A DNA stretch of 64,000 bases, taken from IMG/VR virus record IMGVR_UViG_3300020048_000003. One strand, given 5' to 3'. Both the position numbers and the translations under genes were made by a program. Under the pieces are notes generated by a model. It had not been told where the DNA came from and made no database searches. It worked only from the letters and a program-made list of their open reading frames with translations. Below, piece after piece: positions 1 to 64,000 of the stretch. Positions within the stretch are counted from its first letter, which is position 1; each line of letters starts with the position of its first letter. Origin of the DNA: a virus.

Positions 1-291
1 ATTCTTTAAAAGTTACAAAATCAGTCCAAGTAGGTACATATTTATAACCATGATCACCCATAATACAAATATTATCATAAAGTTTGCTTTCTGCTACACA
101 AACTTCATACACATTACCAATTTTTGATAAAACTGTAATCTCTTTTGTATCTCTTGACCAACTTGATACAAAGTCTTGTGTTTTTATACAAACTATTTTT
201 TCTCCTATTTTAAATGGACACCTCATAATGCAAAATTATGAAATAATCTTTAAATAAAAAATTGTTTGAAACAATTTATATATACCAAAAT

Positions 292-1032
292 ATGAAAACA
301 TATAAACAATTTAATGAAGCATATCATTCTAATAATGATGAGAGAATAGATATAAGAGAGTTCTTCGCTAATCTTAAAAAATTCTCTTATGACTTCAAAG
401 ATTATTATAAATTTAAAAGTTTTCTTTTAGATGCAAAGAACAAAATAGATGCTCGTAAATTATTGTTGCATAATAATTTACAATATAGTTTTGATATGTC
501 TTATTTTGGATATACGAATGATTCAGAAACATTTTATATGCCAATAATTGATAACTTAACTAGAGAATTACATAAGATATTTTCATTAATAGTTGATGAA
601 GATTATGAAGAAATTTATGAATACTTTAATAGTGATAAATCTATGAGTAGATTTGAATATATGACACCTAAATATGTTAGTTTTTCAACGAAGACTTATA
701 ATACAGAAAAACTTGCAAGAGCCTTTGAAAAGGATTTTAAACCTTATTATGAGACTAAAATTCGTTCCAATAGAGATGATAAAAAAGAAATTACAAAAAT
801 ACTTGAAAAACTTATAGAAGAATCTAATCTAAGCAAAGATTATAATTTTTCTATGTATGGTGATTGGTTTATTGATGTTCGTATTATAAAGAAAGTAGAA
901 AATACATATACACCAGAAGAAGAATTAAAAATACAAGAAGCAAGAGAATTCGGAATGAGAAAATATGAAATATTAAAATGGCGACAGGATAATAAGGAGA
1001 CATTTATAGACGGAATGAAATATAACTTATGA
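292..1032 (+). CDS. famA (KYNL-family) protein, long member
   Basis: track ORF 262 begins at TTG; first ATG gives MKTYKQFNEA...GMKYNL; stop overlaps next ATG (ATGA). Confidence 0.6.
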   Translation: MKTYKQFNEAYHSNNDERIDIREFFANLKKFSYDFKDYYKFKSFLLDAKNKIDARKLLLHNNLQYSFDMSYFGYTNDSETFYMPIIDNLTRELHKIFSLIVDEDYEEIYEYFNSDKSMSRFEYMTPKYVSFSTKTYNTEKLARAFEKDFKPYYETKIRSNRDDKKEITKILEKLIEESNLSKDYNFSMYGDWFIDVRIIKKVENTYTPEEELKIQEAREFGMRKYEILKWRQDNKETFIDGMKYNL

Positions 1033-1358
1033 AACATATTAAACAATACGAAAATTATAAAGTTAGATACCTCAAAAAAGGAGAGAATATTGGTAATAAA
1101 TTCAATAGAGATGAGTATGTCACTTTGATAAATGATTATGTTAACGGTACTCCCGTAGAAAATATATCTAAACAAGTATTTCAAATAGCAGAAATTCAAA
1201 AACCTAATAAGAATAATATCATATTTAATTGTTTACTTAAATATCCAATAAGTGGTAAATTATATCAGTGGGTGAGAGAAGAAACATTACAATTAGCAAC
1301 AGAAGAACAAGTTGCTAATATAGAATTAGATTATGATGCAAATAAATATAATTTATGA
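1029..1358 (+). CDS. famA small protein
   Basis: MKHIKQYENY...ANKYNL; ATGA coupling both ends. Confidence 0.8.
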   Translation: MKHIKQYENYKVRYLKKGENIGNKFNRDEYVTLINDYVNGTPVENISKQVFQIAEIQKPNKNNIIFNCLLKYPISGKLYQWVREETLQLATEEQVANIELDYDANKYNL

Positions 1359-1609
1359 GATATATAAAACATTTTGAAAATAAAAATAATCCTAATTTTA
1401 AAAAAGGTGATGTTGTTTATATGCAGTACAGAAATATTAAAGGACCTTTAGAATATGGTATACCTTATGTAATTAAATTCTGTAATTTGGATCATTCATC
1501 TGTTTACTATGAAATAGAAGGTACTAATTTAGATTACCTTTTTCCAGAATATATATTTATATCAGAAGAAGAATATTTAGAAAAAATAGCAAATCAATAT
1601 AATCTATGA
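1355..1609 (+). CDS. famA small protein
   Basis: MRYIKHFEN...ANQYNL; ATGA coupling. Confidence 0.8.
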   Translation: MRYIKHFENKNNPNFKKGDVVYMQYRNIKGPLEYGIPYVIKFCNLDHSSVYYEIEGTNLDYLFPEYIFISEEEYLEKIANQYNL

Positions 1610-1902
1610 AATATATTAAAAAATTTGAAGAACAAACAGAATACAAACCTTTTTCATTTAAAGTAGGTGATATTGTAAAAATTATTAGTGATGATAATAG
1701 TGATAGTGAGGTAGTTAATCAAATTCATAAAATAATTGATATAGATGAATATTCTAATCCATATATTTATTTAGTATTATTAGATGATTATAATATAGAT
1801 GGTGAGTGTGATTATTTTAGAAAACAAGATTTACAATTAGCAACATCAGAAGAAATTGAAGAATTTCAATTAAAAATAGATACAAATAAATATAACATAT
1901 GA
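1606..1902 (+). CDS. famA small protein
   Basis: MKYIKKFEE..VGDIV...TNKYNI. Confidence 0.8.
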   Translation: MKYIKKFEEQTEYKPFSFKVGDIVKIISDDNSDSEVVNQIHKIIDIDEYSNPYIYLVLLDDYNIDGECDYFRKQDLQLATSEEIEEFQLKIDTNKYNI

Positions 1903-2177
1903 AATATTTAAAATTATTTGAAGAAGTTGGTGTAGAATTTAAAGTAGGTGATATTGTTAAGTTTTCAGTTGATAAATTAAGAGTACATAACTATGAATTA
2001 ACTGACCTTGAAAAAATGGTATATTATAGAGTAACTGAAATTCACAGAATTATAAATAAAGAAATTTATTATTCAGTACATTCAAAGCAGACAAGCATGT
2101 ATTTTAATGTTGTATTTGCAAATGAAATAGAGAAACTATCTGAATATGAATTAGATGCAATAAGATATAATATATGA
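1899..2177 (+). CDS. famA small protein
   Basis: MKYLKLFEE..VGDIV...YELDAIRYNI. Confidence 0.8.
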   Translation: MKYLKLFEEVGVEFKVGDIVKFSVDKLRVHNYELTDLEKMVYYRVTEIHRIINKEIYYSVHSKQTSMYFNVVFANEIEKLSEYELDAIRYNI

Positions 2178-2491
2178 AACATATAAAACAATTTGAAAAT
2201 TTTGAAGAAGATTTTGAAGAAGAACCAAGAGTTGGGTATTTTGTTATTTGTGAAGTAACTAATTCAGCTATGGGTTCTGCCGCATTAGCCGAGCATGTAA
2301 ATACCAATATAGGAAAAATTACCTCTGTTGATAATTATCAGACTGATTATCCATATCATATATTATATGAAGATTATGCTATAGGTAAAAATTTTGAAAC
2401 AACGGTGGTTTGTAGAGATGAAATAAAATATTTTGCAAAAAATAAAGCGGACTTAGAAACAATAATAGAAGCAGAAAAATATAATATGTAA
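2174..2491 (+). CDS. famA small protein
   Basis: MKHIKQFENF...AEKYNM. Confidence 0.75.
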   Translation: MKHIKQFENFEEDFEEEPRVGYFVICEVTNSAMGSAALAEHVNTNIGKITSVDNYQTDYPYHILYEDYAIGKNFETTVVCRDEIKYFAKNKADLETIIEAEKYNM

Positions 2492-3105
2492 TGATAGAAA
2501 AAACATACGAGAGTTTTTTAGATTTTTTTAAATCACAAAAAAGATTAGGTAGAGAAAGAAGAGAAAGAACTGAGTTTATTATTCAAAATAAACTAAGTAA
2601 AACACGTAAAAAAATTGAAGATTTTGTTAATATAGATTTTAAAAATCTGTTAGAGAAAATATTTCCTGCTTCTCAGAATTTTATGATTGATATGCAAAAT
2701 AGGACTGGTCAAGCAGGCGACTTTAGATTAGCATGGATGATATATATAAGAAAAGATAATTGGGGTAATAATAGATTAATATGGGTAAATCAAAATAATG
2801 AGAATGAAAATGAAAATGGCATTTGGATAAAAATAGAACCTCTATATGATAAGAATAAAAAAACTGGATTTGATGATGAGTTTATTTCATTATTTACATA
2901 TATAGTTGAGACAAATCCTGATCTTGATTATAATTTTTTTGAAAATTCACCACATTATACGTCCTATTATGATTTGACAGATGAAGAAAGAACAAGGCAA
3001 TTTTTTATTCCAATGGATAGATTAAATTTTTTAGATGATTTTAATATAGAAGAGTATAAAGATTGGAAAGAATATAAACAAAATATAATAAAATATAACT
3101 TATAA
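2491..3105 (+). CDS. famA-like divergent long member (204 aa)
   Basis: ends IIKYNL; divergent N-term MIEKTYESF; TAATG overlap with upstream gene. Confidence 0.6.
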   Translation: MIEKTYESFLDFFKSQKRLGRERRERTEFIIQNKLSKTRKKIEDFVNIDFKNLLEKIFPASQNFMIDMQNRTGQAGDFRLAWMIYIRKDNWGNNRLIWVNQNNENENENGIWIKIEPLYDKNKKTGFDDEFISLFTYIVETNPDLDYNFFENSPHYTSYYDLTDEERTRQFFIPMDRLNFLDDFNIEEYKDWKEYKQNIIKYNL

Positions 3106-3158
3106 TATCACGCATATCCGTGATAAATTAAAATATCACGGATATACATGATAAATTA
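3105..3158. repeat. two tandem copies of ~26-nt unit ATCACG(N6)CGTGATAAATTAAAAT, first copy a perfect 6-bp hairpin
   Basis: atcacgcatatccgtgataaattaaaat / atcacggatatacatgataaattaaaat read directly; interrupts famA array. Confidence 0.6.
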
Positions 3159-3171
3159 AAATATATAGTTG

Positions 3172-3453
3172 ATGAAACATATTAAAATATTTGAACATTT
3201 TGAGCATTTTAAGGCTGGAGATTTAGTTAGATTAAAAATCTATTCAATTCCAGAAGATACTGAATACTTAAAGAAATTTGAAGATGATGTGTTTATTATA
3301 ATAGAAATAGATGATAATGATGAATTTCCAGTTACACTTAATTTCTATGACGTAAAAGAAGGAACTGCTCTTGGTTGGTTTGGTAATTTACAAGAAACAA
3401 ATATCAAACATTTAACTGAATATGAATTAGATGCAATAAAATATAACTTATGA
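3172..3453 (+). CDS. famA small protein
   Basis: (M)MKHIKIFEHF..AGDLV...YELDAIKYNL. Confidence 0.75.
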   Translation: MKHIKIFEHFEHFKAGDLVRLKIYSIPEDTEYLKKFEDDVFIIIEIDDNDEFPVTLNFYDVKEGTALGWFGNLQETNIKHLTEYELDAIKYNL

Positions 3454-3600
3454 AATATATAAAATTATTTGAAAATTTAAATAGCAGTATTCCAATTGGA
3501 TATTTTGTAATGTGTCAATATGAAGACCCAAATGGTGCTATGCTAAGACAATAGAAGAAATAGAATTTCTTAGAACAATAAATCAATATAATTTATAGTT
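3454..3600 (+). pseudogene. degenerate famA cassette
   Basis: ATGAAATATATAAAATTATTTGAAAAT start and ...CAATATAATTTATAG end retained but internal stops; ~49 codons. Confidence 0.55.
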
Positions 3601-4072
3601 TATTTATCTTTTTTAACTTTTCAGCACGAACCTGTTTTTCAGTATAAAAATAGTGATATTTTTTTTCTTTTTTTTCTTTTTCTTTTTCTTTTTGTAAAAG
3701 ACTTATTTCATATCTAACAACATCATCTAATTTTTCATTTGCACTTCTTAGACTATAAGAATTTAATGCCATTGATTTAGATTTCATTGATATAAAATAC
3801 ATCAAGGAAAAATAAAAAATAGTAAAACATCCTGAATATAAAAAAAATGTCCAATCTTTACTAAAAATAGTCGCTATGCCAGCAGCAATAGTTAAAATGC
3901 TTGATATTGCAAGTATTAAAAGAAGAAGACCAAACCAAGTTGGAATATCCTGTGGATTACTACTATCACTAACATAATACGACCAACCAAGTGTGGTTTT
4001 CTTTTGAATATAGAAATTATCACCTATTTGATATATTCTATATTGAGATTTTATTTTATCAAATAATTCCAT
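3593..4072 (-). CDS. famB-like protein with 2 predicted TM helices and KEKEKEKKEKK tract
   Basis: IGDNFYIQ N-motif, hydrophobic segments, C-term VRAEKLKKINKL. Confidence 0.55.
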   Translation of the reverse strand: MELFDKIKSQYRIYQIGDNFYIQKKTTLGWSYYVSDSSNPQDIPTWFGLLLLILAISSILTIAAGIATIFSKDWTFFLYSGCFTIFYFSLMYFISMKSKSMALNSYSLRSANEKLDDVVRYEISLLQKEKEKEKKEKKYHYFYTEKQVRAEKLKKINKL

Positions 4073-4289
4073 TTAATCTTTTAAGTTTTATTTTTCTTAA
4101 TTCTTTTTCTGATATAAAATTTGTCCATATTGGGACAATAGGATTTAATCTATTACTATCCCAAGGATCCTTACACATAATGCTTAAGTCTCCCATATTC
4201 ATAATAACTTGATATGTATCATATCTCTTATAAAATATAGAATCTGTTAACGCAACGATTTTATCACCTTCATTATATAGACAAGTCAT
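4059..4289 (-). CDS. famB small protein
   Basis: EGDKIVALTD...ELRKIKLKRLNGII. Confidence 0.7.
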   Translation of the reverse strand: MTCLYNEGDKIVALTDSIFYKRYDTYQVIMNMGDLSIMCKDPWDSNRLNPIVPIWTNFISEKELRKIKLKRLNGII

Positions 4290-4485
4290 TTAATATTTCC
4301 AATTTTTCTTTACGAAATTCACATAATTCTTTAAAAGTACCATTATCATATGCTAATTTTTGACCAATATCATTCTTAATACTGAAAATGAGATATACAT
4401 CCAACCAAGTTTTCTCTTCAATTTGATATATCTTATCTTTTGTGAGATATTGATGTTCTTTTATACAGACTGCTTTCCAACACAT
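4273..4485 (-). CDS. famB small protein
   Basis: WKAVCI...EFRKEKLEILNDLSI. Confidence 0.7.
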   Translation of the reverse strand: MCWKAVCIKEHQYLTKDKIYQIEEKTWLDVYLIFSIKNDIGQKLAYDNGTFKELCEFRKEKLEILNDLSI

Positions 4486-4559
4486 ATTTATTATATACTA
4501 AATTAATCATAATCTTTTAGAAAAAAAATTAATATAAGATTAAAAATAATTTTGTAAAA

Positions 4560-4778
4560 TTGAAAATGATGTGTATAAAAAATGATAAACTACCAAGAAG
4601 TTTGACTTCATTGAAAATATATGATTGTGAAATTATTAAATATCCAACTACAAGTCACAACAGAAACTATTCATTGATAAACGATTATGGATGGTTAGTT
4701 TGCCATTCTAAAAAACATTTTATAACAATTGCGAAAGCAAGAAAATTAAAATTAGAAAAATTGAACAACAATGTATAA
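4560..4778 (+). CDS. famB small protein
   Basis: MKMMCIKND...KARKLKLEKLNNNV. Confidence 0.7.
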   Translation: MKMMCIKNDKLPRSLTSLKIYDCEIIKYPTTSHNRNYSLINDYGWLVCHSKKHFITIAKARKLKLEKLNNNV

Positions 4779-5058
4779 AAAAGACCAAATTCTCCTGTGT
4801 ATAAAAACATATTATAAAAATTCTGATATTATATTAGAATATAATAATGAGTATATTGTGGAAAATTCGTATTTCTCAAAAAATCAACGAAGATTTATAA
4901 AAAATTTAGATATTAACTTACGCACAGTTAATGTTAATAATAACGGATATAGATATACTATTCATTTATTACTACCAATAGAAAAACTTAAAGAACATTT
5001 ATTAACTAAACAACAGATAAGAGAATATAAAATAAGAAAATTAAATGATAGTATCTGA
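4771..5058 (+). CDS. famB small protein
   Basis: ...QQIREYKIRKLNDSI; next ATG inside tail. Confidence 0.7.
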   Translation: MYKKDQILLCIKTYYKNSDIILEYNNEYIVENSYFSKNQRRFIKNLDINLRTVNVNNNGYRYTIHLLLPIEKLKEHLLTKQQIREYKIRKLNDSI

Positions 5059-5352
5059 ACTTAAAAATCATCAATTACTTTGTTGTAAAGAAACATTATA
5101 TACAAATATAGATAAAGATAAAATCATATTCATTAAAAATAAATTATATCCAATTGAAATTTTAGGATTTAAATATCAAAATGATGTTATTAGAATAAGG
5201 ACAGAACTTATAGGTATAGGCGCTTAGGTAATAGTGTATATTTTAATGACTATCCTAGACACGAAAGAGATGATATTTTAGATGTGTCTAAATATTTTTA
5301 TACAGTACAAGAAATAAGACAACAAAAATTAGAAAAAATAAATGTTATATAA
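5045..5352 (+). pseudogene. famB gene with frameshift (N-part ORF 5045-5227 plus famB tail in another frame to 5352)
   Basis: frame shift near 5194-5227; downstream frame encodes ...YFYTVQEIRQQKLEKINVI*. Confidence 0.45.
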
Positions 5353-5656
5353 AAACTTAATTATTAAGACTAAACTTGAAGATGTTGTTGAATTACAAAA
5401 ATATTTATTTAAACTTAAATATTTTTGGTATGACCACCAGTATCATGTAAAAGATAGACAAATAAAGAAATTTAAAAATAATCTACAAGAGTATTTCTAT
5501 ATTGGTGTTGGTAAAAGTTGTGATATTTTTTTTATAGCCAACTATACATTTCCAAGCATAAAAAAAGCCTATGATTATAATAGATATACCATTATTACCT
5601 ATGAACAGTTAATGAGAAAAATTAAAATTAAAAAAATAAACGAATGTCAGAAGTAG
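5342..5656 (+). CDS. famB-like small protein
   Basis: C-term EQLMRKIKIKKINECQK. Confidence 0.6.
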   Translation: MLYKNLIIKTKLEDVVELQKYLFKLKYFWYDHQYHVKDRQIKKFKNNLQEYFYIGVGKSCDIFFIANYTFPSIKKAYDYNRYTIITYEQLMRKIKIKKINECQK

Positions 5657-5976
5657 ATAAATATAAAAAAGGAGATATTGTTATTTGTTATAATACAAAA
5701 GAAGAAGATGATCCTTATATGCAACATGAGGAACATTTAATTGTTGGTAAATTCTATAAAATTCATGGTATTAATTTATTTACAGTACACGAAGGACAGG
5801 ATTATGTGTGGATTGAATTTGAAAATGAAAAAAGAATTGGTTATCCATTAAGATATCCTGGATGTGAGGAATATAATTACTCAGAAGAAGGAACATTTAA
5901 GATTGCCTATTTTGATAGGTTCTTTGCCAATGCAAAAGAAATGCGGAAAGAAAAATTAAAAAAATTAAAAATATAA
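5644..5976 (+). CDS. famB small protein
   Basis: KKGDIVICYN...EMRKEKLKKLKI. Confidence 0.75.
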   Translation: MSEVDKYKKGDIVICYNTKEEDDPYMQHEEHLIVGKFYKIHGINLFTVHEGQDYVWIEFENEKRIGYPLRYPGCEEYNYSEEGTFKIAYFDRFFANAKEMRKEKLKKLKI

Positions 5977-6004
5977 TTTTTAATTTCATTTCTTTTCCAT
6001 ATAT

Positions 6005-6256
6005 TTGTATGAAATTAAAAACATGAAATCCCTTTTGAAAGAAAATATAATTTTTATAATCTTATTGTTAATATCAATAGGGTCCTTATTCTTTATAAGA
6101 GGAAGTGAGAATTCAATATGGTATATTCAAATATGGTTTGTTTGTATATTTGCCCTTTTTTCATTTCGTGAATTTATGTTAATTAAATCAAAAAAATCAA
6201 ATCTAAGAATTATTTACAATAAATATAAAGCAAATGAAACGAAACAAAATTATTAA
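6005..6256 (+). CDS. small membrane protein (2 TM)
   Basis: hydrophobic stretches IIFIILLLISIGSLFFI / IWFVCIFALFSF. Confidence 0.45.
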   Translation: MYEIKNMKSLLKENIIFIILLLISIGSLFFIRGSENSIWYIQIWFVCIFALFSFREFMLIKSKKSNLRIIYNKYKANETKQNY

Positions 6257-6620
6257 ACAAATAAAGAAAGATATCAAAGAACTAGAAGGTATCAAAAAAT
6301 CAGGTTATAAAGATCTAGAAGATGCACATAAACTTCCTGATGATCCATCTATTGGACAAGATGTTTTCAATGATGGTATACTAAACCAAAATCCAGAATT
6401 AAAAATGACTTATGTTGGAAACCGTAATCATACTGTTGGATATTGTGAGGGTGCTATTGTTAAATTGAAAGAAATGATGTTCTTTTTAACTGTTTCTAAA
6501 AAAGAATATAAGAAATATAAAAAAGAACAATCAGAAATTAAAAAACATAACAAAAAAACTTTCAAGAAACTCAAAAAGAAAATAGTTAAAAATGAAAAAC
6601 TGGTTAAAAAAGACAAATAA
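6234..6620 (+). CDS. Lys-rich hypothetical protein
   Basis: 128-aa ORF with KK-rich C-terminus. Confidence 0.45.
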   Translation: MKRNKIIKQIKKDIKELEGIKKSGYKDLEDAHKLPDDPSIGQDVFNDGILNQNPELKMTYVGNRNHTVGYCEGAIVKLKEMMFFLTVSKKEYKKYKKEQSEIKKHNKKTFKKLKKKIVKNEKLVKKDK

Positions 6621-6789
6621 TCAAATATTATTGTTTAATATAACAATATTAACTATACCATTAGTATTTATAAACTTTAGTGGTAATATTATACCTCTTA
6701 TAATAACATTTGGAATATGGATTGTAGGAATATCCTTATCTTTTCTTTTTCGGTATATGTTAAATTACAATGATAAAAATAAAAATTAA
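6592..6789 (+). CDS. small membrane protein
   Basis: 65 aa, two hydrophobic segments. Confidence 0.4.
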   Translation: MKNWLKKTNNQILLFNITILTIPLVFINFSGNIIPLIITFGIWIVGISLSFLFRYMLNYNDKNKN

Positions 6790-6794
6790 AAACT

Positions 6795-7040
6795 ATGTTT
6801 AAATACTCAAATCGTTACAATATTCTCATGCTAATTTCAGCATTTGGTTCAATTATTACTCTACCATTTAATCCTGTGCCAATTATATTGGTTTGGCTAC
6901 TTATTTGCTCATGTATTGCTACAGGCATATTCGCAACGCTTAGTGCAATTAAAGAAGGTAATAAAGGGGATTGGTTTGGTGTTATATGGTTTTTAACAGC
7001 AATAATTTGGGTATATTATATATTTGATAAATTTATATAA
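6795..7040 (+). CDS. small membrane protein (3 TM)
   Basis: 81 aa, almost fully hydrophobic. Confidence 0.5.
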   Translation: MFKYSNRYNILMLISAFGSIITLPFNPVPIILVWLLICSCIATGIFATLSAIKEGNKGDWFGVIWFLTAIIWVYYIFDKFI

Positions 7041-7067
7041 ATCATTTTTTCATATTAATATATAAAT

Positions 7068-7286
7068 ATGAAAAATCTAACACCATTTAATATGTTTTTG
7101 AACGAAAAATTAGGTGATGGCTATACCAGTAAATGTGAATGTGGACACACAACAACATCTAAAGATATGAGATTTGAAGTAGAGCCTACTTATACAAGAG
7201 GTGGTAAAGTTATAGCAATATATACCTGTAAAAAATGTGGAGAATATCACAAAATTCGTACTATTCTCTCACCTGGTGGGTATTAA
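7068..7286 (+). CDS. zinc-ribbon small protein
   Basis: CECGH...29 aa...CKKCGEYH four-Cys pattern. Confidence 0.55.
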   Translation: MKNLTPFNMFLNEKLGDGYTSKCECGHTTTSKDMRFEVEPTYTRGGKVIAIYTCKKCGEYHKIRTILSPGGY

Positions 7287-7300
7287 AATAACCTTATAAT

Positions 7301-7729
7301 TTGAAAACATATGAAAATTTTATAACAGATTTCTTTAAAAAGAATCCTAAGATTGAAAATATCCAATTAGTTGAAGAACTTAATGATGTTTTCTATGATA
7401 CCTTTTTGCCATGTTTTAAAAAAACAACAAAACCAGTCTCAATAGAACCTCTTGTAAAACATGAAGGTAATATAATTGCGCGAACTCATTTTGATACATC
7501 TATTTTTCTTTCAAAAATAGAAAGTCACCATAATAAAATATTTATAGTGTTTTCACAATTCTTTTTACCATATACATATGGTTCACTTAAATTTTTTTAT
7601 GATAAACTTAAAGAACTTACTGAAAGAACTACTGAACCAGATACTACTTTTTTACTTTCAATTGAAAAAACAAGAGAACTTATTGATTTTCTTGAAATGA
7701 GAGATGATATGAATAAATATAACTTATGA
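7301..7729 (+). CDS. famA protein
   Basis: MKTYENF...DDMNKYNL. Confidence 0.75.
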   Translation: MKTYENFITDFFKKNPKIENIQLVEELNDVFYDTFLPCFKKTTKPVSIEPLVKHEGNIIARTHFDTSIFLSKIESHHNKIFIVFSQFFLPYTYGSLKFFYDKLKELTERTTEPDTTFLLSIEKTRELIDFLEMRDDMNKYNL

Positions 7730-7989
7730 AAACTATAAAAAAATTTCAAGAATTTAATAGTAAATTTGAGGACGACTATACTGAAGTTTGGGAAGTAGAT
7801 AAAAATGATAACCTTTCTGGATTTTCTTTATGGTTAACAGATGATGAAATAAATGAATTAGCCGAAAATGATATAATTTTTTATGAAAGAATAGATAAAT
7901 ATGCAGAACCACTATTTAATGAGGATAATAGAGAAAAAGTTGAAGATTTTGTTGAATTAAGACGAAATGCAAAAAAATACAATCTATAA
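7726..7989 (+). CDS. famA small protein
   Basis: MKTIKKFQEF...NAKKYNL. Confidence 0.8.
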   Translation: MKTIKKFQEFNSKFEDDYTEVWEVDKNDNLSGFSLWLTDDEINELAENDIIFYERIDKYAEPLFNEDNREKVEDFVELRRNAKKYNL

Positions 7990-8261
7990 TGAAAATACAA
8001 AGGTTTAATGAGAGTTTAGAGAAAATTGAAAAAAAATACAATAGAACAAGGTATGTAGTTAAAAAAACTAGTGAAAAAGATGGTGATCACCTTAGTATGC
8101 CTTGTCTTACAATTGAAGACGCTGTCTCAGCATATAATAGGGTTTTTTCATATGATGATAATCCAAAAGAGTATGATGTTTACATAGTAGAAGAAAAATT
8201 CAGAATAGTGACGAAAGAAGAAATTGAACTATATTCTTCTACAAATAAATATAATCTATGA
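7989..8261 (+). CDS. famA small protein
   Basis: MKIQRFNES...STNKYNL. Confidence 0.75.
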   Translation: MKIQRFNESLEKIEKKYNRTRYVVKKTSEKDGDHLSMPCLTIEDAVSAYNRVFSYDDNPKEYDVYIVEEKFRIVTKEEIELYSSTNKYNL

Positions 8262-8728
8262 GAACTTACGAATCCTTTATATTTAAAAGAGATAGAAAAA
8301 AAAACTTAATTAAAATCCATCAATTTATTGATGAAGTTAAGAATTTTGTTGAAAAAATTATTGCTAAAAATGAAGATTGGATAGTAGATTTAAAAGATGC
8401 TGACGGTAAATTTGAAACATCAATGAGTGTTGCAACTATTTCAGTTGATGCTTATTATGCAAATCTTATTTTCATTATGATATACTATCATAATAAACAA
8501 GAGTATGTTAATTTTGATATACACAAACAATATAATGATACAGTACCAACACTAAAAAAACTCATAGATTTTTTTGAAGATATATTAAAAGGATATTTAC
8601 TTTTTGGTGATATGGGTGGTAATATTGCAAGATATAAAATAAAAATAGAAGATTTAGATGAAGTATTAAAAGAAATAACAGATGAAAATTTTGACTTTCA
8701 TTCTACAGCAATTGATTATAATCTTTAA
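8258..8728 (+). CDS. famA protein
   Basis: MRTYESF...TAIDYNL; 3' end overlaps convergent famB gene. Confidence 0.7.
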   Translation: MRTYESFIFKRDRKKNLIKIHQFIDEVKNFVEKIIAKNEDWIVDLKDADGKFETSMSVATISVDAYYANLIFIMIYYHNKQEYVNFDIHKQYNDTVPTLKKLIDFFEDILKGYLLFGDMGGNIARYKIKIEDLDEVLKEITDENFDFHSTAIDYNL

Positions 8729-8948
8729 TCTTTAATAATTTTTCTTTACGTATTTCCCTTAATAATTTAAATCTAAAAGCATATCTTTTTATTAGATTAC
8801 CATATCCATTTATAACACCTATTTGTCTAATAGTACTATAATTATCATTAACATATTCTATATGTACAATAATGTAATTAGCGTCTAAAACTAATAATTC
8901 ATCATCTTCCATAGGATTTACATATTTTACCTTATCACCTATTTTCAT
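8703..8948 (-). CDS. famB small protein
   Basis: MKIGDKVKYV...LREIRKEKLLKIKDYNQLL. Confidence 0.75.
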   Translation of the reverse strand: MKIGDKVKYVNPMEDDELLVLDANYIIVHIEYVNDNYSTIRQIGVINGYGNLIKRYAFRFKLLREIRKEKLLKIKDYNQLL

Positions 8949-9312
8949 TCGCTATTTTTTGAAGTTTTTCTTTTCTTTCTTCTTTTTGATAATATTTTGC
9001 ATCAAAAACAAAGTGCCTTACTTTCATTTCAATTTCAACTAATCCTGTTATGGAATTATATCCCCAATCCTCTGGATAACAACTAGTAAACATAACTAAT
9101 CCATTTGGATAGGCTATATTAAATGTATCATAATTTATGAGTCTTTTATAATTTTGATACCAATTTCTAACTGAGTCTAAATTTTTAGAAGATGTTGTAA
9201 ATAATAAAGTTGTATTTCCTAAATATCTAGAAAAATCTTTTTCTATATCTCTATTTATACCATTAGTATAACCTTCAACATCAAATGGTATGTTATTTAT
9301 ATAAGCCTTCAT
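8935..9312 (-). CDS. famB-like protein
   Basis: C-term YYQKEERKEKLQKIANENR. Confidence 0.65.
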   Translation of the reverse strand: MKAYINNIPFDVEGYTNGINRDIEKDFSRYLGNTTLLFTTSSKNLDSVRNWYQNYKRLINYDTFNIAYPNGLVMFTSCYPEDWGYNSITGLVEIEMKVRHFVFDAKYYQKEERKEKLQKIANENR

Positions 9313-9541
9313 TTACTTTCATAATTTTTTTCAGTTTATTTTTACGATAGATTTTTTCTGGTATTACAAATGGCTCGGTGAAATCATTTGTATCACCATA
9401 ATCATCAGCTATCCTATATACTATTTTACCCCATTCATCTAATTTATCTGTATTATCATAAAAGTCTAAAACATGATAACTATTACCAATGGTTAACCTT
9501 AAATCAACACCCTCTCTTTCTTTAACAAATACTACTTTCAT
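9293..9541 (-). CDS. famB small protein
   Basis: MKVVFVKE...LTIGNSYHV...KIYRKNKLKKI. Confidence 0.75.
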   Translation of the reverse strand: MKVVFVKEREGVDLRLTIGNSYHVLDFYDNTDKLDEWGKIVYRIADDYGDTNDFTEPFVIPEKIYRKNKLKKIMKVNEGLYK

Positions 9542-9795
9542 ATTTTGTTGATTTTTAGTAATTTATCTTTTCTTGTTTCTTTTATATCTAAATCATAAAA
9601 TCTGTCAACTTGATATGTTGATACATATTCTCTTTTACCGTCAAGTATTACTATATAATTACTAGGAACGACATCATCAACATTTGTGGAAATTCCTTTA
9701 ATTTGAAACTTTTTACTAAATGAAAAGTTCCATATCGTTAGTGGACCCGCAATTTCTTTATTTCTTATTATTTTATCACCCGGACTGAATTTCAT
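9538..9795 (-). CDS. famB small protein
   Basis: SPGDKIIRN...ETRKDKLLKINKI. Confidence 0.75.
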   Translation of the reverse strand: MKFSPGDKIIRNKEIAGPLTIWNFSFSKKFQIKGISTNVDDVVPSNYIVILDGKREYVSTYQVDRFYDLDIKETRKDKLLKINKI

Positions 9796-10051
9796 TTAAT
9801 TTTTCTAATTTTTTTCTTCTATATTCTTTGAATTCAATAAATAACTCTTTATTAAAATATTGATCATTACCATTATCAGTCTTTATTAAATGAGAACCAT
9901 TATCAAAATATCCCCAACTAACTTTGAGGTTAGGTATAATTTCATAAACTTTACCTAATGTTAATTCATTTTTATATTCATCATACCAATAACCACCACA
10001 AAACTGACTTTCAAATCGTTTCCTACCTCTACTTATACAAACAACTTTCAT
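9776..10051 (-). CDS. famB small protein
   Basis: MKVVCISRG...LTLGKVYEI...EYRRKKLEKLNEI. Confidence 0.8.
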   Translation of the reverse strand: MKVVCISRGRKRFESQFCGGYWYDEYKNELTLGKVYEIIPNLKVSWGYFDNGSHLIKTDNGNDQYFNKELFIEFKEYRRKKLEKLNEIQSG

Positions 10052-10250
10052 ATGCTATTTTTTCTAATTTCATTCTTCTAAACTCATTCCAAGGTATAAA
10101 ACATTCTTTAGGACCCCAATAACCACCCTCTGGTCCTGATTTGAAGTAATAATATTTTGTATTTAGCCAAGAATTTGGATCATCTTGATGAATAGAATAT
10201 ACTACATCACCTTTTTTAAATAAACAATTATCCACACAAACTAATTTCAT
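10029..10250 (-). CDS. famB small protein
   Basis: MKLVCVDN..KGDVVY...EFRRMKLEKIAYES. Confidence 0.8.
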   Translation of the reverse strand: MKLVCVDNCLFKKGDVVYSIHQDDPNSWLNTKYYYFKSGPEGGYWGPKECFIPWNEFRRMKLEKIAYESCLYK

Positions 10251-10452
10251 TTTTTATATTATTTAATTTTCTTCTTCTTGTTTCTTTTATTGTTTCAAAC
10301 GCTTCTTTTTCGTAATAAACAGCATAACCAGCATCATTAATTAAATAATACTCATTACGCCTACCTTCTCCTAAAATCTCATAACTCCTACCAACAGTAA
10401 GCCAATAAGTTCCTACACCAGTAGCATTTTTTGTTTTACAAACAACTTTCAT
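10228..10452 (-). CDS. famB small protein
   Basis: MKVVCKTK...LTVGRSYEI...ETRRRKLNNI. Confidence 0.8.
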   Translation of the reverse strand: MKVVCKTKNATGVGTYWLTVGRSYEILGEGRRNEYYLINDAGYAVYYEKEAFETIKETRRRKLNNIKNEISLCG

Positions 10453-10741
10453 ATGCTATACTTTTTAATTTTTTAAGTTTTTCTTTTCTCATTAATTTGA
10501 ACCATTCTTCATAAAATTTTTCTTCCAAATAATTTAAAGTACACCAACGGAGAGTCTTATCATCATTACACCAAATTACAACGGGATTTTCAAAGTTTTT
10601 CATATCTTTATTATCATACCAATCATCAAAAGACATTGGTGCAGGATGTTTCAGAAGATGAATCCAATGATATCCAGATTCAAATAATTTATCTAAAGTA
10701 GAAATCCATTCGTCTCTGTTCTTAATAAGATATAGTTTCAT
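10436..10741 (-). CDS. famB small protein
   Basis: C-term KLMRKEKLKKLKSIAYESCL. Confidence 0.7.
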   Translation of the reverse strand: MKLYLIKNRDEWISTLDKLFESGYHWIHLLKHPAPMSFDDWYDNKDMKNFENPVVIWCNDDKTLRWCTLNYLEEKFYEEWFKLMRKEKLKKLKSIAYESCL

Positions 10742-10949
10742 TTAGTTTTTTTAATTTTAGTTTTCTATATTCTTGAATTGATATGAATCTCCAACTATAA
10801 TACATATCAAGTAATTTATCATCGTCATATATAGTGTAAGCAATTCTATTAGTATAAGTATATTTTTTGGTATAAACAACAGTATATACTTTACCTATTG
10901 TTAGTTTATCACCTGTTCCAGTTTTTATACATACTACTTGTCTTTCCAT
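10722..10949 (-). CDS. famB small protein
   Basis: VVCIKTGTGDKLTIGKVYTV...EYRKLKLKKLNE. Confidence 0.8.
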   Translation of the reverse strand: MERQVVCIKTGTGDKLTIGKVYTVVYTKKYTYTNRIAYTIYDDDKLLDMYYSWRFISIQEYRKLKLKKLNETISY

Positions 10950-11022
10950 AACTTTTCCTCTTATCCCAAAATTAATAAAAATATTCTATAAAAAAAATTA
11001 TATATAAGAATAAAATTAAATC

Positions 11023-11547
11023 ATGAAAAGACTTCAGACCTTTGAAAATTATGATCCAAATAGAAAAGCCACCCTTGATATAACAAGACAACTTAGTAAA
11101 ACTAAATTCTTTCATATAACTAGTAAAATACTATCAGTTATAGATGATCTTGTTCATTTACATTTAGGTGCAGCGGTACATTCATTTAAAAATAAATCAG
11201 GATTTAATAAACTTACCAATTTTGCTAAGGAACTAGGATTACTTAAAAGTTTATACCTTAATGATGAAACTTTATCCTTTCAAGATTTAAAAGACTATGA
11301 GTTTGATCCTAATCTAATTGATGTATTAGATGAACCAGATGTTATTGAATATATGAAGCATGATGATAGAGTTAAAGGTACTCTTGATAAAATGAAAAAT
11401 TTAATAGATTTTCTAAGAGAATATCAAGAATGGTCATTTCCAGAACAATTTTTCTGGAAGTCAGATAAAATACCAACACCCCCAACACCTCCAATGGATA
11501 GAAATAGAGCAGATGGCGAAGAACCTATAAAACCTATTGGCTATTAA
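11023..11547 (+). CDS. hypothetical protein with famA-like N-terminus
   Basis: MKRLQTFENY start; no KYNL end (ends PIKPIGY). Confidence 0.5.
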   Translation: MKRLQTFENYDPNRKATLDITRQLSKTKFFHITSKILSVIDDLVHLHLGAAVHSFKNKSGFNKLTNFAKELGLLKSLYLNDETLSFQDLKDYEFDPNLIDVLDEPDVIEYMKHDDRVKGTLDKMKNLIDFLREYQEWSFPEQFFWKSDKIPTPPTPPMDRNRADGEEPIKPIGY

Positions 11548-11553
11548 TACCTT

Positions 11554-11922
11554 ATGAAACACTTAAAACTATACGAAAACTTAAACGAACCACAAATAGG
11601 TGATTATGTGCTATGTAGAGAATATCCAAACGAAAAAGAAGATATTCACATGACAGATTTTGAAAGATTTCTTTGTAACCATATAGGTCAAATTGTAGAG
11701 CCAGATGAAAAATATAAAAGAAGTTGGACCAGTAACCGTGAAAGATTAGAATATTATATATGGGTAAAATATTCTAAATCTGATATTAAAAATGATAAAA
11801 ATCTAACAGGTGAGGAATTTGTTAAATATATCAGACCATTTATGAGAAAAGAAATAATACACCATTCAAGAAATAAAGAAGATTTAGAAGGATATTTAAT
11901 AGCAAAAAAGTATAATTTATGA
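11554..11922 (+). CDS. famA protein (subtype with NHIGQI ... NKEDLE)
   Basis: MKHLKLYEN..QIGDYVLC..NHIGQIV..SRNKEDLEGYLIAKKYNL. Confidence 0.85.
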   Translation: MKHLKLYENLNEPQIGDYVLCREYPNEKEDIHMTDFERFLCNHIGQIVEPDEKYKRSWTSNRERLEYYIWVKYSKSDIKNDKNLTGEEFVKYIRPFMRKEIIHHSRNKEDLEGYLIAKKYNL

Positions 11923-12233
11923 AACACTTAAAACATTTTGAATCTATTTTAGATATGCCTGATTTGGATTACTATATGGAATATATTAAAACAAACGAGC
12001 CACAAGTAGATGATTATGTGATATGTAAAATTGACGATGCAATGGAAAAAGAACGTTTATATTTTGAAAATACTATATTACAAATTCAAGGAATTGATTT
12101 TAGAGAAGATTATCCATATAATGTAATTTTAAATAATTTTGAATTTAATCTTAAACGTTCAGAAATAATACACCATTCAAAAAATAAAGAAGATTTAGAA
12201 GTATATTTAACAGCAAAAAAGTATAATTTATAA
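11919..12233 (+). CDS. famA protein
   Basis: MKHLKHFES...VDDYVICK...SKNKEDLEVYLTAKKYNL. Confidence 0.85.
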   Translation: MKHLKHFESILDMPDLDYYMEYIKTNEPQVDDYVICKIDDAMEKERLYFENTILQIQGIDFREDYPYNVILNNFEFNLKRSEIIHHSKNKEDLEVYLTAKKYNL

Positions 12234-12482
12234 ATTTGAATTAATCTCTAATAATTTTTGCTTCCTACATTCTTTTATATCATCACTAAATATTTGAAAG
12301 AAAGTATCCTCTGTTACAAATTTCTCATATCCACAATCATCATAGAAATAAATGCAATTTACACCAAAATGTGAATTCCAAAAAATTGTACGCATCTTAT
12401 AATATTTACCAATAGTTAAACAAGTGGCTCTGTTTATACATTTATAACTATGTCCCTCTTTAATTTCTTTATACACGACCAA
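12228..12482 (-). CDS. famB small protein
   Basis: ...CLTIGKYYKM...IKECRKQKLLEINSNL. Confidence 0.75.
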   Translation of the reverse strand: MVVYKEIKEGHSYKCINRATCLTIGKYYKMRTIFWNSHFGVNCIYFYDDCGYEKFVTEDTFFQIFSDDIKECRKQKLLEINSNL

Positions 12483-12798
12483 AATAGTGTTTAACTTTTC
12501 TATTTAATTTCTTTAATTTTTCTTTACGCAATTCATTATCAGTATAGAAATAATCTGAATATAAATTATCACCAGGTTGTTCTTTTGTTTCATAAAAACG
12601 AGCACCATCTAGATAATACTTGTGTGATATGCCTTCATAAACCCAATAAGAACTTCTCCATCCATATAATTTCTTTTCTTCGTTCGTTTTAAATTGCTTT
12701 GATGCTTTATACCATTTACCTTCCTCAAAACTTGAATAAGGTAATGCCTTTTTACACAAAACCATTACTTCTTCACTCATTTTAAAACTCTCTTTCAT
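12469..12798 (-). CDS. famB small protein
   Basis: C-term NELRKEKLKKLNRKV. Confidence 0.7.
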   Translation of the reverse strand: MKESFKMSEEVMVLCKKALPYSSFEEGKWYKASKQFKTNEEKKLYGWRSSYWVYEGISHKYYLDGARFYETKEQPGDNLYSDYFYTDNELRKEKLKKLNRKVKHYFGRV

Positions 12799-13205
12799 AT
12801 CCGACCAATAGTTTTTAACTTTTCTTTACGTATCTCTTGTTTTAATGATAACGAATCCATAACAATTTTCAATCCTTCATATTTATCCTTATCTTTCAAG
12901 AAATTCAATATTTCTTTTTGTTTTTTCTTTATACGAATTCTTCTTAAAGAATACCATTTAAGTTTTTCGTAATTAGAGTAATATATTTGAATATTATTTT
13001 CATAAATATAAACATAAAATAAACTGTTACTATTAGTAATTTCTATTTTTATATTTTTATACATCAGATGTTTTCTTATCCAGTCTTCACAATTTGATTT
13101 TAAGATAATATTATCAATATGATTATTGAGAATATTCTCCATTTGTGTTAGTTTTTTCATACCATTTTCTTTTTTAATTCTCTTAATTTTATTGAACGAG
13201 ACCAT
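12795..13205 (-). CDS. famB protein
   Basis: C-term KQEIRKEKLKTIGRI. Confidence 0.65.
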   Translation of the reverse strand: MVSFNKIKRIKKENGMKKLTQMENILNNHIDNIILKSNCEDWIRKHLMYKNIKIEITNSNSLFYVYIYENNIQIYYSNYEKLKWYSLRRIRIKKKQKEILNFLKDKDKYEGLKIVMDSLSLKQEIRKEKLKTIGRI

Positions 13206-13426
13206 AATACATAATCCACATGCTTCATTATCTTGAAATTAGATTTACACCAAAAATTATTTGTTGCATAAATTTTAGTCCTTCCATCATTATCACTTAT
13301 AGCATAAGTTGAATAAGAATTTGGATTCTTCAACTGATAAAATCTACCATAAGTAAAATTCTTTTTACCTGAACCTGTATATACTAATCCATTCATTTTA
13401 GTTTCCGTAGTTATCATAATTACCAA
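13157..13426 (-). CDS. famB-like small protein
   Basis: C-term RSIKLRELKKKMV (weaker tail). Confidence 0.5.
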   Translation of the reverse strand: MVIMITTETKMNGLVYTGSGKKNFTYGRFYQLKNPNSYSTYAISDNDGRTKIYATNNFWCKSNFKIMKHVDYVLWSRSIKLRELKKKMV

Positions 13427-13484
13427 AATTATAAAAATTTTGTAAATAAAAAAAATTATCCTTTAAATTTTATATATAAGATAG

Positions 13485-13751
13485 ATGAAATATATTAAAA
13501 CATACGAATCCGCAACTAAATATAAAATAGGTGACTATGTGGTTGCTGCTTTAGATTTGACAGATCGTAAAAATAATCGTATACCAGGTAAAGAGAAATT
13601 CTTTCAAATTGTTGATTTGGCGGGTGATAAATATTATAGATGTAAATTATTGTTATATACAGAAGAAGATTTACATTATGCAATAGAAGATCAAAACATA
13701 ATTAGAAAAATAGATGAATATGAAATAACAGCAATGCAATATAACTTATGA
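13485..13751 (+). CDS. famA small protein
   Basis: MKYIKTYES..KIGDYVV...DEYEITAMQYNL. Confidence 0.85.
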   Translation: MKYIKTYESATKYKIGDYVVAALDLTDRKNNRIPGKEKFFQIVDLAGDKYYRCKLLLYTEEDLHYAIEDQNIIRKIDEYEITAMQYNL

Positions 13752-14074
13752 AATATATTAAAACATACGAAAAATACGAAGAGCCAAAATATAAAGTAGG
13801 TGATTATGTACTATTAGATTTAGATAAAGTGAATTCTGAATATTTAATAGATACAGATAATGATGGCAATTTTACAATTCCAGCATTAGTATTAATAACT
13901 AAAACACCAACTAAACCTGATCCAACAACAGCAAATTTTAATAGGTATTACGATGTAGAATTTTATATTGGTGGATCTCTTGATATCAGAGAAGAATATA
14001 TTAAAAGATTATTAACACCTGAAGAAATAGATGAATACAAAATAAAAAAAGAGGCAAATAAATATAACTTATGA
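13748..14074 (+). CDS. famA small protein
   Basis: MKYIKTYEKY..KVGDYVL...LTPEEIDEYKIKKEANKYNL. Confidence 0.85.
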   Translation: MKYIKTYEKYEEPKYKVGDYVLLDLDKVNSEYLIDTDNDGNFTIPALVLITKTPTKPDPTTANFNRYYDVEFYIGGSLDIREEYIKRLLTPEEIDEYKIKKEANKYNL

Positions 14075-14418
14075 TTAAAAAAGTAAAACAATATTGGCTC
14101 TTACCAACGGATAAAAGATTTGTTCCAGCATTAAAAAAAATTAATGTCGCACCTAGTTATATAGACATATTAATAGGTAAAACATGTGATGCTACTAGAA
14201 GAAGCGATAAAGTATTTATATCTCATAGCAATAGTGCTGATGCTAATTATGAACCATGTTTTGGATGGGGTTGGATGCCTTACACAAACAAACCAGAAGA
14301 AGAAGATAAGGGAGTAATCACAAATGATTATTATGAAACACAACATTATGAATTCAAAGGAATTGTTGATATTGAAGAACTTGAATTGAAATTAGCAATA
14401 AATAAATATAATTTATGA
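14071..14418 (+). CDS. famA small protein
   Basis: MIKKVKQYW...ELELKLAINKYNL. Confidence 0.75.
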   Translation: MIKKVKQYWLLPTDKRFVPALKKINVAPSYIDILIGKTCDATRRSDKVFISHSNSADANYEPCFGWGWMPYTNKPEEEDKGVITNDYYETQHYEFKGIVDIEELELKLAINKYNL

Positions 14419-14741
14419 AGCATATAAATCCTTACACAGCAAAGAAATTTAACAATTTTTATCCACTTAAAGGTGATAGATTCATAGAAAATGATGATTA
14501 TGTAGTTATTAGGAATCCATATATAAGATTGTTTAAAATAATTGAAATACAATCAAAATCAGGTACTGTTACACCTGTAAAAATAAAAGAAGTTGATACA
14601 ATGACACAAAGAGCATATATGAATGATTATCAGTATATGGGAAAAGATTACATTGAACATTATCTATACAAAACAAAAGATTTAAACGATGCAATTGAGA
14701 ATTTTGAATTCTTATTGGCAATGGATAAATATAACTTATAA
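14415..14741 (+). CDS. famA small protein
   Basis: MKHINPY...LKGDRFI...LAMDKYNL. Confidence 0.75.
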   Translation: MKHINPYTAKKFNNFYPLKGDRFIENDDYVVIRNPYIRLFKIIEIQSKSGTVTPVKIKEVDTMTQRAYMNDYQYMGKDYIEHYLYKTKDLNDAIENFEFLLAMDKYNL

Positions 14742-14744
14742 CCT

Positions 14745-15068
14745 ATGAAGTATATTAAAAAATTTGAAGACGTTGAATCCATATTAGCACAACTAAAACA
14801 TAAAATTGGTGACTATGTTTTACTAAAATTTTATGATCCTATAGCAGAAGTACCTGCTAAAATAATAAATATAACTAATGATGAATTTGCAATTAATATA
14901 TTGAAAATGAATGATTTATATGAGGTTGAAGCATTAGTATATCGTTACGATGAAGAAGAAGAATTGTGTGAATTTTCAGTCAGCGATAAAGATATATCTA
15001 GAAAACTAACACCAGAAGAAATAGAAGACTTTGAAACAAAAAAAGATGCATTAAACTATAACTTATGA
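14745..15068 (+). CDS. famA small protein
   Basis: MKYIKKFED..KIGDYVL...LTPEEIEDFETKKDALNYNL. Confidence 0.85.
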   Translation: MKYIKKFEDVESILAQLKHKIGDYVLLKFYDPIAEVPAKIINITNDEFAINILKMNDLYEVEALVYRYDEEEELCEFSVSDKDISRKLTPEEIEDFETKKDALNYNL

Positions 15069-15328
15069 GACATATTAAACAATATGAAGAATATAAATAT
15101 AAGAAATCACAATTAAAAGTAGGTGATGTTGTTGTCTGCATTAAAGATGCTAATCAAAGTGATTTGAAATTGAATCATAAATATATCATAACTAAAATAT
15201 ATCACGACGATGTTTCAGAATTTTGTAATATTAAAGATATTGATACTGATATAGAATATGATTTTGGTTTTTATACAAATAGATTTATGCCAGAATTAGA
15301 ATACGATATGAAAAAATATAACTTATGA
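15065..15328 (+). CDS. famA small protein
   Basis: MRHIKQYEEY..KVGDVVVC...DMKKYNL. Confidence 0.8.
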   Translation: MRHIKQYEEYKYKKSQLKVGDVVVCIKDANQSDLKLNHKYIITKIYHDDVSEFCNIKDIDTDIEYDFGFYTNRFMPELEYDMKKYNL

Positions 15329-15660
15329 AATATATTAAAGAATATGAAACTATTGAAAACCAATTAAATGATGGTGATTATGTAATATGTTATTATGATA
15401 AATTAGCAAGATATGCCTACCATGCTGAATTAACTGATGAATTAAAAGAATTTATAAATAATAATGTAGGTAGAATAAATATAGTATCTAGAGTACAATA
15501 TACATGGATTGATGTGAGTTATGAAAATATTCCCTATAATTTAATGAATAAGTTTAGTGATATTAATTCAATCTTATTAACTAAAGATGCCGTAGTTGAT
15601 ACATCACCAGATAAAGAAGAACTTGAAGTAAAATTATCAGCAAATAAATATAATCTATGA
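15325..15660 (+). CDS. famA small protein
   Basis: MKYIKEYETI..DGDYVIC...NNVGRI...KEELEVKLSANKYNL. Confidence 0.85.
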   Translation: MKYIKEYETIENQLNDGDYVICYYDKLARYAYHAELTDELKEFINNNVGRINIVSRVQYTWIDVSYENIPYNLMNKFSDINSILLTKDAVVDTSPDKEELEVKLSANKYNL

Positions 15661-15965
15661 AATATTTAAAATTGTACGAATCTAATTATAATATCTTGGA
15701 CTATGTAATTGTTTATGAAGAGACTGTTAATCCACTCAGAGATAGAATTGTTAATAGTGCAATAGGTCAGCTAATTAAACCTGATAAAGATGTTGTAGAA
15801 CAATGGAGCAACACTTTTGATTATTATGTTAAATTTGAAAATATACCTGAAATAAGTGGATTTTATGATGGAATTAGACCATTTAATGAGGCTGAAATTG
15901 TTTTTTCTAATCCTGATAAAGAAGTAGTTGAAGCCTATCTCTTAGCAAAAAAATATAATCTATAA
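15657..15965 (+). CDS. famA small protein
   Basis: MKYLKLYES...SAIGQLI...PDKEVVEAYLLAKKYNL. Confidence 0.85.
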   Translation: MKYLKLYESNYNILDYVIVYEETVNPLRDRIVNSAIGQLIKPDKDVVEQWSNTFDYYVKFENIPEISGFYDGIRPFNEAEIVFSNPDKEVVEAYLLAKKYNL

Positions 15966-16315
15966 TGAAATATATCAAACAATATGAAGATAATGACGAT
16001 ATAAAAAATCCATTAAAAATCGGTGTTTATGTGTTATGTGAAAGCCCTCCTGAAGATGATGATATTGATAATACATTAAGAGAATATATGAAAAACCATA
16101 TTGGATATATTATAGGTCATCATATGCACAAAAATAAAAAATTATTATATCATGTCAAATACGAAGGTCTAACAAAAGATAATTATGAAAATGATTATTC
16201 ACTAGTAGAGGACACAGATGATCAACTTTTAGTATGGAGAGATGAAATTAAACATTGGTCCAAAAATAGAGAGGATTTAGAAGTTTTACTATCAGCAAAT
16301 AAATATAATCTCTAA
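15965..16315 (+). CDS. famA small protein
   Basis: MKYIKQYED..KIGVYVLC..NHIGYII...SKNREDLEVLLSANKYNL. Confidence 0.85.
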   Translation: MKYIKQYEDNDDIKNPLKIGVYVLCESPPEDDDIDNTLREYMKNHIGYIIGHHMHKNKKLLYHVKYEGLTKDNYENDYSLVEDTDDQLLVWRDEIKHWSKNREDLEVLLSANKYNL

Positions 16316-16333
16316 ACAAAAAAATATAACCCT

Positions 16334-16666
16334 ATGAAGACACTTAAAACATATGAAGGATTTCAAGATATTATAAACTCTTGGCACGCTATTAATAATA
16401 TTAATAAAAATAAAAAAACAACCGAGCCAAATATAGAAATATATGATGGTGAAGATAAAGATTTAAGAAATTTTATAATGGATATAGTTGATTCAGAATA
16501 TCCAAGTTATGAAGATATGAATCATGATGAACGCAGTACTCTTATATACAAAGTTATTAAAGAACATATAAAAGATTTTGCACGATACGCTAATAAACAA
16601 CCAGACGAAATTGAACAATGGGTATATGGATTCCTTTGGGACTATATTGTAAATGAAGAAGGCTAA
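16334..16666 (+). CDS. famA-like N-terminus, no KYNL tail
   Basis: MKTLKTYEGF start; ends IVNEEG. Confidence 0.55.
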   Translation: MKTLKTYEGFQDIINSWHAINNINKNKKTTEPNIEIYDGEDKDLRNFIMDIVDSEYPSYEDMNHDERSTLIYKVIKEHIKDFARYANKQPDEIEQWVYGFLWDYIVNEEG

Positions 16667-16668
16667 TT

Positions 16669-17121
16669 ATGAAATATATTAAACAATACGAAACAAAAAT
16701 TACACAAAAATCCTTACTAGAAGTTATATCAAACTTTTTGAATAAAGCATTGCCTAATAATTTTTCTATTAAACTATACCAAGATACAATAAATATAAAA
16801 GATACAAATATTAAAACAAATAAAAATATAGGATTCATATACATATTAGGAACACAAAAAACAAAATTTAAAATACAATTGAGTTGCAGAACTTTAGAAG
16901 GTTCAAATATAAATATCGCAATGGAATATATAATAAATGAACTAAATAATAATATTCCAATAGATGAAGAAGGTAGAGAAGAAGATTCTAGTTGGTTATA
17001 TAACTTACATTATAATATCACTTTCAACCCAAAATACTTTGAAAATGTTATTACCTTATTTAATACATTACCAATAGAAGATTTATCCATTATAATGAGT
17101 GCTGAAAAATATAACCTATAA
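16669..17121 (+). CDS. famA protein
   Basis: MKYIKQYET...LSIIMSAEKYNL. Confidence 0.8.
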   Translation: MKYIKQYETKITQKSLLEVISNFLNKALPNNFSIKLYQDTINIKDTNIKTNKNIGFIYILGTQKTKFKIQLSCRTLEGSNINIAMEYIINELNNNIPIDEEGREEDSSWLYNLHYNITFNPKYFENVITLFNTLPIEDLSIIMSAEKYNL

Positions 17122-17475
17122 ATGAAACATATTAAGCAATATCCTCCTAAAAAATACATTCCTAAACCAAATGAACCACACGAAGGTGATTACGTACTTT
17201 GTACAAGAAAAAGTACAACAACAACGTTCTTAGACTTCATAGAAAATCATATAGGTCAAATTTTAAATATTGTTTTAGCACATACATATACATTTCAAAC
17301 AGATAAAGATAATAAACCACTATATACTGTACAATACTTTGATTATAATATTACATCTAGCACAAGCCCAGGTGTACTACCAAGAGTAAATTGCAATAGA
17401 GAAGAAATTATACACTTCTCACCTAATAGAGAAGACTTAGAAGTTATACTTTCAGCAAATAAATATAATCTATGA
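17122..17475 (+). CDS. famA protein
   Basis: MKHIKQY..HEGDYVLC..NHIGQIL..SPNREDLEVILSANKYNL. Confidence 0.85.
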   Translation: MKHIKQYPPKKYIPKPNEPHEGDYVLCTRKSTTTTFLDFIENHIGQILNIVLAHTYTFQTDKDNKPLYTVQYFDYNITSSTSPGVLPRVNCNREEIIHFSPNREDLEVILSANKYNL

Positions 17476-17753
17476 AATATATAAAATTATACGAAGATTC
17501 TACCACACCACAAATTGGACAATACGCTGCCGGCTACTCTGAAACTGCACTTGAACCAGAAAAATCTTTACTACCTACATTAGTTGGTAAAATTACAGAT
17601 ATTGATCAAAGAGGTTTTTATGTTATTACTTATCCACTAGTAATTTATTATAAAACAAGTTGGTGGTATTTTCGTAAAGATCAAATTCTTGCATTTGGTG
17701 ATACAGAAGAAGAAGTAGAATTTAAAATTACAGCAAATAAATATAATCTATAA
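17472..17753 (+). CDS. famA small protein
   Basis: MKYIKLYED..QIGQYA...EEVEFKITANKYNL. Confidence 0.8.
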   Translation: MKYIKLYEDSTTPQIGQYAAGYSETALEPEKSLLPTLVGKITDIDQRGFYVITYPLVIYYKTSWWYFRKDQILAFGDTEEEVEFKITANKYNL

Positions 17754-17770
17754 AAAATAATAAATACAGT

Positions 17771-17923
17771 ATGAAAATAAAAAACTTTAATGACTTTATT
17801 ATTACTGAAAAGAAAAAAGTCGCACCAAAAGGTGTTTGTTGGAAAGGTTACGAAATGGTAGGAATGAAAGAAAAAGATGGTAAAAAAGTACCTAATTGTG
17901 TACCAAAAAAAGAAAAGAAATAA
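17771..17923 (+). CDS. small Cys-containing Lys-rich protein (50 aa), not in ORF track
   Basis: MKIKNFNDFIITEKKKVAPKGVCWKGYEMVGMKEKDGKKVPNCVPKKEKK translated manually; sits between famA genes. Confidence 0.4.
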   Translation: MKIKNFNDFIITEKKKVAPKGVCWKGYEMVGMKEKDGKKVPNCVPKKEKK

Positions 17924-17926
17924 CCT

Positions 17927-18205
17927 TTGAAATATATTAAAGAATACGAAGCTTATTATGATGATTGGACTAAACCTAAAAAATATAAAAAAGGTGACTA
18001 TGTCCGAGATATAACTTCTTCTCAAGATACTATTTATATTATACTCAATACAATAGATCACGGTGATGGTGCTGGATTTCCAGGTTCTAAAACTGGCTAT
18101 CATTATTTGATAGAAACCTCAGATGGTATACCATTTTGGAAAGCAGAAGATGATTTAAAACCACTCTCTGATTTAGAAATAGCCGCAATAAAATATAATA
18201 TCTAA
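17927..18205 (+). CDS. famA small protein with TTG in the conserved start position
   Basis: TTGAAATATATTAAAGAATACGAA -> (M)KYIKEYEAYY...LEIAAIKYNI. Confidence 0.6.
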   Translation: MKYIKEYEAYYDDWTKPKKYKKGDYVRDITSSQDTIYIILNTIDHGDGAGFPGSKTGYHYLIETSDGIPFWKAEDDLKPLSDLEIAAIKYNI

Positions 18206-18206
18206 T

Positions 18207-18437
18207 ATGAAAATAAAGAAATTAAACGAATTATACGAAGAAACTACTTCAGTACATAGTGCAGAATTTTATGATTTAATGCAAGAATATAGATTTACAC
18301 CACCCCGTGACCAAAAAATGACAATTAAATCATACGAAAATGTTAAAGATTTTATAGAAAAAAACTATATCTTAAAAGATATACCAACCATTAAACAATG
18401 GCTACTAGAACAAGACGCAAATAAATATAATCTATGA
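18207..18437 (+). CDS. famA small protein
   Basis: MKIKKLNELYEE...LEQDANKYNL. Confidence 0.75.
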   Translation: MKIKKLNELYEETTSVHSAEFYDLMQEYRFTPPRDQKMTIKSYENVKDFIEKNYILKDIPTIKQWLLEQDANKYNL

Positions 18438-18730
18438 GATATATTAAAACATTTGAAAACTTAAATGAAAATGAACCAAAAGTTGGTGATTATGTTATTA
18501 TACAACAAGATGCTGTACTGGATCCATATAAAATCTGGCAAATAAAAGAAATAATTCCAAAAGAACACTTTCGAACATCTAATCCATATAATTACACTTT
18601 AAGATATGAAAGATGGGAAAATGATAGAAATTGGAAACAAATACAAGTTAGTAGAGATTACATTAAATATTGGTCAAATAATAAAGAAGACTTGAAAAAT
18701 ATAATAGAAATACAAAAATATAACCTATGA
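18434..18730 (+). CDS. famA small protein
   Basis: MRYIKTFEN..KVGDYVI...NKEDLKNIIEIQKYNL. Confidence 0.85.
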   Translation: MRYIKTFENLNENEPKVGDYVIIQQDAVLDPYKIWQIKEIIPKEHFRTSNPYNYTLRYERWENDRNWKQIQVSRDYIKYWSNNKEDLKNIIEIQKYNL

Positions 18731-19092
18731 AATATATAAATCAATACGAAGCAGTTACACCACAACCAAGAATCGGTGATTACGTGTTGTGTGAACTTGA
18801 TCCCATTGTTAATGACCAAGATAAAAAACTTATTAACTTCGTAGAAAACAATATTGGAGTAATTATAGAAAGAAAATTAACCAAATCATCATTTGGAGAA
18901 TATAATAGAAAAAAATTCTTCTACTCAATAGAATATGAAAATATGCGAGCAGGTAGAGATTATGATAGTACATACTCAATGAAAGATGGAACAACTAATG
19001 TAATCCTAGTGTTTAGAACAGAAATTCAATACTTCTCAAATAATAGAGAAGATATAGAAGCAATATTAACAGCAAAAAAATATAACCTATGA
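18727..19092 (+). CDS. famA protein
   Basis: MKYINQYEA..RIGDYVLC..NNIGVII..SNNREDIEAILTAKKYNL. Confidence 0.85.
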   Translation: MKYINQYEAVTPQPRIGDYVLCELDPIVNDQDKKLINFVENNIGVIIERKLTKSSFGEYNRKKFFYSIEYENMRAGRDYDSTYSMKDGTTNVILVFRTEIQYFSNNREDIEAILTAKKYNL

Positions 19093-19466
19093 TAAAAACT
19101 TACGAAGGCTTTTTTGATAGATTTAAAAAGAAACCTAAACCAGTTCAAATACAAGGTGAATATTGGTTCATTTCAAGCAATAGTCCAAACTATATGAAAT
19201 TGGCTTTTATTAAAATAAGCGAAGTTTTAGCAAAACAAGTTCCATATCAATTAGATAGTATAAATAAATTAGAACAACTATTTCAAATTCTTTTGAATGA
19301 TCACGTAAATAGTAGTTCATTGACAAGTTTTTACCTTGCATTAGATTACTACACAAAACATTGGACATATAGCGCAGGCTCATATCCATTTGAAAGACTC
19401 TATAAATTCAATGGAGAAATTATAGTAGACGACTTTGAACTAGACGCAGAAAAATATAACCTATAA
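19089..19466 (+). CDS. famA protein
   Basis: MIKTYEGFF...FELDAEKYNL. Confidence 0.75.
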   Translation: MIKTYEGFFDRFKKKPKPVQIQGEYWFISSNSPNYMKLAFIKISEVLAKQVPYQLDSINKLEQLFQILLNDHVNSSSLTSFYLALDYYTKHWTYSAGSYPFERLYKFNGEIIVDDFELDAEKYNL

Positions 19467-19774
19467 TGAAATCATATAAATTATTTACAGAATCTATAAG
19501 ATATATTAATATTAACAAGGGTGACTATGTTAAAATTAAAACTTCTATTTATAGCGATGCTGAAAAAGAAAAAATATTCAAAGTAATTGGAAAATACTAT
19601 GACGATGGCTGCAGCGATGCAGAAGATGGTGGTAAAGAAAATCTTTTTACCTTAATTAATGCAATTGATACTGATGAAAAACAAACACTTCATAAAGACC
19701 ACCTTAGAAAATTAACAAAGAAAGAACTAGAAAAATTTGAATTAGAACAATCAGCAAATAGATATAACCTCTAA
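19466..19774 (+). CDS. famA small protein
   Basis: MKSYKLFTES..KGDYVKI...LTKKELEKFELEQSANRYNL; 3' end overlaps convergent famB by 4 nt. Confidence 0.8.
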   Translation: MKSYKLFTESIRYININKGDYVKIKTSIYSDAEKEKIFKVIGKYYDDGCSDAEDGGKENLFTLINAIDTDEKQTLHKDHLRKLTKKELEKFELEQSANRYNL

Positions 19775-20082
19775 ATATCTTCATAAATTTTCTTTAACTT
19801 ATTATACCTTATTAAACCACCTACCGTACCCATATACTTACCCAAATTATCATTGTTTTCATAGTTTACTATAAATAAACACCAACCTTGAGAAGTTTTG
19901 CTAAACTCACCATCATCATAAGTTAATAATACCTTTACATTACTCCTTCCAAAATTGTACTTGAGATAATTTAATAACCATTCCTTATACCCTATATCAG
20001 CCTTTGCAGGTATTATATATGTGTCCACAACTTGATTGATTAAATGTAATTCATTAAACCTTAATACCCAATACTTTTTCAT
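19771..20082 (-). CDS. famB-like protein
   Basis: C-term LIRYNKLKKIYEDI. Confidence 0.55.
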   Translation of the reverse strand: MKKYWVLRFNELHLINQVVDTYIIPAKADIGYKEWLLNYLKYNFGRSNVKVLLTYDDGEFSKTSQGWCLFIVNYENNDNLGKYMGTVGGLIRYNKLKKIYEDI

Positions 20083-20088
20083 AACAGT

Positions 20089-20394
20089 TTACCAAAATCT
20101 AAACCAACTAACTTTCTTTAACCTCTTTAACTTCTTGACCCTCTCTTGCTTAAGTGTAAGTTTAGGCTTAGATGATCTAACAATAACTAAATTCTCGTCA
20201 CTACCAAGATCCATTAATAAAAAAATTAAAAGAATCAATATATTTATAGGTCCCGCAATAGATATAACAGACGCAAATATGTAATCTTGCCTGTCCAATT
20301 CATTATCCATCAACCTGTTTAATATCATAATAGAACCAAACAAACCAACCAATAACCAAAATATTAAAAGAATTATCATAAGAAAAATAATCAT
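20089..20394 (-). CDS. membrane protein with famB-like basic tail
   Basis: 2 TM (IIFLMIILLIFWLLVGLFG / ISIAGPINILILLIFLL) + KQERVKKLKRLKKV. Confidence 0.55.
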   Translation of the reverse strand: MIIFLMIILLIFWLLVGLFGSIMILNRLMDNELDRQDYIFASVISIAGPINILILLIFLLMDLGSDENLVIVRSSKPKLTLKQERVKKLKRLKKVSWFRFW

Positions 20395-20657
20395 AACATT
20401 GCCTCTTTTATAGTTTTTAACTTCATTCTCCGCATCTCCTGAATATCATAAAAATATTCATAAAAATAATTAATTCCAGGATTGTATATAAGTGAAAATG
20501 ATTTAGGTTTACCTTTAAACCTTATAAACTCACAAGTTATAGGACTATCACTTATAATACCTATATCCTCTATTATATAATAATTACCCTTATTATATAA
20601 TACATAATTACCACCAGTATAATCCTCCTTACATAAAATTCTATCACCTACTTTCAT
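20391..20657 (-). CDS. famB small protein
   Basis: MKVGDRILCKED...IQEMRRMKLKTIKEAML. Confidence 0.8.
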   Translation of the reverse strand: MKVGDRILCKEDYTGGNYVLYNKGNYYIIEDIGIISDSPITCEFIRFKGKPKSFSLIYNPGINYFYEYFYDIQEMRRMKLKTIKEAML

Positions 20658-20895
20658 ATATCTCCTTTAACTTTCTTTTACGATACTCCTTCAAACTTAT
20701 AAACCTACAAGAATAATAATGCCTCTCCTCACCATTATCATCACATAAATAATACCTCTCATAAAACTTACCACTTCCATGCTCAAAATCTTCCTTTAAT
20801 ATACTATATACCTTGCCATACGTTAAATTTACAGAAGTATTAAACCAAGATTCATCTATATCACTCACATCTATACATACTACCTTAGTCAACAT
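20644..20895 (-). CDS. famB small protein
   Basis: VVCIDVSD..LTYGKVY...RFISLKEYRKRKLKEI. Confidence 0.85.
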   Translation of the reverse strand: MLTKVVCIDVSDIDESWFNTSVNLTYGKVYSILKEDFEHGSGKFYERYYLCDDNGEERHYYSCRFISLKEYRKRKLKEIYESR

Positions 20896-21115
20896 AACTA
20901 TATAATCTTTTTAATTTCTCTTTCCGATACTCCCTTAAACTTATAAACCTACGAGAATAATACCGCCTTTTCTCACCCGTATCATCACACAAATAAAATC
21001 CACCTTCATCTTCACCAGTTAATAAGATATATACCTTACCTACTGTTAAATTTATAGAACCCTTAACAGGATCTATCTTATCTGCATTTACACACACCAC
21101 TTTATTCATTAACAA
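20885..21115 (-). CDS. famB small protein
   Basis: VVCVNADK..LTVGKVY...RFISLREYRKEKLKRL. Confidence 0.85.
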   Translation of the reverse strand: MLMNKVVCVNADKIDPVKGSINLTVGKVYILLTGEDEGGFYLCDDTGEKRRYYSRRFISLREYRKEKLKRLYSYVD

Positions 21116-21362
21116 TCTTTTTTAACTTTATTCTTCTACTCTCACTTAACGATACAAAATACTCAGACTCATAACCAGCATTATGATTATTATCATTTAT
21201 AATCCATATTCTCAACCTCATACCACTATTATGAATATGTGACTGAAGTACAATATATACCTTACCCTCAGTCAAATCATTAGAACTAACCTTAGATACA
21301 ACACGATTACCAGTACTGAACTCCTTCTTCTTACTATCCGTTACCTTATCATACAGACCCAT
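21102..21362 (-). CDS. famB small protein
   Basis: LTEGKVYIV...SLSESRRIKLKKIVNE. Confidence 0.75.
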   Translation of the reverse strand: MGLYDKVTDSKKKEFSTGNRVVSKVSSNDLTEGKVYIVLQSHIHNSGMRLRIWIINDNNHNAGYESEYFVSLSESRRIKLKKIVNE

Positions 21363-21690
21363 AACTATTCAACTTTTTTAATTTGTCCCTCCTTCTATCA
21401 GCAATACTTATTATATCAAAATATTTAAAAATATCATCACAACGAAAAATAATAAATTCATTCTTATCATCAATTATATCACACTTCCAATAATAACTCC
21501 TACTAGAACCAAAAGATTTATCATAACATACAGCAACACTACCAATACTATACTCCTTACCAATAGTAAAATGCCAACGCCTTAACCTTTTCGGTGCCTT
21601 CTCATTTCCCACCTGTAAAAAAGCAACATACCTATCACGCTTACATATAATAGGTGTGTTCCTCATTGATAAATACTCATACAGATCCAT
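21349..21690 (-). CDS. famB protein
   Basis: FTIGKEYSI...IADRRRDKLKKLNSY. Confidence 0.7.
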   Translation of the reverse strand: MDLYEYLSMRNTPIICKRDRYVAFLQVGNEKAPKRLRRWHFTIGKEYSIGSVAVCYDKSFGSSRSYYWKCDIIDDKNEFIIFRCDDIFKYFDIISIADRRRDKLKKLNSYGSV

Positions 21691-21934
21691 TCTCTATCTC
21701 CTTTAACTTTCTCTTACGATACTCCTTTATTGTTATAAACCTTTTTTCACTATACTGCCGAACTTGTTTCACATCATTTTCCATTTCATAAAAATAACAA
21801 CCATCATATTCCATATCAACAATAACATATAACTTGTCCAAAGTTAAAAAACAAGACTTATCAACACCATAAGCACCAAACTTACCATTATTAATACATA
21901 TAACCTTATCACCGATTTTTATATTATCCCTCAT
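21677..21934 (-). CDS. famB small protein
   Basis: IKIGDKVICINN...RFITIKEYRKRKLKEIENG. Confidence 0.85.
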   Translation of the reverse strand: MRDNIKIGDKVICINNGKFGAYGVDKSCFLTLDKLYVIVDMEYDGCYFYEMENDVKQVRQYSEKRFITIKEYRKRKLKEIENGSV

Positions 21935-22208
21935 TTAACCTCCGTAACTTTAACCTCCTTATAAATAATATACTACTTACAATTTCATAATCACTTGTAT
22001 CTATATGAATATAATTATTCGCCTTATACCGAGAAACCTTACCCAAAGCCTCAATAGTATCATTCCTAATCCTTAAAGCACAATTTTCATAATCACTCTC
22101 CCTTAATTCTCCACACCTATCACGCCAATCTATATCCATAGAAAATAATACCAATTGAACATTCCTAAACTCCTTCGCATTACTACAACATATTATAACA
22201 TTATTCAT
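21924..22208 (-). CDS. famB-like small protein
   Basis: C-term LFIRRLKLRRLNEG. Confidence 0.6.
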   Translation of the reverse strand: MNNVIICCSNAKEFRNVQLVLFSMDIDWRDRCGELRESDYENCALRIRNDTIEALGKVSRYKANNYIHIDTSDYEIVSSILFIRRLKLRRLNEG

Positions 22209-22476
22209 ATAACCTCCGTAACTTTAACATTCGCATTAACTTTATATCATCCGTCTCCCAACCTTCACAATTACCTTCCTCCTCACTCTTGAAAACATTA
22301 TACTTCTTACTACATGATGTATAATAATCTGAACCATCATGAAACTTACAAGAATAACACTTCTTATTCATAGGATTAAAACAACACCTTGTCTCATGCA
22401 CAACTACTTTCATACTTGAAATATCAGTATGACTACAAAAATCACATTTCCAAACTCTCTTCATCTGTGTCCACAT
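22201..22476 (-). CDS. Cys-rich (zinc-binding type) famB protein
   Basis: WKCDFCSH...RCCFNP..KKCYSCKF...NCEGW...LMRMLKLRRLYE; paralog of 63581..63877. Confidence 0.7.
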   Translation of the reverse strand: MWTQMKRVWKCDFCSHTDISSMKVVVHETRCCFNPMNKKCYSCKFHDGSDYYTSCSKKYNVFKSEEEGNCEGWETDDIKLMRMLKLRRLYE

Positions 22477-22657
22477 TTAACTTATCCAACTTATACTTCC
22501 TAACATCCTTAATATTATATTCAATACAATCTATCTGTTCATCATTATTAACACTACAAGTACCAGACCAACACATAACATCCTTATCATGTTGTACCCG
22601 ATGTGGACATTCTGTAACATCACACTCCAATCCCCTTGAACATATCATTTTTTCCAT
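22442..22657 (-). CDS. Cys-rich famB small protein
   Basis: CSRGLECDVTECPH...CWSGTC...IKDVRKYKLDKLN. Confidence 0.7.
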   Translation of the reverse strand: MEKMICSRGLECDVTECPHRVQHDKDVMCWSGTCSVNNDEQIDCIEYNIKDVRKYKLDKLNVDTDEESLEM

Positions 22658-22881
22658 TCTCCTTTTAATTTATTTAACTTATACTTCCGTGCCTCCTTCA
22701 AACTCATAAACCTATAAGCATAAAAATAATTGGTAAATATAACACCATTCTTCGCAATATCCACCATCTTACGCTTTTCTCCATCAAAAACACCAACAAC
22801 ATCATATACACCACCTATATCTAAATCATTCTCCTTATAAGTATTATCCTTACAAATTATTTTATCACCTACATTAAACAT
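22645..22881 (-). CDS. famB small protein
   Basis: MFNVGDKIICKDN...FMSLKEARKYKLNKLKG. Confidence 0.85.
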   Translation of the reverse strand: MFNVGDKIICKDNTYKENDLDIGGVYDVVGVFDGEKRKMVDIAKNGVIFTNYFYAYRFMSLKEARKYKLNKLKGEWKK

Positions 22882-22893
22882 AACACATTACTA

Positions 22894-23112
22894 TTAAAGA
22901 CGACTTACAATCTTTTCCAATTTTAACCTCCTATACTCTTTAAGTTCTATGAAAAAACTCCGAGGATATGCAAAATACTCTCCAATATCATTCAACACAA
23001 CTATCCTATCATCCGTATATTTCCACTTATTCCTCCTATTATAATCAATTTCATATACCCTTCCAATAGTTATGAAAATCTGACCCTTACTATTTATACA
23101 TATCACTCTCAT
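22894..23112 (-). CDS. famB small protein
   Basis: MRVICINSKG..ITIGRVYEI...ELKEYRRLKLEKIVSRL. Confidence 0.85.
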   Translation of the reverse strand: MRVICINSKGQIFITIGRVYEIDYNRRNKWKYTDDRIVVLNDIGEYFAYPRSFFIELKEYRRLKLEKIVSRL

Positions 23113-23312
23113 ATTCTTTCTAATTGAAGTTTATCTAATTTCTTCTTACGCTCATCCCTTATACTATATTTAACACACTTTATATTCATATCATGAACAC
23201 CACAAATACCATGTAAACAATCCCTATAAGTTTCTATATGCGGCTTAATATGTGGACACTCCACCTTTTTACAACCTTCAGCCATTGAACATACCATCAC
23301 TATTTCTGTCAT
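23109..23312 (-). CDS. Cys-rich famB small protein
   Basis: CSMAEGCKKVECPH...CLHGICGVH...IRDERKKKLDKLQ. Confidence 0.7.
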   Translation of the reverse strand: MTEIVMVCSMAEGCKKVECPHIKPHIETYRDCLHGICGVHDMNIKCVKYSIRDERKKKLDKLQLERI

Positions 23313-23313
23313 A

Positions 23314-23502
23314 TTATTCTCTCCAACTATCTAAATTTTCTAATTTCTTTTTACGAACCTCCTTTAATGAAATAAACCTCCAAGCATAATAACCATTAAT
23401 GAAAACTCCACCACTATAATCCTCAATTATATAAATCTTATTCTCCTCCAGTACCTTAGTACTACGAGCATCAATACAAATAACCCTATCTCCTATCTTC
23501 AT
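23314..23502 (-). CDS. famB small protein
   Basis: MKIGDRVICIDAR...RFISLKEVRKKKLENL. Confidence 0.85.
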   Translation of the reverse strand: MKIGDRVICIDARSTKVLEENKIYIIEDYSGGVFINGYYAWRFISLKEVRKKKLENLDSWRE

Positions 23503-23753
23503 ATCTCCGGTTCTATTAAAGACGACTTATTAATTTTTTCCAACTTTAACCTCCGATACTCACTCTCAGTAGCAAAATAACAACAATCGTAAGAAAATAT
23601 ATCACCACTATTATTCTCAATCAGATAATGAGTTAATTTCTTATTATTAATATTATGAATTTGAAATCCATCATCATCATAAAATAAAACAGTATACCAC
23701 TTTCCAGGTGTTATCCAAGTATGCTGACCCTTATCTACACATAATATCTTCAT
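23499..23753 (-). CDS. famB small protein
   Basis: MKILCVDKG...ESEYRRLKLEKINKSSLIEPEI. Confidence 0.8.
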   Translation of the reverse strand: MKILCVDKGQHTWITPGKWYTVLFYDDDGFQIHNINNKKLTHYLIENNSGDIFSYDCCYFATESEYRRLKLEKINKSSLIEPEI

Positions 23754-23983
23754 AACTCCGGTTCTATTAAAGACGACCTATTTATTCTTTCCAATTTCTT
23801 ACGACGATACTCCTTTAATGTAACAAAATGCCGATCAGCATAACAAAATCGTGACCCCATATCATTAATAATCCAATACTCCTTGAAAATCCTCTGAGAA
23901 ATACAAGCCACAACCTCATACTTTCTACCAACAGTTATAAAACTCTGCTCACCTCTATTTATACAAACTACCTTCAAATTCAT
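23750..23983 (-). CDS. famB small protein
   Basis: VVCINRGEQSFITVGRKYEV...LKEYRRKKLERINRSSLIEPEL. Confidence 0.85.
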   Translation of the reverse strand: MNLKVVCINRGEQSFITVGRKYEVVACISQRIFKEYWIINDMGSRFCYADRHFVTLKEYRRKKLERINRSSLIEPEL

Positions 23984-24210
23984 AACTCACTCTTATTTCT
24001 TAACTCCAACAACTTTAACCTACGATACTCCTTATTATTGTTAAATAACTTCATAGGATAACTAAAACTAAATCCCATATCATTAAAAACTAAATACTCA
24101 CCATAAGTAGAAGATAACTCACAATCATACAACTTACCAACAGTTAATAAAAAATATCCACAATACTCTCCATTACGAATATTATTCTTCTCAATACATA
24201 TTAACCTCAT
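23980..24210 (-). CDS. famB small protein
   Basis: MRLICIEKN...LTVGKLY...NKEYRRLKLLEL. Confidence 0.85.
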   Translation of the reverse strand: MRLICIEKNNIRNGEYCGYFLLTVGKLYDCELSSTYGEYLVFNDMGFSFSYPMKLFNNNKEYRRLKLLELRNKSEL

Positions 24211-24433
24211 ATTTCATCCTTATCTTGTTTAACTTTTCACTCCTTTCATCCTTTATATCCATAAAACATTCAGCCTCATATGGTCCACAAAAACCATCAT
24301 CATTATTTATTCTGTAATATATACAACCATCATAAGAACGATAAGAATCATGTACAAAATACCGCCTACCAACAGTTATAAAATTATAATCAAAAGCATT
24401 TATACATATTAAATAATCACCAACCTTTTTCAT
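24191..24433 (-). CDS. famB small protein
   Basis: KKVGDYLICINA..ITVGRRY...IKDERSEKLNKI. Confidence 0.8.
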   Translation of the reverse strand: MKKVGDYLICINAFDYNFITVGRRYFVHDSYRSYDGCIYYRINNDDGFCGPYEAECFMDIKDERSEKLNKIRMKYEVNMY

Positions 24434-24678
24434 AACTCCATAATTATTTTTAACTTCTTCTTCCTTATATCCCGAACCTTCTCAAACCTCCAACTATAAT
24501 AACCATTAATGTAAAATTCTCCATCATAATCACCAAGATAACTTAACTTCTCTATAATATATACACGACCCAGCTTTAACTCCATAACATTAGCAGCAGG
24601 ATGCTTGTCATTAATACATACAACCCTATCACCTAATTTGAAATTATTAATACTTGATACCCTATTCTCCATTATCAT
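24430..24678 (-). CDS. famB small protein
   Basis: FKLGDRVVCIND...KVRDIRKKKLKII. Confidence 0.85.
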   Translation of the reverse strand: MIMENRVSSINNFKLGDRVVCINDKHPAANVMELKLGRVYIIEKLSYLGDYDGEFYINGYYSWRFEKVRDIRKKKLKIIMEL

Positions 24679-24914
24679 ACCGTTTCTATTAGAGACGACC
24701 TACTTATTCTTTCCAATTTCTTACGACGATACTCCCGAACATCCTCAAACCGCCAAGTAAAATAACCATTGATATATGTATCACCATCAGGCGAATAACT
24801 ATAATCCTCAACCTCCTTTATAATATAAATTTTACCAATAGTTAAATAGTTCTCAACCATCGCATTATCTATACATACTACCCTATCACCTACTTTACAA
24901 TCTAATATATTCAT
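24675..24914 (-). CDS. famB small protein
   Basis: CKVGDRVVCIDN..LTIGKIY...DVREYRRKKLERISRSSLIETV. Confidence 0.85.
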   Translation of the reverse strand: MNILDCKVGDRVVCIDNAMVENYLTIGKIYIIKEVEDYSYSPDGDTYINGYFTWRFEDVREYRRKKLERISRSSLIETV

Positions 24915-24923
24915 ATATTCATA

Positions 24924-25181
24924 CTACCACCTATTATTAATCTTTTCCAATTTACGCTTACGATAATCCCTCAAACTTATAAACCTATTCTCATAATAAC
25001 CATTTACATAATATTCATCTGACCGAGCAGTCCTACCATACTCAACCACATAAACTTGATTAAGAACTAAACAATCCTCTACTCCAAAATTATCTATACA
25101 TACAACCCTCTCACCCTCATTATACTTACAAGAGTTCTTATTCTTAGAACTCACTGCCGAATCACTCAAATACCTACCCAT
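24924..25181 (-). CDS. famB small protein
   Basis: EGERVVCIDN...RFISLRDYRKRKLEKINNRW. Confidence 0.85.
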   Translation of the reverse strand: MGRYLSDSAVSSKNKNSCKYNEGERVVCIDNFGVEDCLVLNQVYVVEYGRTARSDEYYVNGYYENRFISLRDYRKRKLEKINNRW

Positions 25182-25416
25182 TAAAGACGACCTCCCCCAA
25201 TTTCCTTAATTTCAAACAACGACTCTTCTTCTCCTCCATCACATATGGCTCCGTATACCAACTCTTATTACCATAATCATCTACTATTAAAAACCTCACA
25301 CTTCCCCACTCATCTACCCTCTGTGTATTAGGCAAAATATTTAACACCTCATAACTCTTTCCAATAGTTAATCCCATATAATCACCAAAATATGTCTTTA
25401 CAAATATTACCCTCAT
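25174..25416 (-). CDS. famB small protein
   Basis: MRVIFVKTY..LTIGKSYEV...KKSRCLKLRKLGE. Confidence 0.75.
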   Translation of the reverse strand: MRVIFVKTYFGDYMGLTIGKSYEVLNILPNTQRVDEWGSVRFLIVDDYGNKSWYTEPYVMEEKKSRCLKLRKLGEVVFNG

Positions 25417-25511
25417 TCCCCAAAGATAAAAATAATTACCAATATAAAAAAATATCCACTCAAAATTTAATATAAAATTTTAATATATAAAGAAAAATAA
25501 TCATATCACAC

Positions 25512-25712
25512 ATGAAAAACTTTGAAGAATATCAACAAACAAAAGAACAAACAAACGAATCAGTTACTCCCGGTAACCTTTATAGAGATATGAACCAACA
25601 ATTTACACAACTATTACAAACAGTCTGCGATAAATACCAAATAACAAACGAAGAAGCATCACAAGTTATAGCCGATTACTTTACATCTAAACAATGGAAC
25701 GTTACAGCATAA
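25512..25712 (+). CDS. hypothetical small protein
   Basis: 66-aa ORF after divergent intergenic region; followed by terminator. Confidence 0.45.
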   Translation: MKNFEEYQQTKEQTNESVTPGNLYRDMNQQFTQLLQTVCDKYQITNEEASQVIADYFTSKQWNVTA

Positions 25713-25868
25713 AAACATTAACAAAAAAATACCAAAATGTTCAGAAATACCACCTAAAATTTATTATATCTATCACAAAATTGTGTCAAAAAGTGGAGAA
25801 AAGTGGTAAAAAGTGGCGAAAAATGGAGGTAAAAAGATAACACTATAAGAATAAACACTTTAAGAAAA

Positions 25869-25901
25869 CCTGGATAACCGACGACTATCCAGGTATTTTT
25901 T
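25869..25901 (+). terminator. rho-independent terminator
   Basis: CCTGGATAaccgacgacTATCCAGG + TATTTTTTT. Confidence 0.65.
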
Positions 25902-26047
25902 TAGGATCCTAAAATAAGCCTCTGTATCACTCTCCAATACAGCATCCTATTCTCCTGACCCCGAGATACTTACAAAGTTCTTAATCTTTTGATAATGAAC
26001 AAGTTGCGACTGACAAAAAGTCACATGCCAAAGTATAAAAAAGGAGT

Positions 26048-26066
26048 AATTTAGAATTGTTCTAAA
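26048..26066. promoter_or_regulatory. perfect palindrome AATTTAGAA-TTG-TTCTAAATT (operator-like)
   Basis: 9-bp arms read directly; second copy 26228-26246. Confidence 0.5.
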
Positions 26067-26094
26067 TTGCTCAAATATTCAAACGGAGTTTGAA

Positions 26095-26116
26095 GTTCAG
26101 AACTTTGTTCTGAATA
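26095..26116. promoter_or_regulatory. palindrome AGTTCAGAAC-TTT-GTTCTGAAT (operator-like)
   Basis: 9 of 10 bp arms. Confidence 0.4.
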
Positions 26117-26150
26117 TTTTTTAGTTTGACTTTAAAGTATTATCTTTGTT

Positions 26151-26426
26151 ATGTGGGAGTGTGAGCCGATTTTTCCGGTTAATAAAGGTGAAATTACAAT
26201 TGTAAACTTGATAGGTTTACTAAAGCAATTTAGAATCGTTCTAAATAGTGGATGCCCAATTTTTTTATTCAACTTTTCTCCCTATCTTTGTATTCTAAAA
26301 ATAACAACTATGGGTTTCTTAGCATTCTTTCTTATTGTAATTGGAATAGTAAATGGTAAAACAGGATTAGTTTTGCTTGGATGTTTGGTATATCTATTAA
26401 GTTATAAAACAAAAAAATCAAAATGA
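26151..26426 (+). CDS. small hydrophobic peptide (real start probably internal Met at ~26311: MGFLAFFLIVIGIV...)
   Basis: track ORF; C-terminal 38 aa strongly hydrophobic; N-part overlaps palindromes. Confidence 0.35.
   Translation: MWECEPIFPVNKGEITIVNLIGLLKQFRIVLNSGCPIFLFNFSPYLCILKITTMGFLAFFLIVIGIVNGKTGLVLLGCLVYLLSYKTKKSK
26228..26246. promoter_or_regulatory. second copy of TTTAGAA-N3-TTCTAAA palindrome
   Basis: AATTTAGAA-TCG-TTCTAAAT. Confidence 0.5.
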
Positions 26427-26608
26427 TAGTAGAAGTATGGAATGACGATTATAGTACATCAGCATTCACTCAAGGTGATCCTAATAAAGACATCATCTTG
26501 GGACCAAATCCTGTATTCGTTAGAACTATTGAAGGGGAAGATTGGAACGATTGCATGAAACAACATCACGAACTAATGGGTTGGGAACCTTATATACCTT
26601 TTGAATAA
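26423..26608 (+). CDS. hypothetical small protein
   Basis: 61 aa, acidic; ATGA-type overlap with flanking ORFs. Confidence 0.45.
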   Translation: MIVEVWNDDYSTSAFTQGDPNKDIILGPNPVFVRTIEGEDWNDCMKQHHELMGWEPYIPFE

Positions 26609-26793
26609 TGATCGAACATTTTATAAATTACTTGGGTACATTTGCACTATTACTATTTGGTTGGTGGTTCACACTACTACTAATAGATTATATCTTAATT
26701 GATACCAATAAAGAACATTGGAAAATGAAACTATGGAAATGGATAACATTCATTTATATTATACTAGCAATATACTTCTATATTAGAAAATAA
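26608..26793 (+). CDS. small membrane protein (2 TM)
   Basis: ALLLFGWWFTLLLIDYILI / WITFIYIILAIYFYI. Confidence 0.45.
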   Translation: MIEHFINYLGTFALLLFGWWFTLLLIDYILIDTNKEHWKMKLWKWITFIYIILAIYFYIRK

Positions 26794-26901
26794 TGTGGAC
26801 CCATTTGGGGACACAGAATAGAAGGGAATAGGTTTAATTAAGGATTAAGTAAATTTCACCCGGGTGATCGTTTTAAATTAATATAAAAAACAATAAAAAA
26901 T

Positions 26902-27261
26902 ATGAAAGAATCAAAGAAATATGTAATAGCTTTTTTATTTGCTATGATTACTCTTGTACTCATGAGTGGATTAAATGAATGGACTCGTTGGGGTATAGAT
27001 TTATTAGTTGGGTGGTTTCCGATTACTGCTTGGTTCTCAACTATAAGAGTTATTAATATGAATAATGGTACTAAGTATGAACATACATCTTGGGGAACAG
27101 TAGGTTTTGCATTTGTAATAGCATTACTATTATCTTCTTTATGTTCTATTCTTCTTATGCCATTAGTAGTAAATGGATTCTTAACTGGTTTATTGTATAA
27201 CTTAATGACTAAGCCAGATGTGATAGAGGAAGAAATTGAAAAAAAAGATACAGATTTTTAA
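26902..27261 (+). CDS. membrane protein (3-4 TM)
   Basis: 119 aa hydrophobic. Confidence 0.5.
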   Translation: MKESKKYVIAFLFAMITLVLMSGLNEWTRWGIDLLVGWFPITAWFSTIRVINMNNGTKYEHTSWGTVGFAFVIALLLSSLCSILLMPLVVNGFLTGLLYNLMTKPDVIEEEIEKKDTDF

Positions 27262-27897
27262 AACTTTTGGTTTAAAATAACATATACTAATACACAAGTT
27301 AAGTTTTTAAGTTTAACAACAACATAAAGTAATTGCCGCAAGCTTTTGCTTAGTTGATAAAGACTTTAACTGAGGATTTGAATCCAGTTCATCCTGTTCT
27401 ACGGAACTTAAAGTTAATTGGCAGTCGGTTTACAAAGACTTATAAAACAGTTAATCGCGCCCTACTAAAATTTTGGGGCAGTTAGCACCTCCTAAATAGG
27501 TGACAGATGTTAAACATATGTTTACATACCGTTTAACACTCCGTTTTTCTTAGAAACTGTTACGTGAAATTTTCTAAGGTCTTTTCCCTTCAACTTGCAA
27601 GGGTAGTCTAAGTGGACGACGTGAGTCACGCTGAACTAACACAGGTTAAAGTTAGTGTTTATAGAGTTAAACTCTATAGTTTGGGAACCTTATATCCCTA
27701 CACTTGTTTACAATATTAGAATATTGTTAAGTTCTTGTAAACAATGTATCTGGCTCAAAGCCAGGTCAGTAACTACATTAATACAACAGTAATGTTCTGT
27801 TTATGTAAAGTGCTGATAGCATAGAAGAATCTACGGGTTCTATTATGTTAATAGAGAAGCCTCATTGAAGATAATTCTTTGAGGCTTCTTTTTTTAT
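27262..27897 (+). ncRNA. candidate structured ncRNA or long 3' UTR (unidentified class)
   Basis: ~600 nt with no ORF >=60 aa on either strand, higher G+C, internal palindromes (CGTGAgTCACG, GGATTtgAATCC), ends in strong terminator. Confidence 0.35.
27855..27897 (+). terminator. rho-independent terminator
   Basis: AGAAGCCTCA...TGAGGCTTCT + TTTTTTTATT. Confidence 0.7.
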
Positions 27898-27994
27898 TAA
27901 AACAATTAGCTTATATTTGAACAGTAGTTCAAACTTTCAAACTTTGTTTGAATATTTGTATAGATAATTAATAACAATATAATACAATAACATT

Positions 27995-28357
27995 ATGATA
28001 ATACTCTATATTCTTTTAGCGTTAGGCTTCATTACAATAGGTATACTTGCCTACCAATCTGATAAGCATCTCAAATGGTTCAACTCTCTACAGCCCGGTG
28101 ACCAGGTGTTGGTACGTATATACTCTAAGTACTGTGAGTGTGCTAGGGTAGCCACGGTAACGGTAGCAAGTGATGGTAAGTACATACAATGTACAATGAG
28201 TGAACAAGTGTCTAAGGATTGTAAAGACTGTGCAGCTATTAATGGTAGGGACAGTAAGGGTAACAATACTTGTTGGCACCATGTGACATACTATAAGCGT
28301 AAGGATATATCTAAGGTCACTGATAAGGCTAAGATATATACCACATTGGGTAAATAG
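27995..28357 (+). CDS. membrane-anchored Cys-rich protein (atypical G+C-richer codon usage)
   Basis: N-terminal TM then CEC...C..C..C...C; AAG/GTG-rich codons unlike neighbours. Confidence 0.5.
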   Translation: MIILYILLALGFITIGILAYQSDKHLKWFNSLQPGDQVLVRIYSKYCECARVATVTVASDGKYIQCTMSEQVSKDCKDCAAINGRDSKGNNTCWHHVTYYKRKDISKVTDKAKIYTTLGK

Positions 28358-28415
28358 TCTACACACTCTACACTATTCTACACTACCTTAATAGGAGGTG
28401 GTGTGATAGGTATGC

Positions 28416-28718
28416 TTAGCCGATTGAGTCTATGCGTACTATTATATTATTATATAGGGTAACAACAATACGATATTGATCGTATTCGTAAGGCTTAAGC
28501 TGTAGTTCGTTATCTTTATTGCCCACGAATATATAATAATGTCGTGGTAATATTGTGCGTCCTTGTTCAAGTAATTCGTCTGTACCGTTATCAAACAATA
28601 TAATATCGTTGGGGTTCATGCCGACTATATGACTAAAATCTTCTGGTGTCTTATTACTTGTCTGTACGTTACCGTATATCCCTTTCACCACCCTGGGTGG
28701 TATGTATATATTACCCAT
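28416..28718 (-). CDS. hypothetical protein (atypical codon usage)
   Basis: 100-aa ORF in G+C-richer island. Confidence 0.45.
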   Translation of the reverse strand: MGNIYIPPRVVKGIYGNVQTSNKTPEDFSHIVGMNPNDIILFDNGTDELLEQGRTILPRHYYIFVGNKDNELQLKPYEYDQYRIVVTLYNNIIVRIDSIG

Positions 28719-28916
28719 AGAATATCTCTCTTTTTTAACTATATATTATTAGGTGGAGGCTCTCTACAATTTTTCTGAATTTTAATAGGATTTTTTTTCT
28801 ACACAAGGTGACTAGGCTTAGTGCCTTGAGGCAACAAACTTTTCTACACTAGGCAAGGCGCTCGCCCTCCCCAATTTAGGAGGTAGACAACAATAACATA
28901 TTGTTATCATCTACCT

Positions 28917-28941
28917 ATGTCCATGTGTGTCACATGGACAT
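28917..28941. repeat. perfect inverted repeat ATGTCCATGTG-tgt-CACATGGACAT
   Basis: 11-bp arms, 3-nt spacer; followed by direct repeats ATGTAGAT x2. Confidence 0.6.
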
Positions 28942-29140
28942 ATGTAACATACTTGGATATGACTCCAAGGAGCATACGTATGTAGATATGTAGATATGTG
29001 TATATGGGGTCCATACAAAAATTGGCGCATATTTGAATGTTTTTCTCCCAGCACATTTTTAAAATAAAAGAAATTTTTATATGCCCTTTCCCCTATATAT
29101 AGCGTGGCCCCATATGTGGGTATAAACACTTCCCAATATT

Positions 29141-29290
29141 GATTTTGAAAATTTTTTTTTTGGGGAAAAATTTAGCAAAAATTCGCCAGGATTGATTTTC
29201 AAAAATTTTTTTTGGGGAAAATTTTTTATATAGATTTTCAAAAATTTTTTTGGGGAAAATTTTTGGATTTTTTTGGGAAAATTTTTTTAT
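29141..29290. repeat. ~4 tandem imperfect copies of ~35-nt unit GATTTTCAAAAATTTTTTTTGGGGAAAATTTTT (iteron-like)
   Basis: read directly; abuts tRNA-like element. Confidence 0.6.
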
Positions 29291-29296
29291 TCTTAT

Positions 29297-29388
29297 ATTG
29301 TGGTGTGGGATTCGAACCCACGCGCCAGTGATTAACTGACCTGTTTGTTTTCAAGACAAATCTCTTACAACCGCTTGAGTAATCTTCC
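29297..29388 (-). tRNA. tRNA-Ser(UGA)-like: D-arm, anticodon arm (CU-UGA-AA), long variable arm and T-arm (GGTTCGAATCC) intact, 3' acceptor strand does not pair (possible pseudo-tRNA or junction)
   Basis: revcomp GGAAGATTACTCAAGCGGTTGTAAGAGATTTGTCTTGAAAACAAACAGGTCAGTTAATCACTGGCGCGTGGGTTCGAATCCCAC then ACCACAAT instead of ATCTTCC-N-CCA. Confidence 0.5.
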
Positions 29389-29536
29389 GTTATTTTTCCC
29401 TTAGTATTTTTTCTTTCCAATACTTTCTTCTTCTGGTTGAATTTTTCGTTTTAGATTTGAATGTACTTGTCTGTGAATCACAATTAGGACATATCAATCT
29501 AAGATTAATCCTTTTGTTATTCGATGCGTCACCTTA

Positions 29537-30295
29537 TTATAATTGTGATGTATTAATAGGTAGATTAAATGAAAAAGTACTACCCTTCTTTATTTTACTA
29601 CTAATTTGTAGTGTTCCGCCATTTAATTTTATGAAACTTTTACACAACTTCAATCCCAATCCGCTTCCCTTTTCTGCATTTGTTCCAAACGTTGTATAAA
29701 ATTCGTTATCAGATAAAATTCTATCAATATTATCTTGACTAATACCAATTCCATTATCCGATATTTCAATTTTTATAAACTCATTGTCAGTTGTCATGTT
29801 AATACTAATCTTACCGTTTTTATTTGTAAATTTTATGGCATTAGATAATAAATTTCTAACTACAGATTCTATCATTATTTTATCAGCGTATGCTGTGAAT
29901 ACTCCAGAATAGTTTTTTTCTACTGTAATATTTTTCTCAATAAATCTATAATCTAAAATCATAAATTTTTTATCAATTATTTCGTTTAGATTAATTATGA
30001 CAGGATTATATGAAAGTGCATTTTTATTATGTGTTGCCCACTGTAATAGATTTTCTAACAACTCAAATGTACGTTTAGACAAGTCTTTTATAAAACCCAA
30101 GTATTGATATAATTCAGATTCAGTTACATCATCCTTTTCTGCAATTAATTCAGATATTTGCATTATACTACCTATCGGACCTCGTAAGTCATGCCCAATA
30201 ATGGCTAAAATAGTATCCTTTGTCTCATTTAATACACGAAACTGTTCAAGAGATTCTTCTAAATCGTTACATCGGCAACCCGATTTTCTTTCCAT
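29537..30295 (-). CDS. histidine kinase core (HisKA + HATPase_c), no sensor/TM domain
   Basis: H-box IIGHDLRGPIGSI; N-box LLSNAIKFT; G1 DNGIGIS; G2 GSGLGLKLCKSFI. Confidence 0.8.
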   Translation of the reverse strand: MERKSGCRCNDLEESLEQFRVLNETKDTILAIIGHDLRGPIGSIMQISELIAEKDDVTESELYQYLGFIKDLSKRTFELLENLLQWATHNKNALSYNPVIINLNEIIDKKFMILDYRFIEKNITVEKNYSGVFTAYADKIMIESVVRNLLSNAIKFTNKNGKISINMTTDNEFIKIEISDNGIGISQDNIDRILSDNEFYTTFGTNAEKGSGLGLKLCKSFIKLNGGTLQISSKIKKGSTFSFNLPINTSQL

Positions 30296-30379
30296 TTTTA
30301 TGATTTGTTTTTTATAAATAGATTCTTTTTAATTTAATCTATCACTTCTGATTCCATTTCCTCGTTATCGACACCGTTA

Positions 30380-30586
30380 TCAGTATCTTCTATTTTGGTT
30401 ATTGTAACTGGGTATTTGGTTATTGTAACTGGATAAACTTGCCCAACAACATTTAGGGTCTTGCCTGGTAGCAACTCGCGCGCTAACCAGAGCAATTATT
30501 GTAATTTGGTATTCTTGGAATCCAATTTGTAGGATAAGTGCTGATACAACGAGGATCATTTTCAATATTTCAAGGAATGGTTTCAT
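30380..30586 (-). CDS. small membrane protein with QIPSYNN repeat
   Basis: start ATGA-coupled to famB gene 30583..30915; contains 15-bp direct repeat GGTTATTGTAACTGG x2. Confidence 0.4.
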   Translation of the reverse strand: MKPFLEILKMILVVSALILQIGFQEYQITIIALVSARVATRQDPKCCWASLSSYNNQIPSYNNQNRRY

Positions 30587-30915
30587 GTTTTTAATTTTTT
30601 AAGTTTTAATTTTCTAATTTCTTGTTGTGTATAGAAGTATTGGTTATAGTCGTAGAATGTGTAGTTATTGGGTATTTGTGGTATTAATATGGAGAGCCAT
30701 ATATGGTCGTAATTATTAGGGTGGTTAGTTTCAATTTGGTATGATATTATTTTCACTCCTGTTTTTTCTCCGTTGGGTAGTGAAAATTCGTCTTTATATA
30801 CTCCAATGATGTTATACCATTTATTTTTTGTAAATAGTTCTAGTGATTTATCTTCTTTTCGTATCACAAATAATTCGTCTTTAATGGAGAATGATTTTTT
30901 ACAAAGTATTTTCAT
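30583..30915 (-). CDS. famB protein
   Basis: MKILCKKS...YFYTQQEIRKLKLKKLKT. Confidence 0.8.
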   Translation of the reverse strand: MKILCKKSFSIKDELFVIRKEDKSLELFTKNKWYNIIGVYKDEFSLPNGEKTGVKIISYQIETNHPNNYDHIWLSILIPQIPNNYTFYDYNQYFYTQQEIRKLKLKKLKT

Positions 30916-31150
30916 TTAGTTCGTTAAGTTTTTGTAATTTTTCTTTTCTTCTTGATATTGGGTGTAGGTTAGTATTCATTTCAAGTAGTTCTTTATCAAT
31001 ATAGGGTGATATTATTTTTAGTGAGTTGAGTATTCCTTTTACTTTATAGAATTGGTATTTATCGCTATCAATTATTATATCTATTATTTTGACTTTATAG
31101 AAATTGCCTGATACGACTATATCTCCTATTTTATATTTGAATGTTTTCAT
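30899..31150 (-). CDS. famB small protein
   Basis: KYKIGDIVVSGN...ISRRKEKLQKLNELNENTL. Confidence 0.8.
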   Translation of the reverse strand: MKTFKYKIGDIVVSGNFYKVKIIDIIIDSDKYQFYKVKGILNSLKIISPYIDKELLEMNTNLHPISRRKEKLQKLNELNENTL

Positions 31151-31451
31151 TTAGTTTTTGTATTTTTTGTTTTCTCAGGTAATTTTTTGCGTTTATAAAT
31201 TCAAATTTTTCTTTATTAGTTTGGATATAAAAATCATAACTATCTTCTACTAAGATTTCATTTCCTATTTCATCGTCATTTCTATAATTTTTAATTATTA
31301 GTGGATATTTCCTGGAGGAGAAGCGAATTTCTTGTCCACAGCTTTTCCATTTATATCCAAGTTTGAATAATTCTTTTTGTATTTCGCACCATTCTGTATC
31401 GTTATTACAAATGATGCTAAATTTAAAATATTTAATTCTGCTTATTATCAT
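31131..31451 (-). CDS. famB protein
   Basis: C-term NYLRKQKIQKLNENIQI. Confidence 0.75.
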   Translation of the reverse strand: MIISRIKYFKFSIICNNDTEWCEIQKELFKLGYKWKSCGQEIRFSSRKYPLIIKNYRNDDEIGNEILVEDSYDFYIQTNKEKFEFINAKNYLRKQKIQKLNENIQI

Positions 31452-31600
31452 TTAGTTTTTGTAATTTTTCTTTTCGTTGTAATTTTTTAAGTTGGATTTC
31501 GTCTTCAATAGTAAAGTTATATATTTCTTTAATCCAAATTGGTTTAAGTTCTGGTATATTTTTAAGTATTTGGTATACTTGTTTTACTTTTGTATTCATT
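31431..31600 (-). CDS. short famB member (~55 aa, below track cutoff)
   Basis: manual: MNTKVKQVYQILKN...LKKLQRKEKLQKLNDNKQN*. Confidence 0.5.
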
Positions 31601-31867
31601 TTTTATTAATTTTTTCAATTTTTGTTTTCTCAGGTGTTTATTAAATACTGGGTCTTTTTTGATTTCGTCAATTTCGCCCCAGTAGAGTCGTTTTTCGTTA
31701 CCTTGTTCAAATCCTATTATTATATAGAGGGGGTATTCTTGTTCTTGGAATAGTAGCATTTGTTCTTCAATTGGTCTATTGTAGAATCCCCAGTTATATC
31801 CTTTTTGAAGGTATTTGAGTTGTATTTTATAACAATTTTTTTGATTTTTGCAGAGTATAAATTTCAT
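31562..31867 (-). CDS. famB protein
   Basis: C-term NKHLRKQKLKKLIKNEY. Confidence 0.75.
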   Translation of the reverse strand: MKFILCKNQKNCYKIQLKYLQKGYNWGFYNRPIEEQMLLFQEQEYPLYIIIGFEQGNEKRLYWGEIDEIKKDPVFNKHLRKQKLKKLIKNEYKSKTSIPNT

Positions 31868-32148
31868 ATTTCGTCTTTAATAGTATTGAGTTTTTTCAGT
31901 TTGAGTTGTCTAAGTTCTTGTTGTGTATAGAAGTAGTCTTCAAAGAGTGGTAGGTATTTATCACCATATCTTGATAGTCTTGATGTATATAGGTAGTGAG
32001 ATTTATAGAAAAATCTAGTATGTGACATTATGTTATTGTATATTATTAATATTTCGCAACTATCTTTATTTTTATCGTCTTGAGCGGTATAAGTTTGATT
32101 TTCTTTATAGTTGTAATATGTTTTTTTACAAGTTGTTTGGAATATCAT
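31864..32148 (-). CDS. famB small protein
   Basis: DYFYTQQELRQLKLKKLNTIKDEI. Confidence 0.8.
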   Translation of the reverse strand: MIFQTTCKKTYYNYKENQTYTAQDDKNKDSCEILIIYNNIMSHTRFFYKSHYLYTSRLSRYGDKYLPLFEDYFYTQQELRQLKLKKLNTIKDEI

Positions 32149-32461
32149 TTATATTTGAATTAAGGTGTTGTAATTTTTTATATCTATTAAATATTTTTTC
32201 TTTTAGTTGTTTACCGTTTATGTGGTAGCCGAGGTTTTCGCCTGGTTTATCGTATCTAACGTTTTGGAATATTATGGAGGGTCCGAATTCGTTATGGAAG
32301 AGGTTATAACGGTGGTAGAATATACCAACGTTTTGAATTATAATTTTGCTATATTCGTGTTTTGAGAAGAATTCTTCAAGGTCAAATGGGTTTATCTCTT
32401 GTGCTGTAAGTTGAACTACTTGGTATAGTAGGTTATTTTCTTCTATTGTATATGTGTACAT
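32126..32461 (-). CDS. famB-like protein
   Basis: C-term NRYKKLQHLNSNINDIPNNL (variant tail). Confidence 0.6.
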   Translation of the reverse strand: MYTYTIEENNLLYQVVQLTAQEINPFDLEEFFSKHEYSKIIIQNVGIFYHRYNLFHNEFGPSIIFQNVRYDKPGENLGYHINGKQLKEKIFNRYKKLQHLNSNINDIPNNL

Positions 32462-32473
32462 TGTTGGTATGAT

Positions 32474-32857
32474 TTAAATTTCGTCTTTAATGGATAGGCG
32501 GTCTTTAATATGTTGGAGTTTTTCTTTTCTAATTATTTTGATATCTATAATTTTTTGTATATCAATATTATATTGATCTTTTACTTTTTTTATTTTTCTA
32601 ATATCGTCTGGTGTTAATTTTTTTTGTATTAGTGAGTATATTTCTTTTTTTGATAGATCTCTATAATTGTAATATGCTAGTCCGGCGCTATACCAATCGT
32701 ATTTTGCTAAGCCACCGTTATGTGAAATATCTTCAAGTGATATAATGCAATAATCGTTTCTAATATTTGTAAAGATGATACATTTTGCGAATGTTTTATC
32801 TTTATACATTCTGGCACATAGTTTAGGATTACCTATTGTTGGTTTAACAAAGTTCAT
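32474..32857 (-). CDS. famB subfamily MNF(V/I)KP protein
   Basis: MNFVKPTIGNPKLCARMY...IIRKEKLQHIKDRLSIKDEI; close paralog of 32854..33258. Confidence 0.8.
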   Translation of the reverse strand: MNFVKPTIGNPKLCARMYKDKTFAKCIIFTNIRNDYCIISLEDISHNGGLAKYDWYSAGLAYYNYRDLSKKEIYSLIQKKLTPDDIRKIKKVKDQYNIDIQKIIDIKIIRKEKLQHIKDRLSIKDEI

Positions 32858-33258
32858 AAAATTTCGTCTTTAATAGATAGGTTTTTAATTTTTTGTAATT
32901 TTTCTTTTCTTAATTTTTTAATATCTATAAGTTTTTTTAAGTCAATGCAGAAGTCGTTTTTAATTCTTCGTATTTGTTCGGTATCTTTTTGGGATAATTT
33001 TTCGGTTAAATATGGTAATGAATAGATTTCAAGGTTATTTAAGTTTCTATATTTATATGAATTTAGACCTGCGTTATACCATTCATATTTTGATAGACCA
33101 CCGTTATGATTAATATCTTCAAGTGCTATTATGAGGTAATTTTTTTCTGATGTTTTATTGTCGGAGGATTTGAACATGATACATCTTGCGAATCTATTAT
33201 CTTCGTATACTCTGGCACATAATTTTGTTTCACCGATTTTAGGTTTAATAAAGTTCAT
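32854..33258 (-). CDS. famB subfamily MNF(V/I)KP protein
   Basis: MNFIKPKIGETKLCARVY...KLRKEKLQKIKNLSIKDEIL. Confidence 0.8.
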   Translation of the reverse strand: MNFIKPKIGETKLCARVYEDNRFARCIMFKSSDNKTSEKNYLIIALEDINHNGGLSKYEWYNAGLNSYKYRNLNNLEIYSLPYLTEKLSQKDTEQIRRIKNDFCIDLKKLIDIKKLRKEKLQKIKNLSIKDEIL

Positions 33259-33263
33259 ATAAT

Positions 33264-33518
33264 TTAAATTTCGTCTTTAATTGATAGGTCTTTAATATGT
33301 TGTAATTTTTGTTTTCTAAGTTCTTGTATGGTGTAGAAGAAGTAGTTTATTTCAAGTTCGGTAAAAGAGTAATTGTAGTACCAATCATTTCTATCGTCTT
33401 TAATTGGTATTATCCAGTCGTAGGGATTTATGTTTGATTTATTGGTATATTTAAAAGCCAGGTAATATTCGTTTTCAACAATATACTGGTTTATTCTTTT
33501 TTTACAAAGTAGTTTCAT
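33264..33518 (-). CDS. famB small protein
   Basis: FFYTIQELRKQKLQHIKDLSIKDEI. Confidence 0.8.
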   Translation of the reverse strand: MKLLCKKRINQYIVENEYYLAFKYTNKSNINPYDWIIPIKDDRNDWYYNYSFTELEINYFFYTIQELRKQKLQHIKDLSIKDEI

Positions 33519-33912
33519 GTTGTATTTGTTGTAATTTTTTTAATCTAAGGTATTTAGTTCTATTATATACTTCTTTTACAATTATTTCGTTATTTATATA
33601 TTGTGATAGTTTTATTATTTTGATATGTTCATTTTCTTTAACGGTTGATACTACTTCAAGTAATTCAGTTAGATCTTCTTTTTTTTCTAGTGAGCCGCCG
33701 ACTCCACCTGTTGAACTTTTTGCGTGGTAGTAACCGTAGGGGTTAGCGATAAGAGTTTCTTTGAATTCGTTATCTTCTTCACTTCTATAGTAACTATGGT
33801 AGTAGCCACAGTTATAACATATTGTAAATTCTTCACCTGATTTATAATAGTAATCATTATATGCTTCGTGGTGGCAATTAGGGCATTCTATATAATCTAT
33901 TACGCTTCCCAT
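33502..33912 (-). CDS. zinc-ribbon protein with famB-like tail
   Basis: CPNCHH...CYNCGYYH; C-term TKYLRLKKLQQI. Confidence 0.6.
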   Translation of the reverse strand: MGSVIDYIECPNCHHEAYNDYYYKSGEEFTICYNCGYYHSYYRSEEDNEFKETLIANPYGYYHAKSSTGGVGGSLEKKEDLTELLEVVSTVKENEHIKIIKLSQYINNEIIVKEVYNRTKYLRLKKLQQIQHETTL

Positions 33913-34340
33913 TTTTGTAGTTGTTTTAATTTTTCTTTTCTACTATATTCTATAATTAGGTTTTTTACTTTTGCACCGATATTAGGATATTTACAACCGT
34001 TATTCCAGAGATAACCCCAGCAATAATCTTTTGATACTTTATAGATATCATCTAGTGGTGTTTCTTCGTAAATGGTCCATAGGCATTGGTGTGAAAAGGT
34101 GTTTTCTTTATTACTTAGTATCAAACTAAAATGGTGAATTGGTCCAAATTTCAATGTATTTTTATATCCGAACCAAGAATCACATTTTATTCCATTTTTT
34201 CCATTGAATTCTACTATTTTTATGCAATTATGCATATTTTTATTAGGATCGCATTCTAATAATTCAGGTGCGTTAGTATCAATATATTCTTCTAGTCCAT
34301 GTCTAAACGAATCAGAACACAGTAATTTATATAGATTCAT
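33900..34340 (-). CDS. famB-like protein
   Basis: C-term EYSRKEKLKQLQKWEA. Confidence 0.65.
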   Translation of the reverse strand: MNLYKLLCSDSFRHGLEEYIDTNAPELLECDPNKNMHNCIKIVEFNGKNGIKCDSWFGYKNTLKFGPIHHFSLILSNKENTFSHQCLWTIYEETPLDDIYKVSKDYCWGYLWNNGCKYPNIGAKVKNLIIEYSRKEKLKQLQKWEA

Positions 34341-34548
34341 TGAGTTTTTTTAATTTTTCTTTTCTAAATTCTTTTAAGTCTATAAAATTGGTTTTAAGTA
34401 TATGTCCAATTCCGTCAATCCAATAGAATTGGCTATAATTCATTGTATAATCAAAAAAAGTTTCTTCAGCATAATAGATTTTATTTTTAATTAATCTATT
34501 TGTTGTTTTATTTATATAAATAACTTTTTTTTTAACTACTTTTTTCAT
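34327..34548 (-). CDS. famB small protein
   Basis: LKEFRKEKLKKLNESI. Confidence 0.8.
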   Translation of the reverse strand: MKKVVKKKVIYINKTTNRLIKNKIYYAEETFFDYTMNYSQFYWIDGIGHILKTNFIDLKEFRKEKLKKLNESI

Positions 34549-34774
34549 TGAGTTCTTTTAATTTTTCTTTTCTAAGGTATATTCCGTATGGTGTAATAGA
34601 GGTTATTTTAGTAATTTTTTTACAATCAGAGCACCAATGATTATTAATATAGTGTTCTGATTCTTTCATTGCCAGATATACTCCATAATATTTAGAATAA
34701 GGTTTTGAATAGTGTCCACATTCGTATTGATCTATTATTGTGATTACGTCTTTAGGTAGTTTGGACATTTTCAA
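34532..34774 (-). CDS. Cys-containing famB small protein
   Basis: CGHY...CSDC; YLRKEKLKELNEKSS. Confidence 0.75.
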   Translation of the reverse strand: MKMSKLPKDVITIIDQYECGHYSKPYSKYYGVYLAMKESEHYINNHWCSDCKKITKITSITPYGIYLRKEKLKELNEKSS

Positions 34775-35033
34775 GTTCTTTTAATTTTTGTTTTCTTAAT
34801 TCTTTTATTGTTGCGTGTATTTTATTTTGTTCAATGAGTTCTGTGAGGTCCCAGCCATATCGTCCACAGGTCATGGAGTAGTTACCAAATATATTTCTAT
34901 CAATTTTTTTAATTGTGCAGGTATATGGAAAATGTACAAATGCTGGATAGTTTGGATTAAGTCTGCTACTCCATGAGCCGGGGTAGCCAGTTATAATAAC
35001 ATTCATACCTATTTTAAAATCATCTATATTCAT
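34752..35033 (-). CDS. famB small protein
   Basis: FKIGMNVIITGY...IKELRKQKLKELENV. Confidence 0.8.
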   Translation of the reverse strand: MNIDDFKIGMNVIITGYPGSWSSRLNPNYPAFVHFPYTCTIKKIDRNIFGNYSMTCGRYGWDLTELIEQNKIHATIKELRKQKLKELENVQTT

Positions 35034-35302
35034 TTGTTGAGTTGTTTTAATTTTTCTTTTCTAAGGTAAATTTTAAGTCTATCGTCTAAGTATTTTGCTA
35101 ATTTTGCATAGTATGGATGACTTTTAAAGTTGAATGTCATTCCGCTAATTCTTTGTGTCCAATTTGGACCATTTTTGAAGTAGCAGGAGAAGTCATTTAG
35201 TCCAAAACTATGTAGTATTCTTTTTTCTTCTTCTGTTGCGTAGTTAAAGAAGTCAATTTCGTAGAATCCCCAACTATTTTTTTCAAATTGAGCCATAGTC
35301 AT
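35030..35302 (-). CDS. famB small protein
   Basis: C-term KIYLRKEKLKQLNK. Confidence 0.75.
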   Translation of the reverse strand: MTMAQFEKNSWGFYEIDFFNYATEEEKRILHSFGLNDFSCYFKNGPNWTQRISGMTFNFKSHPYYAKLAKYLDDRLKIYLRKEKLKQLNK

Positions 35303-35492
35303 TTTTGGGTTGTTGTATGAGTTTAACTATTGATGATTTTGCTGGGCAGGAGAATACAATATCTTGTATTGATGAATTTTCGGTTACTGCATAGAATATA
35401 ACGGAATTACTTTTATATACTATTGTTTTTGCTTCAATTGTAATTCTTTGTATACCTTGTTTAGTATAGATTGATACTTCGTATTTTTTCAT
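35283..35492 (-). CDS. hypothetical small protein (no famB tail)
   Basis: 69-aa ORF within array, beta-rich sequence. Confidence 0.45.
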   Translation of the reverse strand: MKKYEVSIYTKQGIQRITIEAKTIVYKSNSVIFYAVTENSSIQDIVFSCPAKSSIVKLIQQPKNDYGSI

Positions 35493-35505
35493 AGTTTTAT
35501 GGTTT

Positions 35506-35712
35506 TTATGGTTTAATTTCGTCTTTAATGGATAAGTTATTTATTTTTTGTTTTCTTATTAGTTTAATATTAAATGGTATGCAGGGTTGTATATTTTCGT
35601 GATATTTACAAATACCGCTATCACAATTTATTTCTCTCATATGTGGTTTTTTATGTGGACATATTTTGCTTTTACAATTTAAGTCTGGACAAATGAGGTT
35701 ATTTTCTTTCAT
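35506..35712 (-). CDS. Cys-rich famB small protein
   Basis: CPDLNCKSKICPH...CDSGICKYH...IRKQKINNLSIKDEI. Confidence 0.75.
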   Translation of the reverse strand: MKENNLICPDLNCKSKICPHKKPHMREINCDSGICKYHENIQPCIPFNIKLIRKQKINNLSIKDEIKP

Positions 35713-35887
35713 TTAGTATAGTTATTTTATCTTTTCTAAGTTCTTGTATGGTATAGATTCTACATGGAAGTAATATACCTTTGCAATGTCCGTGATAACA
35801 ATTATAATCTTCTTGGTGTGCTATTTTATGTGTACAACTATAGGTTGTACAATTATTAGATTCTGTACATATCATAGTATTTTTCAT
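35699..35887 (-). CDS. Cys-rich famB small protein
   Basis: CTESNNCTTYSCTH...CYHGHC...IQELRKDKITILNE. Confidence 0.75.
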   Translation of the reverse strand: MKNTMICTESNNCTTYSCTHKIAHQEDYNCYHGHCKGILLPCRIYTIQELRKDKITILNERK

Positions 35888-35903
35888 ATATTTTGATCTA
35901 ATA

Positions 35904-36161
35904 TTATTTTTTTTTAAGTTGTTTTAATTTTATTATTCTTAATTCTTGTTTTGTATAGAAGTAGTCTGTTATAGTATGTGCGAAATGTGGTCCGAACCAT
36001 AAGCCTTTTATTGGTATAGAATCTTGTGAATGTTCGTCAGTTAACACATAGCAATTTCCATCGTTTGGTTCTCTATATCCATTAGTACGGATTTCGTATT
36101 TTTGGTTTATTCGGTATATTCTAAAACCTATAAGATTTTTTTTACAAATTAGGTATTTCAT
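35904..36161 (-). CDS. famB small protein
   Basis: MKYLICKKNLIG...DYFYTKQELRIIKLKQLKKK. Confidence 0.85.
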   Translation of the reverse strand: MKYLICKKNLIGFRIYRINQKYEIRTNGYREPNDGNCYVLTDEHSQDSIPIKGLWFGPHFAHTITDYFYTKQELRIIKLKQLKKK

Positions 36162-36426
36162 TTAATTTTTGGAGTTTTATTTTTCTTAATTCTTGTTTTG
36201 TATAGAAGTAGTCTGTTACTTTATTTCCGAATTGTGGTCCGAACCAAAGTCCTTTTGTAACTGCAGGATCGTTAGTATATTCATCTGTTAGCATAAAGCA
36301 GTTCTGTCTAGAAAGTGATTTTTCGTTATTTTGGCTACTAACAAACATTTGTCCGATTTCGTATTCATTACCGGATCTAAATATTCTATCACCAAAAAGT
36401 TCTTTTTTACAAATTAGGTATTTCAT
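36142..36426 (-). CDS. famB small protein
   Basis: MKYLICKKELFG...DYFYTKQELRKIKLQKLNEIPNL. Confidence 0.85.
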   Translation of the reverse strand: MKYLICKKELFGDRIFRSGNEYEIGQMFVSSQNNEKSLSRQNCFMLTDEYTNDPAVTKGLWFGPQFGNKVTDYFYTKQELRKIKLQKLNEIPNL

Positions 36427-36700
36427 TTTGGTAAATTTCGTCTTTAATTGTTAGTTTTAGTAATTTTGCTTTTCTTAGTTCTTGATTGGTAAAATAGAAG
36501 TAATCGTTTATATCTTTTGCATAAAGATTATTGACATTATTACTGAACCACAAACCTTTTATAGTATGTGAATCTTTAGCAAATTCATCAGTTAGTATAA
36601 AAAATCCTGTGTTACTATCTTCTATATAAACTTCATATTCTTTACCGACTCTATATGTTCTATCACCTATTAAATCTTTTTTACAAATCAATGTTTTCAT
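36407..36700 (-). CDS. famB small protein
   Basis: MKTLICKKDLIG...DYFYFTNQELRKAKLLKLTIKDEI. Confidence 0.85.
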   Translation of the reverse strand: MKTLICKKDLIGDRTYRVGKEYEVYIEDSNTGFFILTDEFAKDSHTIKGLWFSNNVNNLYAKDINDYFYFTNQELRKAKLLKLTIKDEIYQNEIPNL

Positions 36701-36932
36701 TTAGTTTTTTCAATTTTTGTTTTCTAATTTCTTGTGTTGTATAGAAATATCTTTCTTTTTCGTATTTGGTTAGGTAGTATTCTATAGATGGATCAATTAT
36801 TATTAAGGCACCTCCAAATTCGTTTATTGATTTAATTCTATAAAAATTTCCTTTGGTTATCCATTTTGTTCTTTCAAAATTGGTTATCCAGTTTTTATTT
36901 TTTTTACATAGAAGTTGTTCGGGTGTTTTCAT
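36681..36932 (-). CDS. famB small protein
   Basis: RYFYTTQEIRKQKLKKLNENIDL. Confidence 0.8.
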   Translation of the reverse strand: MKTPEQLLCKKNKNWITNFERTKWITKGNFYRIKSINEFGGALIIIDPSIEYYLTKYEKERYFYTTQEIRKQKLKKLNENIDL

Positions 36933-37206
36933 TTAGTTTTTTCAATTTTTGTTTTCTTATTTGTTTGATATCAAATCTATTATGAAAATCTTTTATTTTC
37001 ATTAGAACGTGATAACCTTCTTTTATGTTAATTAGTTCTACATAAGGTATTGTACCTGAACCTTTTGTATTTTCTAAATTTTCAAAAGAGTCAATTTCAA
37101 ATGCTTCGTTTGCTGGAACGTTATGCCATTTATTTTCACCATGAGTTTGGTGCCATCTATATTCTTTAAAGGTATAGACTATATCGTGTATTTTAAATTT
37201 TTTCAT
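36904..37206 (-). CDS. famB protein
   Basis: KFKIHDIVYTF...DIKQIRKQKLKKLNENTR. Confidence 0.8.
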   Translation of the reverse strand: MKKFKIHDIVYTFKEYRWHQTHGENKWHNVPANEAFEIDSFENLENTKGSGTIPYVELINIKEGYHVLMKIKDFHNRFDIKQIRKQKLKKLNENTRTTSM

Positions 37207-37555
37207 TTAATTTAGTTAATTTATCTTTTCTCATTTCTTTAATTCCTGTATAGAAGTGTTTGCTAAAATAATCTTCACCTTTTTTTTTATCTTTTTTCCA
37301 GTTATTCCAGTTTATAGATGATACATTTTTATTTTGAACGGCTGCTGCTGGATTTATTATAAATCTTTCAAAATCTTTTTCAGTAAACATTGTTATAGAG
37401 TTTGGTATATTATCATCGTCAAAATCAAGTATATAGTATGTTTCACCTTTTTTCAAGAATGTATTTGGTTCTTTTTCAAAGATGCGGATTAGCCAGTATC
37501 TGGATAATCCAGCGTAGTCATTTTTCTTACATATAACTGGATCTCCTTTTTTCAT
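37193..37555 (-). CDS. famB protein
   Basis: MKKGDPVICKKND...GIKEMRKDKLTKLNEKI. Confidence 0.8.
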   Translation of the reverse strand: MKKGDPVICKKNDYAGLSRYWLIRIFEKEPNTFLKKGETYYILDFDDDNIPNSITMFTEKDFERFIINPAAAVQNKNVSSINWNNWKKDKKKGEDYFSKHFYTGIKEMRKDKLTKLNEKI

Positions 37556-37809
37556 ATTTCTATTTTTTGTAATTTTTTTAGTTTTTCTTTTCTAAAGTCT
37601 TTTATTGTTTTTGAATCTTCTTTTATTTGTTTTTTCACGAAGAATATATGTATTGTTAAACTAACTGCTGTACATATTAATGATATCCATATATTCCAGA
37701 AGTCTTGTATAAATAGGTTTATCAAGTTACACCAGAAGAAGAACAAATTTGCAAAGAAGAACAGTTTAATAAGTATTGAAAATATTGTTTTTATTATTTT
37801 TTTTATCAT
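37552..37809 (-). CDS. membrane protein with famB tail
   Basis: 2 TM + IKDFRKEKLKKLQKIEI. Confidence 0.6.
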   Translation of the reverse strand: MIKKIIKTIFSILIKLFFFANLFFFWCNLINLFIQDFWNIWISLICTAVSLTIHIFFVKKQIKEDSKTIKDFRKEKLKKLQKIEI

Positions 37810-37907
37810 TATTATGGTTATAATTATATTCTATAAATATAGGGGTAAACTTTTAATAAAAAAAGTTTTTATATATATGAATATAAAAAAAATTGTCTTT
37901 AATAGGT

Positions 37908-38201
37908 ATGAAGCATTTAAAATTATTTGAAGAAACAATCTTAAAGTTTCATATAGGTAATATCGTTAAGGTTACTAAGAATGTACGGTTGGATGAATAT
38001 AATCATATATTCAAAGTAGTAAATGTTAGGACTGATAATGTGAATAATACTTTTATGTATATGATAAAGGATATATCTAGATGTGATGATGGTATATTTT
38101 ATAGTGATTGTTGGGTATTTGATGATGATATTGAATTTGCGACAGTTGAAGATATAGAATTGGATGAGATGAAGGGTAATGCAAAAAAATATAATTTATG
38201 A
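37908..38201 (+). CDS. famA small protein (first of 42-gene array)
   Basis: track ORF 37893; likely start MKHLKLFEE...GNAKKYNL. Confidence 0.75.
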   Translation: MKHLKLFEETILKFHIGNIVKVTKNVRLDEYNHIFKVVNVRTDNVNNTFMYMIKDISRCDDGIFYSDCWVFDDDIEFATVEDIELDEMKGNAKKYNL

Positions 38202-38518
38202 AATATTTGAAAACATTTGAAAGTATTGATGAACCAAAAGAGGGTGATTATATTATTGCTAAATTGCCTAATCATTTGGCTTATAAAGATACTGCTGAGA
38301 TTTTTTGTCATAATAATATAGGTCAAATTATTGGTATTATTTATAATAATATTGATAAACCTATTTATAAGGTTAAGTATGAAAATGTACCTGCTGGACT
38401 TAAAATATCTAATTTAAATAACAATATTAGAGGGTTTTTTAAAAAGGATTTTGAATTGTGGAGTAAAGATAAAGAAGAATTAGAAGCAATGATAGCAGCG
38501 AAAAAATATAATATATGA
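38198..38518 (+). CDS. famA protein
   Basis: MKYLKTFES..EGDYII...NNIGQII...KEELEAMIAAKKYNI. Confidence 0.85.
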   Translation: MKYLKTFESIDEPKEGDYIIAKLPNHLAYKDTAEIFCHNNIGQIIGIIYNNIDKPIYKVKYENVPAGLKISNLNNNIRGFFKKDFELWSKDKEELEAMIAAKKYNI

Positions 38519-38598
38519 GATATATCAAAACATTTGAAAATAGTAATAAAAAAGAAGATTTATTTTTCAAATTAGATGCAAAAAAATACAATTTATGA
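38515..38598 (+). CDS. minimal famA cassette (27 aa: conserved N- and C-termini only)
   Basis: ATG AGA TAT ATC AAA ACA TTT GAA AAT ... GAT GCA AAA AAA TAC AAT TTA TGA = MRYIKTFENSNKKEDLFFKLDAKKYNL*. Confidence 0.5.
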   Translation: MRYIKTFENSNKKEDLFFKLDAKKYNL

Positions 38599-38936
38599 AA
38601 TATATTAAATTATTTGAAAGTGAGGATAAACCAAAGGTTGGTGATTATGTTATTTGTGATGAGTCTGAAGTATATATGTTAGATAATGAGTTGGATATAT
38701 TTTTAAGTAAGAATATTGGTAGGGTAGTTAATTATGATTTTGAAATGAAAAATGAATATATGGTACAATATGAGAATATTCCTAAAAATTTAGAACTTAA
38801 TTATTTTTCTCATGGTGATAGTTATGATGGTGGTTTTAAAAGATGTAGGGAGATGGCAAGAGATGAGATTAAGTTTTGGAATTCGGATAAGGAGACGGTT
38901 GAGGCTGCTCTTAATGCTCAAAAATATAATTTATAA
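38595..38936 (+). CDS. famA protein
   Basis: MKYIKLFES..KVGDYVIC..KNIGRVV...DKETVEAALNAQKYNL. Confidence 0.85.
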   Translation: MKYIKLFESEDKPKVGDYVICDESEVYMLDNELDIFLSKNIGRVVNYDFEMKNEYMVQYENIPKNLELNYFSHGDSYDGGFKRCREMARDEIKFWNSDKETVEAALNAQKYNL

Positions 38937-38938
38937 GA

Positions 38939-39298
38939 ATGAAGATAATGAGGTTTTATGAGAAAATATGGAATAATAAGGTTGAAACACCATATTGTGA
39001 TTATTATATTCCCTATGATGATTTGGTATTAATCAGGTATATTTTTGAAAAATTAGAAATCAATAGTGATTCTATAAATGTGATGATTACTACGATTAAG
39101 GAGTTTAAAGGTGAATTTGAAGGTTTATTTATTTTTTTATATTATGATGGTGATGGTGAATTTTGGTTAAATAGAAAAGATGTAAGTAAGGATGATATTA
39201 ATTGGGTTAGACAATATGAAGAAAAAGAAAATATTGAATATAAAGGTGAGATAAGATTGGAAGATCATGAGATTGAAGCAATAAAATATAATTTATAA
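38939..39298 (+). CDS. famA protein
   Basis: MKIMRFYEKI...HEIEAIKYNL. Confidence 0.8.
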   Translation: MKIMRFYEKIWNNKVETPYCDYYIPYDDLVLIRYIFEKLEINSDSINVMITTIKEFKGEFEGLFIFLYYDGDGEFWLNRKDVSKDDINWVRQYEEKENIEYKGEIRLEDHEIEAIKYNL

Positions 39299-39300
39299 AA

Positions 39301-39615
39301 ATGAAGATAATTAAACCTTATGAGGAATTAGATTTTACAAATTATAAAATTGGTAATTTATACAAATTATATGTTGATGGACATGATAAGGAAAAGAATA
39401 TTGATGTAAGTGGATTAGTGTTTATAGTTAAATTGGAAGTGAAGAGATTTGGTGGAAGTTATGGTCGGATAAGTGGTATTTGTGTTTCACCTGATGAGTA
39501 TAAGGGTCGGTATATGCCAATTAGGGGAGAAGAATTAGTGAAGTTATCTGAGCCTAGTGAAAAAGAAGTAGAAGAATATCATTTTTTAATGAATACAAGA
39601 AAATATAATTTATGA
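39301..39615 (+). CDS. famA protein
   Basis: MKIIKPYEE...FLMNTRKYNL. Confidence 0.75.
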   Translation: MKIIKPYEELDFTNYKIGNLYKLYVDGHDKEKNIDVSGLVFIVKLEVKRFGGSYGRISGICVSPDEYKGRYMPIRGEELVKLSEPSEKEVEEYHFLMNTRKYNL

Positions 39616-40004
39616 AGATAAGGAAAATATATGAAGTAAAATCATTTGCTACTGCGGAGGATGAGAAAAAATTTTTCAGATTCGTAGTAAATCGTTATAT
39701 AACTGATAAGGGTAATTTAAGAGATCCTTATATTACTACTCCTGTGAATAATAAATTTTCTTTTAATTTTGGTTTTTATAAAATTGATGAGAAAATTTTG
39801 AGAGAGGTAATGGAGTTAAAGGATTTTTTTAGTCAGACAATGAACTGTAATTTTACTATAACTTCTGGTGGAAATGAATTTGTAATTATAAGATTTGTAA
39901 CTGAATTTCAATATTTTTTTGATTTTTTGGATATAGAGGATTATAATAAAAAAACTATTGATGAGATATTGGTAGAGTTAGATGCAAAAAAGTACAATTT
40001 ATAA
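39612..40004 (+). CDS. famA protein
   Basis: MKIRKIYEV...LVELDAKKYNL. Confidence 0.75.
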   Translation: MKIRKIYEVKSFATAEDEKKFFRFVVNRYITDKGNLRDPYITTPVNNKFSFNFGFYKIDEKILREVMELKDFFSQTMNCNFTITSGGNEFVIIRFVTEFQYFFDFLDIEDYNKKTIDEILVELDAKKYNL

Positions 40005-40005
40005 A

Positions 40006-40347
40006 ATGAAGATAATGAAATTTAATGAGAGTGAAAGGTCTGTTATTGGTTGTTATTATGTACCTTATAATGTAGATCAAATTGAGTTAATAAAGAGAGT
40101 TTTAGAGAAACTAGATATTACTAATGCGAAAAGAATAATTAATCAAATGAGTGAATATCCTAATTGGAGAGGTTTTTATCTTTTTGTAAGTAAAATACTT
40201 GGTCAGAAAGATGGTAGTTTTTGGATAATAAGAGATGATCATGATCTGCTTGAATGGAAAAAACATATTACTAAAGATAAAATTGAGTATTTGGGAGAGT
40301 ATGAATTGGATGAACATGAAATTTCTGCGATAAAATATAATTTATAA
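40006..40347 (+). CDS. famA protein
   Basis: track ORF 39982 overlaps upstream gene; likely start MKIMKFNES...HEISAIKYNL. Confidence 0.75.
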   Translation: MKIMKFNESERSVIGCYYVPYNVDQIELIKRVLEKLDITNAKRIINQMSEYPNWRGFYLFVSKILGQKDGSFWIIRDDHDLLEWKKHITKDKIEYLGEYELDEHEISAIKYNL

Positions 40348-40751
40348 TGATAACGAAATATAAGATATTTGAGAGTAAGAATAGGGATTTAATAAGTAAT
40401 TTACAAAGTTATTTACAGAATAAACTTTGGGTTGATATTAAATTTAAGGAAGGTGCAGAAAAGTTGAGTTCTAAATTTAATGATATTTATTCTGGTGATC
40501 AGTCTATTATACCAGGTAAGACATATAAGTTAGCGATCTCAAAGAGGGAGGGAATAGAAGGTTGGTTTATAATATCTGGTGAGTATAAAGTTAATAGTCA
40601 AGAAGAGAAAGAAAGATTAGATGTAAGAGATGTTGCAAGTTATGCTTTATTATATTCACCATATCAATTTTTACAATTATTAAAATATGTTGACAAAGAA
40701 TATTTAGAAAATCTAAAAATGATGTCAGATGTAGAAAAATACAATTTATAA
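40347..40751 (+). CDS. famA protein
   Basis: MITKYKIFES...MSDVEKYNL. Confidence 0.75.
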   Translation: MITKYKIFESKNRDLISNLQSYLQNKLWVDIKFKEGAEKLSSKFNDIYSGDQSIIPGKTYKLAISKREGIEGWFIISGEYKVNSQEEKERLDVRDVASYALLYSPYQFLQLLKYVDKEYLENLKMMSDVEKYNL

Positions 40752-40753
40752 AT

Positions 40754-41140
40754 ATGAAACACATAAAAAAATTTGAAGCGTCATCAGCAAGTCTTTCTTC
40801 TGAATTTCTAGGTGATTATACGCCTGATAGGTATTGGAAGATTAGTTTATCTAGTCCAGAGTATGAAATAAGTATAAATAAGGTTGTAAAAAATGAAAAT
40901 TATAAAAAGAATTATTTGACTAAATTAGTTTTATTAAAGGGGTTATATCCAGATTCTAAATATTTTTATTTATTGGAGGATAATGGAACAGCAGAGTATG
41001 GTTCGGATAAAATTACTATATCTTATCACAATTCAAAAACACCATATGGTAATGCTGCTTTTATGGGTAAAGTTGAAGTTACAAAGGAGGAGATTGATGA
41101 GTGGTGGTTGGAACATGATATGGAAAAATATAATTTATAA
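40754..41140 (+). CDS. famA protein
   Basis: MKHIKKFEAS...LEHDMEKYNL. Confidence 0.8.
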   Translation: MKHIKKFEASSASLSSEFLGDYTPDRYWKISLSSPEYEISINKVVKNENYKKNYLTKLVLLKGLYPDSKYFYLLEDNGTAEYGSDKITISYHNSKTPYGNAAFMGKVEVTKEEIDEWWLEHDMEKYNL

Positions 41141-41166
41141 GATGAAGTATATAAAAAAATAAAAAT

Positions 41167-41433
41167 ATGAGAAATTATAAGAGTTTTATTGAGGAAGAGA
41201 TAGAGAAATTAAGTGTAGGTGATTTGGTTCTTGATGTTGCAAATAAGCCAACATTATTTTTTATTGATAAAATTTTCAATTCTCCTAGTGATGGTATTCG
41301 TTATGGTTTAAATTATGCGAGTTATCCTGATTTTTTTCACAGATGGTGTCATAAAGAAGATTTAATTAAGCCAAGTCAGGATCAGCTAGATGAATGGAAA
41401 ATGAAAAAAGATGCAGAAAAATATAATTTATAA
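41167..41433 (+). CDS. famA small protein
   Basis: MRNYKSFIEE..VGDLVL...MKKDAEKYNL. Confidence 0.75.
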   Translation: MRNYKSFIEEEIEKLSVGDLVLDVANKPTLFFIDKIFNSPSDGIRYGLNYASYPDFFHRWCHKEDLIKPSQDQLDEWKMKKDAEKYNL

Positions 41434-41434
41434 G

Positions 41435-41716
41435 ATGAAGTATATTAAGAAGTTTGAAAGTGAAGATAACACAGAAAATGCTAAAATTGGTGATTTAGTA
41501 AAATTTACAGTTGATAAAACATATTTTGGTGGTAAGTTAAATATTAATTCTTTAAATAATTTATGGAAAATTACAAAAATTGATTATTGGTTACTGAATT
41601 CTGAAACGGTTTATCAGTTAACAGATTTAAAATCTACTGGATATTATAAAGCGTTGAGACATGAATTTAAGTTAATACCTGATTATGAGATAGATGCAGA
41701 AAAATATAATTTATAA
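41435..41716 (+). CDS. famA small protein
   Basis: likely start MKYIKKFES..KIGDLVK...PDYEIDAEKYNL. Confidence 0.8.
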   Translation: MKYIKKFESEDNTENAKIGDLVKFTVDKTYFGGKLNINSLNNLWKITKIDYWLLNSETVYQLTDLKSTGYYKALRHEFKLIPDYEIDAEKYNL

Positions 41717-41717
41717 G

Positions 41718-42062
41718 ATGAAGTTTATTAAACAATATGAATATACATATAAGCGTAGAGTTAATCACAAAAAGTATGTGATAGCAAAAGAAATAATATC
41801 AAAAGAAAAGAGATATGATTATTGCATTTATAAAATAGATCCATACATAAATAGTACCGAATATTATATTACAATAACAAGGGTGATGTTTTTTGATAAA
41901 GATTGTAAAGAAATTAAAAAACCTAAAACATCAGATAAAGTTAAAGATAGTTATTGGATATTTGATAAAGAAATTAATACATATTATTATGAAACTGATA
42001 CTTTAAATGATGCTATAGAACATTTAGAATTATCATTTGCTGGAAATAAATACAATTTATAA
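41718..42062 (+). CDS. famA protein
   Basis: likely start MKFIKQYEY...LSFAGNKYNL. Confidence 0.75.
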   Translation: MKFIKQYEYTYKRRVNHKKYVIAKEIISKEKRYDYCIYKIDPYINSTEYYITITRVMFFDKDCKEIKKPKTSDKVKDSYWIFDKEINTYYYETDTLNDAIEHLELSFAGNKYNL

Positions 42063-42170
42063 TGAAGTATATTAAAGAATTTGAGGCGAGGAAGGCTATT
42101 TTATACCAAGTAATGTAAAAAAGATTGTTGATGAGATTAATATGAATACGGATGCAAATAAATATAATTT
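42063..42170 (+). pseudogene. degenerate famA cassette
   Basis: ATGAAGTATATTAAAGAATTTGAG start, stop after 18 codons, C-terminal ...DANKYNL remnant retained. Confidence 0.5.
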
Positions 42171-42512
42171 ATGATAACTAAATTTAGAATATTTGAGAGT
42201 AATGAAGATGAGCCTGAAGTGGGTGATTATGTTATTTGTTATGAAGATGGACCAGTTCGTGATACTAGGATAAATACTTTTTTACTTGATAATATTGGTC
42301 AAATAATAGAAATAGATAATGAAGATGAACAGGAAAAATGGAAATTTTTGGTACAATTTGAAAATTTTTCAGATACTTATGTAAAAGCACATTATTTTAA
42401 TGATTATAATAAAGATGGTTGTAGGAAAATGTCAAAAGATGATATTAAATTTTGGAATTCAGATAGAAATATGTTAGAGGCAATAATTATCGCGAAAAAA
42501 TATAATTTATGA
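42171..42512 (+). CDS. famA protein (MITKFRIFES subtype)
   Basis: EVGDYVIC...DNIGQII...KDGCRKMSKDDIKFWNSDRNMLEAIIIAKKYNL. Confidence 0.85.
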   Translation: MITKFRIFESNEDEPEVGDYVICYEDGPVRDTRINTFLLDNIGQIIEIDNEDEQEKWKFLVQFENFSDTYVKAHYFNDYNKDGCRKMSKDDIKFWNSDRNMLEAIIIAKKYNL

Positions 42513-42862
42513 TAACTAAATTTAGAATATTTGAAAGTAATGAAGATGAGCCTAAATTAGGTGATTATGTTATTTGTAATGAATCTGAGACAGAGTTTGG
42601 TAGTATTAGTTCAGATAATTATCGTTTTCAGGTAGATGAGTTTTTAAGTAAAAATGTTGGACAAATAATAGAATTAATAGAAGATGATAGATGTGAATTT
42701 TTAGTACAATTTAATAATGTTCCAGATGATATAGCACCAATTTATTTTAATCATGGCAATAAAGATGGTTGTAGAAAAATGTCTAGAAGTGAAATTGAAT
42801 TTTGGAATTCAGATAGAGAAGTTTTAGAAGTAATGGTTGATGCAGAAAAATATAATTTATAA
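42509..42862 (+). CDS. famA protein (close paralog of 42171..42512)
   Basis: identical 45-nt start MITKFRIFESNEDEP; ...KDGCRKMSRSEIEFWNSDREVLEVMVDAEKYNL. Confidence 0.85.
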   Translation: MITKFRIFESNEDEPKLGDYVICNESETEFGSISSDNYRFQVDEFLSKNVGQIIELIEDDRCEFLVQFNNVPDDIAPIYFNHGNKDGCRKMSRSEIEFWNSDREVLEVMVDAEKYNL

Positions 42863-43197
42863 TGAGATATATTAAGAAATTTGAAAGTAATAATTCTTTA
42901 ACTAATTTAAGGATTGGTGATATTGTTGTGTGTATTCAAAAAGATGGAATTAATAGTTTTACATTAGAGAATGGTGAAAGTTATAAAATTGAGCGAATTC
43001 TAAAAATGAGAGATGATGAAAGAAAATTAGATGATGTTGAGAAAATTTCTGATTATAGTATTGAAAAATATTATTTTACTCTTTATGATATGGATGGTGG
43101 ATTATTATTGGATTCTGGAAAAGTAGGTGCTTTACTATTTCAGGCTATAAGGTTTACAACTGAATATGAGTATAGTGCAAATAAATATAATTTATGA
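42862..43197 (+). CDS. famA protein
   Basis: MRYIKKFES..RIGDIVVC...YEYSANKYNL. Confidence 0.8.
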   Translation: MRYIKKFESNNSLTNLRIGDIVVCIQKDGINSFTLENGESYKIERILKMRDDERKLDDVEKISDYSIEKYYFTLYDMDGGLLLDSGKVGALLFQAIRFTTEYEYSANKYNL

Positions 43198-43490
43198 AAT
43201 TTCTAAAATCATTTGAACATATATTAACTACTAAATATCACTCATATTATATGAGGTTTAAGGTTGGTGATTATGTTATTCGTAAAGATGTTAATCAAAG
43301 GTTTTATCCAGAAGAAATACTTTATATATATGATATTGATCCACAGGACACAGAATTAACATATAGAATGAGAGATATTAGAATTTCGGAAAAGGATTTT
43401 AATCCAAAATATGATACACATTTTAGTAATGGTAAAGATATAAGATTAGCAACGGATGAGGAGTTGTACGTGGTAAAATATAATTTATAA
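43194..43490 (+). CDS. famA small protein
   Basis: MKFLKSFEH..KVGDYVI...EELYVVKYNL. Confidence 0.8.
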   Translation: MKFLKSFEHILTTKYHSYYMRFKVGDYVIRKDVNQRFYPEEILYIYDIDPQDTELTYRMRDIRISEKDFNPKYDTHFSNGKDIRLATDEELYVVKYNL

Positions 43491-43491
43491 G

Positions 43492-43794
43492 ATGATAATA
43501 AAAACTTTTGAAAAATATACAAGTGATGATTTTAAATCATATATTATTTGGAAAGGTAAAAAAATATTTATGATATTATCTGTGATACAGGTCACTGAAA
43601 ATCATTTAAAATTTAAAAAATTATATAATTATTATGGTAATGGTAAAATTGAAAAAATAAGAGATGAACAAGCAATGAGCATTTATCATAATTATGATCA
43701 AATAAAAAGACATATCGTATACGAAAGTGATAATTTACAAGATTGTATTGATATGCTATCAGATATAGATATTGCAATAAAATATAATTTATAA
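43492..43794 (+). CDS. famA small protein
   Basis: MIIKTFEKY...DIDIAIKYNL. Confidence 0.75.
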   Translation: MIIKTFEKYTSDDFKSYIIWKGKKIFMILSVIQVTENHLKFKKLYNYYGNGKIEKIRDEQAMSIYHNYDQIKRHIVYESDNLQDCIDMLSDIDIAIKYNL

Positions 43795-43798
43795 ATTT

Positions 43799-44299
43799 AT
43801 GAATCATATAAAATTATTTGAAAATTTCAACAAATACAATATAGATGATATGATTATTGTGACTAATAAAAAATTAGGTCTTGATAATAGGCTGGTTGTT
43901 ATAGATTCCATGTTGAAAAATAGAAATGGTGTTGAGTTTAAAGTTTGGAATGCATCAAAAGATTGTAAAGATGAAGAGTTTACAATATCAGAAAATGATA
44001 TAGTTAAAAAAATGCCATCTTATAAAAAAGGTGATTATATTTTATTAAAAGATTATTTTACTGGTAAACCAAAGCCAATGATAATGTCTGTACACATAGA
44101 ATGTGGTTTATTTGAAATGTGTGATTTAGAAGGATTTCTATTTCAGTACCAAAAGGAAAATAATGTAGAAGAGTTAGAATGGGTTGAAGAACCTTATTAC
44201 AATATAATTAGAAAGATGACTAAACGAGATTTAGAGAAATATAAATCCATAATAGAAGAATATCATCTAAAAAAAGATTCAAATAAATACAATTTATGA
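43799..44299 (+). CDS. famA protein (166 aa)
   Basis: MNHIKLFENF...KKGDYIL...KKDSNKYNL. Confidence 0.8.
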   Translation: MNHIKLFENFNKYNIDDMIIVTNKKLGLDNRLVVIDSMLKNRNGVEFKVWNASKDCKDEEFTISENDIVKKMPSYKKGDYILLKDYFTGKPKPMIMSVHIECGLFEMCDLEGFLFQYQKENNVEELEWVEEPYYNIIRKMTKRDLEKYKSIIEEYHLKKDSNKYNL

Positions 44300-44715
44300 G
44301 AAATTATAATGAATTTATAAATGAGCAAAAAATAATATCACTAAAATATTTTGGTGATGAGCCATTTACATTTACAATAAAAAAGTTCATTGGAGTAGAT
44401 CCTAATCAAAAATTAGAAAAATTTATTAAAAAGTTAAGAGAATATTTTGATTATGAGGATTGTAATAGAATTAAAAAATATATTCTTCTTGAACCTCAAT
44501 ATTCTATACAATTTTGGTTATATGAAACTGCGGGTAATGCAGGTTCAAGAAGAACAACAGCAAAATTTCAGACGAAATATTATAATATATGGGGATCAAG
44601 GAATAATAAAAATGGTGAAAATAGTTATACCTTAGATGAATTTTTAGAACTTGGAATAGAAGGTATAAAAGAAGATATTGAAGCAAAAGAAGCAGCAAAT
44701 AAATATAATTTATGA
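44296..44715 (+). CDS. famA protein
   Basis: MRNYNEFINE...KEAANKYNL. Confidence 0.75.
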   Translation: MRNYNEFINEQKIISLKYFGDEPFTFTIKKFIGVDPNQKLEKFIKKLREYFDYEDCNRIKKYILLEPQYSIQFWLYETAGNAGSRRTTAKFQTKYYNIWGSRNNKNGENSYTLDEFLELGIEGIKEDIEAKEAANKYNL

Positions 44716-45125
44716 AACATATTAAAAAGTTTGAGAACAACAAATTTAAGATTATGTCGCAATCTGATTATCAAAAATTTAAAGATAGTAGAAAGCATCT
44801 TTCTGCTGAAGATAAATTTTTATTTGATTGGCAAAAAATTGATCCAGAAACTAAAGCAAAATTACCATATAAAGAAGGAGATTTTGTTGAAGTTCATGTT
44901 GGATATTATGGTGAAAGACCAGCAGGTAGACCAGATGATATTCATAAAAACATGCAAATCATTTCTGTTAGATGGTATTCAAAGGAAGATCACGATATTG
45001 ATAAAGTTACATATGCTGTTAAAGATATTGGTGCTGATGATGAAGATCATTTTGAATTAGGAGAAATAGATATAGTTAGAAAACTTAAAGATTACGAAGT
45101 AGAAGCAGAAAAATATAATTTATAA
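44712..45125 (+). CDS. famA protein
   Basis: MKHIKKFEN...KEGDFVEV...YEVEAEKYNL. Confidence 0.8.
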   Translation: MKHIKKFENNKFKIMSQSDYQKFKDSRKHLSAEDKFLFDWQKIDPETKAKLPYKEGDFVEVHVGYYGERPAGRPDDIHKNMQIISVRWYSKEDHDIDKVTYAVKDIGADDEDHFELGEIDIVRKLKDYEVEAEKYNL

Positions 45126-45445
45126 TGAAGATAAAGAAATTTAATGAAAATTTTAAAATTGATCCAGAAGTTGGTGATTATGTTATTGTTTGTGAAGAAG
45201 ATTCTGTGATTGATAATTTCACATTAAATAATATTGGACGGATAATACCTATTCCAGAATCTTGGAAAAAAGAAAAAAAATATTTATTTGTTCAATATGA
45301 ATATATACCTCCTGAATTAGCAGAATGGTTTCAGTCTTATGGTGCACCAAGAACTAGAATTTTTTCTAGAAATGAAATTCTTTTTTGTGGTGAAAATAAA
45401 GAACAATTGGAATTAGAAGTTTTTGCAAATAAATATAATTTATGA
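45125..45445 (+). CDS. famA protein
   Basis: MKIKKFNEN..EVGDYVIVC..NNIGRII...NKEQLELEVFANKYNL. Confidence 0.85.
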   Translation: MKIKKFNENFKIDPEVGDYVIVCEEDSVIDNFTLNNIGRIIPIPESWKKEKKYLFVQYEYIPPELAEWFQSYGAPRTRIFSRNEILFCGENKEQLELEVFANKYNL

Positions 45446-45729
45446 TAAAGGATTATGAAAAATATATAAATGGTGAGTATGTTCGTTTATCGGATATGGT
45501 TTTAGACTATATGGATTTATATCCTATTGTAAAAATATTGGGAAAAAGATCATCAAAAATAAACAAATCTTTTTTATATAGAGTTGAAGGAATAGATTCA
45601 AAAAAAAATATTTTAAGAATAGTATCATTTGACAAAGATGAATTGGAATTTTCTAAAGATAGAATAGCGACACAGGAGGAAATAGATGAGTATGAATTTT
45701 TAAAAAGTGCAAATAAATATAATTTATGA
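45442..45729 (+). CDS. famA small protein
   Basis: MIKDYEKY...ATQEEIDEYEFLKSANKYNL. Confidence 0.8.
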   Translation: MIKDYEKYINGEYVRLSDMVLDYMDLYPIVKILGKRSSKINKSFLYRVEGIDSKKNILRIVSFDKDELEFSKDRIATQEEIDEYEFLKSANKYNL

Positions 45730-46019
45730 AATATTTAAAAGAATATTATGCGACACAAAGGGGGAAATTAAGTAATTTTAATTGTGGTGATTGGGTCGTA
45801 CCTGCGTTCAGTACATTGAAATATGATGCTAACCGACCATATCAAATAGGTGGAGAATATGCTCCAGCTGTTGGACAAACAGAATGGCATTTCCGTTTAG
45901 AAAATACAGATTATGAAGATCATGGAACAGAATTTAAAGAATCACAATTAAGACGAGCAACATGGCAAGAAATAGAGGAAGAAAAATTAAGAAGAGATGC
46001 AAAAAAATACAATTTATGA
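45726..46019 (+). CDS. famA small protein
   Basis: MKYLKEYYA..CGDWVV...ATWQEIEEEKLRRDAKKYNL. Confidence 0.8.
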   Translation: MKYLKEYYATQRGKLSNFNCGDWVVPAFSTLKYDANRPYQIGGEYAPAVGQTEWHFRLENTDYEDHGTEFKESQLRRATWQEIEEEKLRRDAKKYNL

Positions 46020-46483
46020 GATATATTAAAGAGTTTGAAAAATTTAATTTTCTTGATAGGCTTTTATATAGTAAAGGTGCTAATAATCAAAAATTGGTTA
46101 AAGATAGAATTTTTGAGTTCGCAAAAGAAGTTTTTAAAAATTCTGACATAGAACCATTAGTTCCTATGAAAAATCCAAATAAAGGAAAAGGTAATTATCA
46201 CAGAATAGCATTCAATCATAAATCTGGTGGTGGTGCAGTTGGATTTATTGATATTAAAGAAGATGGAAAAAAATGGATTCAGGTATGGTGTAGTTTTATT
46301 GATGATTATCCAGAATTAACTAATTTTATGCAATATTTAAGAAATGATTTAGTAAAGAATAGTCATTTTTCAGCCACAACAATAGAGTATAGATTATATT
46401 TTGAAGATATAGAAAATTTTTTAAATGAGTTAACAATGGATAAATATGAACTTTATTGTGATATGAAAAATTATAATTTATAA
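46016..46483 (+). CDS. famA protein
   Basis: track ORF 45962 overlaps upstream; likely start MRYIKEFEKF...CDMKNYNL. Confidence 0.75.
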   Translation: MRYIKEFEKFNFLDRLLYSKGANNQKLVKDRIFEFAKEVFKNSDIEPLVPMKNPNKGKGNYHRIAFNHKSGGGAVGFIDIKEDGKKWIQVWCSFIDDYPELTNFMQYLRNDLVKNSHFSATTIEYRLYFEDIENFLNELTMDKYELYCDMKNYNL

Positions 46484-46761
46484 TGATAAAAAAATATAAT
46501 ATTTTCAAAAAAAAATTTAAGATTGGTGATTTAGTAAAACTAAAATCTGAAGGATATATTCCTGCTTATTGGGCATATTATAAAAATAGAGATAATATTG
46601 ATTTAAGTGTATTGGAAGTAGTATCGGTGGATTCAACAGATAAATTAGCATATGAAATTAAACCTATTAAACAGAATACTTTGGCGGAGTATTGGTTTGA
46701 AGAGTATATGTTGGAAAAATTATCTGATTATGAAATTGCAGCAATAAAATATAATTTATAA
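46483..46761 (+). CDS. famA small protein
   Basis: MIKKYNIF..KIGDLVK...LSDYEIAAIKYNL. Confidence 0.8.
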   Translation: MIKKYNIFKKKFKIGDLVKLKSEGYIPAYWAYYKNRDNIDLSVLEVVSVDSTDKLAYEIKPIKQNTLAEYWFEEYMLEKLSDYEIAAIKYNL

Positions 46762-47315
46762 TGAAGTATATTAAAGAATATTTTAATCCTATAAAGGATC
46801 ACAAAGAAAATAGATTACCAACAATAGGTGATTATGTGATATTTACTGATGATTTTTATGATGAAAAAATCAAAGATATTAGTTATGTTGGAAAGCATAG
46901 TTTAGATAATAAATTATATAGAAATGTAATTGGTGAAATTGTTGATTATTATCCTGGTTATCCAACAAAATATTTTGTATATTTTGATAAAAATGAATTT
47001 TGGCGTGAACAATATGTGGCTTCTATAGAAGATATTAAAAGTTATTCTAAAGTAAAAGAAGATTTAGAAAATCTACCAAATGTGGGAGATTATGTAATAT
47101 TAGGTAGTGATAATTATATTTATATTTGTAAAGTAATATCAAAAGAAAAATCAGATTTAAGGTGGACTAATTATAATTATACCGTTAAAAAGTTAAATCC
47201 AGGTCCGCATGATGGTAAAGGTGTAATTAATACGAATGATGATTCAATAAGATATTGGTCTAAAGATATAGGAGAATTAGAAACTATAATAGATGCAAAA
47301 AAATATAATTTATGA
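46761..47315 (+). CDS. famA protein with internal duplication (184 aa)
   Basis: MKYIKEYFN; two GDYVI segments (PTIGDYVIFTDD / PNVGDYVILGSD); ...ETIIDAKKYNL. Confidence 0.8.
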   Translation: MKYIKEYFNPIKDHKENRLPTIGDYVIFTDDFYDEKIKDISYVGKHSLDNKLYRNVIGEIVDYYPGYPTKYFVYFDKNEFWREQYVASIEDIKSYSKVKEDLENLPNVGDYVILGSDNYIYICKVISKEKSDLRWTNYNYTVKKLNPGPHDGKGVINTNDDSIRYWSKDIGELETIIDAKKYNL

Positions 47316-47575
47316 GATATATAAAAACATTTGAAGTTAATATAGGTGAACCAAGATTTTCATATGATACATTGGTAAAAATGAAACATCCTAATAGTGA
47401 TCATATTTTCATTGTTGATTTTAGTAAATATGATTATAATGCAAGTGAATGGGTTTATTATGTTATGAATGTTAATATAGATAAGACTTCTCTTACTGGA
47501 GGAATTTGGGCAAAAGAAAGTAATTTAAGATTTTTAACAGAATTAGAAAAAGATATGGAGAAATATAATTTATGA
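47312..47575 (+). CDS. famA small protein
   Basis: MRYIKTFEV...LEKDMEKYNL. Confidence 0.8.
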   Translation: MRYIKTFEVNIGEPRFSYDTLVKMKHPNSDHIFIVDFSKYDYNASEWVYYVMNVNIDKTSLTGGIWAKESNLRFLTELEKDMEKYNL

Positions 47576-47883
47576 AACATTTAAACGAATATAAAAGAAT
47601 TGATTATAGTGATTTTTACAAATGTAAAGTCGGTGATTATGTAATAGTTAAATCAAGAATAGGTGGATATGCACCTGAATATTTAGATTTTGCTAGTAAT
47701 AGAATTGGAGAAATAATAGGTATAAATTTAGAAAAGAAAACAATTTGGGTTCAATTTGATTCTCCTTGGAATAATGGTAATAAAAATGATACTAATAATT
47801 TTAAAGCTTCTCAAGTTGAATTTTGGTCAAAAGATAAGGAAGATTTAGAAGGAATATTAGTTGGAAGAAAATATAATTTATAA
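47572..47883 (+). CDS. famA protein
   Basis: MKHLNEYKR..KVGDYVI..NRIGEII...SKDKEDLEGILVGRKYNL. Confidence 0.85.
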   Translation: MKHLNEYKRIDYSDFYKCKVGDYVIVKSRIGGYAPEYLDFASNRIGEIIGINLEKKTIWVQFDSPWNNGNKNDTNNFKASQVEFWSKDKEDLEGILVGRKYNL

Positions 47884-47905
47884 TTAAAAAATTGTCTTTA
47901 ATAGT

Positions 47906-47935
47906 AATGGGAACTTTTGTTCTCATTTTTTTTTG
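47906..47935 (+). terminator. intra-array hairpin + T8 (terminator-like)
   Basis: ATGGGAAC-tttt-GTTCTCAT TTTTTTTT in the 79-nt gap between two famA genes. Confidence 0.5.
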
Positions 47936-47962
47936 CGGTAAATTTTTATATATAACTATAAT

Positions 47963-48370
47963 ATGAAATATATCAAATTATTTGAAGAAAAAGAATTAAT
48001 AAATGGTCCGGAGATTGGTGATTATGTGTTATTAGATAGGGAAGAATTATGGTATGATGATGGTAGTAATGAAGCTAGTCTTGATAATTATCTTTCTACT
48101 AATCTTGGTTTAGTTATAGGATTTGAAGATGGTTGGAATACGTCATTAGTTGATTATAAGAAGTCAAAACGTAATAATGATATGTTCTATGTATTGCAGT
48201 ATTCGGATTTACCAGATAAAGTAAAAGAGTATGCTTATCCTTATTTGGGTAGAACTATTGATGGTAGATATCAAGATAATATATTATCTGTTCCAAGAGA
48301 TATGATTAAGTTTTTTGGCTCAGATAAAGAGATAGAACTTCAAAAAGCAACAATTAAATATAATTTATGA
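47963..48370 (+). CDS. famA protein
   Basis: MKYIKLFEE..EIGDYVL...KATIKYNL. Confidence 0.8.
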   Translation: MKYIKLFEEKELINGPEIGDYVLLDREELWYDDGSNEASLDNYLSTNLGLVIGFEDGWNTSLVDYKKSKRNNDMFYVLQYSDLPDKVKEYAYPYLGRTIDGRYQDNILSVPRDMIKFFGSDKEIELQKATIKYNL

Positions 48371-48867
48371 AATACATTAAAAAGTTTGAAAATGATAGAT
48401 ATTATTCATCTGATTCTCAGAAATTAGAAGGTTATAACGGTAAGATTCTTATTAATATACCATCTACAACATATTTTAAGAGTGCAATTAGATTTCAAAT
48501 TGTTTTTGTTCATGAAGTATATAAACACAAACTTATATTTAAAGGGTCTGATAATGAAGATAGATATGAATATCAAGTTCTCGCAGATAATATTATTAGA
48601 TGTAATTCAGATGATTCTATTAATTTTACTTATAGATGGGATCAGGCTCATAATGAAGATGGATTTAAAAGATTAGAATTTATAACGGTTGAACAATTTT
48701 ATAATCAACATACGGATGTTTTTGTAGGATTATTAGAAGCAGCAATAGAAGAGAGTAATAATACTAAATTTTCAGAGCAACATAGATCTGAGGTAAAGAA
48801 GATAATAGATAAAATGACAATACCTGAAACTGAACATATTATTGGAGCAAATAAATACAATTTATGA
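48367..48867 (+). CDS. famA protein (166 aa)
   Basis: MKYIKKFEND...HIIGANKYNL. Confidence 0.8.
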   Translation: MKYIKKFENDRYYSSDSQKLEGYNGKILINIPSTTYFKSAIRFQIVFVHEVYKHKLIFKGSDNEDRYEYQVLADNIIRCNSDDSINFTYRWDQAHNEDGFKRLEFITVEQFYNQHTDVFVGLLEAAIEESNNTKFSEQHRSEVKKIIDKMTIPETEHIIGANKYNL

Positions 48868-49247
48868 AATATATTAAATTATTTGAAAGTGAATATAAAG
48901 GAGATTTTTGGCTCATTAGAGCAGATGATCCGTATTTATCTATTAGTATAGATAAACTTAAATTACCATTAAAACAAAAAAATTATTTAAAAAATAATGG
49001 ATATATAAACGGTAAGGATACATATTATGATTTTGATCATAACAATAATGGTGAAATTCTTAAAATCAAAAAAGTTTATATACCAGATGCAAATTTTGAT
49101 GTAGGTAAATATTCTGCTAGTTGGATGCCTTATAAAGAAAATGATAATAAATATGCATTTGAGACATTTGAAACAATGGGGTTAGTTTATAAAGGTGAAG
49201 TTGAAGTTGAAGATTGGGAAGTTGAAGCATATAAATATAATCTATAA
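48864..49247 (+). CDS. famA protein
   Basis: MKYIKLFES...WEVEAYKYNL. Confidence 0.8.
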   Translation: MKYIKLFESEYKGDFWLIRADDPYLSISIDKLKLPLKQKNYLKNNGYINGKDTYYDFDHNNNGEILKIKKVYIPDANFDVGKYSASWMPYKENDNKYAFETFETMGLVYKGEVEVEDWEVEAYKYNL

Positions 49248-49249
49248 AG

Positions 49250-49522
49250 ATGAAATATATTAAAACATTTGAAATTATGAATAGTGATGGTATGTTGATT
49301 AATCCAATATATAAAGTTGGTGACTATATCTTAGTTGATAGTAGATTAACAAGTAAACATAATGATCGTGTTGAGAATGGAATACTAATAATTGAAGGTA
49401 TAACAGATTATTGGTATGTCGCACGATATTTAGAAAAACAATATGTTGAATGGATTTATGAAGATGAAATTGTTAGAAAATTAGATGATTATGAAATTGA
49501 AGCATTAAAATATAATCTCTGA
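49250..49522 (+). CDS. famA small protein
   Basis: MKYIKTFEI..KVGDYIL...LDDYEIEALKYNL. Confidence 0.85.
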   Translation: MKYIKTFEIMNSDGMLINPIYKVGDYILVDSRLTSKHNDRVENGILIIEGITDYWYVARYLEKQYVEWIYEDEIVRKLDDYEIEALKYNL

Positions 49523-49557
49523 AAGAGATGTTTACAAAAGTAAAATAATTTATAAAA

Positions 49558-49908
49558 ATGAAGATAGAAAGATTTAATGAGAGTGCTACAAATCCTGAAC
49601 CGAAACGTATAGATTATATGGAAGAGTGTAAAAGGCTTTTTAGAGAAGTATGGGAAGATAAATTATTATTAGTCACCGTGAATATTCAGCCAACAAATGA
49701 TTTTGAAGGGTATCAAATGTGGTGTAGAGTTAATCGTGATATAAAAAATGACACTCTTAAAGATTTTGTAAATTTATTTGAATTGGTAGATAAACTTAAT
49801 TTTAAATATAGATTTGGCAATGAAAGATTAGATATTTATATGGATAATATAGCATCATTTATAGATGAAATGAATTTGATATTAAATGTAAAAAAATATA
49901 ATTTATGA
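49558..49908 (+). CDS. famA protein
   Basis: MKIERFNES...LILNVKKYNL. Confidence 0.75.
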   Translation: MKIERFNESATNPEPKRIDYMEECKRLFREVWEDKLLLVTVNIQPTNDFEGYQMWCRVNRDIKNDTLKDFVNLFELVDKLNFKYRFGNERLDIYMDNIASFIDEMNLILNVKKYNL

Positions 49909-49962
49909 TAGAATATTTTTGGTTTTTGATATAATAGGTGCTACAAAAAAATATAACATATA

Positions 49963-50142
49963 ATGAAAAAATTTACAGAAACAGCAACATATATACAACC
50001 AGAAAAACAGTATAGAAAATATTTCAAATTTATTGAAGATAAATTTTTAAATATCCCTTTTGGTCGTTTAGTTTTTGATGAGATAAATGATTCTGTTGTT
50101 AAAATATATTTAAGGCGTGATATGAAAAAATACAATTTATAA
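49963..50142 (+). CDS. short famA member (59 aa, below track cutoff)
   Basis: manual: MKKFTETATYIQPEK...VKIYLRRDMKKYNL*; preceded by remnant ...GATKKYNI*. Confidence 0.55.
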   Translation: MKKFTETATYIQPEKQYRKYFKFIEDKFLNIPFGRLVFDEINDSVVKIYLRRDMKKYNL

Positions 50143-50675
50143 TGAAGTATATAAAAGAATTTGAAGTGAGTGGATATTTTGTTAATAAAACAAAGGATTT
50201 TATAGTTAGTGATTTTGTTAAACATACAACAAATTTTCAAGATACAAATATTTATAGAGTAAAAAGAGTTGGAAAAGGAACTAAACTTAAGAAGTATTAT
50301 ATTGAACTTTATCAAAATGGTGATGGTCAAGGTTTTTGGAGAAGTGGAAATTCGTTAGAATTGGCAGATCAGTCACCTGCATTGAAATATGAATCTGGTG
50401 ATTATGTGTTTGTTAATAATTATGATTGGGTAAATAAATATTATCGTAGTCCTTATTGTAAAATAAAATTTCTAAATTCTAAGAAGGTTATACGCGCTTG
50501 GGATTATATGGTCACTACATTTGAAACAAAACAAGTAAGTTCTGGTAATCCAGTTTCAAGCAAAGAAAGGGAGATTGATGCTTATTTAAATCAATATGAT
50601 ATAAAGAGAAAAATGACACAAGATGAGATTGATACATTTGATGCTCGTTGTATTGCAACAAAATACAATTTATAA
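50142..50675 (+). CDS. famA protein (177 aa)
   Basis: MKYIKEFEV...ESGDYVFV...ARCIATKYNL. Confidence 0.8.
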   Translation: MKYIKEFEVSGYFVNKTKDFIVSDFVKHTTNFQDTNIYRVKRVGKGTKLKKYYIELYQNGDGQGFWRSGNSLELADQSPALKYESGDYVFVNNYDWVNKYYRSPYCKIKFLNSKKVIRAWDYMVTTFETKQVSSGNPVSSKEREIDAYLNQYDIKRKMTQDEIDTFDARCIATKYNL

Positions 50676-50942
50676 ATGAAATATATAAAGACATTTGAAT
50701 TACAATATCAAACAAATGAAAATAATCCAAAGTTTAAGGAAGGAGATTATGTGTTTGTATTACAAACAGCTTATACTGGAATGATATTTCAAATAAATAG
50801 TAAGTTATATGATCATAATGGAAAAACATTTAAATATTTTGTTAGTAGTATAGATCAAGAGCATTTTGATGGATGGGTTAAAGAATATCAATTGAAGTTG
50901 GTACCTGATTACGAAGTTGCCGCACATAAATATAATTTGTAA
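50676..50942 (+). CDS. famA small protein
   Basis: MKYIKTFEL..KEGDYVFV...PDYEVAAHKYNL. Confidence 0.85.
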   Translation: MKYIKTFELQYQTNENNPKFKEGDYVFVLQTAYTGMIFQINSKLYDHNGKTFKYFVSSIDQEHFDGWVKEYQLKLVPDYEVAAHKYNL

Positions 50943-50944
50943 AG

Positions 50945-51247
50945 ATGATAAAATTATTTGAACAATTTAATGAAGAAAGAGTTATTTGTTTACGCAAGTT
51001 ATATGATTATCTTATTAGTAATGGTATTAGTGATATAAATTTCATAGAGAGTATTCCATTAATAAATACCACCTATTTTAGTGTATCATTAAGTAATGAT
51101 ATTTATAAAGATATTATTATTTCATGTCTCTCAGATGATAGATATGCTGTTATAAATAACAATTTTAGATATCATAATTTTGATGGTGTTGTGGATTTTT
51201 TGAAAGATTTAGAATTAAAACATAGTGCAAAAAAATATAATATATGA
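50945..51247 (+). CDS. famA small protein
   Basis: MIKLFEQFNE...LKHSAKKYNI. Confidence 0.75.
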   Translation: MIKLFEQFNEERVICLRKLYDYLISNGISDINFIESIPLINTTYFSVSLSNDIYKDIIISCLSDDRYAVINNNFRYHNFDGVVDFLKDLELKHSAKKYNI

Positions 51248-51591
51248 TAAAAGTATTTGAATTATTTAATACAAATAATGAAAATAGAATTTTCATCACC
51301 AAAAGTAAAGTTGATGGTCCTATATGTTATCGTCCAAATAAGATACCAGATGAATATAAACTTGCTTATGAAAATATGAAATTTCATGTTGGTGATCATG
51401 TTTGGTATTCTGAAAATTTTCAATTTAAATATGCTGAACATAGAATAATTGAAATTGTTGAATTGTTTTGTGAAGAAGAAGATGAATACTATTTATTTAA
51501 AAATAATGAAAATAGTGGAACATGGGCAGGCGAAAAAGAATTAATATTAATACCTGATTATGAGGTAGATGCAGAAAAATATAATTTATGA
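51244..51591 (+). CDS. famA protein
   Basis: MIKVFELFN...HVGDHVW...PDYEVDAEKYNL. Confidence 0.8.
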   Translation: MIKVFELFNTNNENRIFITKSKVDGPICYRPNKIPDEYKLAYENMKFHVGDHVWYSENFQFKYAEHRIIEIVELFCEEEDEYYLFKNNENSGTWAGEKELILIPDYEVDAEKYNL

Positions 51592-51905
51592 AACATATAA
51601 AATTATTTGAAGATTTATATATCACTTGGGATAGTGTGGATAAGAGATCACCAGTTGATTATAAATATCAATTGGGTGATTATGTAAAAGTAAAAAATCC
51701 AAGATATTATAGATGGCTTAGTGCTGGATATTCTAGTGATACGATTTGTATAATTTGTCTTGTAAATACTATACCGTATAATGATCATAAATATGCAATT
51801 GTTCCAATAGAAGCACCTAATAGTAGTTTTGAAGAGTGGGTAACTGAAGATGAAATAGAACTTGCGGCTGATTATGAAATTAGTGCGATGAAATATAATT
51901 TATAA
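51588..51905 (+). CDS. famA protein
   Basis: MKHIKLFED..QLGDYVKV...ADYEISAMKYNL. Confidence 0.85.
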   Translation: MKHIKLFEDLYITWDSVDKRSPVDYKYQLGDYVKVKNPRYYRWLSAGYSSDTICIICLVNTIPYNDHKYAIVPIEAPNSSFEEWVTEDEIELAADYEISAMKYNL

Positions 51906-51908
51906 TTT

Positions 51909-52274
51909 ATGATAATAAAATTCAAAATTTTTGAGAGTATAGATATGACTGATAATAACCAAAAAATAAATTGGTTAGATTACGGTGAGCCGACGTATCA
52001 TGATTATGTTGTTGCATCTGAACCATTGTGGAGTTTAGATCAAAATATGTTCTTTTTAAGTAATATAGGACAAATTCAATCTATTTCTAATGTTAAAGGT
52101 AAGCCTTTATATGGTGTATATTATGACAAAGAAATTCCAAATATGCCTAATTTTAAAATTGGTAAGGATCGTACTGTGTTTTGGCGCAAAGATATAAAAC
52201 ATTGGTCAAAGAATAAAGAGGATTTAGAACAATTTGTTGAACTTTATGATGATATATCTAAATATAATTTATAA
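51909..52274 (+). CDS. famA protein
   Basis: MIIKFKIFES...SNIGQIQ...SKNKEDLEQFVELYDDISKYNL. Confidence 0.85.
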   Translation: MIIKFKIFESIDMTDNNQKINWLDYGEPTYHDYVVASEPLWSLDQNMFFLSNIGQIQSISNVKGKPLYGVYYDKEIPNMPNFKIGKDRTVFWRKDIKHWSKNKEDLEQFVELYDDISKYNL

Positions 52275-52277
52275 GAA

Positions 52278-52646
52278 ATGAAGTATATAAAATTATTTGA
52301 ATATAAAGATAAAAATAAAATTGAAGTAGCAAAATTTGTTTTACTTAAAGCCGAAAGAGGAAATAGTTATTGGAATAATTGGTATGGTATAAATCTTGGG
52401 AAATATCCTGATGATGATGAATCATATAAAATCGGTATATTAACTCCTAATGCAGAAGAACTTGATACTAATCATTATATGAAAGGAAAGTTTTTACATG
52501 TAAATAAATATTATCTTGAATTTTACGAAACCATTGATAGTTTTTATCAAGATTTATCAATTTATTATGATATAGATTTTGACGAATTAAAGGAACAAAT
52601 TGAAATGTTTGAAGCAATTGTAAATGCTGAAAAGTATAATCTTTAA
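52278..52646 (+). CDS. famA protein
   Basis: MKYIKLFEY...FEAIVNAEKYNL; 3' end overlaps convergent gene. Confidence 0.8.
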   Translation: MKYIKLFEYKDKNKIEVAKFVLLKAERGNSYWNNWYGINLGKYPDDDESYKIGILTPNAEELDTNHYMKGKFLHVNKYYLEFYETIDSFYQDLSIYYDIDFDELKEQIEMFEAIVNAEKYNL

Positions 52647-53236
52647 ACAGCATAAACATTAACCTCATCTATTTCTAACCAAGCACCTTTACCGAAATAT
52701 TCTATTATCCAATCGCTATATGTGCCAGTTCCTCCATAACCAGTAGAAGATGCAGTAGTTGCACCTGTAGAAGGATTATATGCAGTTATTTCTGCCTGTA
52801 TCCATGGACTCCCAAATCCAGTTCTAACTAATCTAAGAGCAAACCCTACACCATAATCAAGATTAGTTCCCATTGTAAAACTAAAAGAAGTGGGATTACT
52901 TGTTGGAGTAGCAATACTAGAAGCGCTTGTTGTATTTAATCCCGCAACATTTACGTAAAATCCAATAGATGAAGCACCAGTCCAAAGACCAATAGTATTT
53001 AAGGTGTATAGCGTAGCATTAGATGTATTTTTAGTTATAGAACTTGATACAATATCACCATACGCAGTAACTACATATATTGGAATGTTACTTCTATATA
53101 AAAAGGTAACATTGTATTGCGCATTTGCTATCGTGGTAGTACTACCAAATCCTGGATACGCACAACCGTCATAATTATCTTCTCCTCTCTGTGCATTTCC
53201 TGCAAATCCATTTCCTGTTACTATACTAAATGGCAT
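52643..53236 (-). CDS. Gly/Ser/Thr/Asn-rich beta-type protein (structural/fiber/lectin-like), atypical G+C-richer codon usage
   Basis: track ORF 52643..53290; probable start MPFSIVTGNGFAGNAQ; composition 20+% S/T, many G, Y. Confidence 0.55.
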   Translation of the reverse strand: MPFSIVTGNGFAGNAQRGEDNYDGCAYPGFGSTTTIANAQYNVTFLYRSNIPIYVVTAYGDIVSSSITKNTSNATLYTLNTIGLWTGASSIGFYVNVAGLNTTSASSIATPTSNPTSFSFTMGTNLDYGVGFALRLVRTGFGSPWIQAEITAYNPSTGATTASSTGYGGTGTYSDWIIEYFGKGAWLEIDEVNVYAV

Positions 53237-53249
53237 ATGTTTTATTTTT

Positions 53250-53456
53250 TTAAGGTAATTGTACAGCAGCCCAATTATCAGCAAGTCCATCTGAATTTGT
53301 ATCTATCCAATCGGTGGTTTCTGCACCATCACCATTTACAATTAATTGTAATGGATTAAAAAGATAAACTAAATGATTATTTCCTGATTCGGGTGTTGGT
53401 TTAAATTCTACTTTACCAGAATTTGCTTGATCGTATACTACTCTAATTTGTGCCAT
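53250..53456 (-). CDS. small acidic protein upstream of 52643 gene, same atypical composition
   Basis: MAQIRVVYDQANSGKVEF...TDWIDTNSDGLADNWAAVQLP; 13-nt spacer to downstream gene. Confidence 0.5.
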   Translation of the reverse strand: MAQIRVVYDQANSGKVEFKPTPESGNNHLVYLFNPLQLIVNGDGAETTDWIDTNSDGLADNWAAVQLP

Positions 53457-53481
53457 GTAATATATATAAAAAAATACAAAT

Positions 53482-53748
53482 CTAAATTTCTACGATTTTT
53501 ATATCAGTATTAGGATCTTTCACATCTTCAAGAATTGCAACTTTTCTATCTTCTTTTTGACATTTTAGTAAGAACTCATAATTATAGTTCATAGAATATT
53601 CTGACGTAAATTTGAATTTCAACATTGAAGTTTGTTGAAGATTTGGAACAAAATACATTGTGAATATTCCGTGTTCACCAGTATTTTGAATAAAAAATTG
53701 TAGTATATTGTCAAGATTGATTGTTTGAGTTTTATATTTTACTAACAT
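53482..53748 (-). CDS. hypothetical small protein
   Basis: 88-aa ORF. Confidence 0.4.
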   Translation of the reverse strand: MLVKYKTQTINLDNILQFFIQNTGEHGIFTMYFVPNLQQTSMLKFKFTSEYSMNYNYEFLLKCQKEDRKVAILEDVKDPNTDIKIVEI

Positions 53749-53853
53749 TAAGATAGATTATTTTTTTATATGTTTTTAGATATAGTATTTATATCTATAA
53801 ACTTTATGTTCTCCTTATTGCAAAGGATTTTAATGATAATATTGCTTTATAAA

Positions 53854-54138
53854 TTATATGTTTTTAGATATAATTTTTACCTTTGATAATTTATATTGTC
53901 TGATTTGGCTTTTGTTTAGAAAATTTTCTGTCATTTCTTTTTGTTTGAATAAAAATGTTGATTTTTTAGATTTCATTTCTATCCAAAATAGATTATTTGT
54001 TATATCATATAATTTTGATATGACAAATTTTTGATATAGATTTATTCTATGTACATTACCATCTTCATCATACCATAAATATTTTTTGTTAGTAAAAAAA
54101 TAATCACCTATCTTATATTCATCATCATTTTTATCCAT
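53854..54138 (-). CDS. famB-like small protein
   Basis: EYKIGDYFFTNKK...KSQIRQYKLSKVKII. Confidence 0.6.
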   Translation of the reverse strand: MDKNDDEYKIGDYFFTNKKYLWYDEDGNVHRINLYQKFVISKLYDITNNLFWIEMKSKKSTFLFKQKEMTENFLNKSQIRQYKLSKVKIISKNI

Positions 54139-54472
54139 GTTTTGCTATATTATTCAGTTTTAATAATTTATCTTTTCTGTGTTTTATTATATTTTTTCTA
54201 AAATTCTTATAATCATCTTTTTTGAAATGAGGATGATTTATTAATATTGCAACTAAATCTCTATCAGTTAAAAACATAAATCCATGATATTTTAAATGTC
54301 TTTCATTTGAATCATTTGATGAATCATATTCATGTTTTATGGAATTCAGATCGCATATTTTTCTAATTGGACAAGTACATATCACATCATATAGTGTTTT
54401 ACGATTGTTGCGCCAATCAAGATAAATTATTGCGACTTTTTCATTCATAAATAATATATTTATTATTAACAA
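54131..54472 (-). CDS. famB-like protein
   Basis: C-term NIIKHRKDKLLKLNNIAKHG. Confidence 0.6.
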   Translation of the reverse strand: MLIINILFMNEKVAIIYLDWRNNRKTLYDVICTCPIRKICDLNSIKHEYDSSNDSNERHLKYHGFMFLTDRDLVAILINHPHFKKDDYKNFRKNIIKHRKDKLLKLNNIAKHG

Positions 54473-54514
54473 AAAAGTTCAATAATTTTTTTATTTGTAA
54501 TTTATTTAATAAAT

Positions 54515-54802
54515 TTGGGAATGGAAAAGTCAAAATACATAGTCGTAAATAAAGGAGGAGCATATAAATATTTTCCTTACCAATGCGGACCTTCTAAAAT
54601 TAGGTGGCAAGATAGGCGAACAGCCTTCACTTGGGTTCTTAGTAATGCAAGGGAATTTGATACTATTGAAGAAGCAGAAAAAGAATGTAAATGGTTAGAA
54701 GAAAACCTAGTTAAAACAAAAGGTCATCCTGATATACTTAAAGTGGTAGAAAAGAATATACTACAAAGAAAAGATAAATTATTAAAACTTAATACATTAT
54801 GA
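54515..54802 (+). CDS. famB small protein
   Basis: C-term KNILQRKDKLLKLNTL; ATGA coupling. Confidence 0.75.
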   Translation: MGMEKSKYIVVNKGGAYKYFPYQCGPSKIRWQDRRTAFTWVLSNAREFDTIEEAEKECKWLEENLVKTKGHPDILKVVEKNILQRKDKLLKLNTL

Positions 54803-55065
54803 ATATAGGTGAAATAATCTATACTGATCAAGAATATCAATGGCACGATACAAATACAAATGGAGAATTTCATATTGTAGAAAAAATGACAGCTTTCAAG
54901 ATAACTGGGTTAACGAATGGTGGTGATGATAATTATATAAGGATTCATAATATAAAAGAGAAGTATAGTGTTTTAATGTTGAAAGAACAATATAAAGACT
55001 TTTTTAATAATAAAATAATTCGTAAACAGAAATTAGAAAAATTAAATGAAAAGAGTAATTTGTAG
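54799..55065 (+). CDS. famB small protein
   Basis: MNIGEIIYTDQE...NKIIRKQKLEKLNEKSNL. Confidence 0.8.
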   Translation: MNIGEIIYTDQEYQWHDTNTNGEFHIVEKMTAFKITGLTNGGDDNYIRIHNIKEKYSVLMLKEQYKDFFNNKIIRKQKLEKLNEKSNL

Positions 55066-55270
55066 TAATTATAAAACTTGTGATAATAATGGATGTCTTC
55101 ATAAAAGAGAACACAATCACAATACAAAAGGTTATCAATCAGAGAATTATACTTGTTTTCATTGTTATTATGATAATATAGATGGTAGTGAATGTGTAGA
55201 TGTAATAAAGGTGTTTCGTAAAGAAAAATTGATAAAAATAAATGAAAAAAATCAAATTCAACAAATTTAA
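55046..55270 (+). CDS. Cys-rich famB small protein
   Basis: CSNYKTCDNNGCLH...CFHC; VFRKEKLIKINEKNQ. Confidence 0.75.
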   Translation: MKRVICSNYKTCDNNGCLHKREHNHNTKGYQSENYTCFHCYYDNIDGSECVDVIKVFRKEKLIKINEKNQIQQI

Positions 55271-55511
55271 AATCGGTGATATTGTTACTGTAGATTTAAA
55301 TCTATTAGATGGATGGGCGGATTTACCAAAATGGTACACAAAAGAAGATTATGAGATTATTGGATTTAGTCTTACAACTTATCAAGGTGTTATATTAGAT
55401 AGAAATATGCCTGATAGTGATAATATTATACATTACTCCTGGTTGAAATTATCTATAGCTGGACAAAGAAAAAGAAAATTAAAAGAAATTGAAAATGGAA
55501 ATAAATTTTAA
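55242..55511 (+). CDS. famB small protein
   Basis: FKIGDIVTVDL...AGQRKRKLKEIENGNKF. Confidence 0.8.
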   Translation: MKKIKFNKFKIGDIVTVDLNLLDGWADLPKWYTKEDYEIIGFSLTTYQGVILDRNMPDSDNIIHYSWLKLSIAGQRKRKLKEIENGNKF

Positions 55512-55761
55512 AATTGGTGATGATATTATTTGTCATAAAGCATGTATAATGAAATATTCTGGTAGTGTAGCTACTACAGTTGGCAAAAAATATAAAATAA
55601 TAGAAGCTAAAAATAGTTATAAGGGTGATAATAGAATAATAATTGATGATCATAATGAAGAACATTATTTTTCAAATAAATGGGAAAAATATTTCCGAGG
55701 CTTGAGAAAAGAAAAACTGATTAGATTAAAAGAAGTAAGTAATGGACAGGAAAAAGTATAA
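55489..55761 (+). CDS. famB small protein
   Basis: FKIGDDIICHKA...FRGLRKEKLIRLKEV. Confidence 0.8.
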   Translation: MKMEINFKIGDDIICHKACIMKYSGSVATTVGKKYKIIEAKNSYKGDNRIIIDDHNEEHYFSNKWEKYFRGLRKEKLIRLKEVSNGQEKV

Positions 55762-55966
55762 GGTAGGTGATTATCTTATAAGTAAGATAGATTTTAATAT
55801 GAACAATGGAGAATTGGCGTTAATAAAAAATAAGGCTTATCCAATTACAGATTTTAATTATGATGACAGGGTAGAAATACATTCTGAATATCATGAATTT
55901 CATGTATTTAGTGATGAATTTTTTTATACTAAAAAAGAATTGAGGAAAATGAAAATAAAAAAATAA
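55742..55966 (+). CDS. famB small protein
   Basis: YKVGDYLISKID...FFYTKKELRKMKIKK. Confidence 0.8.
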   Translation: MDRKKYKVGDYLISKIDFNMNNGELALIKNKAYPITDFNYDDRVEIHSEYHEFHVFSDEFFYTKKELRKMKIKK

Positions 55967-55969
55967 TAA

Positions 55970-56296
55970 ATGAAACTAATTAAAATAAAACCATACTTTA
56001 TTCAATATGTAGATAATAATGAAAATTTTTCTAAATTGCAATTAGAATTATTTGCACAAGGATATCGTTGGTTAAACGGCACAAAAGTTTGGATAGTAGA
56101 TAATCAATTTATAGAATTTCCTCTTTATGTGTCAAATTTGGATTTTGATGATGTAAATACTGAACATATAATAAAAATAAGAAAAGAACATGAAAGCTTC
56201 GGTAATGATGTAATGTTTGTTTCTGAAAAGAAAGAAGATTTTAATTTAAATTTATTAAGAAAAGAAAAACTGAAAAGATTATTAGAATATGAATAA
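55970..56296 (+). CDS. famB protein
   Basis: C-term NLLRKEKLKRLLEYE. Confidence 0.75.
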   Translation: MKLIKIKPYFIQYVDNNENFSKLQLELFAQGYRWLNGTKVWIVDNQFIEFPLYVSNLDFDDVNTEHIIKIRKEHESFGNDVMFVSEKKEDFNLNLLRKEKLKRLLEYE

Positions 56297-56555
56297 GAGT
56301 TATTGTTATAAAGATATGTATAATAGTATTGATGCAGATACACCAATATTTTATAAAGGTAAATTATATGAATGTAATTTTATTCATAAACCATTTGCTT
56401 TTGTTAAAGATGATGTAAATAGATTAAATGGGTATAATACTTGGATTCAATTTTCACTTGTTGTAATGGCTAGAAAAGATTATTTTTATGACTATTTCTA
56501 TAGTGAACAAGAATTTAGAAATTTTAAACTAAAAAAATTAAAATCTATATGTTAA
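56289..56555 (+). CDS. famB small protein
   Basis: DYFYSEQEFRNFKLKKLKSIC. Confidence 0.8.
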   Translation: MNKSYCYKDMYNSIDADTPIFYKGKLYECNFIHKPFAFVKDDVNRLNGYNTWIQFSLVVMARKDYFYDYFYSEQEFRNFKLKKLKSIC

Positions 56556-56803
56556 TTAATAGGTATGATTGTTTAGAGTGTATAAAAAAGATTAACTATC
56601 CTAGTGGTGCTGCTATAAGTGTTGGAAAGGTATACCAAATAATAGAAGAAAATCACGTTGGAAATATTTTATATTTTTTTATAATAAACGATGATGGAAG
56701 AAAGGTAAGTTTTAAACCAGTTGAGGAAGGAAGAACCATGTTAGAATATTTCAAAATTGTAACCCGTAGGGAAAAACTAAAAAAACTAAAAACAAAATGT
56801 TAA
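56549..56803 (+). CDS. famB small protein
   Basis: ISVGKVYQI...KIVTRREKLKKLKTKC. Confidence 0.8.
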   Translation: MLINRYDCLECIKKINYPSGAAISVGKVYQIIEENHVGNILYFFIINDDGRKVSFKPVEEGRTMLEYFKIVTRREKLKKLKTKC

Positions 56804-57093
56804 ATATTTTTTTGATAAGTAAAGGTGATGTAGTATATTGCATTCGTGATTACGTTGAAACAGAATTTGGTTGGGTAAATAAAATATATGCACAAAAAAA
56901 TAGATTTGGTAAATTATATTTAATTCATTTAACTAAAGGTAATAGTTATATAATTGAAAATGTTAATAAAGATACAATTCAAGTTAAAAATGATTTTGGT
57001 GAATCTTGTTGGTATAATATTGAAAGATTTGATACAATAAAAGAATTAAGAAAACAAAAATTAAAATTCTTAAAAAATGTTGAAAAAAGGTGA
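56797..57093 (+). CDS. famB small protein
   Basis: SKGDVVYCIRD...IKELRKQKLKFLKNVEKR. Confidence 0.8.
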   Translation: MLNIFLISKGDVVYCIRDYVETEFGWVNKIYAQKNRFGKLYLIHLTKGNSYIIENVNKDTIQVKNDFGESCWYNIERFDTIKELRKQKLKFLKNVEKR

Positions 57094-57340
57094 TAAAGTT
57101 TTTTGTAAAAAAGATTATGGTATATTATTTTATGAAAATAAAATGTATGTAATTGAATCTGTTCCTGATATTCCATATAACAATTTTTATTATGTTTGGG
57201 TATGTGGTGATAAATTGGAAAATAAAATATTTGCTGTAAGGTTTTTGCTTAATGAAAAAACTAGTGTATCATTTGGTGATTATTTTTATACAATGAAAGA
57301 ATATAGAAAAATGAAATTAAAAAAAATAAATGAAAACTAA
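57077..57340 (+). CDS. famB small protein
   Basis: MLKKGDKVFCKKD...DYFYTMKEYRKMKLKKINEN. Confidence 0.85.
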   Translation: MLKKGDKVFCKKDYGILFYENKMYVIESVPDIPYNNFYYVWVCGDKLENKIFAVRFLLNEKTSVSFGDYFYTMKEYRKMKLKKINEN

Positions 57341-57623
57341 GAAATTTTGGAAAGTTAATGTTGAAGATGTTTTTGCCTTCTGGAAAGAAAGAGGAGTAGG
57401 AGATTATTATGGATATTGGGATATATCAAATATAGGGGATTTTGTTTATATAAATCATATTGATTTGGGATTGAAAAATGGTCATGGTGAGTATGGACTT
57501 AGAACTTGTACAAATATGAATTATTATTCTTATATTGAAAATAGTTATGGTTATATGGGGGAGTTTATACCAAAAGCAAAACTTAGAAAATTAAAATTAA
57601 AAAATATAAATGAAAAAATATAA
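57330..57623 (+). CDS. famB small protein
   Basis: C-term PKAKLRKLKLKNINEKI. Confidence 0.7.
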   Translation: MKTKKFWKVNVEDVFAFWKERGVGDYYGYWDISNIGDFVYINHIDLGLKNGHGEYGLRTCTNMNYYSYIENSYGYMGEFIPKAKLRKLKLKNINEKI

Positions 57624-57932
57624 ATGAAAAAATTTTGGAGAATTAATTTCAATTCAGATATAAAACAATCATTAGAATTTTTATCTGTAGATAAAAATTA
57701 TATTGATATTGTGATAGATAAAACATCTGATATTATGAAATGTAAAAATGAAGAAGGACACAAATATTTTTTCATTTGTTATAATGATGAAGATAGTCCT
57801 AATTTATATTATAATCTTTGGGGTTGGGGTGAACAAATTGATGAAAAATGGTTTCGCTCCAGAGAATATTTTTATTGTGGTGAAGTGAATTTAAGAAAAG
57901 AAAAAATAAAAAAGTTAAATGACACTATCTGA
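57624..57932 (+). CDS. famB protein
   Basis: C-term EVNLRKEKIKKLNDTI. Confidence 0.75.
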   Translation: MKKFWRINFNSDIKQSLEFLSVDKNYIDIVIDKTSDIMKCKNEEGHKYFFICYNDEDSPNLYYNLWGWGEQIDEKWFRSREYFYCGEVNLRKEKIKKLNDTI

Positions 57933-58125
57933 AAAATGGATCCGAAGTTATTATATTAGTGTATCTCTTGTTTTGAAAAATAAAGGAAATACAGGATATT
58001 ATATTAAGTTTAAAAATAATGATATTAAATTTATACATAAAAAATCAATTTTTCGTATATTAACAGCAGGAACTTATAATGATAGAAAAAAGAAATTAAT
58101 GTATTTAAAAATAATGAACGAATAG
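57919..58125 (+). CDS. famB-like small protein
   Basis: C-term YNDRKKKLMYLKIMNE. Confidence 0.5.
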   Translation: MTLSEKWIRSYYISVSLVLKNKGNTGYYIKFKNNDIKFIHKKSIFRILTAGTYNDRKKKLMYLKIMNE

Positions 58126-58140
58126 AAAATTTAAACAAAC

Positions 58141-58416
58141 ATGATAAAGAGATATAAATGTGTTTATACTAAACCTGTACAGCATTTTCCTTTTTTCTTA
58201 ACTATTGGTGCTGAGTATGAATACGCCTTTGCAGATTTGTCAGGATTCTGTAAAGATGATAGACATGTGTTGCTTTATTATAAAGATTATTTTGGTATTA
58301 ATAATGGAAAAGAATGTAGTGTATTATTTGAAGAAAAATTGTTTCTTAAATATTTTTCAACATTAAAAGAAGAAAGAAGAAAAAAATTAGAAAAAATAAA
58401 AAATGAAAGCTGGTGA
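58141..58416 (+). CDS. famB small protein
   Basis: LTIGAEYEY...TLKEERRKKLEKIKNESW. Confidence 0.8.
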   Translation: MIKRYKCVYTKPVQHFPFFLTIGAEYEYAFADLSGFCKDDRHVLLYYKDYFGINNGKECSVLFEEKLFLKYFSTLKEERRKKLEKIKNESW

Positions 58417-58657
58417 TACTGTAATTTTTAATGACAAAGGTTGGGTGGATTTTACATTCAATAAAAAATATTATGTTATAAGAACAACATCAATAGGACC
58501 AAAATATAATATAGGTTTAATGTTTTGGTTAGTTGATGATAAAGGACATTCTTGTTGGATAGAATCAGAAGTTTTTAAATCTCTTAAAGAAGTAAGAAAA
58601 GAAAAATTAAAAAATATTGAAAATTATGGAAGAATTAAAAAATATTGGAAATTATGA
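58403..58657 (+). CDS. famB small protein
   Basis: MKAGDTVIFNDKG...SLKEVRKEKLKNIENYG. Confidence 0.8.
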   Translation: MKAGDTVIFNDKGWVDFTFNKKYYVIRTTSIGPKYNIGLMFWLVDDKGHSCWIESEVFKSLKEVRKEKLKNIENYGRIKKYWKL

Positions 58658-58965
58658 ACTACCCAAACTATCCTGATATTTATGCTGGTGAGCATTTTTA
58701 CCCTGGTCAATTTATTAAGTGTATTGATGATAGAAAAATTGAATTGTATATTAATAAATCAAAATGGCAAGATCTTGGTGAATATCTTGAAATGAATAAA
58801 ATTTATAAAGTAACTAAATTTGAGTTAGTACATGGTAGAGCAAAAGTCTGGATTATAAGAAATGGTTCTGAATCTTGGTATTATCCTGATAGATTTATTT
58901 CAATATTAAAAGAAGAAAGAAAAAGTAAATTAAAAAAATTAATGAGTTATGAATTGGGTAAATAA
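58645..58965 (+). CDS. famB protein
   Basis: C-term SILKEERKSKLKKLMSYELGK. Confidence 0.75.
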   Translation: MEIMNYPNYPDIYAGEHFYPGQFIKCIDDRKIELYINKSKWQDLGEYLEMNKIYKVTKFELVHGRAKVWIIRNGSESWYYPDRFISILKEERKSKLKKLMSYELGK

Positions 58966-59293
58966 ATTAGAGAACAATAAATCTAAAAAAATTGAAATAA
59001 AAGAAATTTTTGATGGACCTTATTTTTTTAAGGATGAGATAGTTACCTGTATAAATAATGAAGATATACAGTTCAATTTTGATGGTAGTTCTAATGATTG
59101 GGATGACTATGGTAGTATGCTTAAACTAAAAAAATATAAAGTTATAAAATTTCAAAAATTTGAAGAAAGATATAAATTATATGTAACTGATCTTGATGGT
59201 CTTAATGAGGATTGGTATTATCCCGAAAGATTTACTTCAGTAAGAATGGAAAGAAAAGAAAAACTAAAAAAAATAGCACGACATGACAAGTAA
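58949..59293 (+). CDS. famB protein (paralog of 58645..58965: ...WYYPERF(T/I)S(V/I)...)
   Basis: C-term SVRMERKEKLKKIARHDK. Confidence 0.75.
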   Translation: MNWVNKLENNKSKKIEIKEIFDGPYFFKDEIVTCINNEDIQFNFDGSSNDWDDYGSMLKLKKYKVIKFQKFEERYKLYVTDLDGLNEDWYYPERFTSVRMERKEKLKKIARHDK

Positions 59294-59534
59294 AGAATTT
59301 TACAAAAAAAATCACACATTTTCAAATTCAATAGTATCTATGTACGAAATAGAAATAATTGAATTAATGAATAATTTTGCATTAGAAAAAAAAGAAGGAT
59401 TAGAGAAAAAATTAAATTCTCAGGAATTTTATGAATTGATGCAAACTTATAGACATTCAGATATTTCTGATCAAGATGCAGTTATTGAAAATTTTCAAGC
59501 AGTAAAAGATTATATTTTAGAAATGTTAAAATGA
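59283..59534 (+). CDS. hypothetical helical small protein (not famB)
   Basis: 83-aa ORF, no tail motif. Confidence 0.45.
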   Translation: MTSKEFYKKNHTFSNSIVSMYEIEIIELMNNFALEKKEGLEKKLNSQEFYELMQTYRHSDISDQDAVIENFQAVKDYILEMLK

Positions 59535-59761
59535 AATTTAATATTGGTGATAAAGTTAAATGCGTTGATGCAGGTACATATGCTCCTAGATTAATTCAAG
59601 GACGAAATTATACTATAATAGGAATTAATGAATCCTATGGAACATATGATGTTATTGATGATTTTGATAATAATGAATTTTTTTGTTATGAATTTAGATT
59701 TGAAGATATTAAAAAAGTTAGAAAACAAAAATTAGAAAAATTAAATGATACTTGGAGATAA
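59531..59761 (+). CDS. famB small protein
   Basis: MKFNIGDKVKCVDAG...FEDIKKVRKQKLEKLNDTWR. Confidence 0.85.
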   Translation: MKFNIGDKVKCVDAGTYAPRLIQGRNYTIIGINESYGTYDVIDDFDNNEFFCYEFRFEDIKKVRKQKLEKLNDTWR

Positions 59762-60138
59762 AGTGATTTGTAAAAAATCAATAGAAATTGATAAAAATTG
59801 TCATCCTATTCCATATGTAGATGGTAAAAATATTCATTATGGATTTTTTATAAAAGATGAAAAATATACATTTATACTTGAAGAAAACACCTTTAATGAA
59901 GGTTGGTTTAATGAAGATATGAATGGTGAGATACCAAACAAACAAACAAAAATATATTTATATTCATTTTCATAGAAATAATTTGGCATTTTCAGGCTGT
60001 AGATTTCATCTTGATAAAATTAATAGACAAATTAGAACTCCAAGAAATATCTATGCGGCAAGTTGTTTTGAAGTTTTTTGCTTCTATGATTATTTCTATA
60101 CAGAACAAGATATTAGAAAACAAAAAATAAAAAAATAA
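59745..60138 (+). pseudogene. famB gene split by frameshift (N-part 59745..59975, tail-bearing part 59923..60138 in another frame)
   Basis: N-part MILGDKVICKKS... lacks tail; overlapping frame ends ...DYFYTEQDIRKQKIKK. Confidence 0.45.
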
Positions 60139-60141
60139 AAA

Positions 60142-60366
60142 ATGTACAAGTGTCCTAAAAGATTTAAATGTGGTCATTCCAGATGTGTTAGACAGGAAAC
60201 AGTTTATCTTGAGCCAACTCCAGTTCATGAGGCTTGTAGTTGGTATTACAAATTTAATATAAGAAAACAAAAATTAGAAAAATTAAATGAAACTTGCTTC
60301 TATGATTATTTCTATATAGAACAAGAATTAAGAAAAGAAAAATTAGAAAAATTAAATGAAGTTTAG
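60142..60366 (+). CDS. Cys-containing famB protein with duplicated tail
   Basis: CPKRFKCGHSRC...; two tails: FNIRKQKLEKLNE and YFYIEQELRKEKLEKLNEV. Confidence 0.7.
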   Translation: MYKCPKRFKCGHSRCVRQETVYLEPTPVHEACSWYYKFNIRKQKLEKLNETCFYDYFYIEQELRKEKLEKLNEV

Positions 60367-60625
60367 AAATTTATATTTGGGGTTAAAGGATCAAATGCCT
60401 TTGAGTAGATTTATTCGTAATCTACGCAAAGGTCATGTTCTTGGATTATTTAGTAAGAGAAGTCATTATACATTTGCTGGCAAAGAAAAAGTTTCTTATG
60501 GTAGTAAAGCTACTGCAATAAAATCAGCAGAAAAAATGAGGGAAAAAAACGGTACTTATTATAGTAATTATAAATGTATCTATTGTGATGGTTATCATTT
60601 AGGTAGAAATAGAGAAAATAAATAA
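60356..60625 (+). CDS. hypothetical small basic protein (not famB)
   Basis: 89-aa ORF; C-terminal CIYCDGYH. Confidence 0.45.
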   Translation: MKFRNLYLGLKDQMPLSRFIRNLRKGHVLGLFSKRSHYTFAGKEKVSYGSKATAIKSAEKMREKNGTYYSNYKCIYCDGYHLGRNRENK

Positions 60626-60882
60626 TGTTCAAGAAGGACGATAAAATAGTTTGTATTGATAATCTTAGATTTGCGGACACAAGTTATACCTGTAAATTAA
60701 CTATTGGAAAAATATATATCATTAAAAACACTACAGGAATACATTCTGCTGTTGGTGTTTATGATGATTGGGGAGAATATCATCAATTTAATAAAACAAG
60801 ATTTGTTACATATAATGAATATCGCAAACGGAAGTTATTAAAAATCAATGAAACAGAAAAGATACTATATAAGGGAATGTGA
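60625..60882 (+). CDS. famB small protein
   Basis: KKDDKIVCIDN..LTIGKIYII...RFVTYNEYRKRKLLKINETEK. Confidence 0.85.
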   Translation: MFKKDDKIVCIDNLRFADTSYTCKLTIGKIYIIKNTTGIHSAVGVYDDWGEYHQFNKTRFVTYNEYRKRKLLKINETEKILYKGM

Positions 60883-61213
60883 TCATACTTGGTATTGGGA
60901 TGTCAATGCTGGTAATAGTGATGCTCTTTGTAATGAAGATTCGTCTGATATTCATTGCTCTCCATGTGATGAAAAATGGACTTGTAGATTTGCTAATTTT
61001 CCTGCACAACTAAAACGTAAAAGGACTTATAAATTAAGAATTTTTCCACCGGATAATTTCAATTTTTATGAAACATTAATAAACAATAGAAAAAAGAAAA
61101 GAAATACTGATTTATGTTTAAAATGTGCATATAATAATCATTATGAAAACATTTGGTTAAATTCAAAAGAACTTAGAAAAGTTAAATTAACTCAACTTAA
61201 TAGAGAAATCTAA
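60848..61213 (+). CDS. Cys-rich famB protein
   Basis: CDHTWYW...CSPCDEKWTCRF...CLKCAY; KELRKVKLTQLNREI. Confidence 0.7.
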   Translation: MKQKRYYIRECDHTWYWDVNAGNSDALCNEDSSDIHCSPCDEKWTCRFANFPAQLKRKRTYKLRIFPPDNFNFYETLINNRKKKRNTDLCLKCAYNNHYENIWLNSKELRKVKLTQLNREI

Positions 61214-61241
61214 AATATAATAAACTTAATATTTTATATAG

Positions 61242-61273
61242 ACGCATGTATTTTATACATGCGTTTTTATTTT
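61242..61273 (+). terminator. rho-independent terminator ending the famB + array
   Basis: ACGCATGTAttttaTACATGCGT + TTTTTATTTT. Confidence 0.7.
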
Positions 61274-61327
61274 AGAAAAAAACGACTTTTAAATATTTAT
61301 ATATAATAATAAATAAATATAATCAAA

Positions 61328-61498
61328 ATGAAAATCACAAAAACTTTTACTATCTCAGAGGAAATTTTTAAAAAATTTGACGAAATTTCAAAGGTAGAAT
61401 CTATTAATAAATCTCTATTTATAGAAAATAGTATGAAAAATTTCCTAGATAAAAGAAAAAAAGAAGATGATAGGTATATACAAGATAAGAAACATTAA
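61328..61498 (+). CDS. ribbon-helix-helix-like small protein (56 aa, below track cutoff)
   Basis: manual: MKITKTFTISEEIFKKFDEISKVESINKSLFIENSMKNFLDKRKK... ; beta-strand + two helices pattern; 3' end overlaps endonuclease start. Confidence 0.45.
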   Translation: MKITKTFTISEEIFKKFDEISKVESINKSLFIENSMKNFLDKRKKEDDRYIQDKKH

Positions 61499-62342
61499 AA
61501 ATGATAAATATTATATTGGTTCATCAATAGATATACAAGATAGATGGTATCAACATAAAAATTCATTATCAAACAATAAACATCATTCTATAAAATTACA
61601 AAGATCCTATAATATTTATGGTGAAAATAATTTTATATACGATATTATTGAAGAATGTGATAAAAATTTATTAATTGCTCGTGAACAATATTATATTGAT
61701 ACTTACAATTCTTATAAAAATGGATATAATTCTACCAAATTTGCTGGCAGTAATCTAGGAATGAAACATAGTATTGAAACAAAAGAAATACTTAGGCAAA
61801 AAAGTTTGGGTAATCAAAATATGCTAAATAAAAAGCATACAGAAGAAACAAAGGAAAAAATAAAATTGAAATTAAAAGGTAGAATAGTATCAGAAATAAC
61901 TAAACAAAAAATGAAAATTTCTTCTCAAAATAGAAAAGAAATGAGTATTGAGACTAGAACAAAAATTAGCGTTTCTAAAAAAGGTAAAAAATTATCAGAT
62001 GAAAATAAAAATAAAATAAGTATGTCTCATTTAGGTAAAAAACAAAGCAATGAAACTATTACAAAAAGAGTTGAAAAAAATAAAGGACAAAAAAGAACAG
62101 AAGACATTAGGCAGAAAATGAGTGAAAATATGAGAGGAATTAAAAAGGGTCAAATGACAGAAGAAAATAAATTATTAAGATCAAAAAGAATTGCTCTTAT
62201 ATCTGATAATGATGATATCTTGAAAGAATTTAATGGTGTAAAAATATGTGCGACAGAACTAAATATTGATCGTAGAAGAATTGGTGAAATACTATCAGGA
62301 AAAAGAAAATCATTTAAAAATTTCAAATTCAAAATTATTTAA
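61467..62342 (+). CDS. GIY-YIG endonuclease with NUMOD3-type repeats (homing-endonuclease-like)
   Basis: IYKIRNIKNDKYYIGSS...RWYQHK...NIYGENNFIYDIIEEC...ARE.YYI; downstream repeats GMKHSIETKEIL / KKHTEETKEKI / GRIVSEITKQKM. Confidence 0.85.
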   Translation: MIGIYKIRNIKNDKYYIGSSIDIQDRWYQHKNSLSNNKHHSIKLQRSYNIYGENNFIYDIIEECDKNLLIAREQYYIDTYNSYKNGYNSTKFAGSNLGMKHSIETKEILRQKSLGNQNMLNKKHTEETKEKIKLKLKGRIVSEITKQKMKISSQNRKEMSIETRTKISVSKKGKKLSDENKNKISMSHLGKKQSNETITKRVEKNKGQKRTEDIRQKMSENMRGIKKGQMTEENKLLRSKRIALISDNDDILKEFNGVKICATELNIDRRRIGEILSGKRKSFKNFKFKII

Positions 62343-62410
62343 ACTTATTATTTTTTATTACTATATACTAAGTGGAATTTTCCACAAAAATAAAAAAATA
62401 ATAATCAAAT

Positions 62411-62611
62411 ATGAGTAAAATGACAGGCAGATGTAAATTTTTTAACGATGCCAAAGGTTTCGGATTTATTAAAGATAATGAATCAGAAAAAGAATATTTT
62501 GTACATGCTACAGGTTTAGTTGACAGAATAGAAGAAAATGATGAAGTAAGTTTTGAACTTACTGAAGGAAAAAGAGGATTAAATGCAGTTAATGTTGAAT
62601 TAATGGATTAA
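62411..62611 (+). CDS. cspA: cold-shock protein (CspA family)
   Basis: MSKMTGRCKFFNDAKGFGFI...YFVHATGL...VSFELTEGKRGLNAVNV; RNP1/RNP2 motifs. Confidence 0.9.
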   Translation: MSKMTGRCKFFNDAKGFGFIKDNESEKEYFVHATGLVDRIEENDEVSFELTEGKRGLNAVNVELMD

Positions 62612-62642
62612 GAATCATATAGATTTTCTGAAAAAGTCTCAA

Positions 62643-62676
62643 ATTTATTTGAGACTTTTTTATTTTAAATCTTTTG
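62643..62676 (+). terminator. rho-independent terminator after csp
   Basis: AAAAGTCTCAAAtttaTTTGAGACTTTT + TTATTTT. Confidence 0.7.
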
Positions 62677-62708
62677 TTTATATTTGTAAAAAATAAAAAT
62701 CTAAAAAG

Positions 62709-63146
62709 ATGATAACAAATATTATTTTAGGGTCACTCGCACTTGTATTATTTATTGCTCTTATTGAATTAAATATTAGATACTACAAGTTGGTTAATAA
62801 AGAAACTATAACGAATAAGTATATATCCGAATTAAACAAACCACTTAGGTATGGATATATATCTAAGCCTTTAACATGGAATGATACTACTAAGTTTACT
62901 TGTAGAGTTTATGTTAAAGAGTTGGATAGATTTACAAATGGTGAAAGTAGAATAGAGATTGATAAAATTGAATCAGGAATAACTAGTGGACAAATATCAC
63001 CAACAGCAGTTGAAAACTTTATTCGTGATCAATTTATAAGTGTTGTAGAAACTTCTGATGTAGTTTGGTTAGAAAGTGAAAATGCAATAAAGGATGTTCG
63101 TAGAAAAAAATTAGAGCAATTAAAAGAAAATATAGAAAAAAAATAA
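62709..63146 (+). CDS. membrane-anchored protein with famB-like tail
   Basis: N-terminal TM ILGSLALVLFIALIEL; C-term IKDVRRKKLEQLKENIEKK. Confidence 0.6.
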   Translation: MITNIILGSLALVLFIALIELNIRYYKLVNKETITNKYISELNKPLRYGYISKPLTWNDTTKFTCRVYVKELDRFTNGESRIEIDKIESGITSGQISPTAVENFIRDQFISVVETSDVVWLESENAIKDVRRKKLEQLKENIEKK

Positions 63147-63150
63147 TATG

Positions 63151-63318
63151 GAAAATAATCTAATGCCTGATTCTCTGATTGATATATTCTATAAAAGAAT
63201 TGAACAAAAATTAAAAGATGGACACAAAATTGAAGATAGAGCAATTCAGCAAGAATTGAATAGAATTATAATGGTAAATGGATTTATACCTCAGAAAATT
63301 AAAGATTTAATAAAATGA
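63151..63318 (+). CDS. hypothetical small protein (55 aa, below track cutoff)
   Basis: manual: MENNLMPDSLIDIFYKRIEQKLKDGHKIEDRAIQQELNRIIMVNGFIPQKIKDLIK*; ATGA-coupled to next gene. Confidence 0.35.
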   Translation, partial: ENNLMPDSLIDIFYKRIEQKLKDGHKIEDRAIQQELNRIIMVNGFIPQKIKDLIK

Positions 63319-63584
63319 GCAAATTCAAAATAGGAGACAAAGTAGTTTGTATAGCATTAAAAACAGAAAAAGGATTTGCCTCTGCTTCATTAGAAATAGG
63401 TAAAACCTATACTTGTATTCCTTATTATGGTTCTGATATCTATACTGATGATAAAAAAAATGTGTGTGTATCAGTTTTCTTCTCAATGACAAAAAAACAT
63501 CAAATAGTTCAATATGAAGAAAAATTATTCATTTCATTAAAAGAATTTAGAAAACAAAAATTGGAAAGACTAAAAAATATATGA
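63315..63584 (+). CDS. famB small protein
   Basis: FKIGDKVVCIALK...ISLKEFRKQKLERLKNI. Confidence 0.85.
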   Translation: MSKFKIGDKVVCIALKTEKGFASASLEIGKTYTCIPYYGSDIYTDDKKNVCVSVFFSMTKKHQIVQYEEKLFISLKEFRKQKLERLKNI

Positions 63585-63877
63585 AAAAGATTTCTGTTTG
63601 GAAATGTGATTTTTGTTCTGAGGTTAATTTTGATTCAGAAAAGATAAAAGAGCATGAAAAAGATTGTCCTTATAATCCAATATACAAAAAATGTTATTCT
63701 TGTGAATACCATTTTGGTGATGGATATACCTATTGTGCATTGGGATATTTTGGTGTAAAATCTTATAATGTTCAAGATGGTGAAGATAATGGAAATTGTG
63801 AAGGTTGGGTGGCGGCAGATAAACAATTGTTAAGAAAAGTGAAATTAACTAAAATAAATGAAATTCAAAAAGGATGA
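63581..63877 (+). CDS. Cys-rich famB protein (paralog of 22201..22476)
   Basis: WKCDFCSE...CPYNP..KKCYSCEYH...NCEGW...LLRKVKLTKINEIQKG. Confidence 0.8.
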   Translation: MKKISVWKCDFCSEVNFDSEKIKEHEKDCPYNPIYKKCYSCEYHFGDGYTYCALGYFGVKSYNVQDGEDNGNCEGWVAADKQLLRKVKLTKINEIQKG

Positions 63878-64000
63878 TTGGGTTTATTCAAAAGTAAAAC
63901 GGTATATGATATTACCTTATAAAAATTATAAGGTTTTGGATATATTAGTTTTCTTTGATGAATATATTTTAATAATTGATGAAACTGGTGCTACTGTTGG

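Follow-up and report, generated by a model that had tools for sequence, protein, structure and literature searches.

Two families of end-tagged small genes in overlapping head-on blocks of a probable T4-like jumbo phage

Our analysis of a 64,000-nucleotide stretch of viral DNA (IMG/VR record IMGVR_UViG_3300020048_000003; hereafter the window) is best explained, with a probability that we put at roughly 60%, by two-family arrays of tagged mini-genes in a compact jumbo phage, with cassette-wise turnover, factor-dependent or collisional ends to the gene blocks and products that form a takeover or counter-defence repertoire. It is notable that about 160 small genes of two uncharacterised families, each with a short conserved end-tag, fill the 64 kb almost wholly. 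The window would be part of a ~65-kb hyperplastic accessory region in a low-GC jumbo phage from an uncultivated clade whose capsid is of the T4 gp23 type. Since independent assemblies (ENA ERZ27262924 and ERZ27262927, Logan SRR7760390) match it at 99.5 to 100%, its sequence is not an assembly artefact.

The first family, famA, comprises 73 genes, all on the plus strand, with the N-terminal tag MK[YH]IKx[FY]E and the C-terminal tag KYN[LI]. The second, famB, has about 90 genes on either strand and is recognized by a basic C-terminal helix tag, RKxKLxK[LI]. An HMM search of the window returned 72 famA and about 87 famB genes, while the ORF ends YN[LIM] and the famB C-tag are found on 73 and 93 ORFs, respectively. 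In AF2 models (mean pLDDT of 85.5 for famA and 89.6 for famB), core members of both families are predicted to form an SH3/Tudor-like five-stranded beta-barrel followed by a helix, with generic fold matches, and the famA N-tag is modeled as a coil (pLDDT of 63) outside the fold. Once the tags are trimmed, the barrel core is kept in 39 of 73 famA-tagged and 44 of 93 famB-tagged ORFs; in about half of the tagged genes the core is unrelated, and the tags therefore appear to act as movable labels that address varied cargo. The median pI is acidic for famA (5.6) and basic for famB (9.1). The proteins may be small binding modules, a diversified repertoire for host takeover or counter-defence, which the tags would direct to one common partner or compartment.

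With 201 genes and a coding density of 93.6%, the window is packed to the point that 128 of 186 co-directional neighbors overlap (median gap, −4). Because neighboring genes routinely share 4 to 26 nt, convergent stop codons overlap too, as they do at four of the six credible convergent junctions, including 52646/52643, whereas AT-rich spacers of 42 to 95 nt remain at all six divergent junctions. Three head-on pairs of blocks had been singled out in an earlier note, 7301-8728/8703-10949, 11554-12233/12228-13426, and 13485-19774/19771-25416, and both their coordinates and their convergent overlaps of 26, 6, and 4 nt match our reading. Direct reading of the ORF coordinates places the first overlap (8703-8728) between 8258-8728(+) and 8703-8948(−), where the palindrome GATTATAATC encodes D-Y-N on either strand. 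The second (12228-12233), shared by 11919-12233(+) and 12228-12482(−), is TTATAA, which reads Leu-stop on either strand, and the third (19771-19774), shared by 19466-19774(+) and 19771-20082(−), is CTAA. No hairpin lies in any of the three. The reported lack of hairpin terminators thus stands: a consensus scan detected zero terminator-like sites at the three junctions, and the best 50-nt local fold in the ~70 nt around each, on either strand, reaches only −2.1 to −6.4 kcal/mol, which ranks at the 14th to 56th percentile when every 50-nt window from 5 to 28 kb is considered. The gene map also bears out the alternation of two families in blocks on opposite strands, with four successive pairs of a famA block followed by a famB block if 292-3453/3593-4485 is counted, and some antisense overlap is geometrically unavoidable should transcription of both blocks reach the stop codons. 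Overlapping head-on blocks are, however, the ordinary outcome of extreme gene packing, genome-wide and unspecific to these three junctions.

The famA and famB blocks, here numbered with the prefixes A and B, are arranged as follows. A1 (292-3453, +) holds eight famA genes and a truncated 34-aa remnant (3450-3554), with a 139-nt gap to the converging famB stretch 3593-4485(−). The four famA-tagged genes of A2 (7301-8728, +), namely, 7301-7729, 7726-7989, 7989-8261, and 8258-8728, all end in (K/D)YNL, and they face the nine famB genes of B2 (8703-10949, −), which overlap successively by 13 to 23 nt and carry the C-tag RKxKLxK[LI]. A3 (11023-12233, +) begins with 11023-11547, which has a famA-like N terminus without the KYNL C-tag, and continues with the famA genes 11554-11922 and 11919-12233, the final 74 nt of which are 94.6% identical while the gene bodies are ~36% identical as protein. 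Opposite lie the four famB genes of B3 (12228-13426, −), including 12795-13205, in which the C-tag sits on a non-SH3 core. In A4 (13485-19774, +), about 20 famA genes are joined mostly by 4-nt ATGA overlaps; they include non-SH3 "cargo" members (14071-14418, 16669-17121, 18207-18437, and 19089-19466) and one untagged gene (16334-16666). The roughly 24 famB genes of B4 (19771-25416, −) have an extremely C-poor sense strand (C, 5.9%; G, 24.7%), and the same famB C-tag is borne there by Cys-rich cores (22201-22476, 22442-22657, and 23109-23312) and a membrane core (20089-20394). Further along come B5 (30583-37809, −), A-rich, with about 27 famB genes and a sense G/C ratio of 0.82, and A5 (37893-52646, +), with about 43 famA genes and a fourth convergent overlap, of 4 nt, with 52643-53290(−). 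The last famB block, B6 (54515-63877, +), is broken by a GIY-YIG homing endonuclease gene (61467-62342) and a cold-shock protein gene (62411-62611) and runs on for ~1.8 kb beyond the window end (L006).

The repeated pairing had been taken as a sign of a duplicated module of one A and one B block, and a lack of correspondence between block sizes and contents had been named as the outcome that speaks against it. This lack is what we found: the A/B gene counts of the three pairs (~4/9, 3/4, and 20/24) do not correspond, and comparison of the block pairs at the DNA level yielded only 50- to 90-bp gene-junction repeats and three adjacent tandem pairs. Four successive pairs, three of them overlapping, the combination of an acidic and a basic family expected of stoichiometric partners, and best matches in B4 for six of nine B2 genes would suit a module whose terminator-less ends serve as a regulatory device, coupling famA and famB through collision or antisense RNA. 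We nevertheless regard this as highly improbable. Collinearity, size correspondence, and inter-block DNA similarity are all absent; A2 and A3 genes find their best protein matches in A5, A1, A4, or A3 without order (those of A2 in A5 and A1, not A4); and, across the three pairs, the genes next to the junctions are not mutual closest relatives. Base composition also differs between blocks (sense-strand G/C of 2.1 in B2 and B3 and 4.2 in B4), overlaps are the genome-wide norm, long famB blocks without a famA partner occur (B5 and B6), also on the plus strand, and most related loci have famA without famB. An origin of the arrays by duplication of A+B modules is thus not supported by these comparisons. 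On the sequence evidence, the arrays demonstrably turn over by birth and death of single cassettes, which recombine at the conserved tag-coding junctions. At 23745-23829(−), a site bounded by a repeated junction encoding ...SSLIEPE[IL]*, the 99.9%-identical assembly L001 has one extra 68-aa famB gene (L001 16629-16835); an assembly difference could in principle account for this single indel, although the extra gene is unique sequence. DNA repeats are limited to the 50- to 90-bp junctions, at no more than 95% identity, while gene bodies of paralogs share 25 to 56% amino-acid identity, and the adjacent gene is the best match for 18 famB and 4 famA genes. A5 contains an "empty cassette" of 27 aa made up of N-tag and C-tag only (38515-38598) as well as a decayed copy (42060-42116). 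Selection on these junctions appears to act on the protein and not on the DNA, because the synonymous codons of KYNL vary at bulk rates (TAC for the invariant Tyr in 9 of 71 genes and AAC for the invariant Asn in 14 of 71, with a bulk rate of 13% each) and the tags persist at block ends, the C-tag in every last gene, where no start follows downstream, and the N-tag in every first gene. These same observations, together with the conservation of the termini in thousands of distant homologues (~30% identity) and the lack of enrichment of sigma-70-like sites (139 found versus 150 expected), make it very unlikely that the gene ends are DNA or RNA elements with amino-acid conservation as a by-product, KYNL then being AAATATAAYYTATGA, which would act as a −10 promoter (TATAAT), signal re-initiation, or be a site of recombination. 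Such elements would fit the junction AAATATAATTTATGAAATATATTAAA, which contains TATAAT and occurs 20 times at three or fewer mismatches versus 0.01 expected, and the junction repeats of up to 95% DNA identity; they would also fit the absence of a Shine-Dalgarno sequence from 62 of 71 famA starts, because of which ATGA coupling probably matters.

A tentative and rather doubtful extension is that the tags address proteins to the virion. A capsid-targeting sequence (CTS) of the T4 type, possibly together with the C-tag, would bring famA proteins into the prohead, to be injected with the DNA as a large anti-defence or takeover effector cocktail, and the basic C-terminal helix would do the same for famB, in the manner of the cargo-loading peptides of encapsulins. 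The T4 CTS is MKTYQEFIAE (PMC8442874), which we also read directly in T4 ipII and ipIII; targeting needs its residues 4 and 7 and processing its residues 8 and 10 (PMC9026906), and it is the sole common feature of internal proteins that are otherwise diverse defence-countering cargo (PMC3012670). CTS scores of 24 to 31 are reached by four famA-tagged genes, with MKTYENFITD and MRTYESFIFK (on two of the four A2 genes), MRNYNEFINE, and MRNYKSFIEE, where P(score ≥ 25) is 5.5e-5 per sequence under a composition-matched null. We take this close match as a lead that may point to virion packaging. In the main famA consensus, positions 4 (I/L) and 7 (F/Y) are the two best-conserved hydrophobic ones; the tag is unstructured and outside the fold, the cargo that bears it is diverse, the clade has a gp23-type capsid, and famB shares its basic character with the internal proteins of T4. 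However, the median pI of famA (5.6) differs from the 9.6 of mature T4 IPII and IPIII, the [LI]xE cleavage context is missing from the main consensus, nothing in T4 corresponds to the C-tag, and at least 160 cargo species per capsid would be without precedent; the match itself concerns a motif of 10 residues in an AT-rich proteome. The window is probably a piece of a T4-like jumbo phage, its T4-likeness being judged from relatives and a few shared genes. The window sequence recurs on contigs of 209,136 and 286,618 bp, both absent among the best 120 gp23 homologues, and the genes that flank it are common to related contigs. While famA has no match in Pfam, PHROG, or GenBank phages, it is represented by 3,438 metagenomic cluster representatives, and its relatives lie on 150- to 340-kb contigs carrying a T4 gp23-type capsid gene. 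In a related locus (L008), a Pfam Gp23 capsid gene (E = 9e-23; PDB 5vf3) adjoins famA relatives, and three of the 71 IMG/VR stretches with the famA junction pattern have a gp23-type gene (3300025858_000010, 243 kb; 3300020048_000026, 155 kb; and 3300028738_000068). It is extremely unlikely that the sequence comes not from a tailed phage but from a giant eukaryotic virus, or from a hypervariable region of a cell or plasmid, even though its GC content is ~25%, nucleocytoplasmic large DNA viruses typically have tandem multigene families, the related locus L008 contains glycosyltransferases and DUF723, and the window has no hallmark gene. Dozens of ATGA start/stop overlaps in operon-like blocks, the Gp23 capsid gene on the same contigs as famA, contig sizes of 150 to 345 kb, PHROG matches to a GIY-YIG homing endonuclease and a histidine-kinase, and a 222-kb contig on which T4_Y16D and a T4-type RNA ligase accompany famB-like arrays all argue for a phage.

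In such a T4-like phage, transcription of the blocks would start at the AT-rich divergent spacers (42 to 95 nt) from a TATATA-type element and run without internal punctuation to the head-on meeting of the blocks. The spacer at 10950-11022 (73 nt, AT-rich) carries the palindromic element TTATATATAAG and is a candidate bidirectional promoter region; in that at 13427-13484 (58 nt), TTTATATATAAG precedes the A4 start codon by 5 nt, and that at the head of B4 (25417-25511, 95 nt) carries TTAATATATAAAG. The motif T[AT]ATATA[AT][AG] occurs six times in 425 nt of spacers versus 0.21 expected, a promoter assignment that is post hoc in spacers of 88% AT, and TATATAAG and TATAAATA are unenriched window-wide. 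At the convergent junctions, termination would be factor-dependent or would come about through collision or read-through decay. RNA made by read-through would go untranslated and be rich in C and poor in G, with C/G counts of 95/46, 114/49, and 127/45 in the 600 nt past each of the three junctions. Rho prefers C-rich/G-poor RNA; its involvement at the junctions is something that we purely infer, and the excess of C over G in the B5 sense strand counts against it.

Compact bacterial and phage genomes with factor-dependent termination likewise have convergent pairs with overlapping stops and shared 3′ ends, no intrinsic hairpin, and untranslated C-rich antisense read-through RNA, and nothing sets the convergent junctions of the window apart from this general case, Rho dependence here being putative. 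The T4 proteins IPI, IPII, IPIII, and Alt resemble famA in that a short conserved N-terminal peptide sits on unrelated small proteins of a gp23-type phage, and a subset of famA tags matches the T4 CTS at the experimentally defined positions Y4, F7, I8, and E/D10; Alt is, moreover, processed at both termini. In contrast, T4 has three or four CTS genes and related phages a few, versus the dozens (73) of famA-tagged genes in the window; the T4 internal proteins are basic and famA acidic; and the main famA consensus, MKYIKxFE, is unlike the T4 CTS and is accompanied by an extra invariant C-terminal KYN[LI], packaging here being putative. A comparable logic of tag plus variable cargo may be seen in encapsulins, where a short conserved terminal peptide sends diverse cargo inside an HK97-fold shell. 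There, a single cargo gene or a small number of them adjoins the shell gene, and no sequence similarity is known between cargo-loading peptides and the tags of the window.

With regard to turnover, the hyperplastic regions of T4-type phages are also clusters of small, fast-evolving ORFs without known function, and their PeSL cassettes show single-ORF indels between close relatives, for which a short repeat supplies recombination homology, as in the window (PMC2839356, PMC4122927). The PeSL repeat, however, is intergenic, comprising an early promoter and a stem-loop terminator, whereas the repeat described here is coding sequence for protein termini, without intergenic space or stem-loop, among paralogs of just two families and on a far larger scale (~160 genes, ~65 kb). 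Tandem paralog arrays in variable genome regions are likewise known from ASFV MGF110/360/505, from poxvirus "accordions," and from T4 tifA amplification (bioRxiv 10.1101/2022.04.14.488369); such arrays are believed to take part in the arms race with the host and to expand through unequal recombination, which may hold here as well. While accordions consist of recent, near-identical copies, the copies in the window are old (25 to 56% amino-acid identity), 60 to 250 aa long, and conserved only at their termini.

Two families of paralogs, famA and famB, form a mosaic across the window, and about 166 of its 201 genes join one of two terminal tags to cargo of diverse kinds. It has a GC content of about 25% and contains just 14 open reading frames (ORFs) of at least 150 amino acids. 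The 73 famA members lie without exception on the plus strand, in blocks at 292-3453 (A1), 7301-8728 (A2), 11554-12233 (A3), 13485-19774 (A4) and 37893-52646 (A5), and they start with MK[YH][IL]Kx[FY]E and end in KYN[LI]. famB, with about 87 genes by HMM and 93 by C-terminal tag, occupies minus-strand blocks at 3593-4485, 8703-10949 (B2), 12228-13426 (B3), 19771-25416 (B4) and 30583-37809 (B5) and plus-strand blocks at 4560-5976 and 54515-63877; its genes end in [EK][YF]R[KR]xKLxK[LI], after which comes a short tail, variable in sequence, that extends over the next start. The arrays run from position 292 to about 1.8 kb past the window end, some 65 kb, which is about 20 to 33% of a 209- to 287-kb phage genome (23 to 31% on ~65 kb).

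With 10 N-terminal and 8 C-terminal residues trimmed first, 39 of the 73 famA-tagged ORFs keep a small SH3/Tudor-like beta-barrel core (five strands, significantly similar in structure to SH3, Tudor, KOW or PsaE domains), and the other 34 (59 to 256 amino acids) have unrelated cores. The barrel is kept in 44 of the 93 famB-tagged ORFs; the famB tag also sits on three Cys-rich non-barrel proteins (22201-22476, 22442-22657 and 23109-23312) and on a non-barrel membrane protein (20089-20394). Conservation that is limited to a few terminal residues, on barrel and non-barrel cores alike, is characteristic of an addressing system rather than a family of enzymes. The famA and famB cores are generic binding folds, and we assign to both families a putative function as a diversified set of modules for host interaction that are directed to one shared partner. 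Given that famA is acidic (median pI 5.6; 49 of 73 members below 6) and famB basic (median pI 9.1), members of the two could be physical partners. A common origin of the two is unsupported, with an hhalign probability of just 53% over the first hairpin only.

Judged by their coding sequences, the conserved gene ends are protein tags and not DNA signals. The coding sequence of KYNL, AAATATAAYYTA, has TATAAT within it, and we reject a promoter or re-initiation role of this element on the grounds of synonymous-site variation and the persistence of the tag at block ends. The Tyr and Asn of KYNL are invariant in 71 genes, with TAC used in 9 and AAC in 14, in essence the bulk synonymous rate of 13%. 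The last gene of each block, which has no downstream start, retains (K/D/R)YNL, and the first gene of each block retains the N-terminal tag.

An earlier note had described three convergent famA/famB pairs (A2/B2, A3/B3 and A4/B4) with overlapping 3' ends, and our ORF map yields the same coordinates: 8258-8728(+) and 8703-8948(-) have 26 nt in common, 11919-12233(+) and 12228-12482(-) share TTATAA, and 19466-19774(+) and 19771-20082(-) share CTAA. Its statement that no hairpin terminator separates the pairs also holds, as there is no terminator-like site at 8703-8728, 12228-12233 or 19771-19774. A G+C-rich stem-loop with a U-run, the mark of an intrinsic (Rho-independent) terminator, is found on neither strand of the three junctions, whose best local folds (-2.1 to -6.4 kcal/mol in 50-nt windows on both strands) fall between the 14th and 56th percentiles of all 50-nt windows from 5 to 28 kb. 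Because independent assemblies agree with the window at 99.5 to 100%, the convergent arrangement is no assembly artefact. Overlapping ends are not peculiar to these three junctions. At a coding density of 93.6%, 128 of 186 co-directional neighbours overlap (median gap -4), by mostly 4 nt (ATGA) within famA and by 4 to 38 nt within famB, and so do four of the six credible convergent junctions in the window; every divergent junction has a spacer of 42 to 95 nt. The convergent overlaps are the ordinary look of a 94%-coding phage genome, and there is little to learn from them alone. A palindrome, GATTATAATC, lies at 8706-8726 inside the 26-nt overlap and encodes Asp-Tyr-Asn in both proteins; because it is palindromic, the famB gene at this overlap ends in a famA-like "DYN" by symmetry.

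From the repeated pairing the earlier note had suggested duplication of a module made of one famA and one famB block, an idea that the sequence does not bear out, since the pairs lack collinearity, differ in gene content and retain no residual inter-block DNA similarity. Their sizes do not correspond either, with famA/famB gene counts of 4/9, 3/4 and 20/24. The self-comparison of block pairs that the note had proposed returned, by BLASTN, only junction repeats (many 50- to 90-bp repeats at gene ends, at most 95% identical) and three adjacent tandem pairs (66 to 74% identity over 270 to 470 bp). The closest paralogs are 25 to 56% identical; best hits fall in another block for 42 of 71 famA and 53 of 87 famB genes and are not collinear, and the genes nearest the junctions in the three pairs are no closer to each other than to anything else. 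Of 157 loci of relatives, none was informative on whether the convergent famA/famB overlap is conserved. The sense-strand G/C ratio is 2.1 in B2, 2.1 in B3, 4.2 in B4, 0.82 in B5, 1.2 in A4 and 2.4 in A5. famB blocks can thus be of opposite sense composition, B4 having 5.9% C and 24.7% G and B5 47% A; separate origins, different expression classes or mRNA selection are possible reasons for this extreme, block-specific avoidance of C.

Instead of module duplication, the arrays show birth and death at the level of single cassettes. The immediate neighbour is the best hit for 18 famB and 4 famA genes. A 99.9% identical assembly, L001, has one extra, unique famB gene of 68 amino acids, lying precisely at the boundary between the 23499-23753 and 23750-23983 homologues, and this indel is flanked by a repeated junction encoding SSLIEPE[IL]. 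An "empty cassette" at 38515-38598, a 27-amino-acid ORF (MRYIKTFENSNKKEDLFFKLDAKKYNL), consists of the famA N-terminal and C-terminal tags only and has an ATGA overlap on both sides; truncated famA copies lie at 42060-42116 and 3450-3554. These empty and truncated cassettes are what remained after cassettes decayed or tags recombined with each other. Two metagenomic famA homologues, P0085 (243 amino acids) and P0009 (214 amino acids), are in-frame fusions of two complete units that partly keep the internal C-tag/N-tag, a layout that fits read-through or fusion across ATGA junctions.

The blocks are unbroken strings of overlapping genes, with free DNA at divergent junctions only, and each block is probably one transcription unit. 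Five of the six divergent spacers contain the element T[AT]ATATA[AT][AG], often as the palindrome TTATATATAA; the 425 nt of spacer sequence contain 6 copies where the window-wide rate predicts 0.21. We infer that promoters for both directions lie in these spacers, an assignment made post hoc in 88%-AT DNA, and the element is reminiscent of the -10 box of T4 late promoters, TATAAATA. Neither TATAAATA nor TATATAAG is enriched window-wide, so that only the spacer-specific enrichment holds, and sigma-70-like sites show no enrichment in the window. A Shine-Dalgarno sequence is missing at 62 of 71 famA and 69 of 87 famB starts, GGAG occurring chiefly in block B4. Since the stop codons overlap at the convergent junctions, each mRNA must run antisense to the opposing block over its final codons at the least. 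C/G counts per 600 nt beyond the three junctions are 95/46, 114/49 and 127/45, and read-through RNA past them would be untranslated, C rich and G poor. Untranslated RNA of this composition is the preferred substrate of Rho. Factor-dependent termination, polymerase collision and simple tolerance are all possible outcomes at the junctions, and the sequence fits all three.

The largest noncoding stretch of the window (25713-26150, 438 nt) contains, at 25788-25828, four direct repeats of the AAAAGTGG type and, at 25868-25894 and 26095-26115, hairpins with T-runs that are the sole good terminator-like structures near the convergent blocks. It could be a small-RNA locus, an iteron/origin-like site or the real transcription stop of the neighbourhood. 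At 3095-3164, a 28-nt unit repeated 2.5 times, with an inverted repeat (TATCACG.ATAT.CGTGATA) in each copy, separates two famA genes and is the sole structured intergenic element within any famA block.

Relatives of the arrays are metagenomic. Against 50,697 GenBank phages, neither megablast of the stretch from 13 to 21 kb of the window nor tblastn with one famA and one famB member gave a match; Pfam and PHROGs returned none or marginal hits only for representative members and ten larger cargo members, and a BFVD fold search with famA gave nothing under E = 0.01. An exact 50-mer of the window had no occurrence in IMG/VR, and the literature, searched broadly for similar arrays of phage paralogs, yielded nothing relevant. 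A word-indexed search recovered 22 famA and 62 famB relatives, every one metagenomic, and an exhaustive profile search for famA found 3,438 metagenomic cluster representatives (50% identity clusters) at E ≤ 1e-3, 1,251 of them at E ≤ 1e-10, with the same termini.

The window sequence is contained in contigs of 209,136 and 286,618 bp. In L008, a related locus, famA genes adjoin a gene for a major capsid protein of the T4 gp23 type (Pfam Gp23, E = 9e-23; PDB 5vf3). A degenerate famA junction pattern matched 71 IMG/VR stretches, on contigs of up to 330 kb, and the gp23-type gene had 73 IMG/VR relatives; three contigs, 3300025858_000010 (243 kb), 3300020048_000026 (155 kb) and 3300028738_000068, carry both. 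A 222-kb contig combines famB-like arrays with T4_Y16D, a T4-type RNA ligase and TnpB; its IS605 OrfB/TnpB (Cas12f-like) gene, at 678-2135(-) of loci L012/L013, adjoins the arrays and the T4_Y16D gene. Genes flanking the window have homologues in related loci, in one case at a distance of 5 kb from the capsid gene, and neither the 286,618- nor the 209,136-bp contig contains any of the best 120 homologues of the L008 capsid fragment. The window genome itself is thus probably T4-like, the capsid gene being seen in relatives to which the window is linked by its flanking genes only.

Several non-array genes accompany the arrays. A tRNA at 29301-29388(-) (found by Rfam at 36 bits, the gathering score being 29; missed by ARAGORN) probably has a long variable arm or insert, because it is 88 nt long. 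It adjoins 38-nt tandem repeats (29190-29288) and a histidine-kinase gene with HisKA/HATPase_c domains (29537-30295(-)). Receiver-domain genes (cREC_REC, Response_reg) lie at 5187-5519 of L006, which belongs to the same genome, and at 5134-5505 of L009, a relative, which suggests a phage-borne two-component system. At 61467-62611 a famB array is broken by two genes, first one for a GIY-YIG/NUMOD homing endonuclease and then one for a cold-shock protein; because this pair is syntenic in three IMG/VR loci (L025, L071 and L076; 52 to 61% identity), it may move as a unit.

As to the address, the most specific functional lead is the likeness of the famA N-terminal tag to the T4 capsid-targeting sequence (CTS), MKTYQEFIAE (PMC8442874), which we confirmed on the T4 ipII and ipIII sequences. 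Residues 4 and 7 of the CTS determine targeting and residues 8 and 10 processing, and Asp at position 10 stops processing, not targeting (PMC9026906). Four famA-tagged genes, starting at 7301, 8258, 41167 and 44296, score 24 to 31 against the CTS (P = 5.5e-5 for a score of at least 25 under a composition-matched null), with the N-terminal tags MKTYENFITD, MRTYESFIFK, MRNYKSFIEE and MRNYNEFINE, respectively; the cores of all four fail the barrel test (E ≥ 0.34). The main consensus, MK[YH]IKx[FY]E, is like the CTS in being hydrophobic at position 4 and aromatic at position 7 and is otherwise unlike it. By analogy, both end-tags would be virion-addressing signals: famA would enter the capsid via its CTS-like N-terminal tag and KYNL C-terminal tag, and famB via its basic C-terminal helix. 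More than 150 different small SH3-like and other cargo proteins would then be loaded and injected with the phage DNA as a combinatorial arsenal, reshuffled rapidly, for anti-defence or host takeover, and the cassette junctions would double as a recombination substrate that renews the cargo library.

We consider virion addressing unlikely, at a probability of roughly 0.2. T4 internal proteins, which are anti-restriction cargo unrelated apart from the CTS (PMC3012670), have a basic mature form (pI 9.6 for mature IPII and IPIII), whereas famA is acidic, at a median pI of 5.6; famB is basic but lacks an N-terminal CTS. A prohead-protease site of the [LI]-x-E type is seen as FINE in 44296 and FIEE in 41167, 7301 has FITD, and the main famA consensus, like most tags, lacks the [LI]xE cleavage context. 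The C-terminal tag has no T4 counterpart, and a prohead protease and scaffold of the window genome are not among the genes seen.

Two families of 60- to 250-amino-acid proteins, unnamed in databases, thus fill a sizeable share of a phage genome. If the capsid were the address, the T4 internal-protein paradigm, which covers three proteins, would take in a large library able to evolve, and a short, portable tag for loading cargo into jumbo-phage heads would be at hand. If the address were instead a host hub, a protease or a partner family, the arrays would still be an unusually clean natural case of tag-plus-cargo cassette evolution in a virus.

Among known systems, the arrays are closest to the hyperplastic regions of T4-type phages with promoter-plus-stem-loop (PeSL) cassettes (PMC2839356, PMC4122927) and to CTS-tagged internal-protein loci. 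Like PeSL cassettes, they show a single-ORF indel between close relatives that is bounded by a repeated motif, as in L001. In contrast to the PeSL ORF, which is flanked by an intergenic early promoter and a stem-loop terminator, famA and famB genes abut or overlap and have no stem-loops. The arrays differ from both PeSL regions and CTS loci in that their repeated boundary is coding instead of an intergenic promoter-terminator, and in that two families only account for some 160 genes.

Follow-up and report, generated by a model that had tools for sequence, protein, structure and literature searches.

A shared basic C-terminal tail on two unrelated kinds of cysteine-rich head and many other small proteins of a low-GC jumbo phage

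The union of a variable recognition domain with a constant C-terminal docking motif is the principle of the poxvirus ankyrin/PRANC (F-box-like) proteins and of the ClpX-binding C-terminal peptide of the adaptor SspB. The small phage proteins described here may follow the same logic, by which many heads are brought to a single hub through one short C-terminal element, but they have no sequence relationship to either system, their constant element is a basic helix of ~17 residues, and their heads are of much smaller size and greater diversity. The likeness is an analogy of mechanism, by which no membership is claimed. Bacillus phage G carries a lineage-specific expansion of ~35 zinc-ribbon proteins, for which roles as transcription factors or as structural proteins that bind DNA have been considered possible (Iyer et al. 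2021, PMC7824862). Both phage G and the phage analyzed here are jumbo phages with an extensive family of small, uncharacterised Cys-rich proteins; going by its description (PMC7824862), phage G repeats one homologous zinc-ribbon domain, whereas the unit repeated here is the tail. Full-text literature searching found no description of the basic tail or of its head families.

The genome and its tail-bearing genes

The analyzed stretch (the window, 64 kb with 197 genes) belongs to a jumbo phage whose genome has 25% GC and measures at least 287 kb. A short C-terminal peptide defines each of two families that together take in 160 of the 197 genes: the basic-tail motif ends 92 of them, nearly half of the window, and the other 68, whose 3' ends encode KYNL, are neighbours of the basic-tail genes. 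The tailed proteins are small (~55-160 aa) and are built as any head plus one tail.

The window genes lie in operon-like blocks with start/stop overlaps of 4-20 nt and phage-type neighbours. The tail looks like K-R-x-K-L, a resemblance that prompted a reading as a nuclear localisation signal; origin from a eukaryotic virus was rejected on account of the overlapping operon-like blocks and the phage-type neighbours. An integron-like cassette array was also rejected, because overlapping genes leave no intergenic recombination site. When 20 kb of the window was compared with 50,697 phage records by Megablast, no match was returned, and tblastn of the window histidine kinase against the phage records returned distant matches only (<40% identity).

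The tail has the consensus F-x-[TS]-[IL]-K-E-h-R-K-x-K-L-x-K-[LI]-N (for example SLKEYRKRKLEKINE) and is predicted to form a C-terminal helix. Counting the pattern R..K[LI]..[LIVM] in the C-terminal 25 aa, with R or K allowed at position 0, gave 92 genes against 1.1 +/- 1.1 expected (maximum 5 in 200 residue shuffles). Position 0 is R in 92 of 92, and 92 of the 95 occurrences of the pattern sit within 15 aa of the C-terminus. The fuller form used for the family (famB), R-[KR]-x-K-[LI]-x-x-[LIVM] preceded by F-x-[TS]-x-[KQ]-E-h, was found in the genes beginning at 22201, 22442, 23109, 35506, 35699, 55046, 60142 (twice), 60848 and 63581. Beyond the window, a search with a degenerate DNA pattern of the tail revealed the same tail on other heads at 24 IMG/VR loci (19-29% GC, contigs up to 330 kb). 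An NCBI contig of 248.7 kb likewise has it on other heads.

Two kinds of cysteine-rich head

A first-pass annotation had grouped nine of these genes as one zinc-ribbon-type subfamily, in which 22201 and 63581 were close paralogs in arrays on opposite strands. The listed ORFs do exist; each terminates in the shared basic tail and is rich in Cys (7-10%, vs 1.6% across the window proteome). The first paralog (22201..22476, minus strand) is an ORF of 91 aa with the ligands C11 C14 H27 C31 / C40 C43 C55 C70 and the tail LMRMLKLRRLYE at 22204-22239; its likely start is the second Met (22464), giving 87 aa, since homolog N-termini read MK.VWKC and the gene call on a near-identical contig is 87 aa long. 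The second (63581..63877, plus strand, 98 aa) has the ligands C9 C12 H25 C29 / C38 C41 C52 C73 and a predicted tail helix at residues 81-97 (63821-63871). The two share WKCDFCS...NP..KKCYSC...NCEGW and are 49% identical over 90 aa (BLASTP, E 1e-28), confirming them as paralogs, 41 kb apart on opposite strands and each within an array of small tail-bearing genes. They are not close, however, as the homologs P0004 and P0008 on other contigs are as near as the other window copy by head-only distances (neighbour-joining on 72 columns, a weak tree).

Profile searching placed both in a widespread, uncurated family of ~75-aa proteins with 444 cluster representatives (E <= 1e-3). The best 152 matches comprise 117 tail-less proteins (~79 aa, from other phages) and 35 tailed ones (median 91 aa), and this predominance of tail-less WKCDFC heads in other phages shows that head and tail are separable modules. 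When lineages were tracked on four tailed and three tail-less contigs, some below 4 kb, the tailed homologs sat on low-GC contigs with other tailed genes and the tail-less ones on contigs of 33-38% GC. At a further locus (L004), the tail-less head is fused to another domain. In an alignment of 126 sequences, C9, C12, H25, C29, C38, C41 and C73 are invariant and C52 nearly so (63581 numbering), and both window paralogs retain every invariant column, with the arrangement C-x2-C-x12-H-x3-C ... C-x2-C ... C ... C, NP following ligand four and W following the final Cys.

An AF2 model of 63581 built on this alignment (mean pLDDT 89.7) has strands at 7-8 and 15-16, a helix at 19-28 and the tail helix at 81-97. 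Its N-terminal module combines the classical zinc-finger spacing C-x2-4-C-x12-H-x3-5-[HC] with a beta-beta-alpha fold, so that in the model the first four ligands form a classical C2HC finger (C-x2-C-x12-H-x3-C); the remaining four Cys probably coordinate a second zinc. The zinc-ribbon label, which would imply two CxxC knuckles on beta-hairpins jointly binding one zinc in a three-stranded sheet, is not clearly supported as such. Among the closest known counterparts are classical C2H2/C2HC fingers, those of MYST acetyltransferases especially (zf-MYST PF17772; 1m36, 6ba2), with which residues ~6-29 share the ligand spacing and the predicted beta-hairpin and helix. Local Foldseek superpositions of the model on the fingers of ZFY, CTCF and MYST cover 21-27 residues at 0.7-1.2 A, with no PDB match below E 0.28. 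The family profile matches the MOZ finger weakly (E 0.01), and the zf-MYST match is marginal, with four of 126 members at E <= 0.01 (best 8.1e-5) and none demonstrably at the curated Pfam threshold. Unlike the MYST finger, the WKCDFC protein is a stand-alone phage mini-protein. Whole-domain matches to the model came from BFVD (A0A2I7R6C4, 79 aa; A0A2I7QNC4, 100 aa; A0A7G5B9N2 of Ralstonia phage Eline, 78 aa), all uncharacterised phage proteins sized like the tail-less members (TM 0.51-0.65, Foldseek probability 1.00, 20-26% identity, E only 1.5e-3 to 1.8e-2). The two window proteins hit no zinc-finger Pfam model even at E <= 1, and tblastn of two family members against the 50,697 phage records gave no match.

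Five of the other Cys-rich genes form a second family, designated CPH (four by BLAST clustering, five by HMM clustering). The pattern C-x2-C...C-P-H previously given for them is in fact C-x5-C-x4-C-x-H-x3-H...C...C...C, with eight ligands (C, C, C, H, H, C, C, C) invariant in the alignment and the literal C-P-H confined to 22442, 23109 and 35506. On the minus strand are 22442..22657 (71 aa), 23109..23312 (67 aa, which may start at its second Met and has a 97% identical homolog, P0155) and the adjoining pair 35506-35712 (68 aa) and 35699-35887 (62 aa), whose tails are the K-I variants RKQKINNL and RKDKITIL. The divergent member 55046..55270 (plus strand, 74 aa) has a longer loop ahead of the second Cys cluster and is recruited by the CPH HMM with all eight ligand columns retained. 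The family is rare, only seven proteins having been found, and every member found carries the tail. CPH and SH3-type profiles gave chance-level matches only against PDB, and word-indexed protein searches returned few relatives (3, 7 and 28).

That all Cys-rich members are one homologous zinc-ribbon subfamily diverged inside famB now seems scarcely credible. They are all small, with 7-10% Cys, eight potential ligands and the same tail, and 22201 lies next to 22442 and 35506 next to 35699; the ligand spacing, however, differs between the C-x2-C-x12-H-x3-C + C-x2-C...C...C and CPH patterns, and the two families are distributed very differently (444 clusters vs seven proteins). By hhalign, WKCDFC and CPH reach a probability of 44% when tails are kept, an alignment that covers only the tail, and 1.0% over 10 columns once tails are removed, which is the absence of homology beyond the tail that the first-pass annotation had named beforehand as evidence against its subfamily. 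Neither HMM picks up the other family, and the WKCDFC HMM recruited none of 22442, 23109, 35506, 35699, 55046, 60142 and 60848; the last of these belongs to neither family. WKCDFC and CPH heads are independent mini-domains with no detectable mutual relation, both probably zinc-binding as judged from ligand conservation only.

Further heads on the same tail

Clustering of the 92 tailed proteins after trimming their tails yielded ~40 SH3-like heads (GDxVxCI), five CPH, two WKCDFC, four LFxxGYxW and ~41 without detectable relative, transmembrane heads among them. It had been proposed that at least two unrelated cores share the tail; the sharing by unrelated heads stands, but the count was far too low. 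Head-only hhalign between the three main head types gave probabilities of 1.0%, 0.4% and 0.1%. Two SH3-like genes (GDxVxCI / VICIN...G.VY) lie between the Cys-rich genes on the minus strand at 22645-22881 and 22894-23112, and transmembrane heads occur in 3593, 20089, 37552 and 62709. Only a minority of the heads (~9 of 92) are Cys-rich, and these are of two or more unrelated kinds.

Outside both Cys-rich families, 60848..61213 (plus strand, 121 aa, 7 Cys) is a singleton by BLAST and HMM clustering, while 33502..33912 (minus strand, 136 aa), a Cys head absent from the earlier list, was read directly from its sequence as ECPNC...ICYNC with zinc-ribbon-like CxxC...CxxC spacing and the tail variant RLKKLQQI. 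The gene 60142..60366 (plus strand) encodes a degenerate Cys-rich head that keeps C-x5-C-x4-C only, followed by two tails, IRKQKLEKLNE and then FYDYFYIEQELRKEKLEKLNEV; the two 30-nt stretches encoding them differ at one base, and the gene resembles an in-frame fusion to a leftover 3' piece of a neighbour. P0170 likewise has a double tail. None of the 92 proteins matched Pfam at E <= 1e-3, and PHROG gave scattered single matches only, to seven families, six of them of unknown function.

The proposed pattern of variable head plus constant tail is supported by the tail-trimmed clustering, by the head-only profile comparisons (0.1-1%) and by the tail-less WKCDFC homologs, and we hold this anatomy and modularity of the tailed proteins with high confidence.

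The tail as a peptide and its possible partner

The tail is conserved as a peptide rather than as DNA, since its Arg is encoded by both AGR and CGN codons (AGA 56, CGT 19, AGG 9, CGG 5, CGA 2), the tail DNA is 57% identical in register and the array-end genes that have no downstream gene keep their tails intact. Lys and Leu codons match genome usage, and at the Leu/Ile positions the first and third bases vary while hydrophobic character is kept. Among 4186 pairs of tails, 21 share at least 20 nt, and typical shared runs are of 6-9 nt. Some RNA-level constraint is nonetheless superimposed on the tail-coding stretch, as the downstream ATG is formed within Asn-Glu codons (AAT-GAA) in 24 of 90 cases.

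Such constraint could be extended to a reading in which the tail merely reflects an element acting on the nucleotide level, either an A-rich region for translation initiation or coupling of the overlapping downstream gene or a short-homology joint for cassette duplication and exchange, and the peptide is functionless. The tail-coding stretch is directly upstream of the next start codon, most downstream starts falling 25-40 nt past the Arg codon, and in L032 the tail extension ICSKL overlaps MFQVGD of the next gene in a different frame; these features, together with the Asn-Glu starts, the double-tail fusions and the slightly closer tails of adjacent genes (64% nucleotide identity vs 57% overall), are in its favour. 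We nevertheless consider it very improbable, given the switching of Arg between AGR and CGN, the variable Leu/Ile bases, the synonymous choice typical of the whole genome, the low identity and short shared runs of the DNA, and the persistence of tails where no gene follows. Moreover, the 68 KYNL-ending genes show coupling just as tight with an entirely different 3' end, indicating that coupling needs no basic-tail sequence.

On a helical wheel, the conserved positions -7, -4, -3, 0, 3, 4 and 7 fall on one face (300-60 degrees), an argument that is partly circular because positions 0, 3, 4 and 7 were set by the search pattern. The Arg/Lys-rich tail (R0, K1, K3, K6) might be a generic nucleic-acid-binding helix, in which case the family would be small DNA- or RNA-binding proteins (transcription-factor-like, nucleoid or structural), with zinc-finger and SH3-like heads giving specificity and the tail adding non-specific affinity for the phosphate backbone. 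This is consistent with the WKCDFC head beginning with a classical C2HC finger, a commonly nucleic-acid-binding fold, and with how the phage G zinc-ribbon expansion has been interpreted (PMC7824862). We regard it as unlikely, though worth keeping in view: two Leu/Ile positions on the same face are as conserved as the basic ones, something that binding to the backbone would not require, transmembrane heads are present on several tailed proteins, and none of the heads matches a Pfam family known to bind DNA.

The account we favour, with moderate confidence, is that of a lineage-specific peptide module in low-GC jumbo phages, most likely a docking or targeting helix. The helix is appended to heads of unrelated fold and follows the phage lineage, and its conserved R, K, L and L/I face would contact one common partner outside the protein. 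A common outside partner is most likely because the invariant residues lie on one helical face whatever the head, and through the helix many different small heads, binders or effectors, could be gathered on one component of the phage or the host. The mechanism of protein docking itself we put forward tentatively. WKCDFC tails have a flavour of their own, hydrophobic at +2 (RKLKL, RKVKL), and since this is conserved across phages they may pack on their own head instead of an outside partner. The arrays could expand by tandem duplication and in-frame fusion to the 3' end of a neighbour, with the double tails of 60142 and P0170 as fusion footprints. A bolder proposal, and a decidedly doubtful one, is that the tail serves as the address tag of a low-GC jumbo phage clade, delivering 90 or more small, structurally unrelated proteins from each 64 kb to a single machine. 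That machine could be the virion (packaging, co-injection), a compartment built by the phage or a hub of the host (such as a protease, chaperone or polymerase); the phage would then possess an 'effector-tagging' system comparable to secretion signals, with zinc-finger heads as two of many cargo or effector types.

Jumbo phage genomes consist mostly of unannotated small genes, and here two C-terminal peptides bring order to 160 of 197. The WKCDFC domain, a classical-type zinc finger in phages with 444 cluster representatives and no Pfam entry, merits curation, and its head shows directly that the tail is a separable module, joined to a domain that existed before it. The tail helix looks like a reusable peptide tag. 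If it is a docking or sorting signal, one binding partner would account for the biology of at least a hundred orphan genes in each genome, and the tail would offer a portable tag for experiments.

The C-terminal tail and its unrelated heads

A basic C-terminal helix of ~17 residues (the tail) closes 92 of the 197 window genes when counted as R..K[LI]..[LIVM] no more than 25 residues from the C-terminus; shuffled proteins gave 1.1 expected occurrences and a maximum of 5. Nearly all occurrences of the motif (92 of 95) lie within 15 residues of the protein end, and its first position is Arg in 92 of 92, though the pattern admitted Lys or Arg. The extended consensus reads F-x-[TS]-[IL]-[KQ]-E-h-R-K-x-K-L-x-K-[LI]-N-E, with the best-conserved positions (-7, -4, -3, 0, 3, 4 and 7) on one 120-degree arc of a helical wheel, and a confident AF2 model for the product of gene 63581 (genes are named by first coordinate) shows the tail as helix 81-97.

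The reading of the tail as a by-product of an RNA- or DNA-level element draws on tight gene coupling. In 24 of 90 junctions following tailed genes (e.g. 21102-21115), the next ATG, built from the Asn-Glu codons AAT-GAA, lies 25 nt past the start of the invariant Arg codon; most other downstream starts lie at 28-40 nt, so that tail-coding RNA also forms the region upstream of the following gene. Nucleotide-level constraint is thus overlaid on the tail, but it leaves the amino-acid pattern unexplained, and the by-product reading is contradicted by the codon data: the invariant Arg is encoded by AGA (56), CGT (19), AGG (9), CGG (5) and CGA (2), and the choice of Lys and Leu codons equals genome-wide usage. 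Tail-coding DNA is 57% identical in register, at least 20 nt are common to just 21 of 4186 pairs, and array-end genes without a downstream gene retain the motif. The tail is real, positional and selected as a peptide. Equally tight coupling, with a different 3' end, is found in the KYNL family, 68 plus-strand genes of ~85-185 aa (292-3453, 7726-8728, 11554-12233, 13485-19774 and 37908-52646) whose products finish exactly on K-Y-N-[LIM]-stop after an acidic stretch (e.g. ...EDLE..L.A.KYNL); the stop codon usually shares bases with the ATG that follows (TTATGA; 29 junctions have a gap of -4). The two families, both defined by their C-termini, account for 160 of the 197 genes.

After removal of the tails, clustering by BLAST and iterated HMMs sorted the remaining N-terminal parts (heads) of the 92 proteins into ~40 SH3-like heads (GDxVxCI), five Cys/His-rich CPH-type heads, two WKCDFC-type heads, four 'LFxxGYxW' heads and a few pairs or triplets. 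Some 41 proteins have no detectably related head, among them ones with transmembrane segments (3593, 20089, 37552 and 62709), and a Pfam search of all 92 returned no match at E <= 1e-3. Head-only profile-profile probabilities among the WKCDFC, CPH and SH3-like sets were 1.0%, 0.4% and 0.1%, confirming and extending the variable-head, constant-tail architecture proposed in the first-pass annotation. Its single zinc-ribbon-type subfamily of Cys-rich members breaks down on the same data: WKCDFC and CPH reach 1.0% by their heads, and the 44% obtained with tails kept comes from an alignment of the tail. The Cys-rich proposal is therefore right only in part, and its chief worth is as the clearest evidence for a modular tail.

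WKCDFC, CPH and other Cys-rich heads

The WKCDFC genes 22201-22476 (-) and 63581-63877 (+) are paralogs, as first described (49% identity, E 1e-28). For the former, the second Met (22464) is the probable start, judging from homologs that begin MK.VWKC and an 87-aa gene call on a near-identical contig. In a 126-sequence alignment C9, C12, H25, C29, C38, C41 and C73 are invariant and C52, E26, N32 and P33 nearly so; these columns suggest zinc binding at two sites, C2HC and C4. Residues 1-28 are predicted to form a classical zinc finger, based on their C-x2-C-x12-H-x3-C spacing, a weak profile match to the MOZ C2HC finger (E 0.01) and local superposition on ZFY, CTCF and MYST fingers at 0.7-1.2 A. 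The AF2 model built from this alignment (pLDDT 89.7) found no match to the whole domain in the PDB, and matched three uncharacterised phage proteins over the whole domain in BFVD (TM 0.51-0.65).

The remaining Cys-rich ORFs of the first-pass annotation all exist, carry the tail and, like the WKCDFC pair, contain 7-10% Cys, versus 1.6% in the window proteome, but 60848 belongs to neither Cys-rich family. Six aligned CPH sequences share C-x5-C-x4-C-x-H-x3-H...C-x2-4-C...C, or eight ligands. A search of 5.8 billion proteins found just seven, all tailed; four of them duplicate window genes exactly or almost exactly (the CPH genes are 22442, 23109, 35506, 35699 and 55046) and one comes from a different low-GC contig, L028. 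Gene 60142 retains only the first three Cys at CPH spacing and ends in two tails, encoded by 30-nt stretches with a single base difference. This double tail looks like the footprint of a short gene fused in-frame to its neighbour's 3' remnant; together with two consecutive tails in a homolog from elsewhere (P0170), it suggests a route by which heads may gain a tail. A separate CxxC...CxxC head occurs in 33502.

Distribution of the tail and genome setting

An exhaustive profile search recovered 444 cluster representatives of the WKCDFC family at E <= 1e-3. Among the best 152, a ranking biased toward tailed members because the profile contained the tail, 117 are tail-less (median 79 aa, ending right after the last Cys-x-x-W) and 35 tailed (median 91 aa), showing that head and tail are separable. 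A tail-less 156-aa homolog on contig L004 (38% GC) joins an N-terminal WKCDFC domain to another Cys-rich C-terminal part, and homolog P0026 continues for ~80 residues after a tail-like segment. The contigs with tailed homologs (window, L003, L030 and L034) have 21-27% GC and encode additional tailed proteins, whereas those with tail-less homologs (L004, L035 and L036) have 33-38% GC and zero tailed ORFs; in this small sample, the tail appears to be a property of the phage lineage to which it is confined, not of the head. By head-only distances the window paralogs are as near to homologs P0004 and P0008 as to each other, and a weak NJ tree intersperses tailed among tail-less members. WKCDFC tails keep their own flavour across phages, a hydrophobic residue at +2, which indicates long co-inheritance of head and tail.

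Scanning with a degenerate DNA pattern for the tail located 24 IMG/VR loci (19-29% GC, contigs up to 330 kb), where as many as 14 tailed genes form an array within ~12 kb and many additional head types occur. An NCBI assembly (GCA_043956695.1, JBINOA010003474.1, 248.7-kb contig) holds an array at L032 7464-14663 with the variant tail R-R-x-K-L-E-K-I-x-S-K-[IL], or RRxKLEKI(C/R/K)SK(L/I); there the tail extension ICSKL and the next gene's N-terminus MFQVGD are read from the same bases in different frames. Tailed protein 62709-63146 is kept on several low-GC contigs (also L030 1053-1487 and L010 2981-3334), with a conserved domain 'YV.E.D.F.NG.S.I...W.. SEN'; the copies from the window and L030 also have a transmembrane segment at the N-terminus. 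The L030 copy adjoins the WKCDFC gene, so some head-tail combinations are old and syntenic.

The source is a jumbo phage: window proteins are recorded also on a 286,618-bp contig, with near-identical copies on contigs of up to 209 kb, and deposited phage genomes include no close relative. The window (GC 23-33%, coding fraction 94%) packs its small genes in same-strand blocks with overlapping starts and stops. GC skew is extreme and tracks the coding strand: the minus-strand tailed-gene block (20000-26000) shows values of about -0.55 to -0.61, the plus-strand KYNL block (38000-52000) values of +0.33 to +0.57. Pfam matches among the genes checked were limited to a soluble HisKA/HATPase_c histidine kinase (29537-30295, -), a GIY-YIG/NUMOD homing endonuclease (61467-62342, +) and a cold-shock-domain protein (62411-62611, +). 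A cREC_REC receiver-domain gene lies just past the window end on near-identical contig L001. A tRNA (29301-29388, -; Rfam 36 bits, gathering score 29; not called by ARAGORN) sits in the least gene-dense, most GC-rich part (~25.4-29.5 kb, 30-33% GC).

Proposed role of the tail

As small zinc-finger proteins, the Cys-rich heads are of a familiar kind, though their families are uncurated; phage G offers an earlier case of a large expansion of small Cys-rich proteins in a jumbo phage (PMC7824862). A family defined by a C-terminal ~17-residue helix alone, on unrelated heads, is absent from the literature searched, Pfam and PHROGs. A generic nucleic-acid-binding helix is plausible for zinc-finger heads, but less so in view of the transmembrane heads and the conserved leucines. 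Because heads unable to offer a common packing surface retain one and the same R/K/L/L face, that face would contact a common external partner. The basic-tail family, which occupies nearly half of the 64 kb region, would then most likely carry a docking or targeting helix for that partner.

What the first reader, a model, noticed from the sequence alone, without database searches (positions are those of the whole stretch)
22891..37902. Recurrent 13-14 nt motif (T)YGTCTTTAAT(A/G/T)G at 13 places, in both orientations relative to genes
On the + strand it occurs at 31870, 32480, 32863, 33270, 35518 and 36437 (TTCGTCTTTAAT.G), and at 37890 and 47892 as AAAAAATTGTCTTTAATAG just upstream of famA sub-array starts. 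Its reverse complement occurs at 22891, 23513, 23764, 24686 and 25179. Inside famB genes it encodes ...SIKDEI or ...RSSLIEPE tails depending on orientation, so it is conserved as DNA rather than as peptide. It could be a binding site (for the RHH protein, an integrase or an array-specific regulator) or a recombination hotspot.
Basis: seen in the sequence. Interest (0 to 1): 0.55.

Follow-up and report, generated by a model that had tools for sequence, protein, structure and literature searches.

The report
Polar 13-nt motif at gene junctions
A 13-base DNA word, kept by selection on the DNA itself, sits at the borders of small genes on both sides of a 5-kb origin-like island in an uncultured giant phage. 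Every copy points away from the island, and one natural variant has lost exactly one gene between two copies, but what reads the word is still unknown.

Summary
T[C/T]GTCTTTAAT[A/G/T]G occurs 14 times exactly (0.14 expected), and the 9-nt core GTCTTTAAT occurs 16 times. The word is conserved as DNA: it is read in three frames in one array and antisense (IKDE) in the other. It uses minority codons, and it stays about 10-80-fold over expectation when proteins are held fixed and codons resampled. The conserved block is sharply bounded, non-palindromic and has no hairpin. New findings: (1) every copy points away from a gene-poor island (25.4-30.5 kb), and third-codon GC and AT skews switch sign at 27.0 kb regardless of gene strand. 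(2) A second assembly of the same phage carries an extra 206-bp one-gene cassette whose two borders are the motif, with the crossover inside a 16-nt identity. (3) A 19-nt version brackets a 10-kb sub-array. The motif is absent from other similar arrays in the window, from 13 kb of flanks and from distant relatives. I favour (0.3) a direction-dependent expression signal for outward transcription that also serves as a recombination crossover point. An orientation-blind operator, a replication-linked polar site, a dedicated recombination site and a Csp/boxA-like RNA site remain open. No link to an RHH protein or an integrase was found.

The parts
22891..22903 (-). Motif copy TCGTCTTTAATAG in array 1, sense to the genes. 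Read as ..VSRL** at the end of gene 22894-23112; the next gene starts 12 nt downstream.
23513..23525 (-). Motif copy in array 1, sense. Read as ..KSSLIEPEI* at the end of gene 23499-23753; the next ATG is 21 nt from G0.
23762..23777 (-). Motif copy (13-mer at 23764-23776) inside the 16-nt identity GTCGTCTTTAATAGAA. This is the crossover interval of the 206-bp one-gene cassette indel seen in ENA contig k141_278361.
24686..24698 (-). One-mismatch copy TCGTCTCTAATAG in array 1, sense (..RSSLIETV*). It lies at the 3' edge of a 55-nt tail-plus-motif tract shared, with 3 mismatches, with gene 23750-23983.
25178..25190 (-). Innermost left copy TCGTCTTTAATGG, read as ..EVVFNG*. The start codon of the next gene overlaps the motif.
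25417..30582 (.). Central gene-poor island, from which all copies point away. It holds phased AAAAGTGGNG x4 repeats, a 35-38-nt repeat x3-4, palindromes, a 630-nt highly structured ORF-free stretch, a degenerate tRNA-like sequence and a histidine-kinase-like gene. Third-codon GC and AT skews switch sign here.
30875..30887 (+). Innermost right copy TCGTCTTTAATGG, antisense to the genes, at codons 10-14 (SIKDE) of gene 30583-30915. It forms a perfect 13-bp inverted repeat with the 25178 copy.
31499..31511 (+). One-mismatch copy TCGTCTTCAATAG, antisense (TIEDEI) in gene 31432-31599.
31871..31883 (+). Copy in array 2, antisense (..NTIKDEI* tail of gene 31864-32148).
32481..32511 (+). Full copy at 32481-32493 (..LSIKDEI*) plus a core-only copy GGTCTTTAATATG (core at 32501-32509), both in the tail of gene 32474-32857.
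32864..32876 (+). Copy in array 2, antisense (..LSIKDEIL* tail of gene 32854-33258).
33271..33298 (+). Full copy at 33271-33283 plus a core-only copy (core at 33288-33296), both in the tail of gene 33264-33518.
33394..33406 (+). Copy in mid-gene, antisense (PIKDD in gene 33264-33518).
35519..35531 (+). Copy in array 2, antisense (..LSIKDEIKP* tail of gene 35506-35712).
36438..36450 (+). Copy in array 2, antisense (..TIKDEIYQNEIPNL*). The junction's stop codon is lost here, so the ORF runs on into the head of the next gene.
37887..37905 (+). Intergenic 19-mer AAAAAATTGTCTTTAATAG between the divergent array 2 and the first famA sub-array. It is sense to famA, and the ATG lies 4 nt after the motif.
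47886..47904 (+). Identical 19-mer 9,999 bp downstream, 2 nt after the stop codon of gene 47572-47883 (10 nt to the GTCTTTAAT core). It is followed by an ATG (a 19-aa mini-ORF), a terminator-like hairpin with a T9 run, and then the next sub-array.
62411..62611 (+). Cold-shock-domain protein gene. It is only a candidate reader: the known CspB consensus GTCTTT[G/T] and the co-crystallised RNA GUCUUUA match the first 7 nt of the invariant core.

Best explanation
The motif is a 13-nt, non-palindromic recognition sequence, T[C/T]GTCTTTAAT[A/G/T]G, with weaker conservation out to about 18-21 nt. It is maintained by selection on the DNA, and its direction is set by which side of the central island it lies on, not by gene direction.

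I think it is most likely a direction-dependent expression signal of this phage. That would be a promoter-type element, or less likely a processivity element, for transcription that runs outward from the island. In array 1 and at the heads of the two famA sub-arrays it would act in the sense direction, just upstream of start codons. In array 2 it would give antisense transcription.

Because identical copies lie as direct repeats at successive gene borders, they also serve as crossover points at which single genes, and possibly whole sub-arrays, are lost, gained or converted.

Shown: the motif itself, its DNA-level constraint, its sharp bounds, its polarity, its clustering, and the cassette indel with its crossover inside the motif.

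For: The block is sharply bounded and position-specific. Across 12 independent contexts 12 positions are fixed, and an internal position takes A, G or T freely. This is a recognition-site signature rather than recent copying.

The motif uses rare codons and far exceeds the synonymous-resampling expectation.

All 16 core copies and both one-mismatch copies point outward, and it is the most polar word in the window, 16:0.

The flip coincides with an independent landmark. Third-position GC and AT skews both fit best with a switch at 27.0 kb, and the side effect (0.37) exceeds the gene-strand effect (0.16).

All sense copies lie 7-24 nt upstream of a start codon. Two head the famA sub-arrays, and in three copies the ATG sits at the same offset.

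No -35-like block and no hairpin accompany the motif. Short conserved motifs near the start site, different in each phage, are what jumbo-phage RNA polymerases use (PMC7598289).

The crossover role is observed directly. The 206-bp cassette indel has a 16-nt crossover interval inside the motif. A 55-nt conversion tract ends at the motif, and a 19-nt direct repeat brackets a 10-kb sub-array.

In T4-type phages, repeated regulatory motifs at ORFan borders that also mediate indels are documented (PMC2839356).
Against: Ten of the 16 core copies would be antisense promoters embedded in intact genes, which is unusual.

The 47.9-kb copy is followed within 5 nt by a good intrinsic-terminator-like hairpin, an awkward arrangement for a promoter.

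Other arrays of the same gene family in the window (4.5-13 kb and 54.5-64 kb) have no copy, and array heads already carry a TATATATA-type promoter-like motif.

No phage RNA polymerase or sigma factor is visible in the 77 kb I could read.

The orientations fall into only about three classes that are independent by descent, so the polarity by itself has a chance probability of roughly 0.25.

The structural variant is a single event, and it lies in the longest perfect identity available, as simple homology would also predict.

There are no transcript data.
Confidence: 0.3

Rival explanations
1. The motif is an orientation-blind double-stranded DNA operator. A phage DNA-binding regulator would bind it at gene borders, acting as a repressor, activator or roadblock. 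The orientation would then be a historical accident inherited within each array by duplication.
For: This explains all copies without invoking antisense transcription. The sharp, roughly 13-21 bp footprint-like conservation fits protein binding. Placement at the least constrained places in a gene-dense region (tails and spacers) is expected for any DNA site. The polarity has a chance probability of about 0.25 once descent is allowed for.
Against: The site is asymmetric, with neither inverted nor direct half-sites, unlike typical dimeric HTH or RHH operators. No credible regulator lies next to it: there is only one weak RHH_3 hit at E = 0.005, and the island ORFs have no family. Array 1 keeps the pyrimidine-rich orientation using rare TCG and GTC codons, although the complement would encode as easily as it does in array 2. 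That suggests orientation matters. The flip coincides exactly with the skew switch.
Confidence: 0.2
2. The motif is a replication-linked polar element. The island would be a bidirectional origin, and the motif would always lie on the strand that is the lagging-strand template of the outgoing fork. There it would be read as single-stranded DNA or as a polar duplex site, for example a priming or loading site, a polar fork barrier, or a site for the phage cold-shock-domain protein.
For: Every copy is on the G- and T-rich strand, 5'->3' away from the point where both GC3 and AT3 skews switch independently of gene strand. The cumulative GC-skew minimum lies at 26-30 kb. Iteron-like phased repeats sit in the island. 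Copies are concentrated within about 8 kb of the switch. The invariant core begins with GTC, and GTCTTT[G/T] is the measured single-strand consensus of CspB (PMC1904285). The window encodes a CSD protein. This reading explains all copies with a single rule.
Against: I know of no phage precedent for a 13-nt polar replication word. Cold-shock domains cover 6-7 nt with limited selectivity (PMC7825780), so they cannot explain 12 fixed positions. Primases need only 3-5 nt. The skew could instead reflect outward transcription. The origin assignment is inferred from composition alone.
Confidence: 0.17
3. The motif is a dedicated recombination or cleavage site. A site-specific recombinase or nicking endonuclease would act on it to insert, excise or convert gene cassettes, in an integron-like or homing-like manner.
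For: A one-gene cassette presence/absence polymorphism has both borders in the motif. The tail-plus-motif module has been copied between unrelated gene bodies. Runs of consecutive junctions carry the motif (23.5-23.8 kb and 32.5-33.3 kb). A 10-kb segment is bracketed by a 19-nt direct repeat. A GIY-YIG endonuclease gene lies in the window.
Against: There is no inverted-repeat partner or hairpin such as recombinase core sites and attC have. No recombinase or integrase was found among 118 non-array ORFs. The extra gene is an old paralogue (47% identity to its neighbour), so the variant is most simply a deletion between the longest perfect direct repeats. Only about a third of the junctions carry the motif.
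Confidence: 0.1
4. The motif acts only as RNA. It would be a high-affinity site on outward transcripts for a cold-shock-domain protein or a Nus-type (boxA-like) complex, suppressing termination or opening start regions.
For: GUCUUUA is the RNA co-crystallised with CspB (PMC7825780). UCUUUAA is shared with the rrn boxA and its first spacer base, UGCUCUUUA-A (PMC2724277). The sense copies sit in a 5' leader (37.9 kb), between cistrons (array 1), and 5 nt before the only clear terminator-like hairpin (47.9 kb). Divergent placement around a control region recalls lambda nutL and nutR (my own knowledge).
Against: Ten of the 16 copies are on the non-coding strand of array 2 and would need antisense transcripts. 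The first two boxA bases (GC) are replaced by CG, and there is no boxB. The motif is not preferentially unpaired in predicted folds: about 0.5, the same as its flanks. Twelve fixed positions exceed what a CSD reads.
Confidence: 0.1
5. The motif is a by-product of paralogy. It would be merely the inherited coding sequence of famB tails and has no function of its own.
For: Most copies lie in or next to the conserved tails of one gene superfamily. The tail consensus KLxK[IL][KN][DEN] can itself encode IKD.
Against: The same 13-mer occurs in three frames, on the opposite strand, at an N-terminus, in mid-gene and in two intergenic spacers. It is 10-80-fold over the synonymous-resampling expectation. 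Minority codons are fixed. Close paralogues lack it. Seventy-three tail-bearing genes exist in the window, but only the two arrays flanking the island carry it.
Confidence: 0.03

Closest known systems
PeSL mobile regulatory cassettes of T4-type phages (Arbiol et al. 2010, PMC2839356; Comeau et al. 2014, PMC4122927)
   Same: Both are short conserved motifs repeated at the borders of small ORFan genes in plastic regions. In both, indels between near-identical phages end in the repeats, so a regulatory repeat doubles as a recombination substrate.
   Different: PeSLs are larger composite elements made of a sigma70-like promoter plus a terminator stem-loop. By my recollection they are intergenic and co-oriented with the genes. 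This motif is a 13-nt word with no hairpin and no -35/-10 pair. It is mostly inside coding tails, antisense to one whole array, and oriented by its position relative to an island.
Phage-polymerase promoters: T7-type, and the phage-specific early motifs of RNAP-encoding jumbo phages (PMC7598289)
   Same: Both are highly conserved, asymmetric, phage-specific motifs of about 10-23 nt with no -35 element, lying close to starts and often overlapping the end of the upstream gene. In T7, by my own knowledge, such promoters cluster downstream of the primary origin.
   Different: No transcript starts are known here and no polymerase gene is visible. Most copies are antisense to genes, and one copy is followed directly by a terminator-like hairpin.
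boxA of nut and rrn antitermination sites (PMC2724277)
   Same: The two share the heptamer UCUUUAA. The motif is placed divergently on either side of a control region, and one copy sits just upstream of a terminator.
   Different: The 5' GC of boxA is CG here, and there is no boxB. There are 16 copies rather than one per operon, and most copies are on the non-coding strand.
Cold-shock protein binding consensus GTCTTT[G/T] / GUCUUUA (PMC1904285, PMC7825780)
   Same: The first seven invariant bases match exactly. A CSD gene lies in the same window and is homologous to CspB and CspE.
   Different: CSDs contact 6-7 nt with limited selectivity, whereas 12 positions are fixed here. There is no evidence of single-strandedness.
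Tus-Ter / RTP polar fork barriers (my own knowledge)
   Same: Both are asymmetric core sites arranged as two opposed clusters around a special point of the replicon.
   Different: Ter clusters flank a terminus, whereas the skew sign here suggests an origin. No Tus or RTP homologue was seen, and the spacing is in kilobases rather than hundreds of kilobases.
Integron attC cassette arrays (my own knowledge)
   Same: Both involve arrays of small ORFan cassettes, with cassette presence/absence whose crossover lies at a conserved junction site.
   Different: There is no imperfect-palindrome hairpin and no integrase. Only about a third of the junctions carry the site.

Membership tests
PeSL-type mobile regulatory cassette | Repeated at borders of small ORFan genes in a plastic region | tested here: met
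   Fourteen of 16 core copies lie within 30 nt of a gene border or start codon in arrays of ORFan genes of 60-135 aa.
PeSL-type mobile regulatory cassette | Indels between closely related genomes end in the repeats | tested here: met
   A 206-bp one-gene indel between the window and ENA k141_278361 has its crossover inside a 16-nt motif identity. It is the only structural difference in about 45 kb, so n = 1.
PeSL-type mobile regulatory cassette | Composite sigma70-like promoter plus terminator stem-loop | tested here: not met
   Conservation is confined to positions -2..+10, with weak signals at -5, +13 and +15. There is no -35/-10 pair and no conserved hairpin.
Phage-polymerase promoter | Conserved asymmetric motif of 10-23 nt specific to the phage | tested here: met
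   Information profile. The motif is absent from relatives L123, L124 and L133.
Phage-polymerase promoter | Lies upstream of genes in the sense direction | tested here: inconclusive
   Seven window copies (5 in array 1, 2 at the famA heads), plus the extra copy in L001, are sense and lie 7-24 nt from a start codon. Eleven copies in array 2 are antisense.
Phage-polymerase promoter | Transcripts start at a fixed distance; a cognate polymerase or factor is encoded | not testable with these tools
   There are no transcript data. Only 77 kb of a contig of at least 286 kb could be read.
boxA / nut antitermination site | Sequence [U/C]GCUCUU(U)A | tested here: inconclusive
   UCUUUAA is shared, but the two 5' bases are CG instead of GC.
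boxA / nut antitermination site | Present on the sense transcript downstream of a promoter | tested here: inconclusive
   True for array 1 and the two famA copies. Not true for the array 2 copies unless antisense RNA exists.
Cold-shock-domain binding site | Heptamer GTCTTT[G/T] (A in the co-crystal RNA) | tested here: met
   Sixteen of 16 core copies begin with GTCTTTA (PMC1904285, PMC7825780).
Cold-shock-domain binding site | A 6-7 nt footprint suffices to explain the conservation | tested here: not met
   Twelve fixed positions span 13 nt.
Integron attC | Imperfect inverted repeats folding into a hairpin; adjacent tyrosine recombinase | tested here: not met
   There is no conserved partner block or hairpin. 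No integrase family was found among 118 non-array ORFs.
Tus-Ter-like polar fork trap | Asymmetric sites in two opposed clusters | tested here: met
   Five copies on the minus strand to the left and 13 on the plus strand to the right of 25.4-30.5 kb.
Tus-Ter-like polar fork trap | Clusters flank the replication terminus | tested here: not met
   Cumulative GC skew has a minimum, not a maximum, at 26-30 kb, and the outward strand is G- and T-rich, which is origin-like.
Replication-origin iterons | Tight cluster (<1 kb) of direct repeats at the origin | tested here: not met
   Copies are spread over 25 kb and none lies inside the island. Other repeats in the island fit this description better.
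Chi-like recombination hotspot | Short word spread genome-wide and co-oriented with replication | tested here: not met
   The motif is co-oriented, but it is 13 nt long, clustered, and absent from 0-22.8 kb, from 48-64 kb and from 13 kb of flanks.

The most novel reading that the evidence does not exclude
The motif is an origin-referenced polarity signal. It would be a 13-nt word kept on the lagging-strand template on both sides of a phage replication origin and read strand-specifically, for example by the phage's cold-shock-domain protein, a primase or loader, or a polar fork barrier. The adjacent 630-nt structured RNA and the iteron-like repeats would be part of the same origin machinery. 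That would be a kind of replication-polarity element not described for phages, and its repeated copies would also drive cassette turnover.
Probability: 0.15. Interest if true: 0.8.

Novelty: new variant of a known kind. Interest (0 to 1): 0.5.

Why it matters
Uncultured giant phages carry long arrays of small genes of unknown function, and almost nothing is known about how those arrays are expressed or how they turn over.

This locus offers a defined 13-nt word that is clearly under selection. Its direction follows an origin-like landmark rather than the genes. A natural gene loss has occurred exactly between two of its copies.

That gives a concrete, mutable handle for three experiments: transcript-start mapping, origin mapping, and population-level tracking of cassette gain and loss.

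If the orientation rule holds genome-wide, it would show a regulatory or replication signal organised by replicon polarity in a phage.

Tried and rejected
Cultured-phage comparison. Megablast of 26-38.5 kb and tblastn of a famB and a famA protein against INPHARED found nothing.

Exact 14-mer scan of IMG/VR. It gave only scattered single chance hits.

Distant relatives. Those found through famB alignments have famA and famB arrays but no motif and no equivalent repeated word. They are L123-L125, which include a 330-kb contig, and L133.

Protein searches. They returned only the phage's own proteins, so I had no handle on the rest of the genome and could not make a genome-wide census.

Host search. 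The histidine-kinase gene gave nothing. The tRNA-like sequence gave no exact match and then two uninformative MAG hits.

Literature string search for the motif. It returned only primers.

Rfam. Nothing was found at the motif.

Conserved RNA or DNA hairpin around the motif. None exists; the motif is no more or less paired than its flanks.

Sigma70-type promoters and terminators. Their counts in 19.5-39.4 kb match the shuffles.

The TATATATA promoter-like pattern. It is visible in intergenic gaps, but it is not enriched once mismatches are allowed.

Readings rejected:
- An ECF-type promoter, because no -35 block is conserved.
- A palindromic operator, because the motif has no symmetry.
- MITE or transposon ends, because copies within an array are direct, not inverted.
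- A 24-nt 'insertion' at 36440. It is a junction whose stop codon mutated, so the ORF reads on into the head of the next gene.

Full report
SETTING. The window has 25% GC and is packed with about 190 small ORFs, almost none of which has a family hit. The same sequence occurs in an ENA metagenome contig of 209 kb, in short Logan contigs, and in a cluster whose longest contig is 286,618 bp. The only relatives are uncultured viral contigs, one of 330 kb, that carry the same two families of small genes. It is therefore most likely part of an uncultured giant phage. I could read only the window plus 9 kb to its left and 4.4 kb to its right.

- YGTCTTTAATNG has 14 exact matches against 0.14 expected.
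- The 9-nt core GTCTTTAAT occurs 16 times.
- TCGTCTTTAAT (12 copies) is the second most frequent 11-mer with at least 3 G or C bases in the window. The most frequent one encodes a peptide of the other gene family.

DNA OR PEPTIDE? DNA.
- Both flanking arrays (19.7-25.4 kb and 30.5-37.8 kb) are on the minus strand, and their proteins share a basic tail, E[YL]RKxKLKKL.
- In array 1 the motif is in the sense strand and is read in three frames (..VSRL**..SSLIEPE[IL]*..VVFNG*). In array 2 its complement is read as [S/T/P]IKD[E/D], usually at the C-terminus but also at an N-terminus and in mid-gene. Two copies are intergenic.
- Array 2 uses ATT for 31% of Ile and GAC for 35% of Asp, yet all 10 IKD at motif sites are ATT-AAA-GAC, and 18 other IKD tripeptides in the window never are. 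Array 1 spends rare TCG and GTC codons on the motif.
- With proteins held fixed and codons resampled, array 2 has 8 copies against 0.69 expected, and array 1 has 3 against 0.04.

ANATOMY.
- Across 12 contexts that are independent by descent, information content rises abruptly at position -2 and falls after +10. This gives T[C/T]GTCTTTAAT[A/G/T]G, with weaker A at -5, A at +13 and G at +15.
- The one internal position that varies is free (A, G or T) while its neighbours never change. That is what a contact pattern looks like, not recent copying.
- The word has no internal symmetry, no conserved partner and no hairpin context. Its predicted unpaired probability equals that of its flanks.

WHERE AND WHICH WAY?
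- All five left-hand copies are on the minus strand and all thirteen right-hand copies are on the plus strand. Every copy therefore points away from the gene-poor island at 25.4-30.5 kb. Among all 9-11-mers present on both sides, this is the most polar word, 16:0.
- The flip coincides with an independent landmark. A per-gene regression of third-position skew on gene strand and on side, over 182 genes, puts the best switch at 27.0 kb for both GC3 and AT3. The side effect (0.37) is larger than the gene-strand effect (0.16), with F = 226.
- This explains why array 1 is G3-rich while array 2, on the same strand, is G3-poor. With the cumulative GC-skew minimum at 26-30 kb, the island looks like a bidirectional origin. 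That assignment is an inference from composition.
- The island also holds AAAAGTGGNG x4 at 10-bp phase, a 35-38-nt repeat x3-4, several palindromes, and a 630-nt ORF-free stretch that folds far better than shuffles (z = -10.6) and ends in a strong terminator.
- The motif is absent from the island itself, from other arrays of the same tail family at 4.5-13 kb and 54.5-64 kb (73 tail-bearing genes in all), from the 13 kb of flanks and from relatives.

RECOMBINATION.
- I compared the window with the other assemblies over about 45 kb. I found five SNPs, one 4-nt indel and one structural difference.
- In that structural difference, the ENA contig has an extra 206-bp gene (68 aa) between window genes 23750-23983 and 23499-23753.
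- Both borders of the extra gene are the motif. The only sequence shared by the two junctions at the crossover is GTCGTCTTTAATAGAA, at window 23762-23777.
- The extra gene is an old paralogue, 47% identical to its neighbour. The window form is therefore most simply a deletion between direct repeats. The Logan assembly has the short form.
- Separately, a 55-nt tail-plus-motif tract with 3 mismatches is shared by two genes whose bodies are unrelated, and it ends about 8 nt past the motif.
- The 19-mer AAAAAATTGTCTTTAATAG brackets the first famA sub-array, with copies 9,999 bp apart.
- Caveats: n = 1 for the indel, and the crossover lies in the longest perfect identity available, as plain homology would also predict.

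WHAT READS IT? Not settled. The candidates are as follows.

- Favoured (0.3): a direction-dependent expression signal for outward transcription, promoter-like.
  - For: the sense copies lie 7-24 nt before start codons and two head sub-arrays. The motif has the size and asymmetry of phage-polymerase promoters, which in RNAP-encoding jumbo phages are short, phage-specific and lack a -35 element (PMC7598289). Repeated regulatory motifs that double as recombination substrates are known as PeSLs in T4-type phages (PMC2839356).
  - Against: most copies would be antisense promoters. The 47.9-kb copy is followed at once by a terminator-like hairpin. Array heads already carry a TATATATA-type motif.
- An orientation-blind operator (0.2) needs no antisense RNA. 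It fits poorly with the asymmetry of the word, with the costly orientation kept in array 1, and with the absence of a regulator nearby.
- A replication-linked polar site (0.17) explains every copy with one rule and fits the skew switch, but it has no phage precedent that I know of.
- Two sequence leads were checked in the literature.
  - The first seven invariant bases equal the CspB consensus GTCTTT[G/T] and the co-crystallised RNA GUCUUUA (PMC1904285, PMC7825780), and the window encodes a cold-shock-domain protein.
  - UCUUUAA is shared with rrn boxA (PMC2724277).
  - Both remain leads only. A cold-shock domain reads 6-7 nt, and the boxA 5' bases differ.
- A dedicated recombination site (0.1) lacks the inverted repeat and the recombinase.
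- A coding by-product is excluded.

VERDICT. The feature is real and selected, and its orientation rule is unusual. I found no evidence linking it to an RHH protein or an integrase. The element is closest in behaviour to PeSLs and to phage promoters, but it fails defining features of each, so I file it as a new variant of a known kind. The limits are one genome, 77 kb of at least 286 kb read, no transcript or binding data, and about three independent orientation classes.

Noticed in passing
window 27270-27900 (+): A 630-nt ORF-free stretch folds far better than shuffles (MFE -174 against -127.5 kcal/mol, z = -10.6; the opposite strand gives z = -5.7). It ends in a strong intrinsic terminator at 27856-27895. 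No Rfam family matches. This is a candidate large structured RNA, and it sits exactly at the skew switch.
   Followed up: partly
whole window, switch at about 27.0 kb: Third-codon GC and AT skews change sign at the island regardless of gene strand (side effect 0.37 against gene-strand effect 0.16). This is an origin-like signature, and it explains why paralogous arrays on the same strand use opposite codon sets (AAG/GAG/AGG against AAA/GAA/AGA).
   Followed up: yes
window 25783-25832; 29124-29290; 26049-26113 and 26228-26246: Iteron-like repeats lie in the island: AAAAGTGGNG x4 at 10-bp phase, and ATTGATTTTCAAAAATTTTTTTTGGGGAAAATTTT x3-4. There are also operator-like palindromes (ATTTAGAATTGTTCTAAAT twice, TTCAGAACTTTGTTCTGAA).
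   Followed up: no
window 29301-29388 (-): A tRNA-like sequence scores 36 bits in Rfam. It has a UGA anticodon and a long variable arm, as in tRNA-Ser, but a broken acceptor stem, and ARAGORN does not call it. It may be a tRNA remnant. No exact match exists in GTDB species genomes.
   Followed up: partly
window 29537-30295 (-): A histidine-kinase-like gene (HisKA plus HATPase_c, with no sensor or transmembrane part) lies inside the island of a phage-like genome. No close relative was found in IMG/VR.
   Followed up: partly
window 30.5-37.8 kb, e.g. 36407-36426 and 36681-36700: A second junction type occurs in array 2. Neighbouring genes overlap by 20 nt out of frame at AATGAAA..TTGTAAAAAA, which encodes both the tail NExxxL* and the head MKxLxCKK. 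This is a conserved DNA junction explained by its double coding.
   Followed up: partly
73 genes across the window (4.0-13 kb, 19.7-25.4 kb, 30.5-37.8 kb, 54.5-64 kb): A very large family of 55-120-aa proteins has unrelated N-terminal parts (SH3-like GDRVVCID, CxxC zinc-ribbon-like, MKxLCKK) but a common basic C-terminal helix-like tail, [EQ][YLI]RKxKLxK[LI]. No family hit was found and the function is unknown.
   Followed up: no
window 47907-47966 (+): A 19-codon hydrophobic mini-ORF (MGTFVLIFFCGKFLYITII*) starts 4 nt after the 47.9-kb motif copy. It contains the terminator-like hairpin and overlaps the next gene's start as ATGA.
   Followed up: no
intergenic gaps near 11.0, 13.47, 25.48, 37.87, 47.94 and 61.3 kb: The motif A(A/T)TTTTATATATAA lies 6-31 nt upstream of the first gene of several arrays. 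It resembles the AT-rich early-promoter motifs described for jumbo phages, but it is not statistically enriched once mismatches are allowed.
   Followed up: partly
window 61467-62342 (+) and 62411-62611 (+): A free-standing GIY-YIG endonuclease with NUMOD-type DNA-binding modules lies immediately upstream of the cold-shock-domain gene.
   Followed up: no
window 26295; 34574 and 34584; 6566 and 6572; 62963: These are the only other differences between assemblies of this phage from different samples: a TAAT indel in the island and five SNPs, four of them in two close pairs (6566/6572 and 34574/34584).
   Followed up: no
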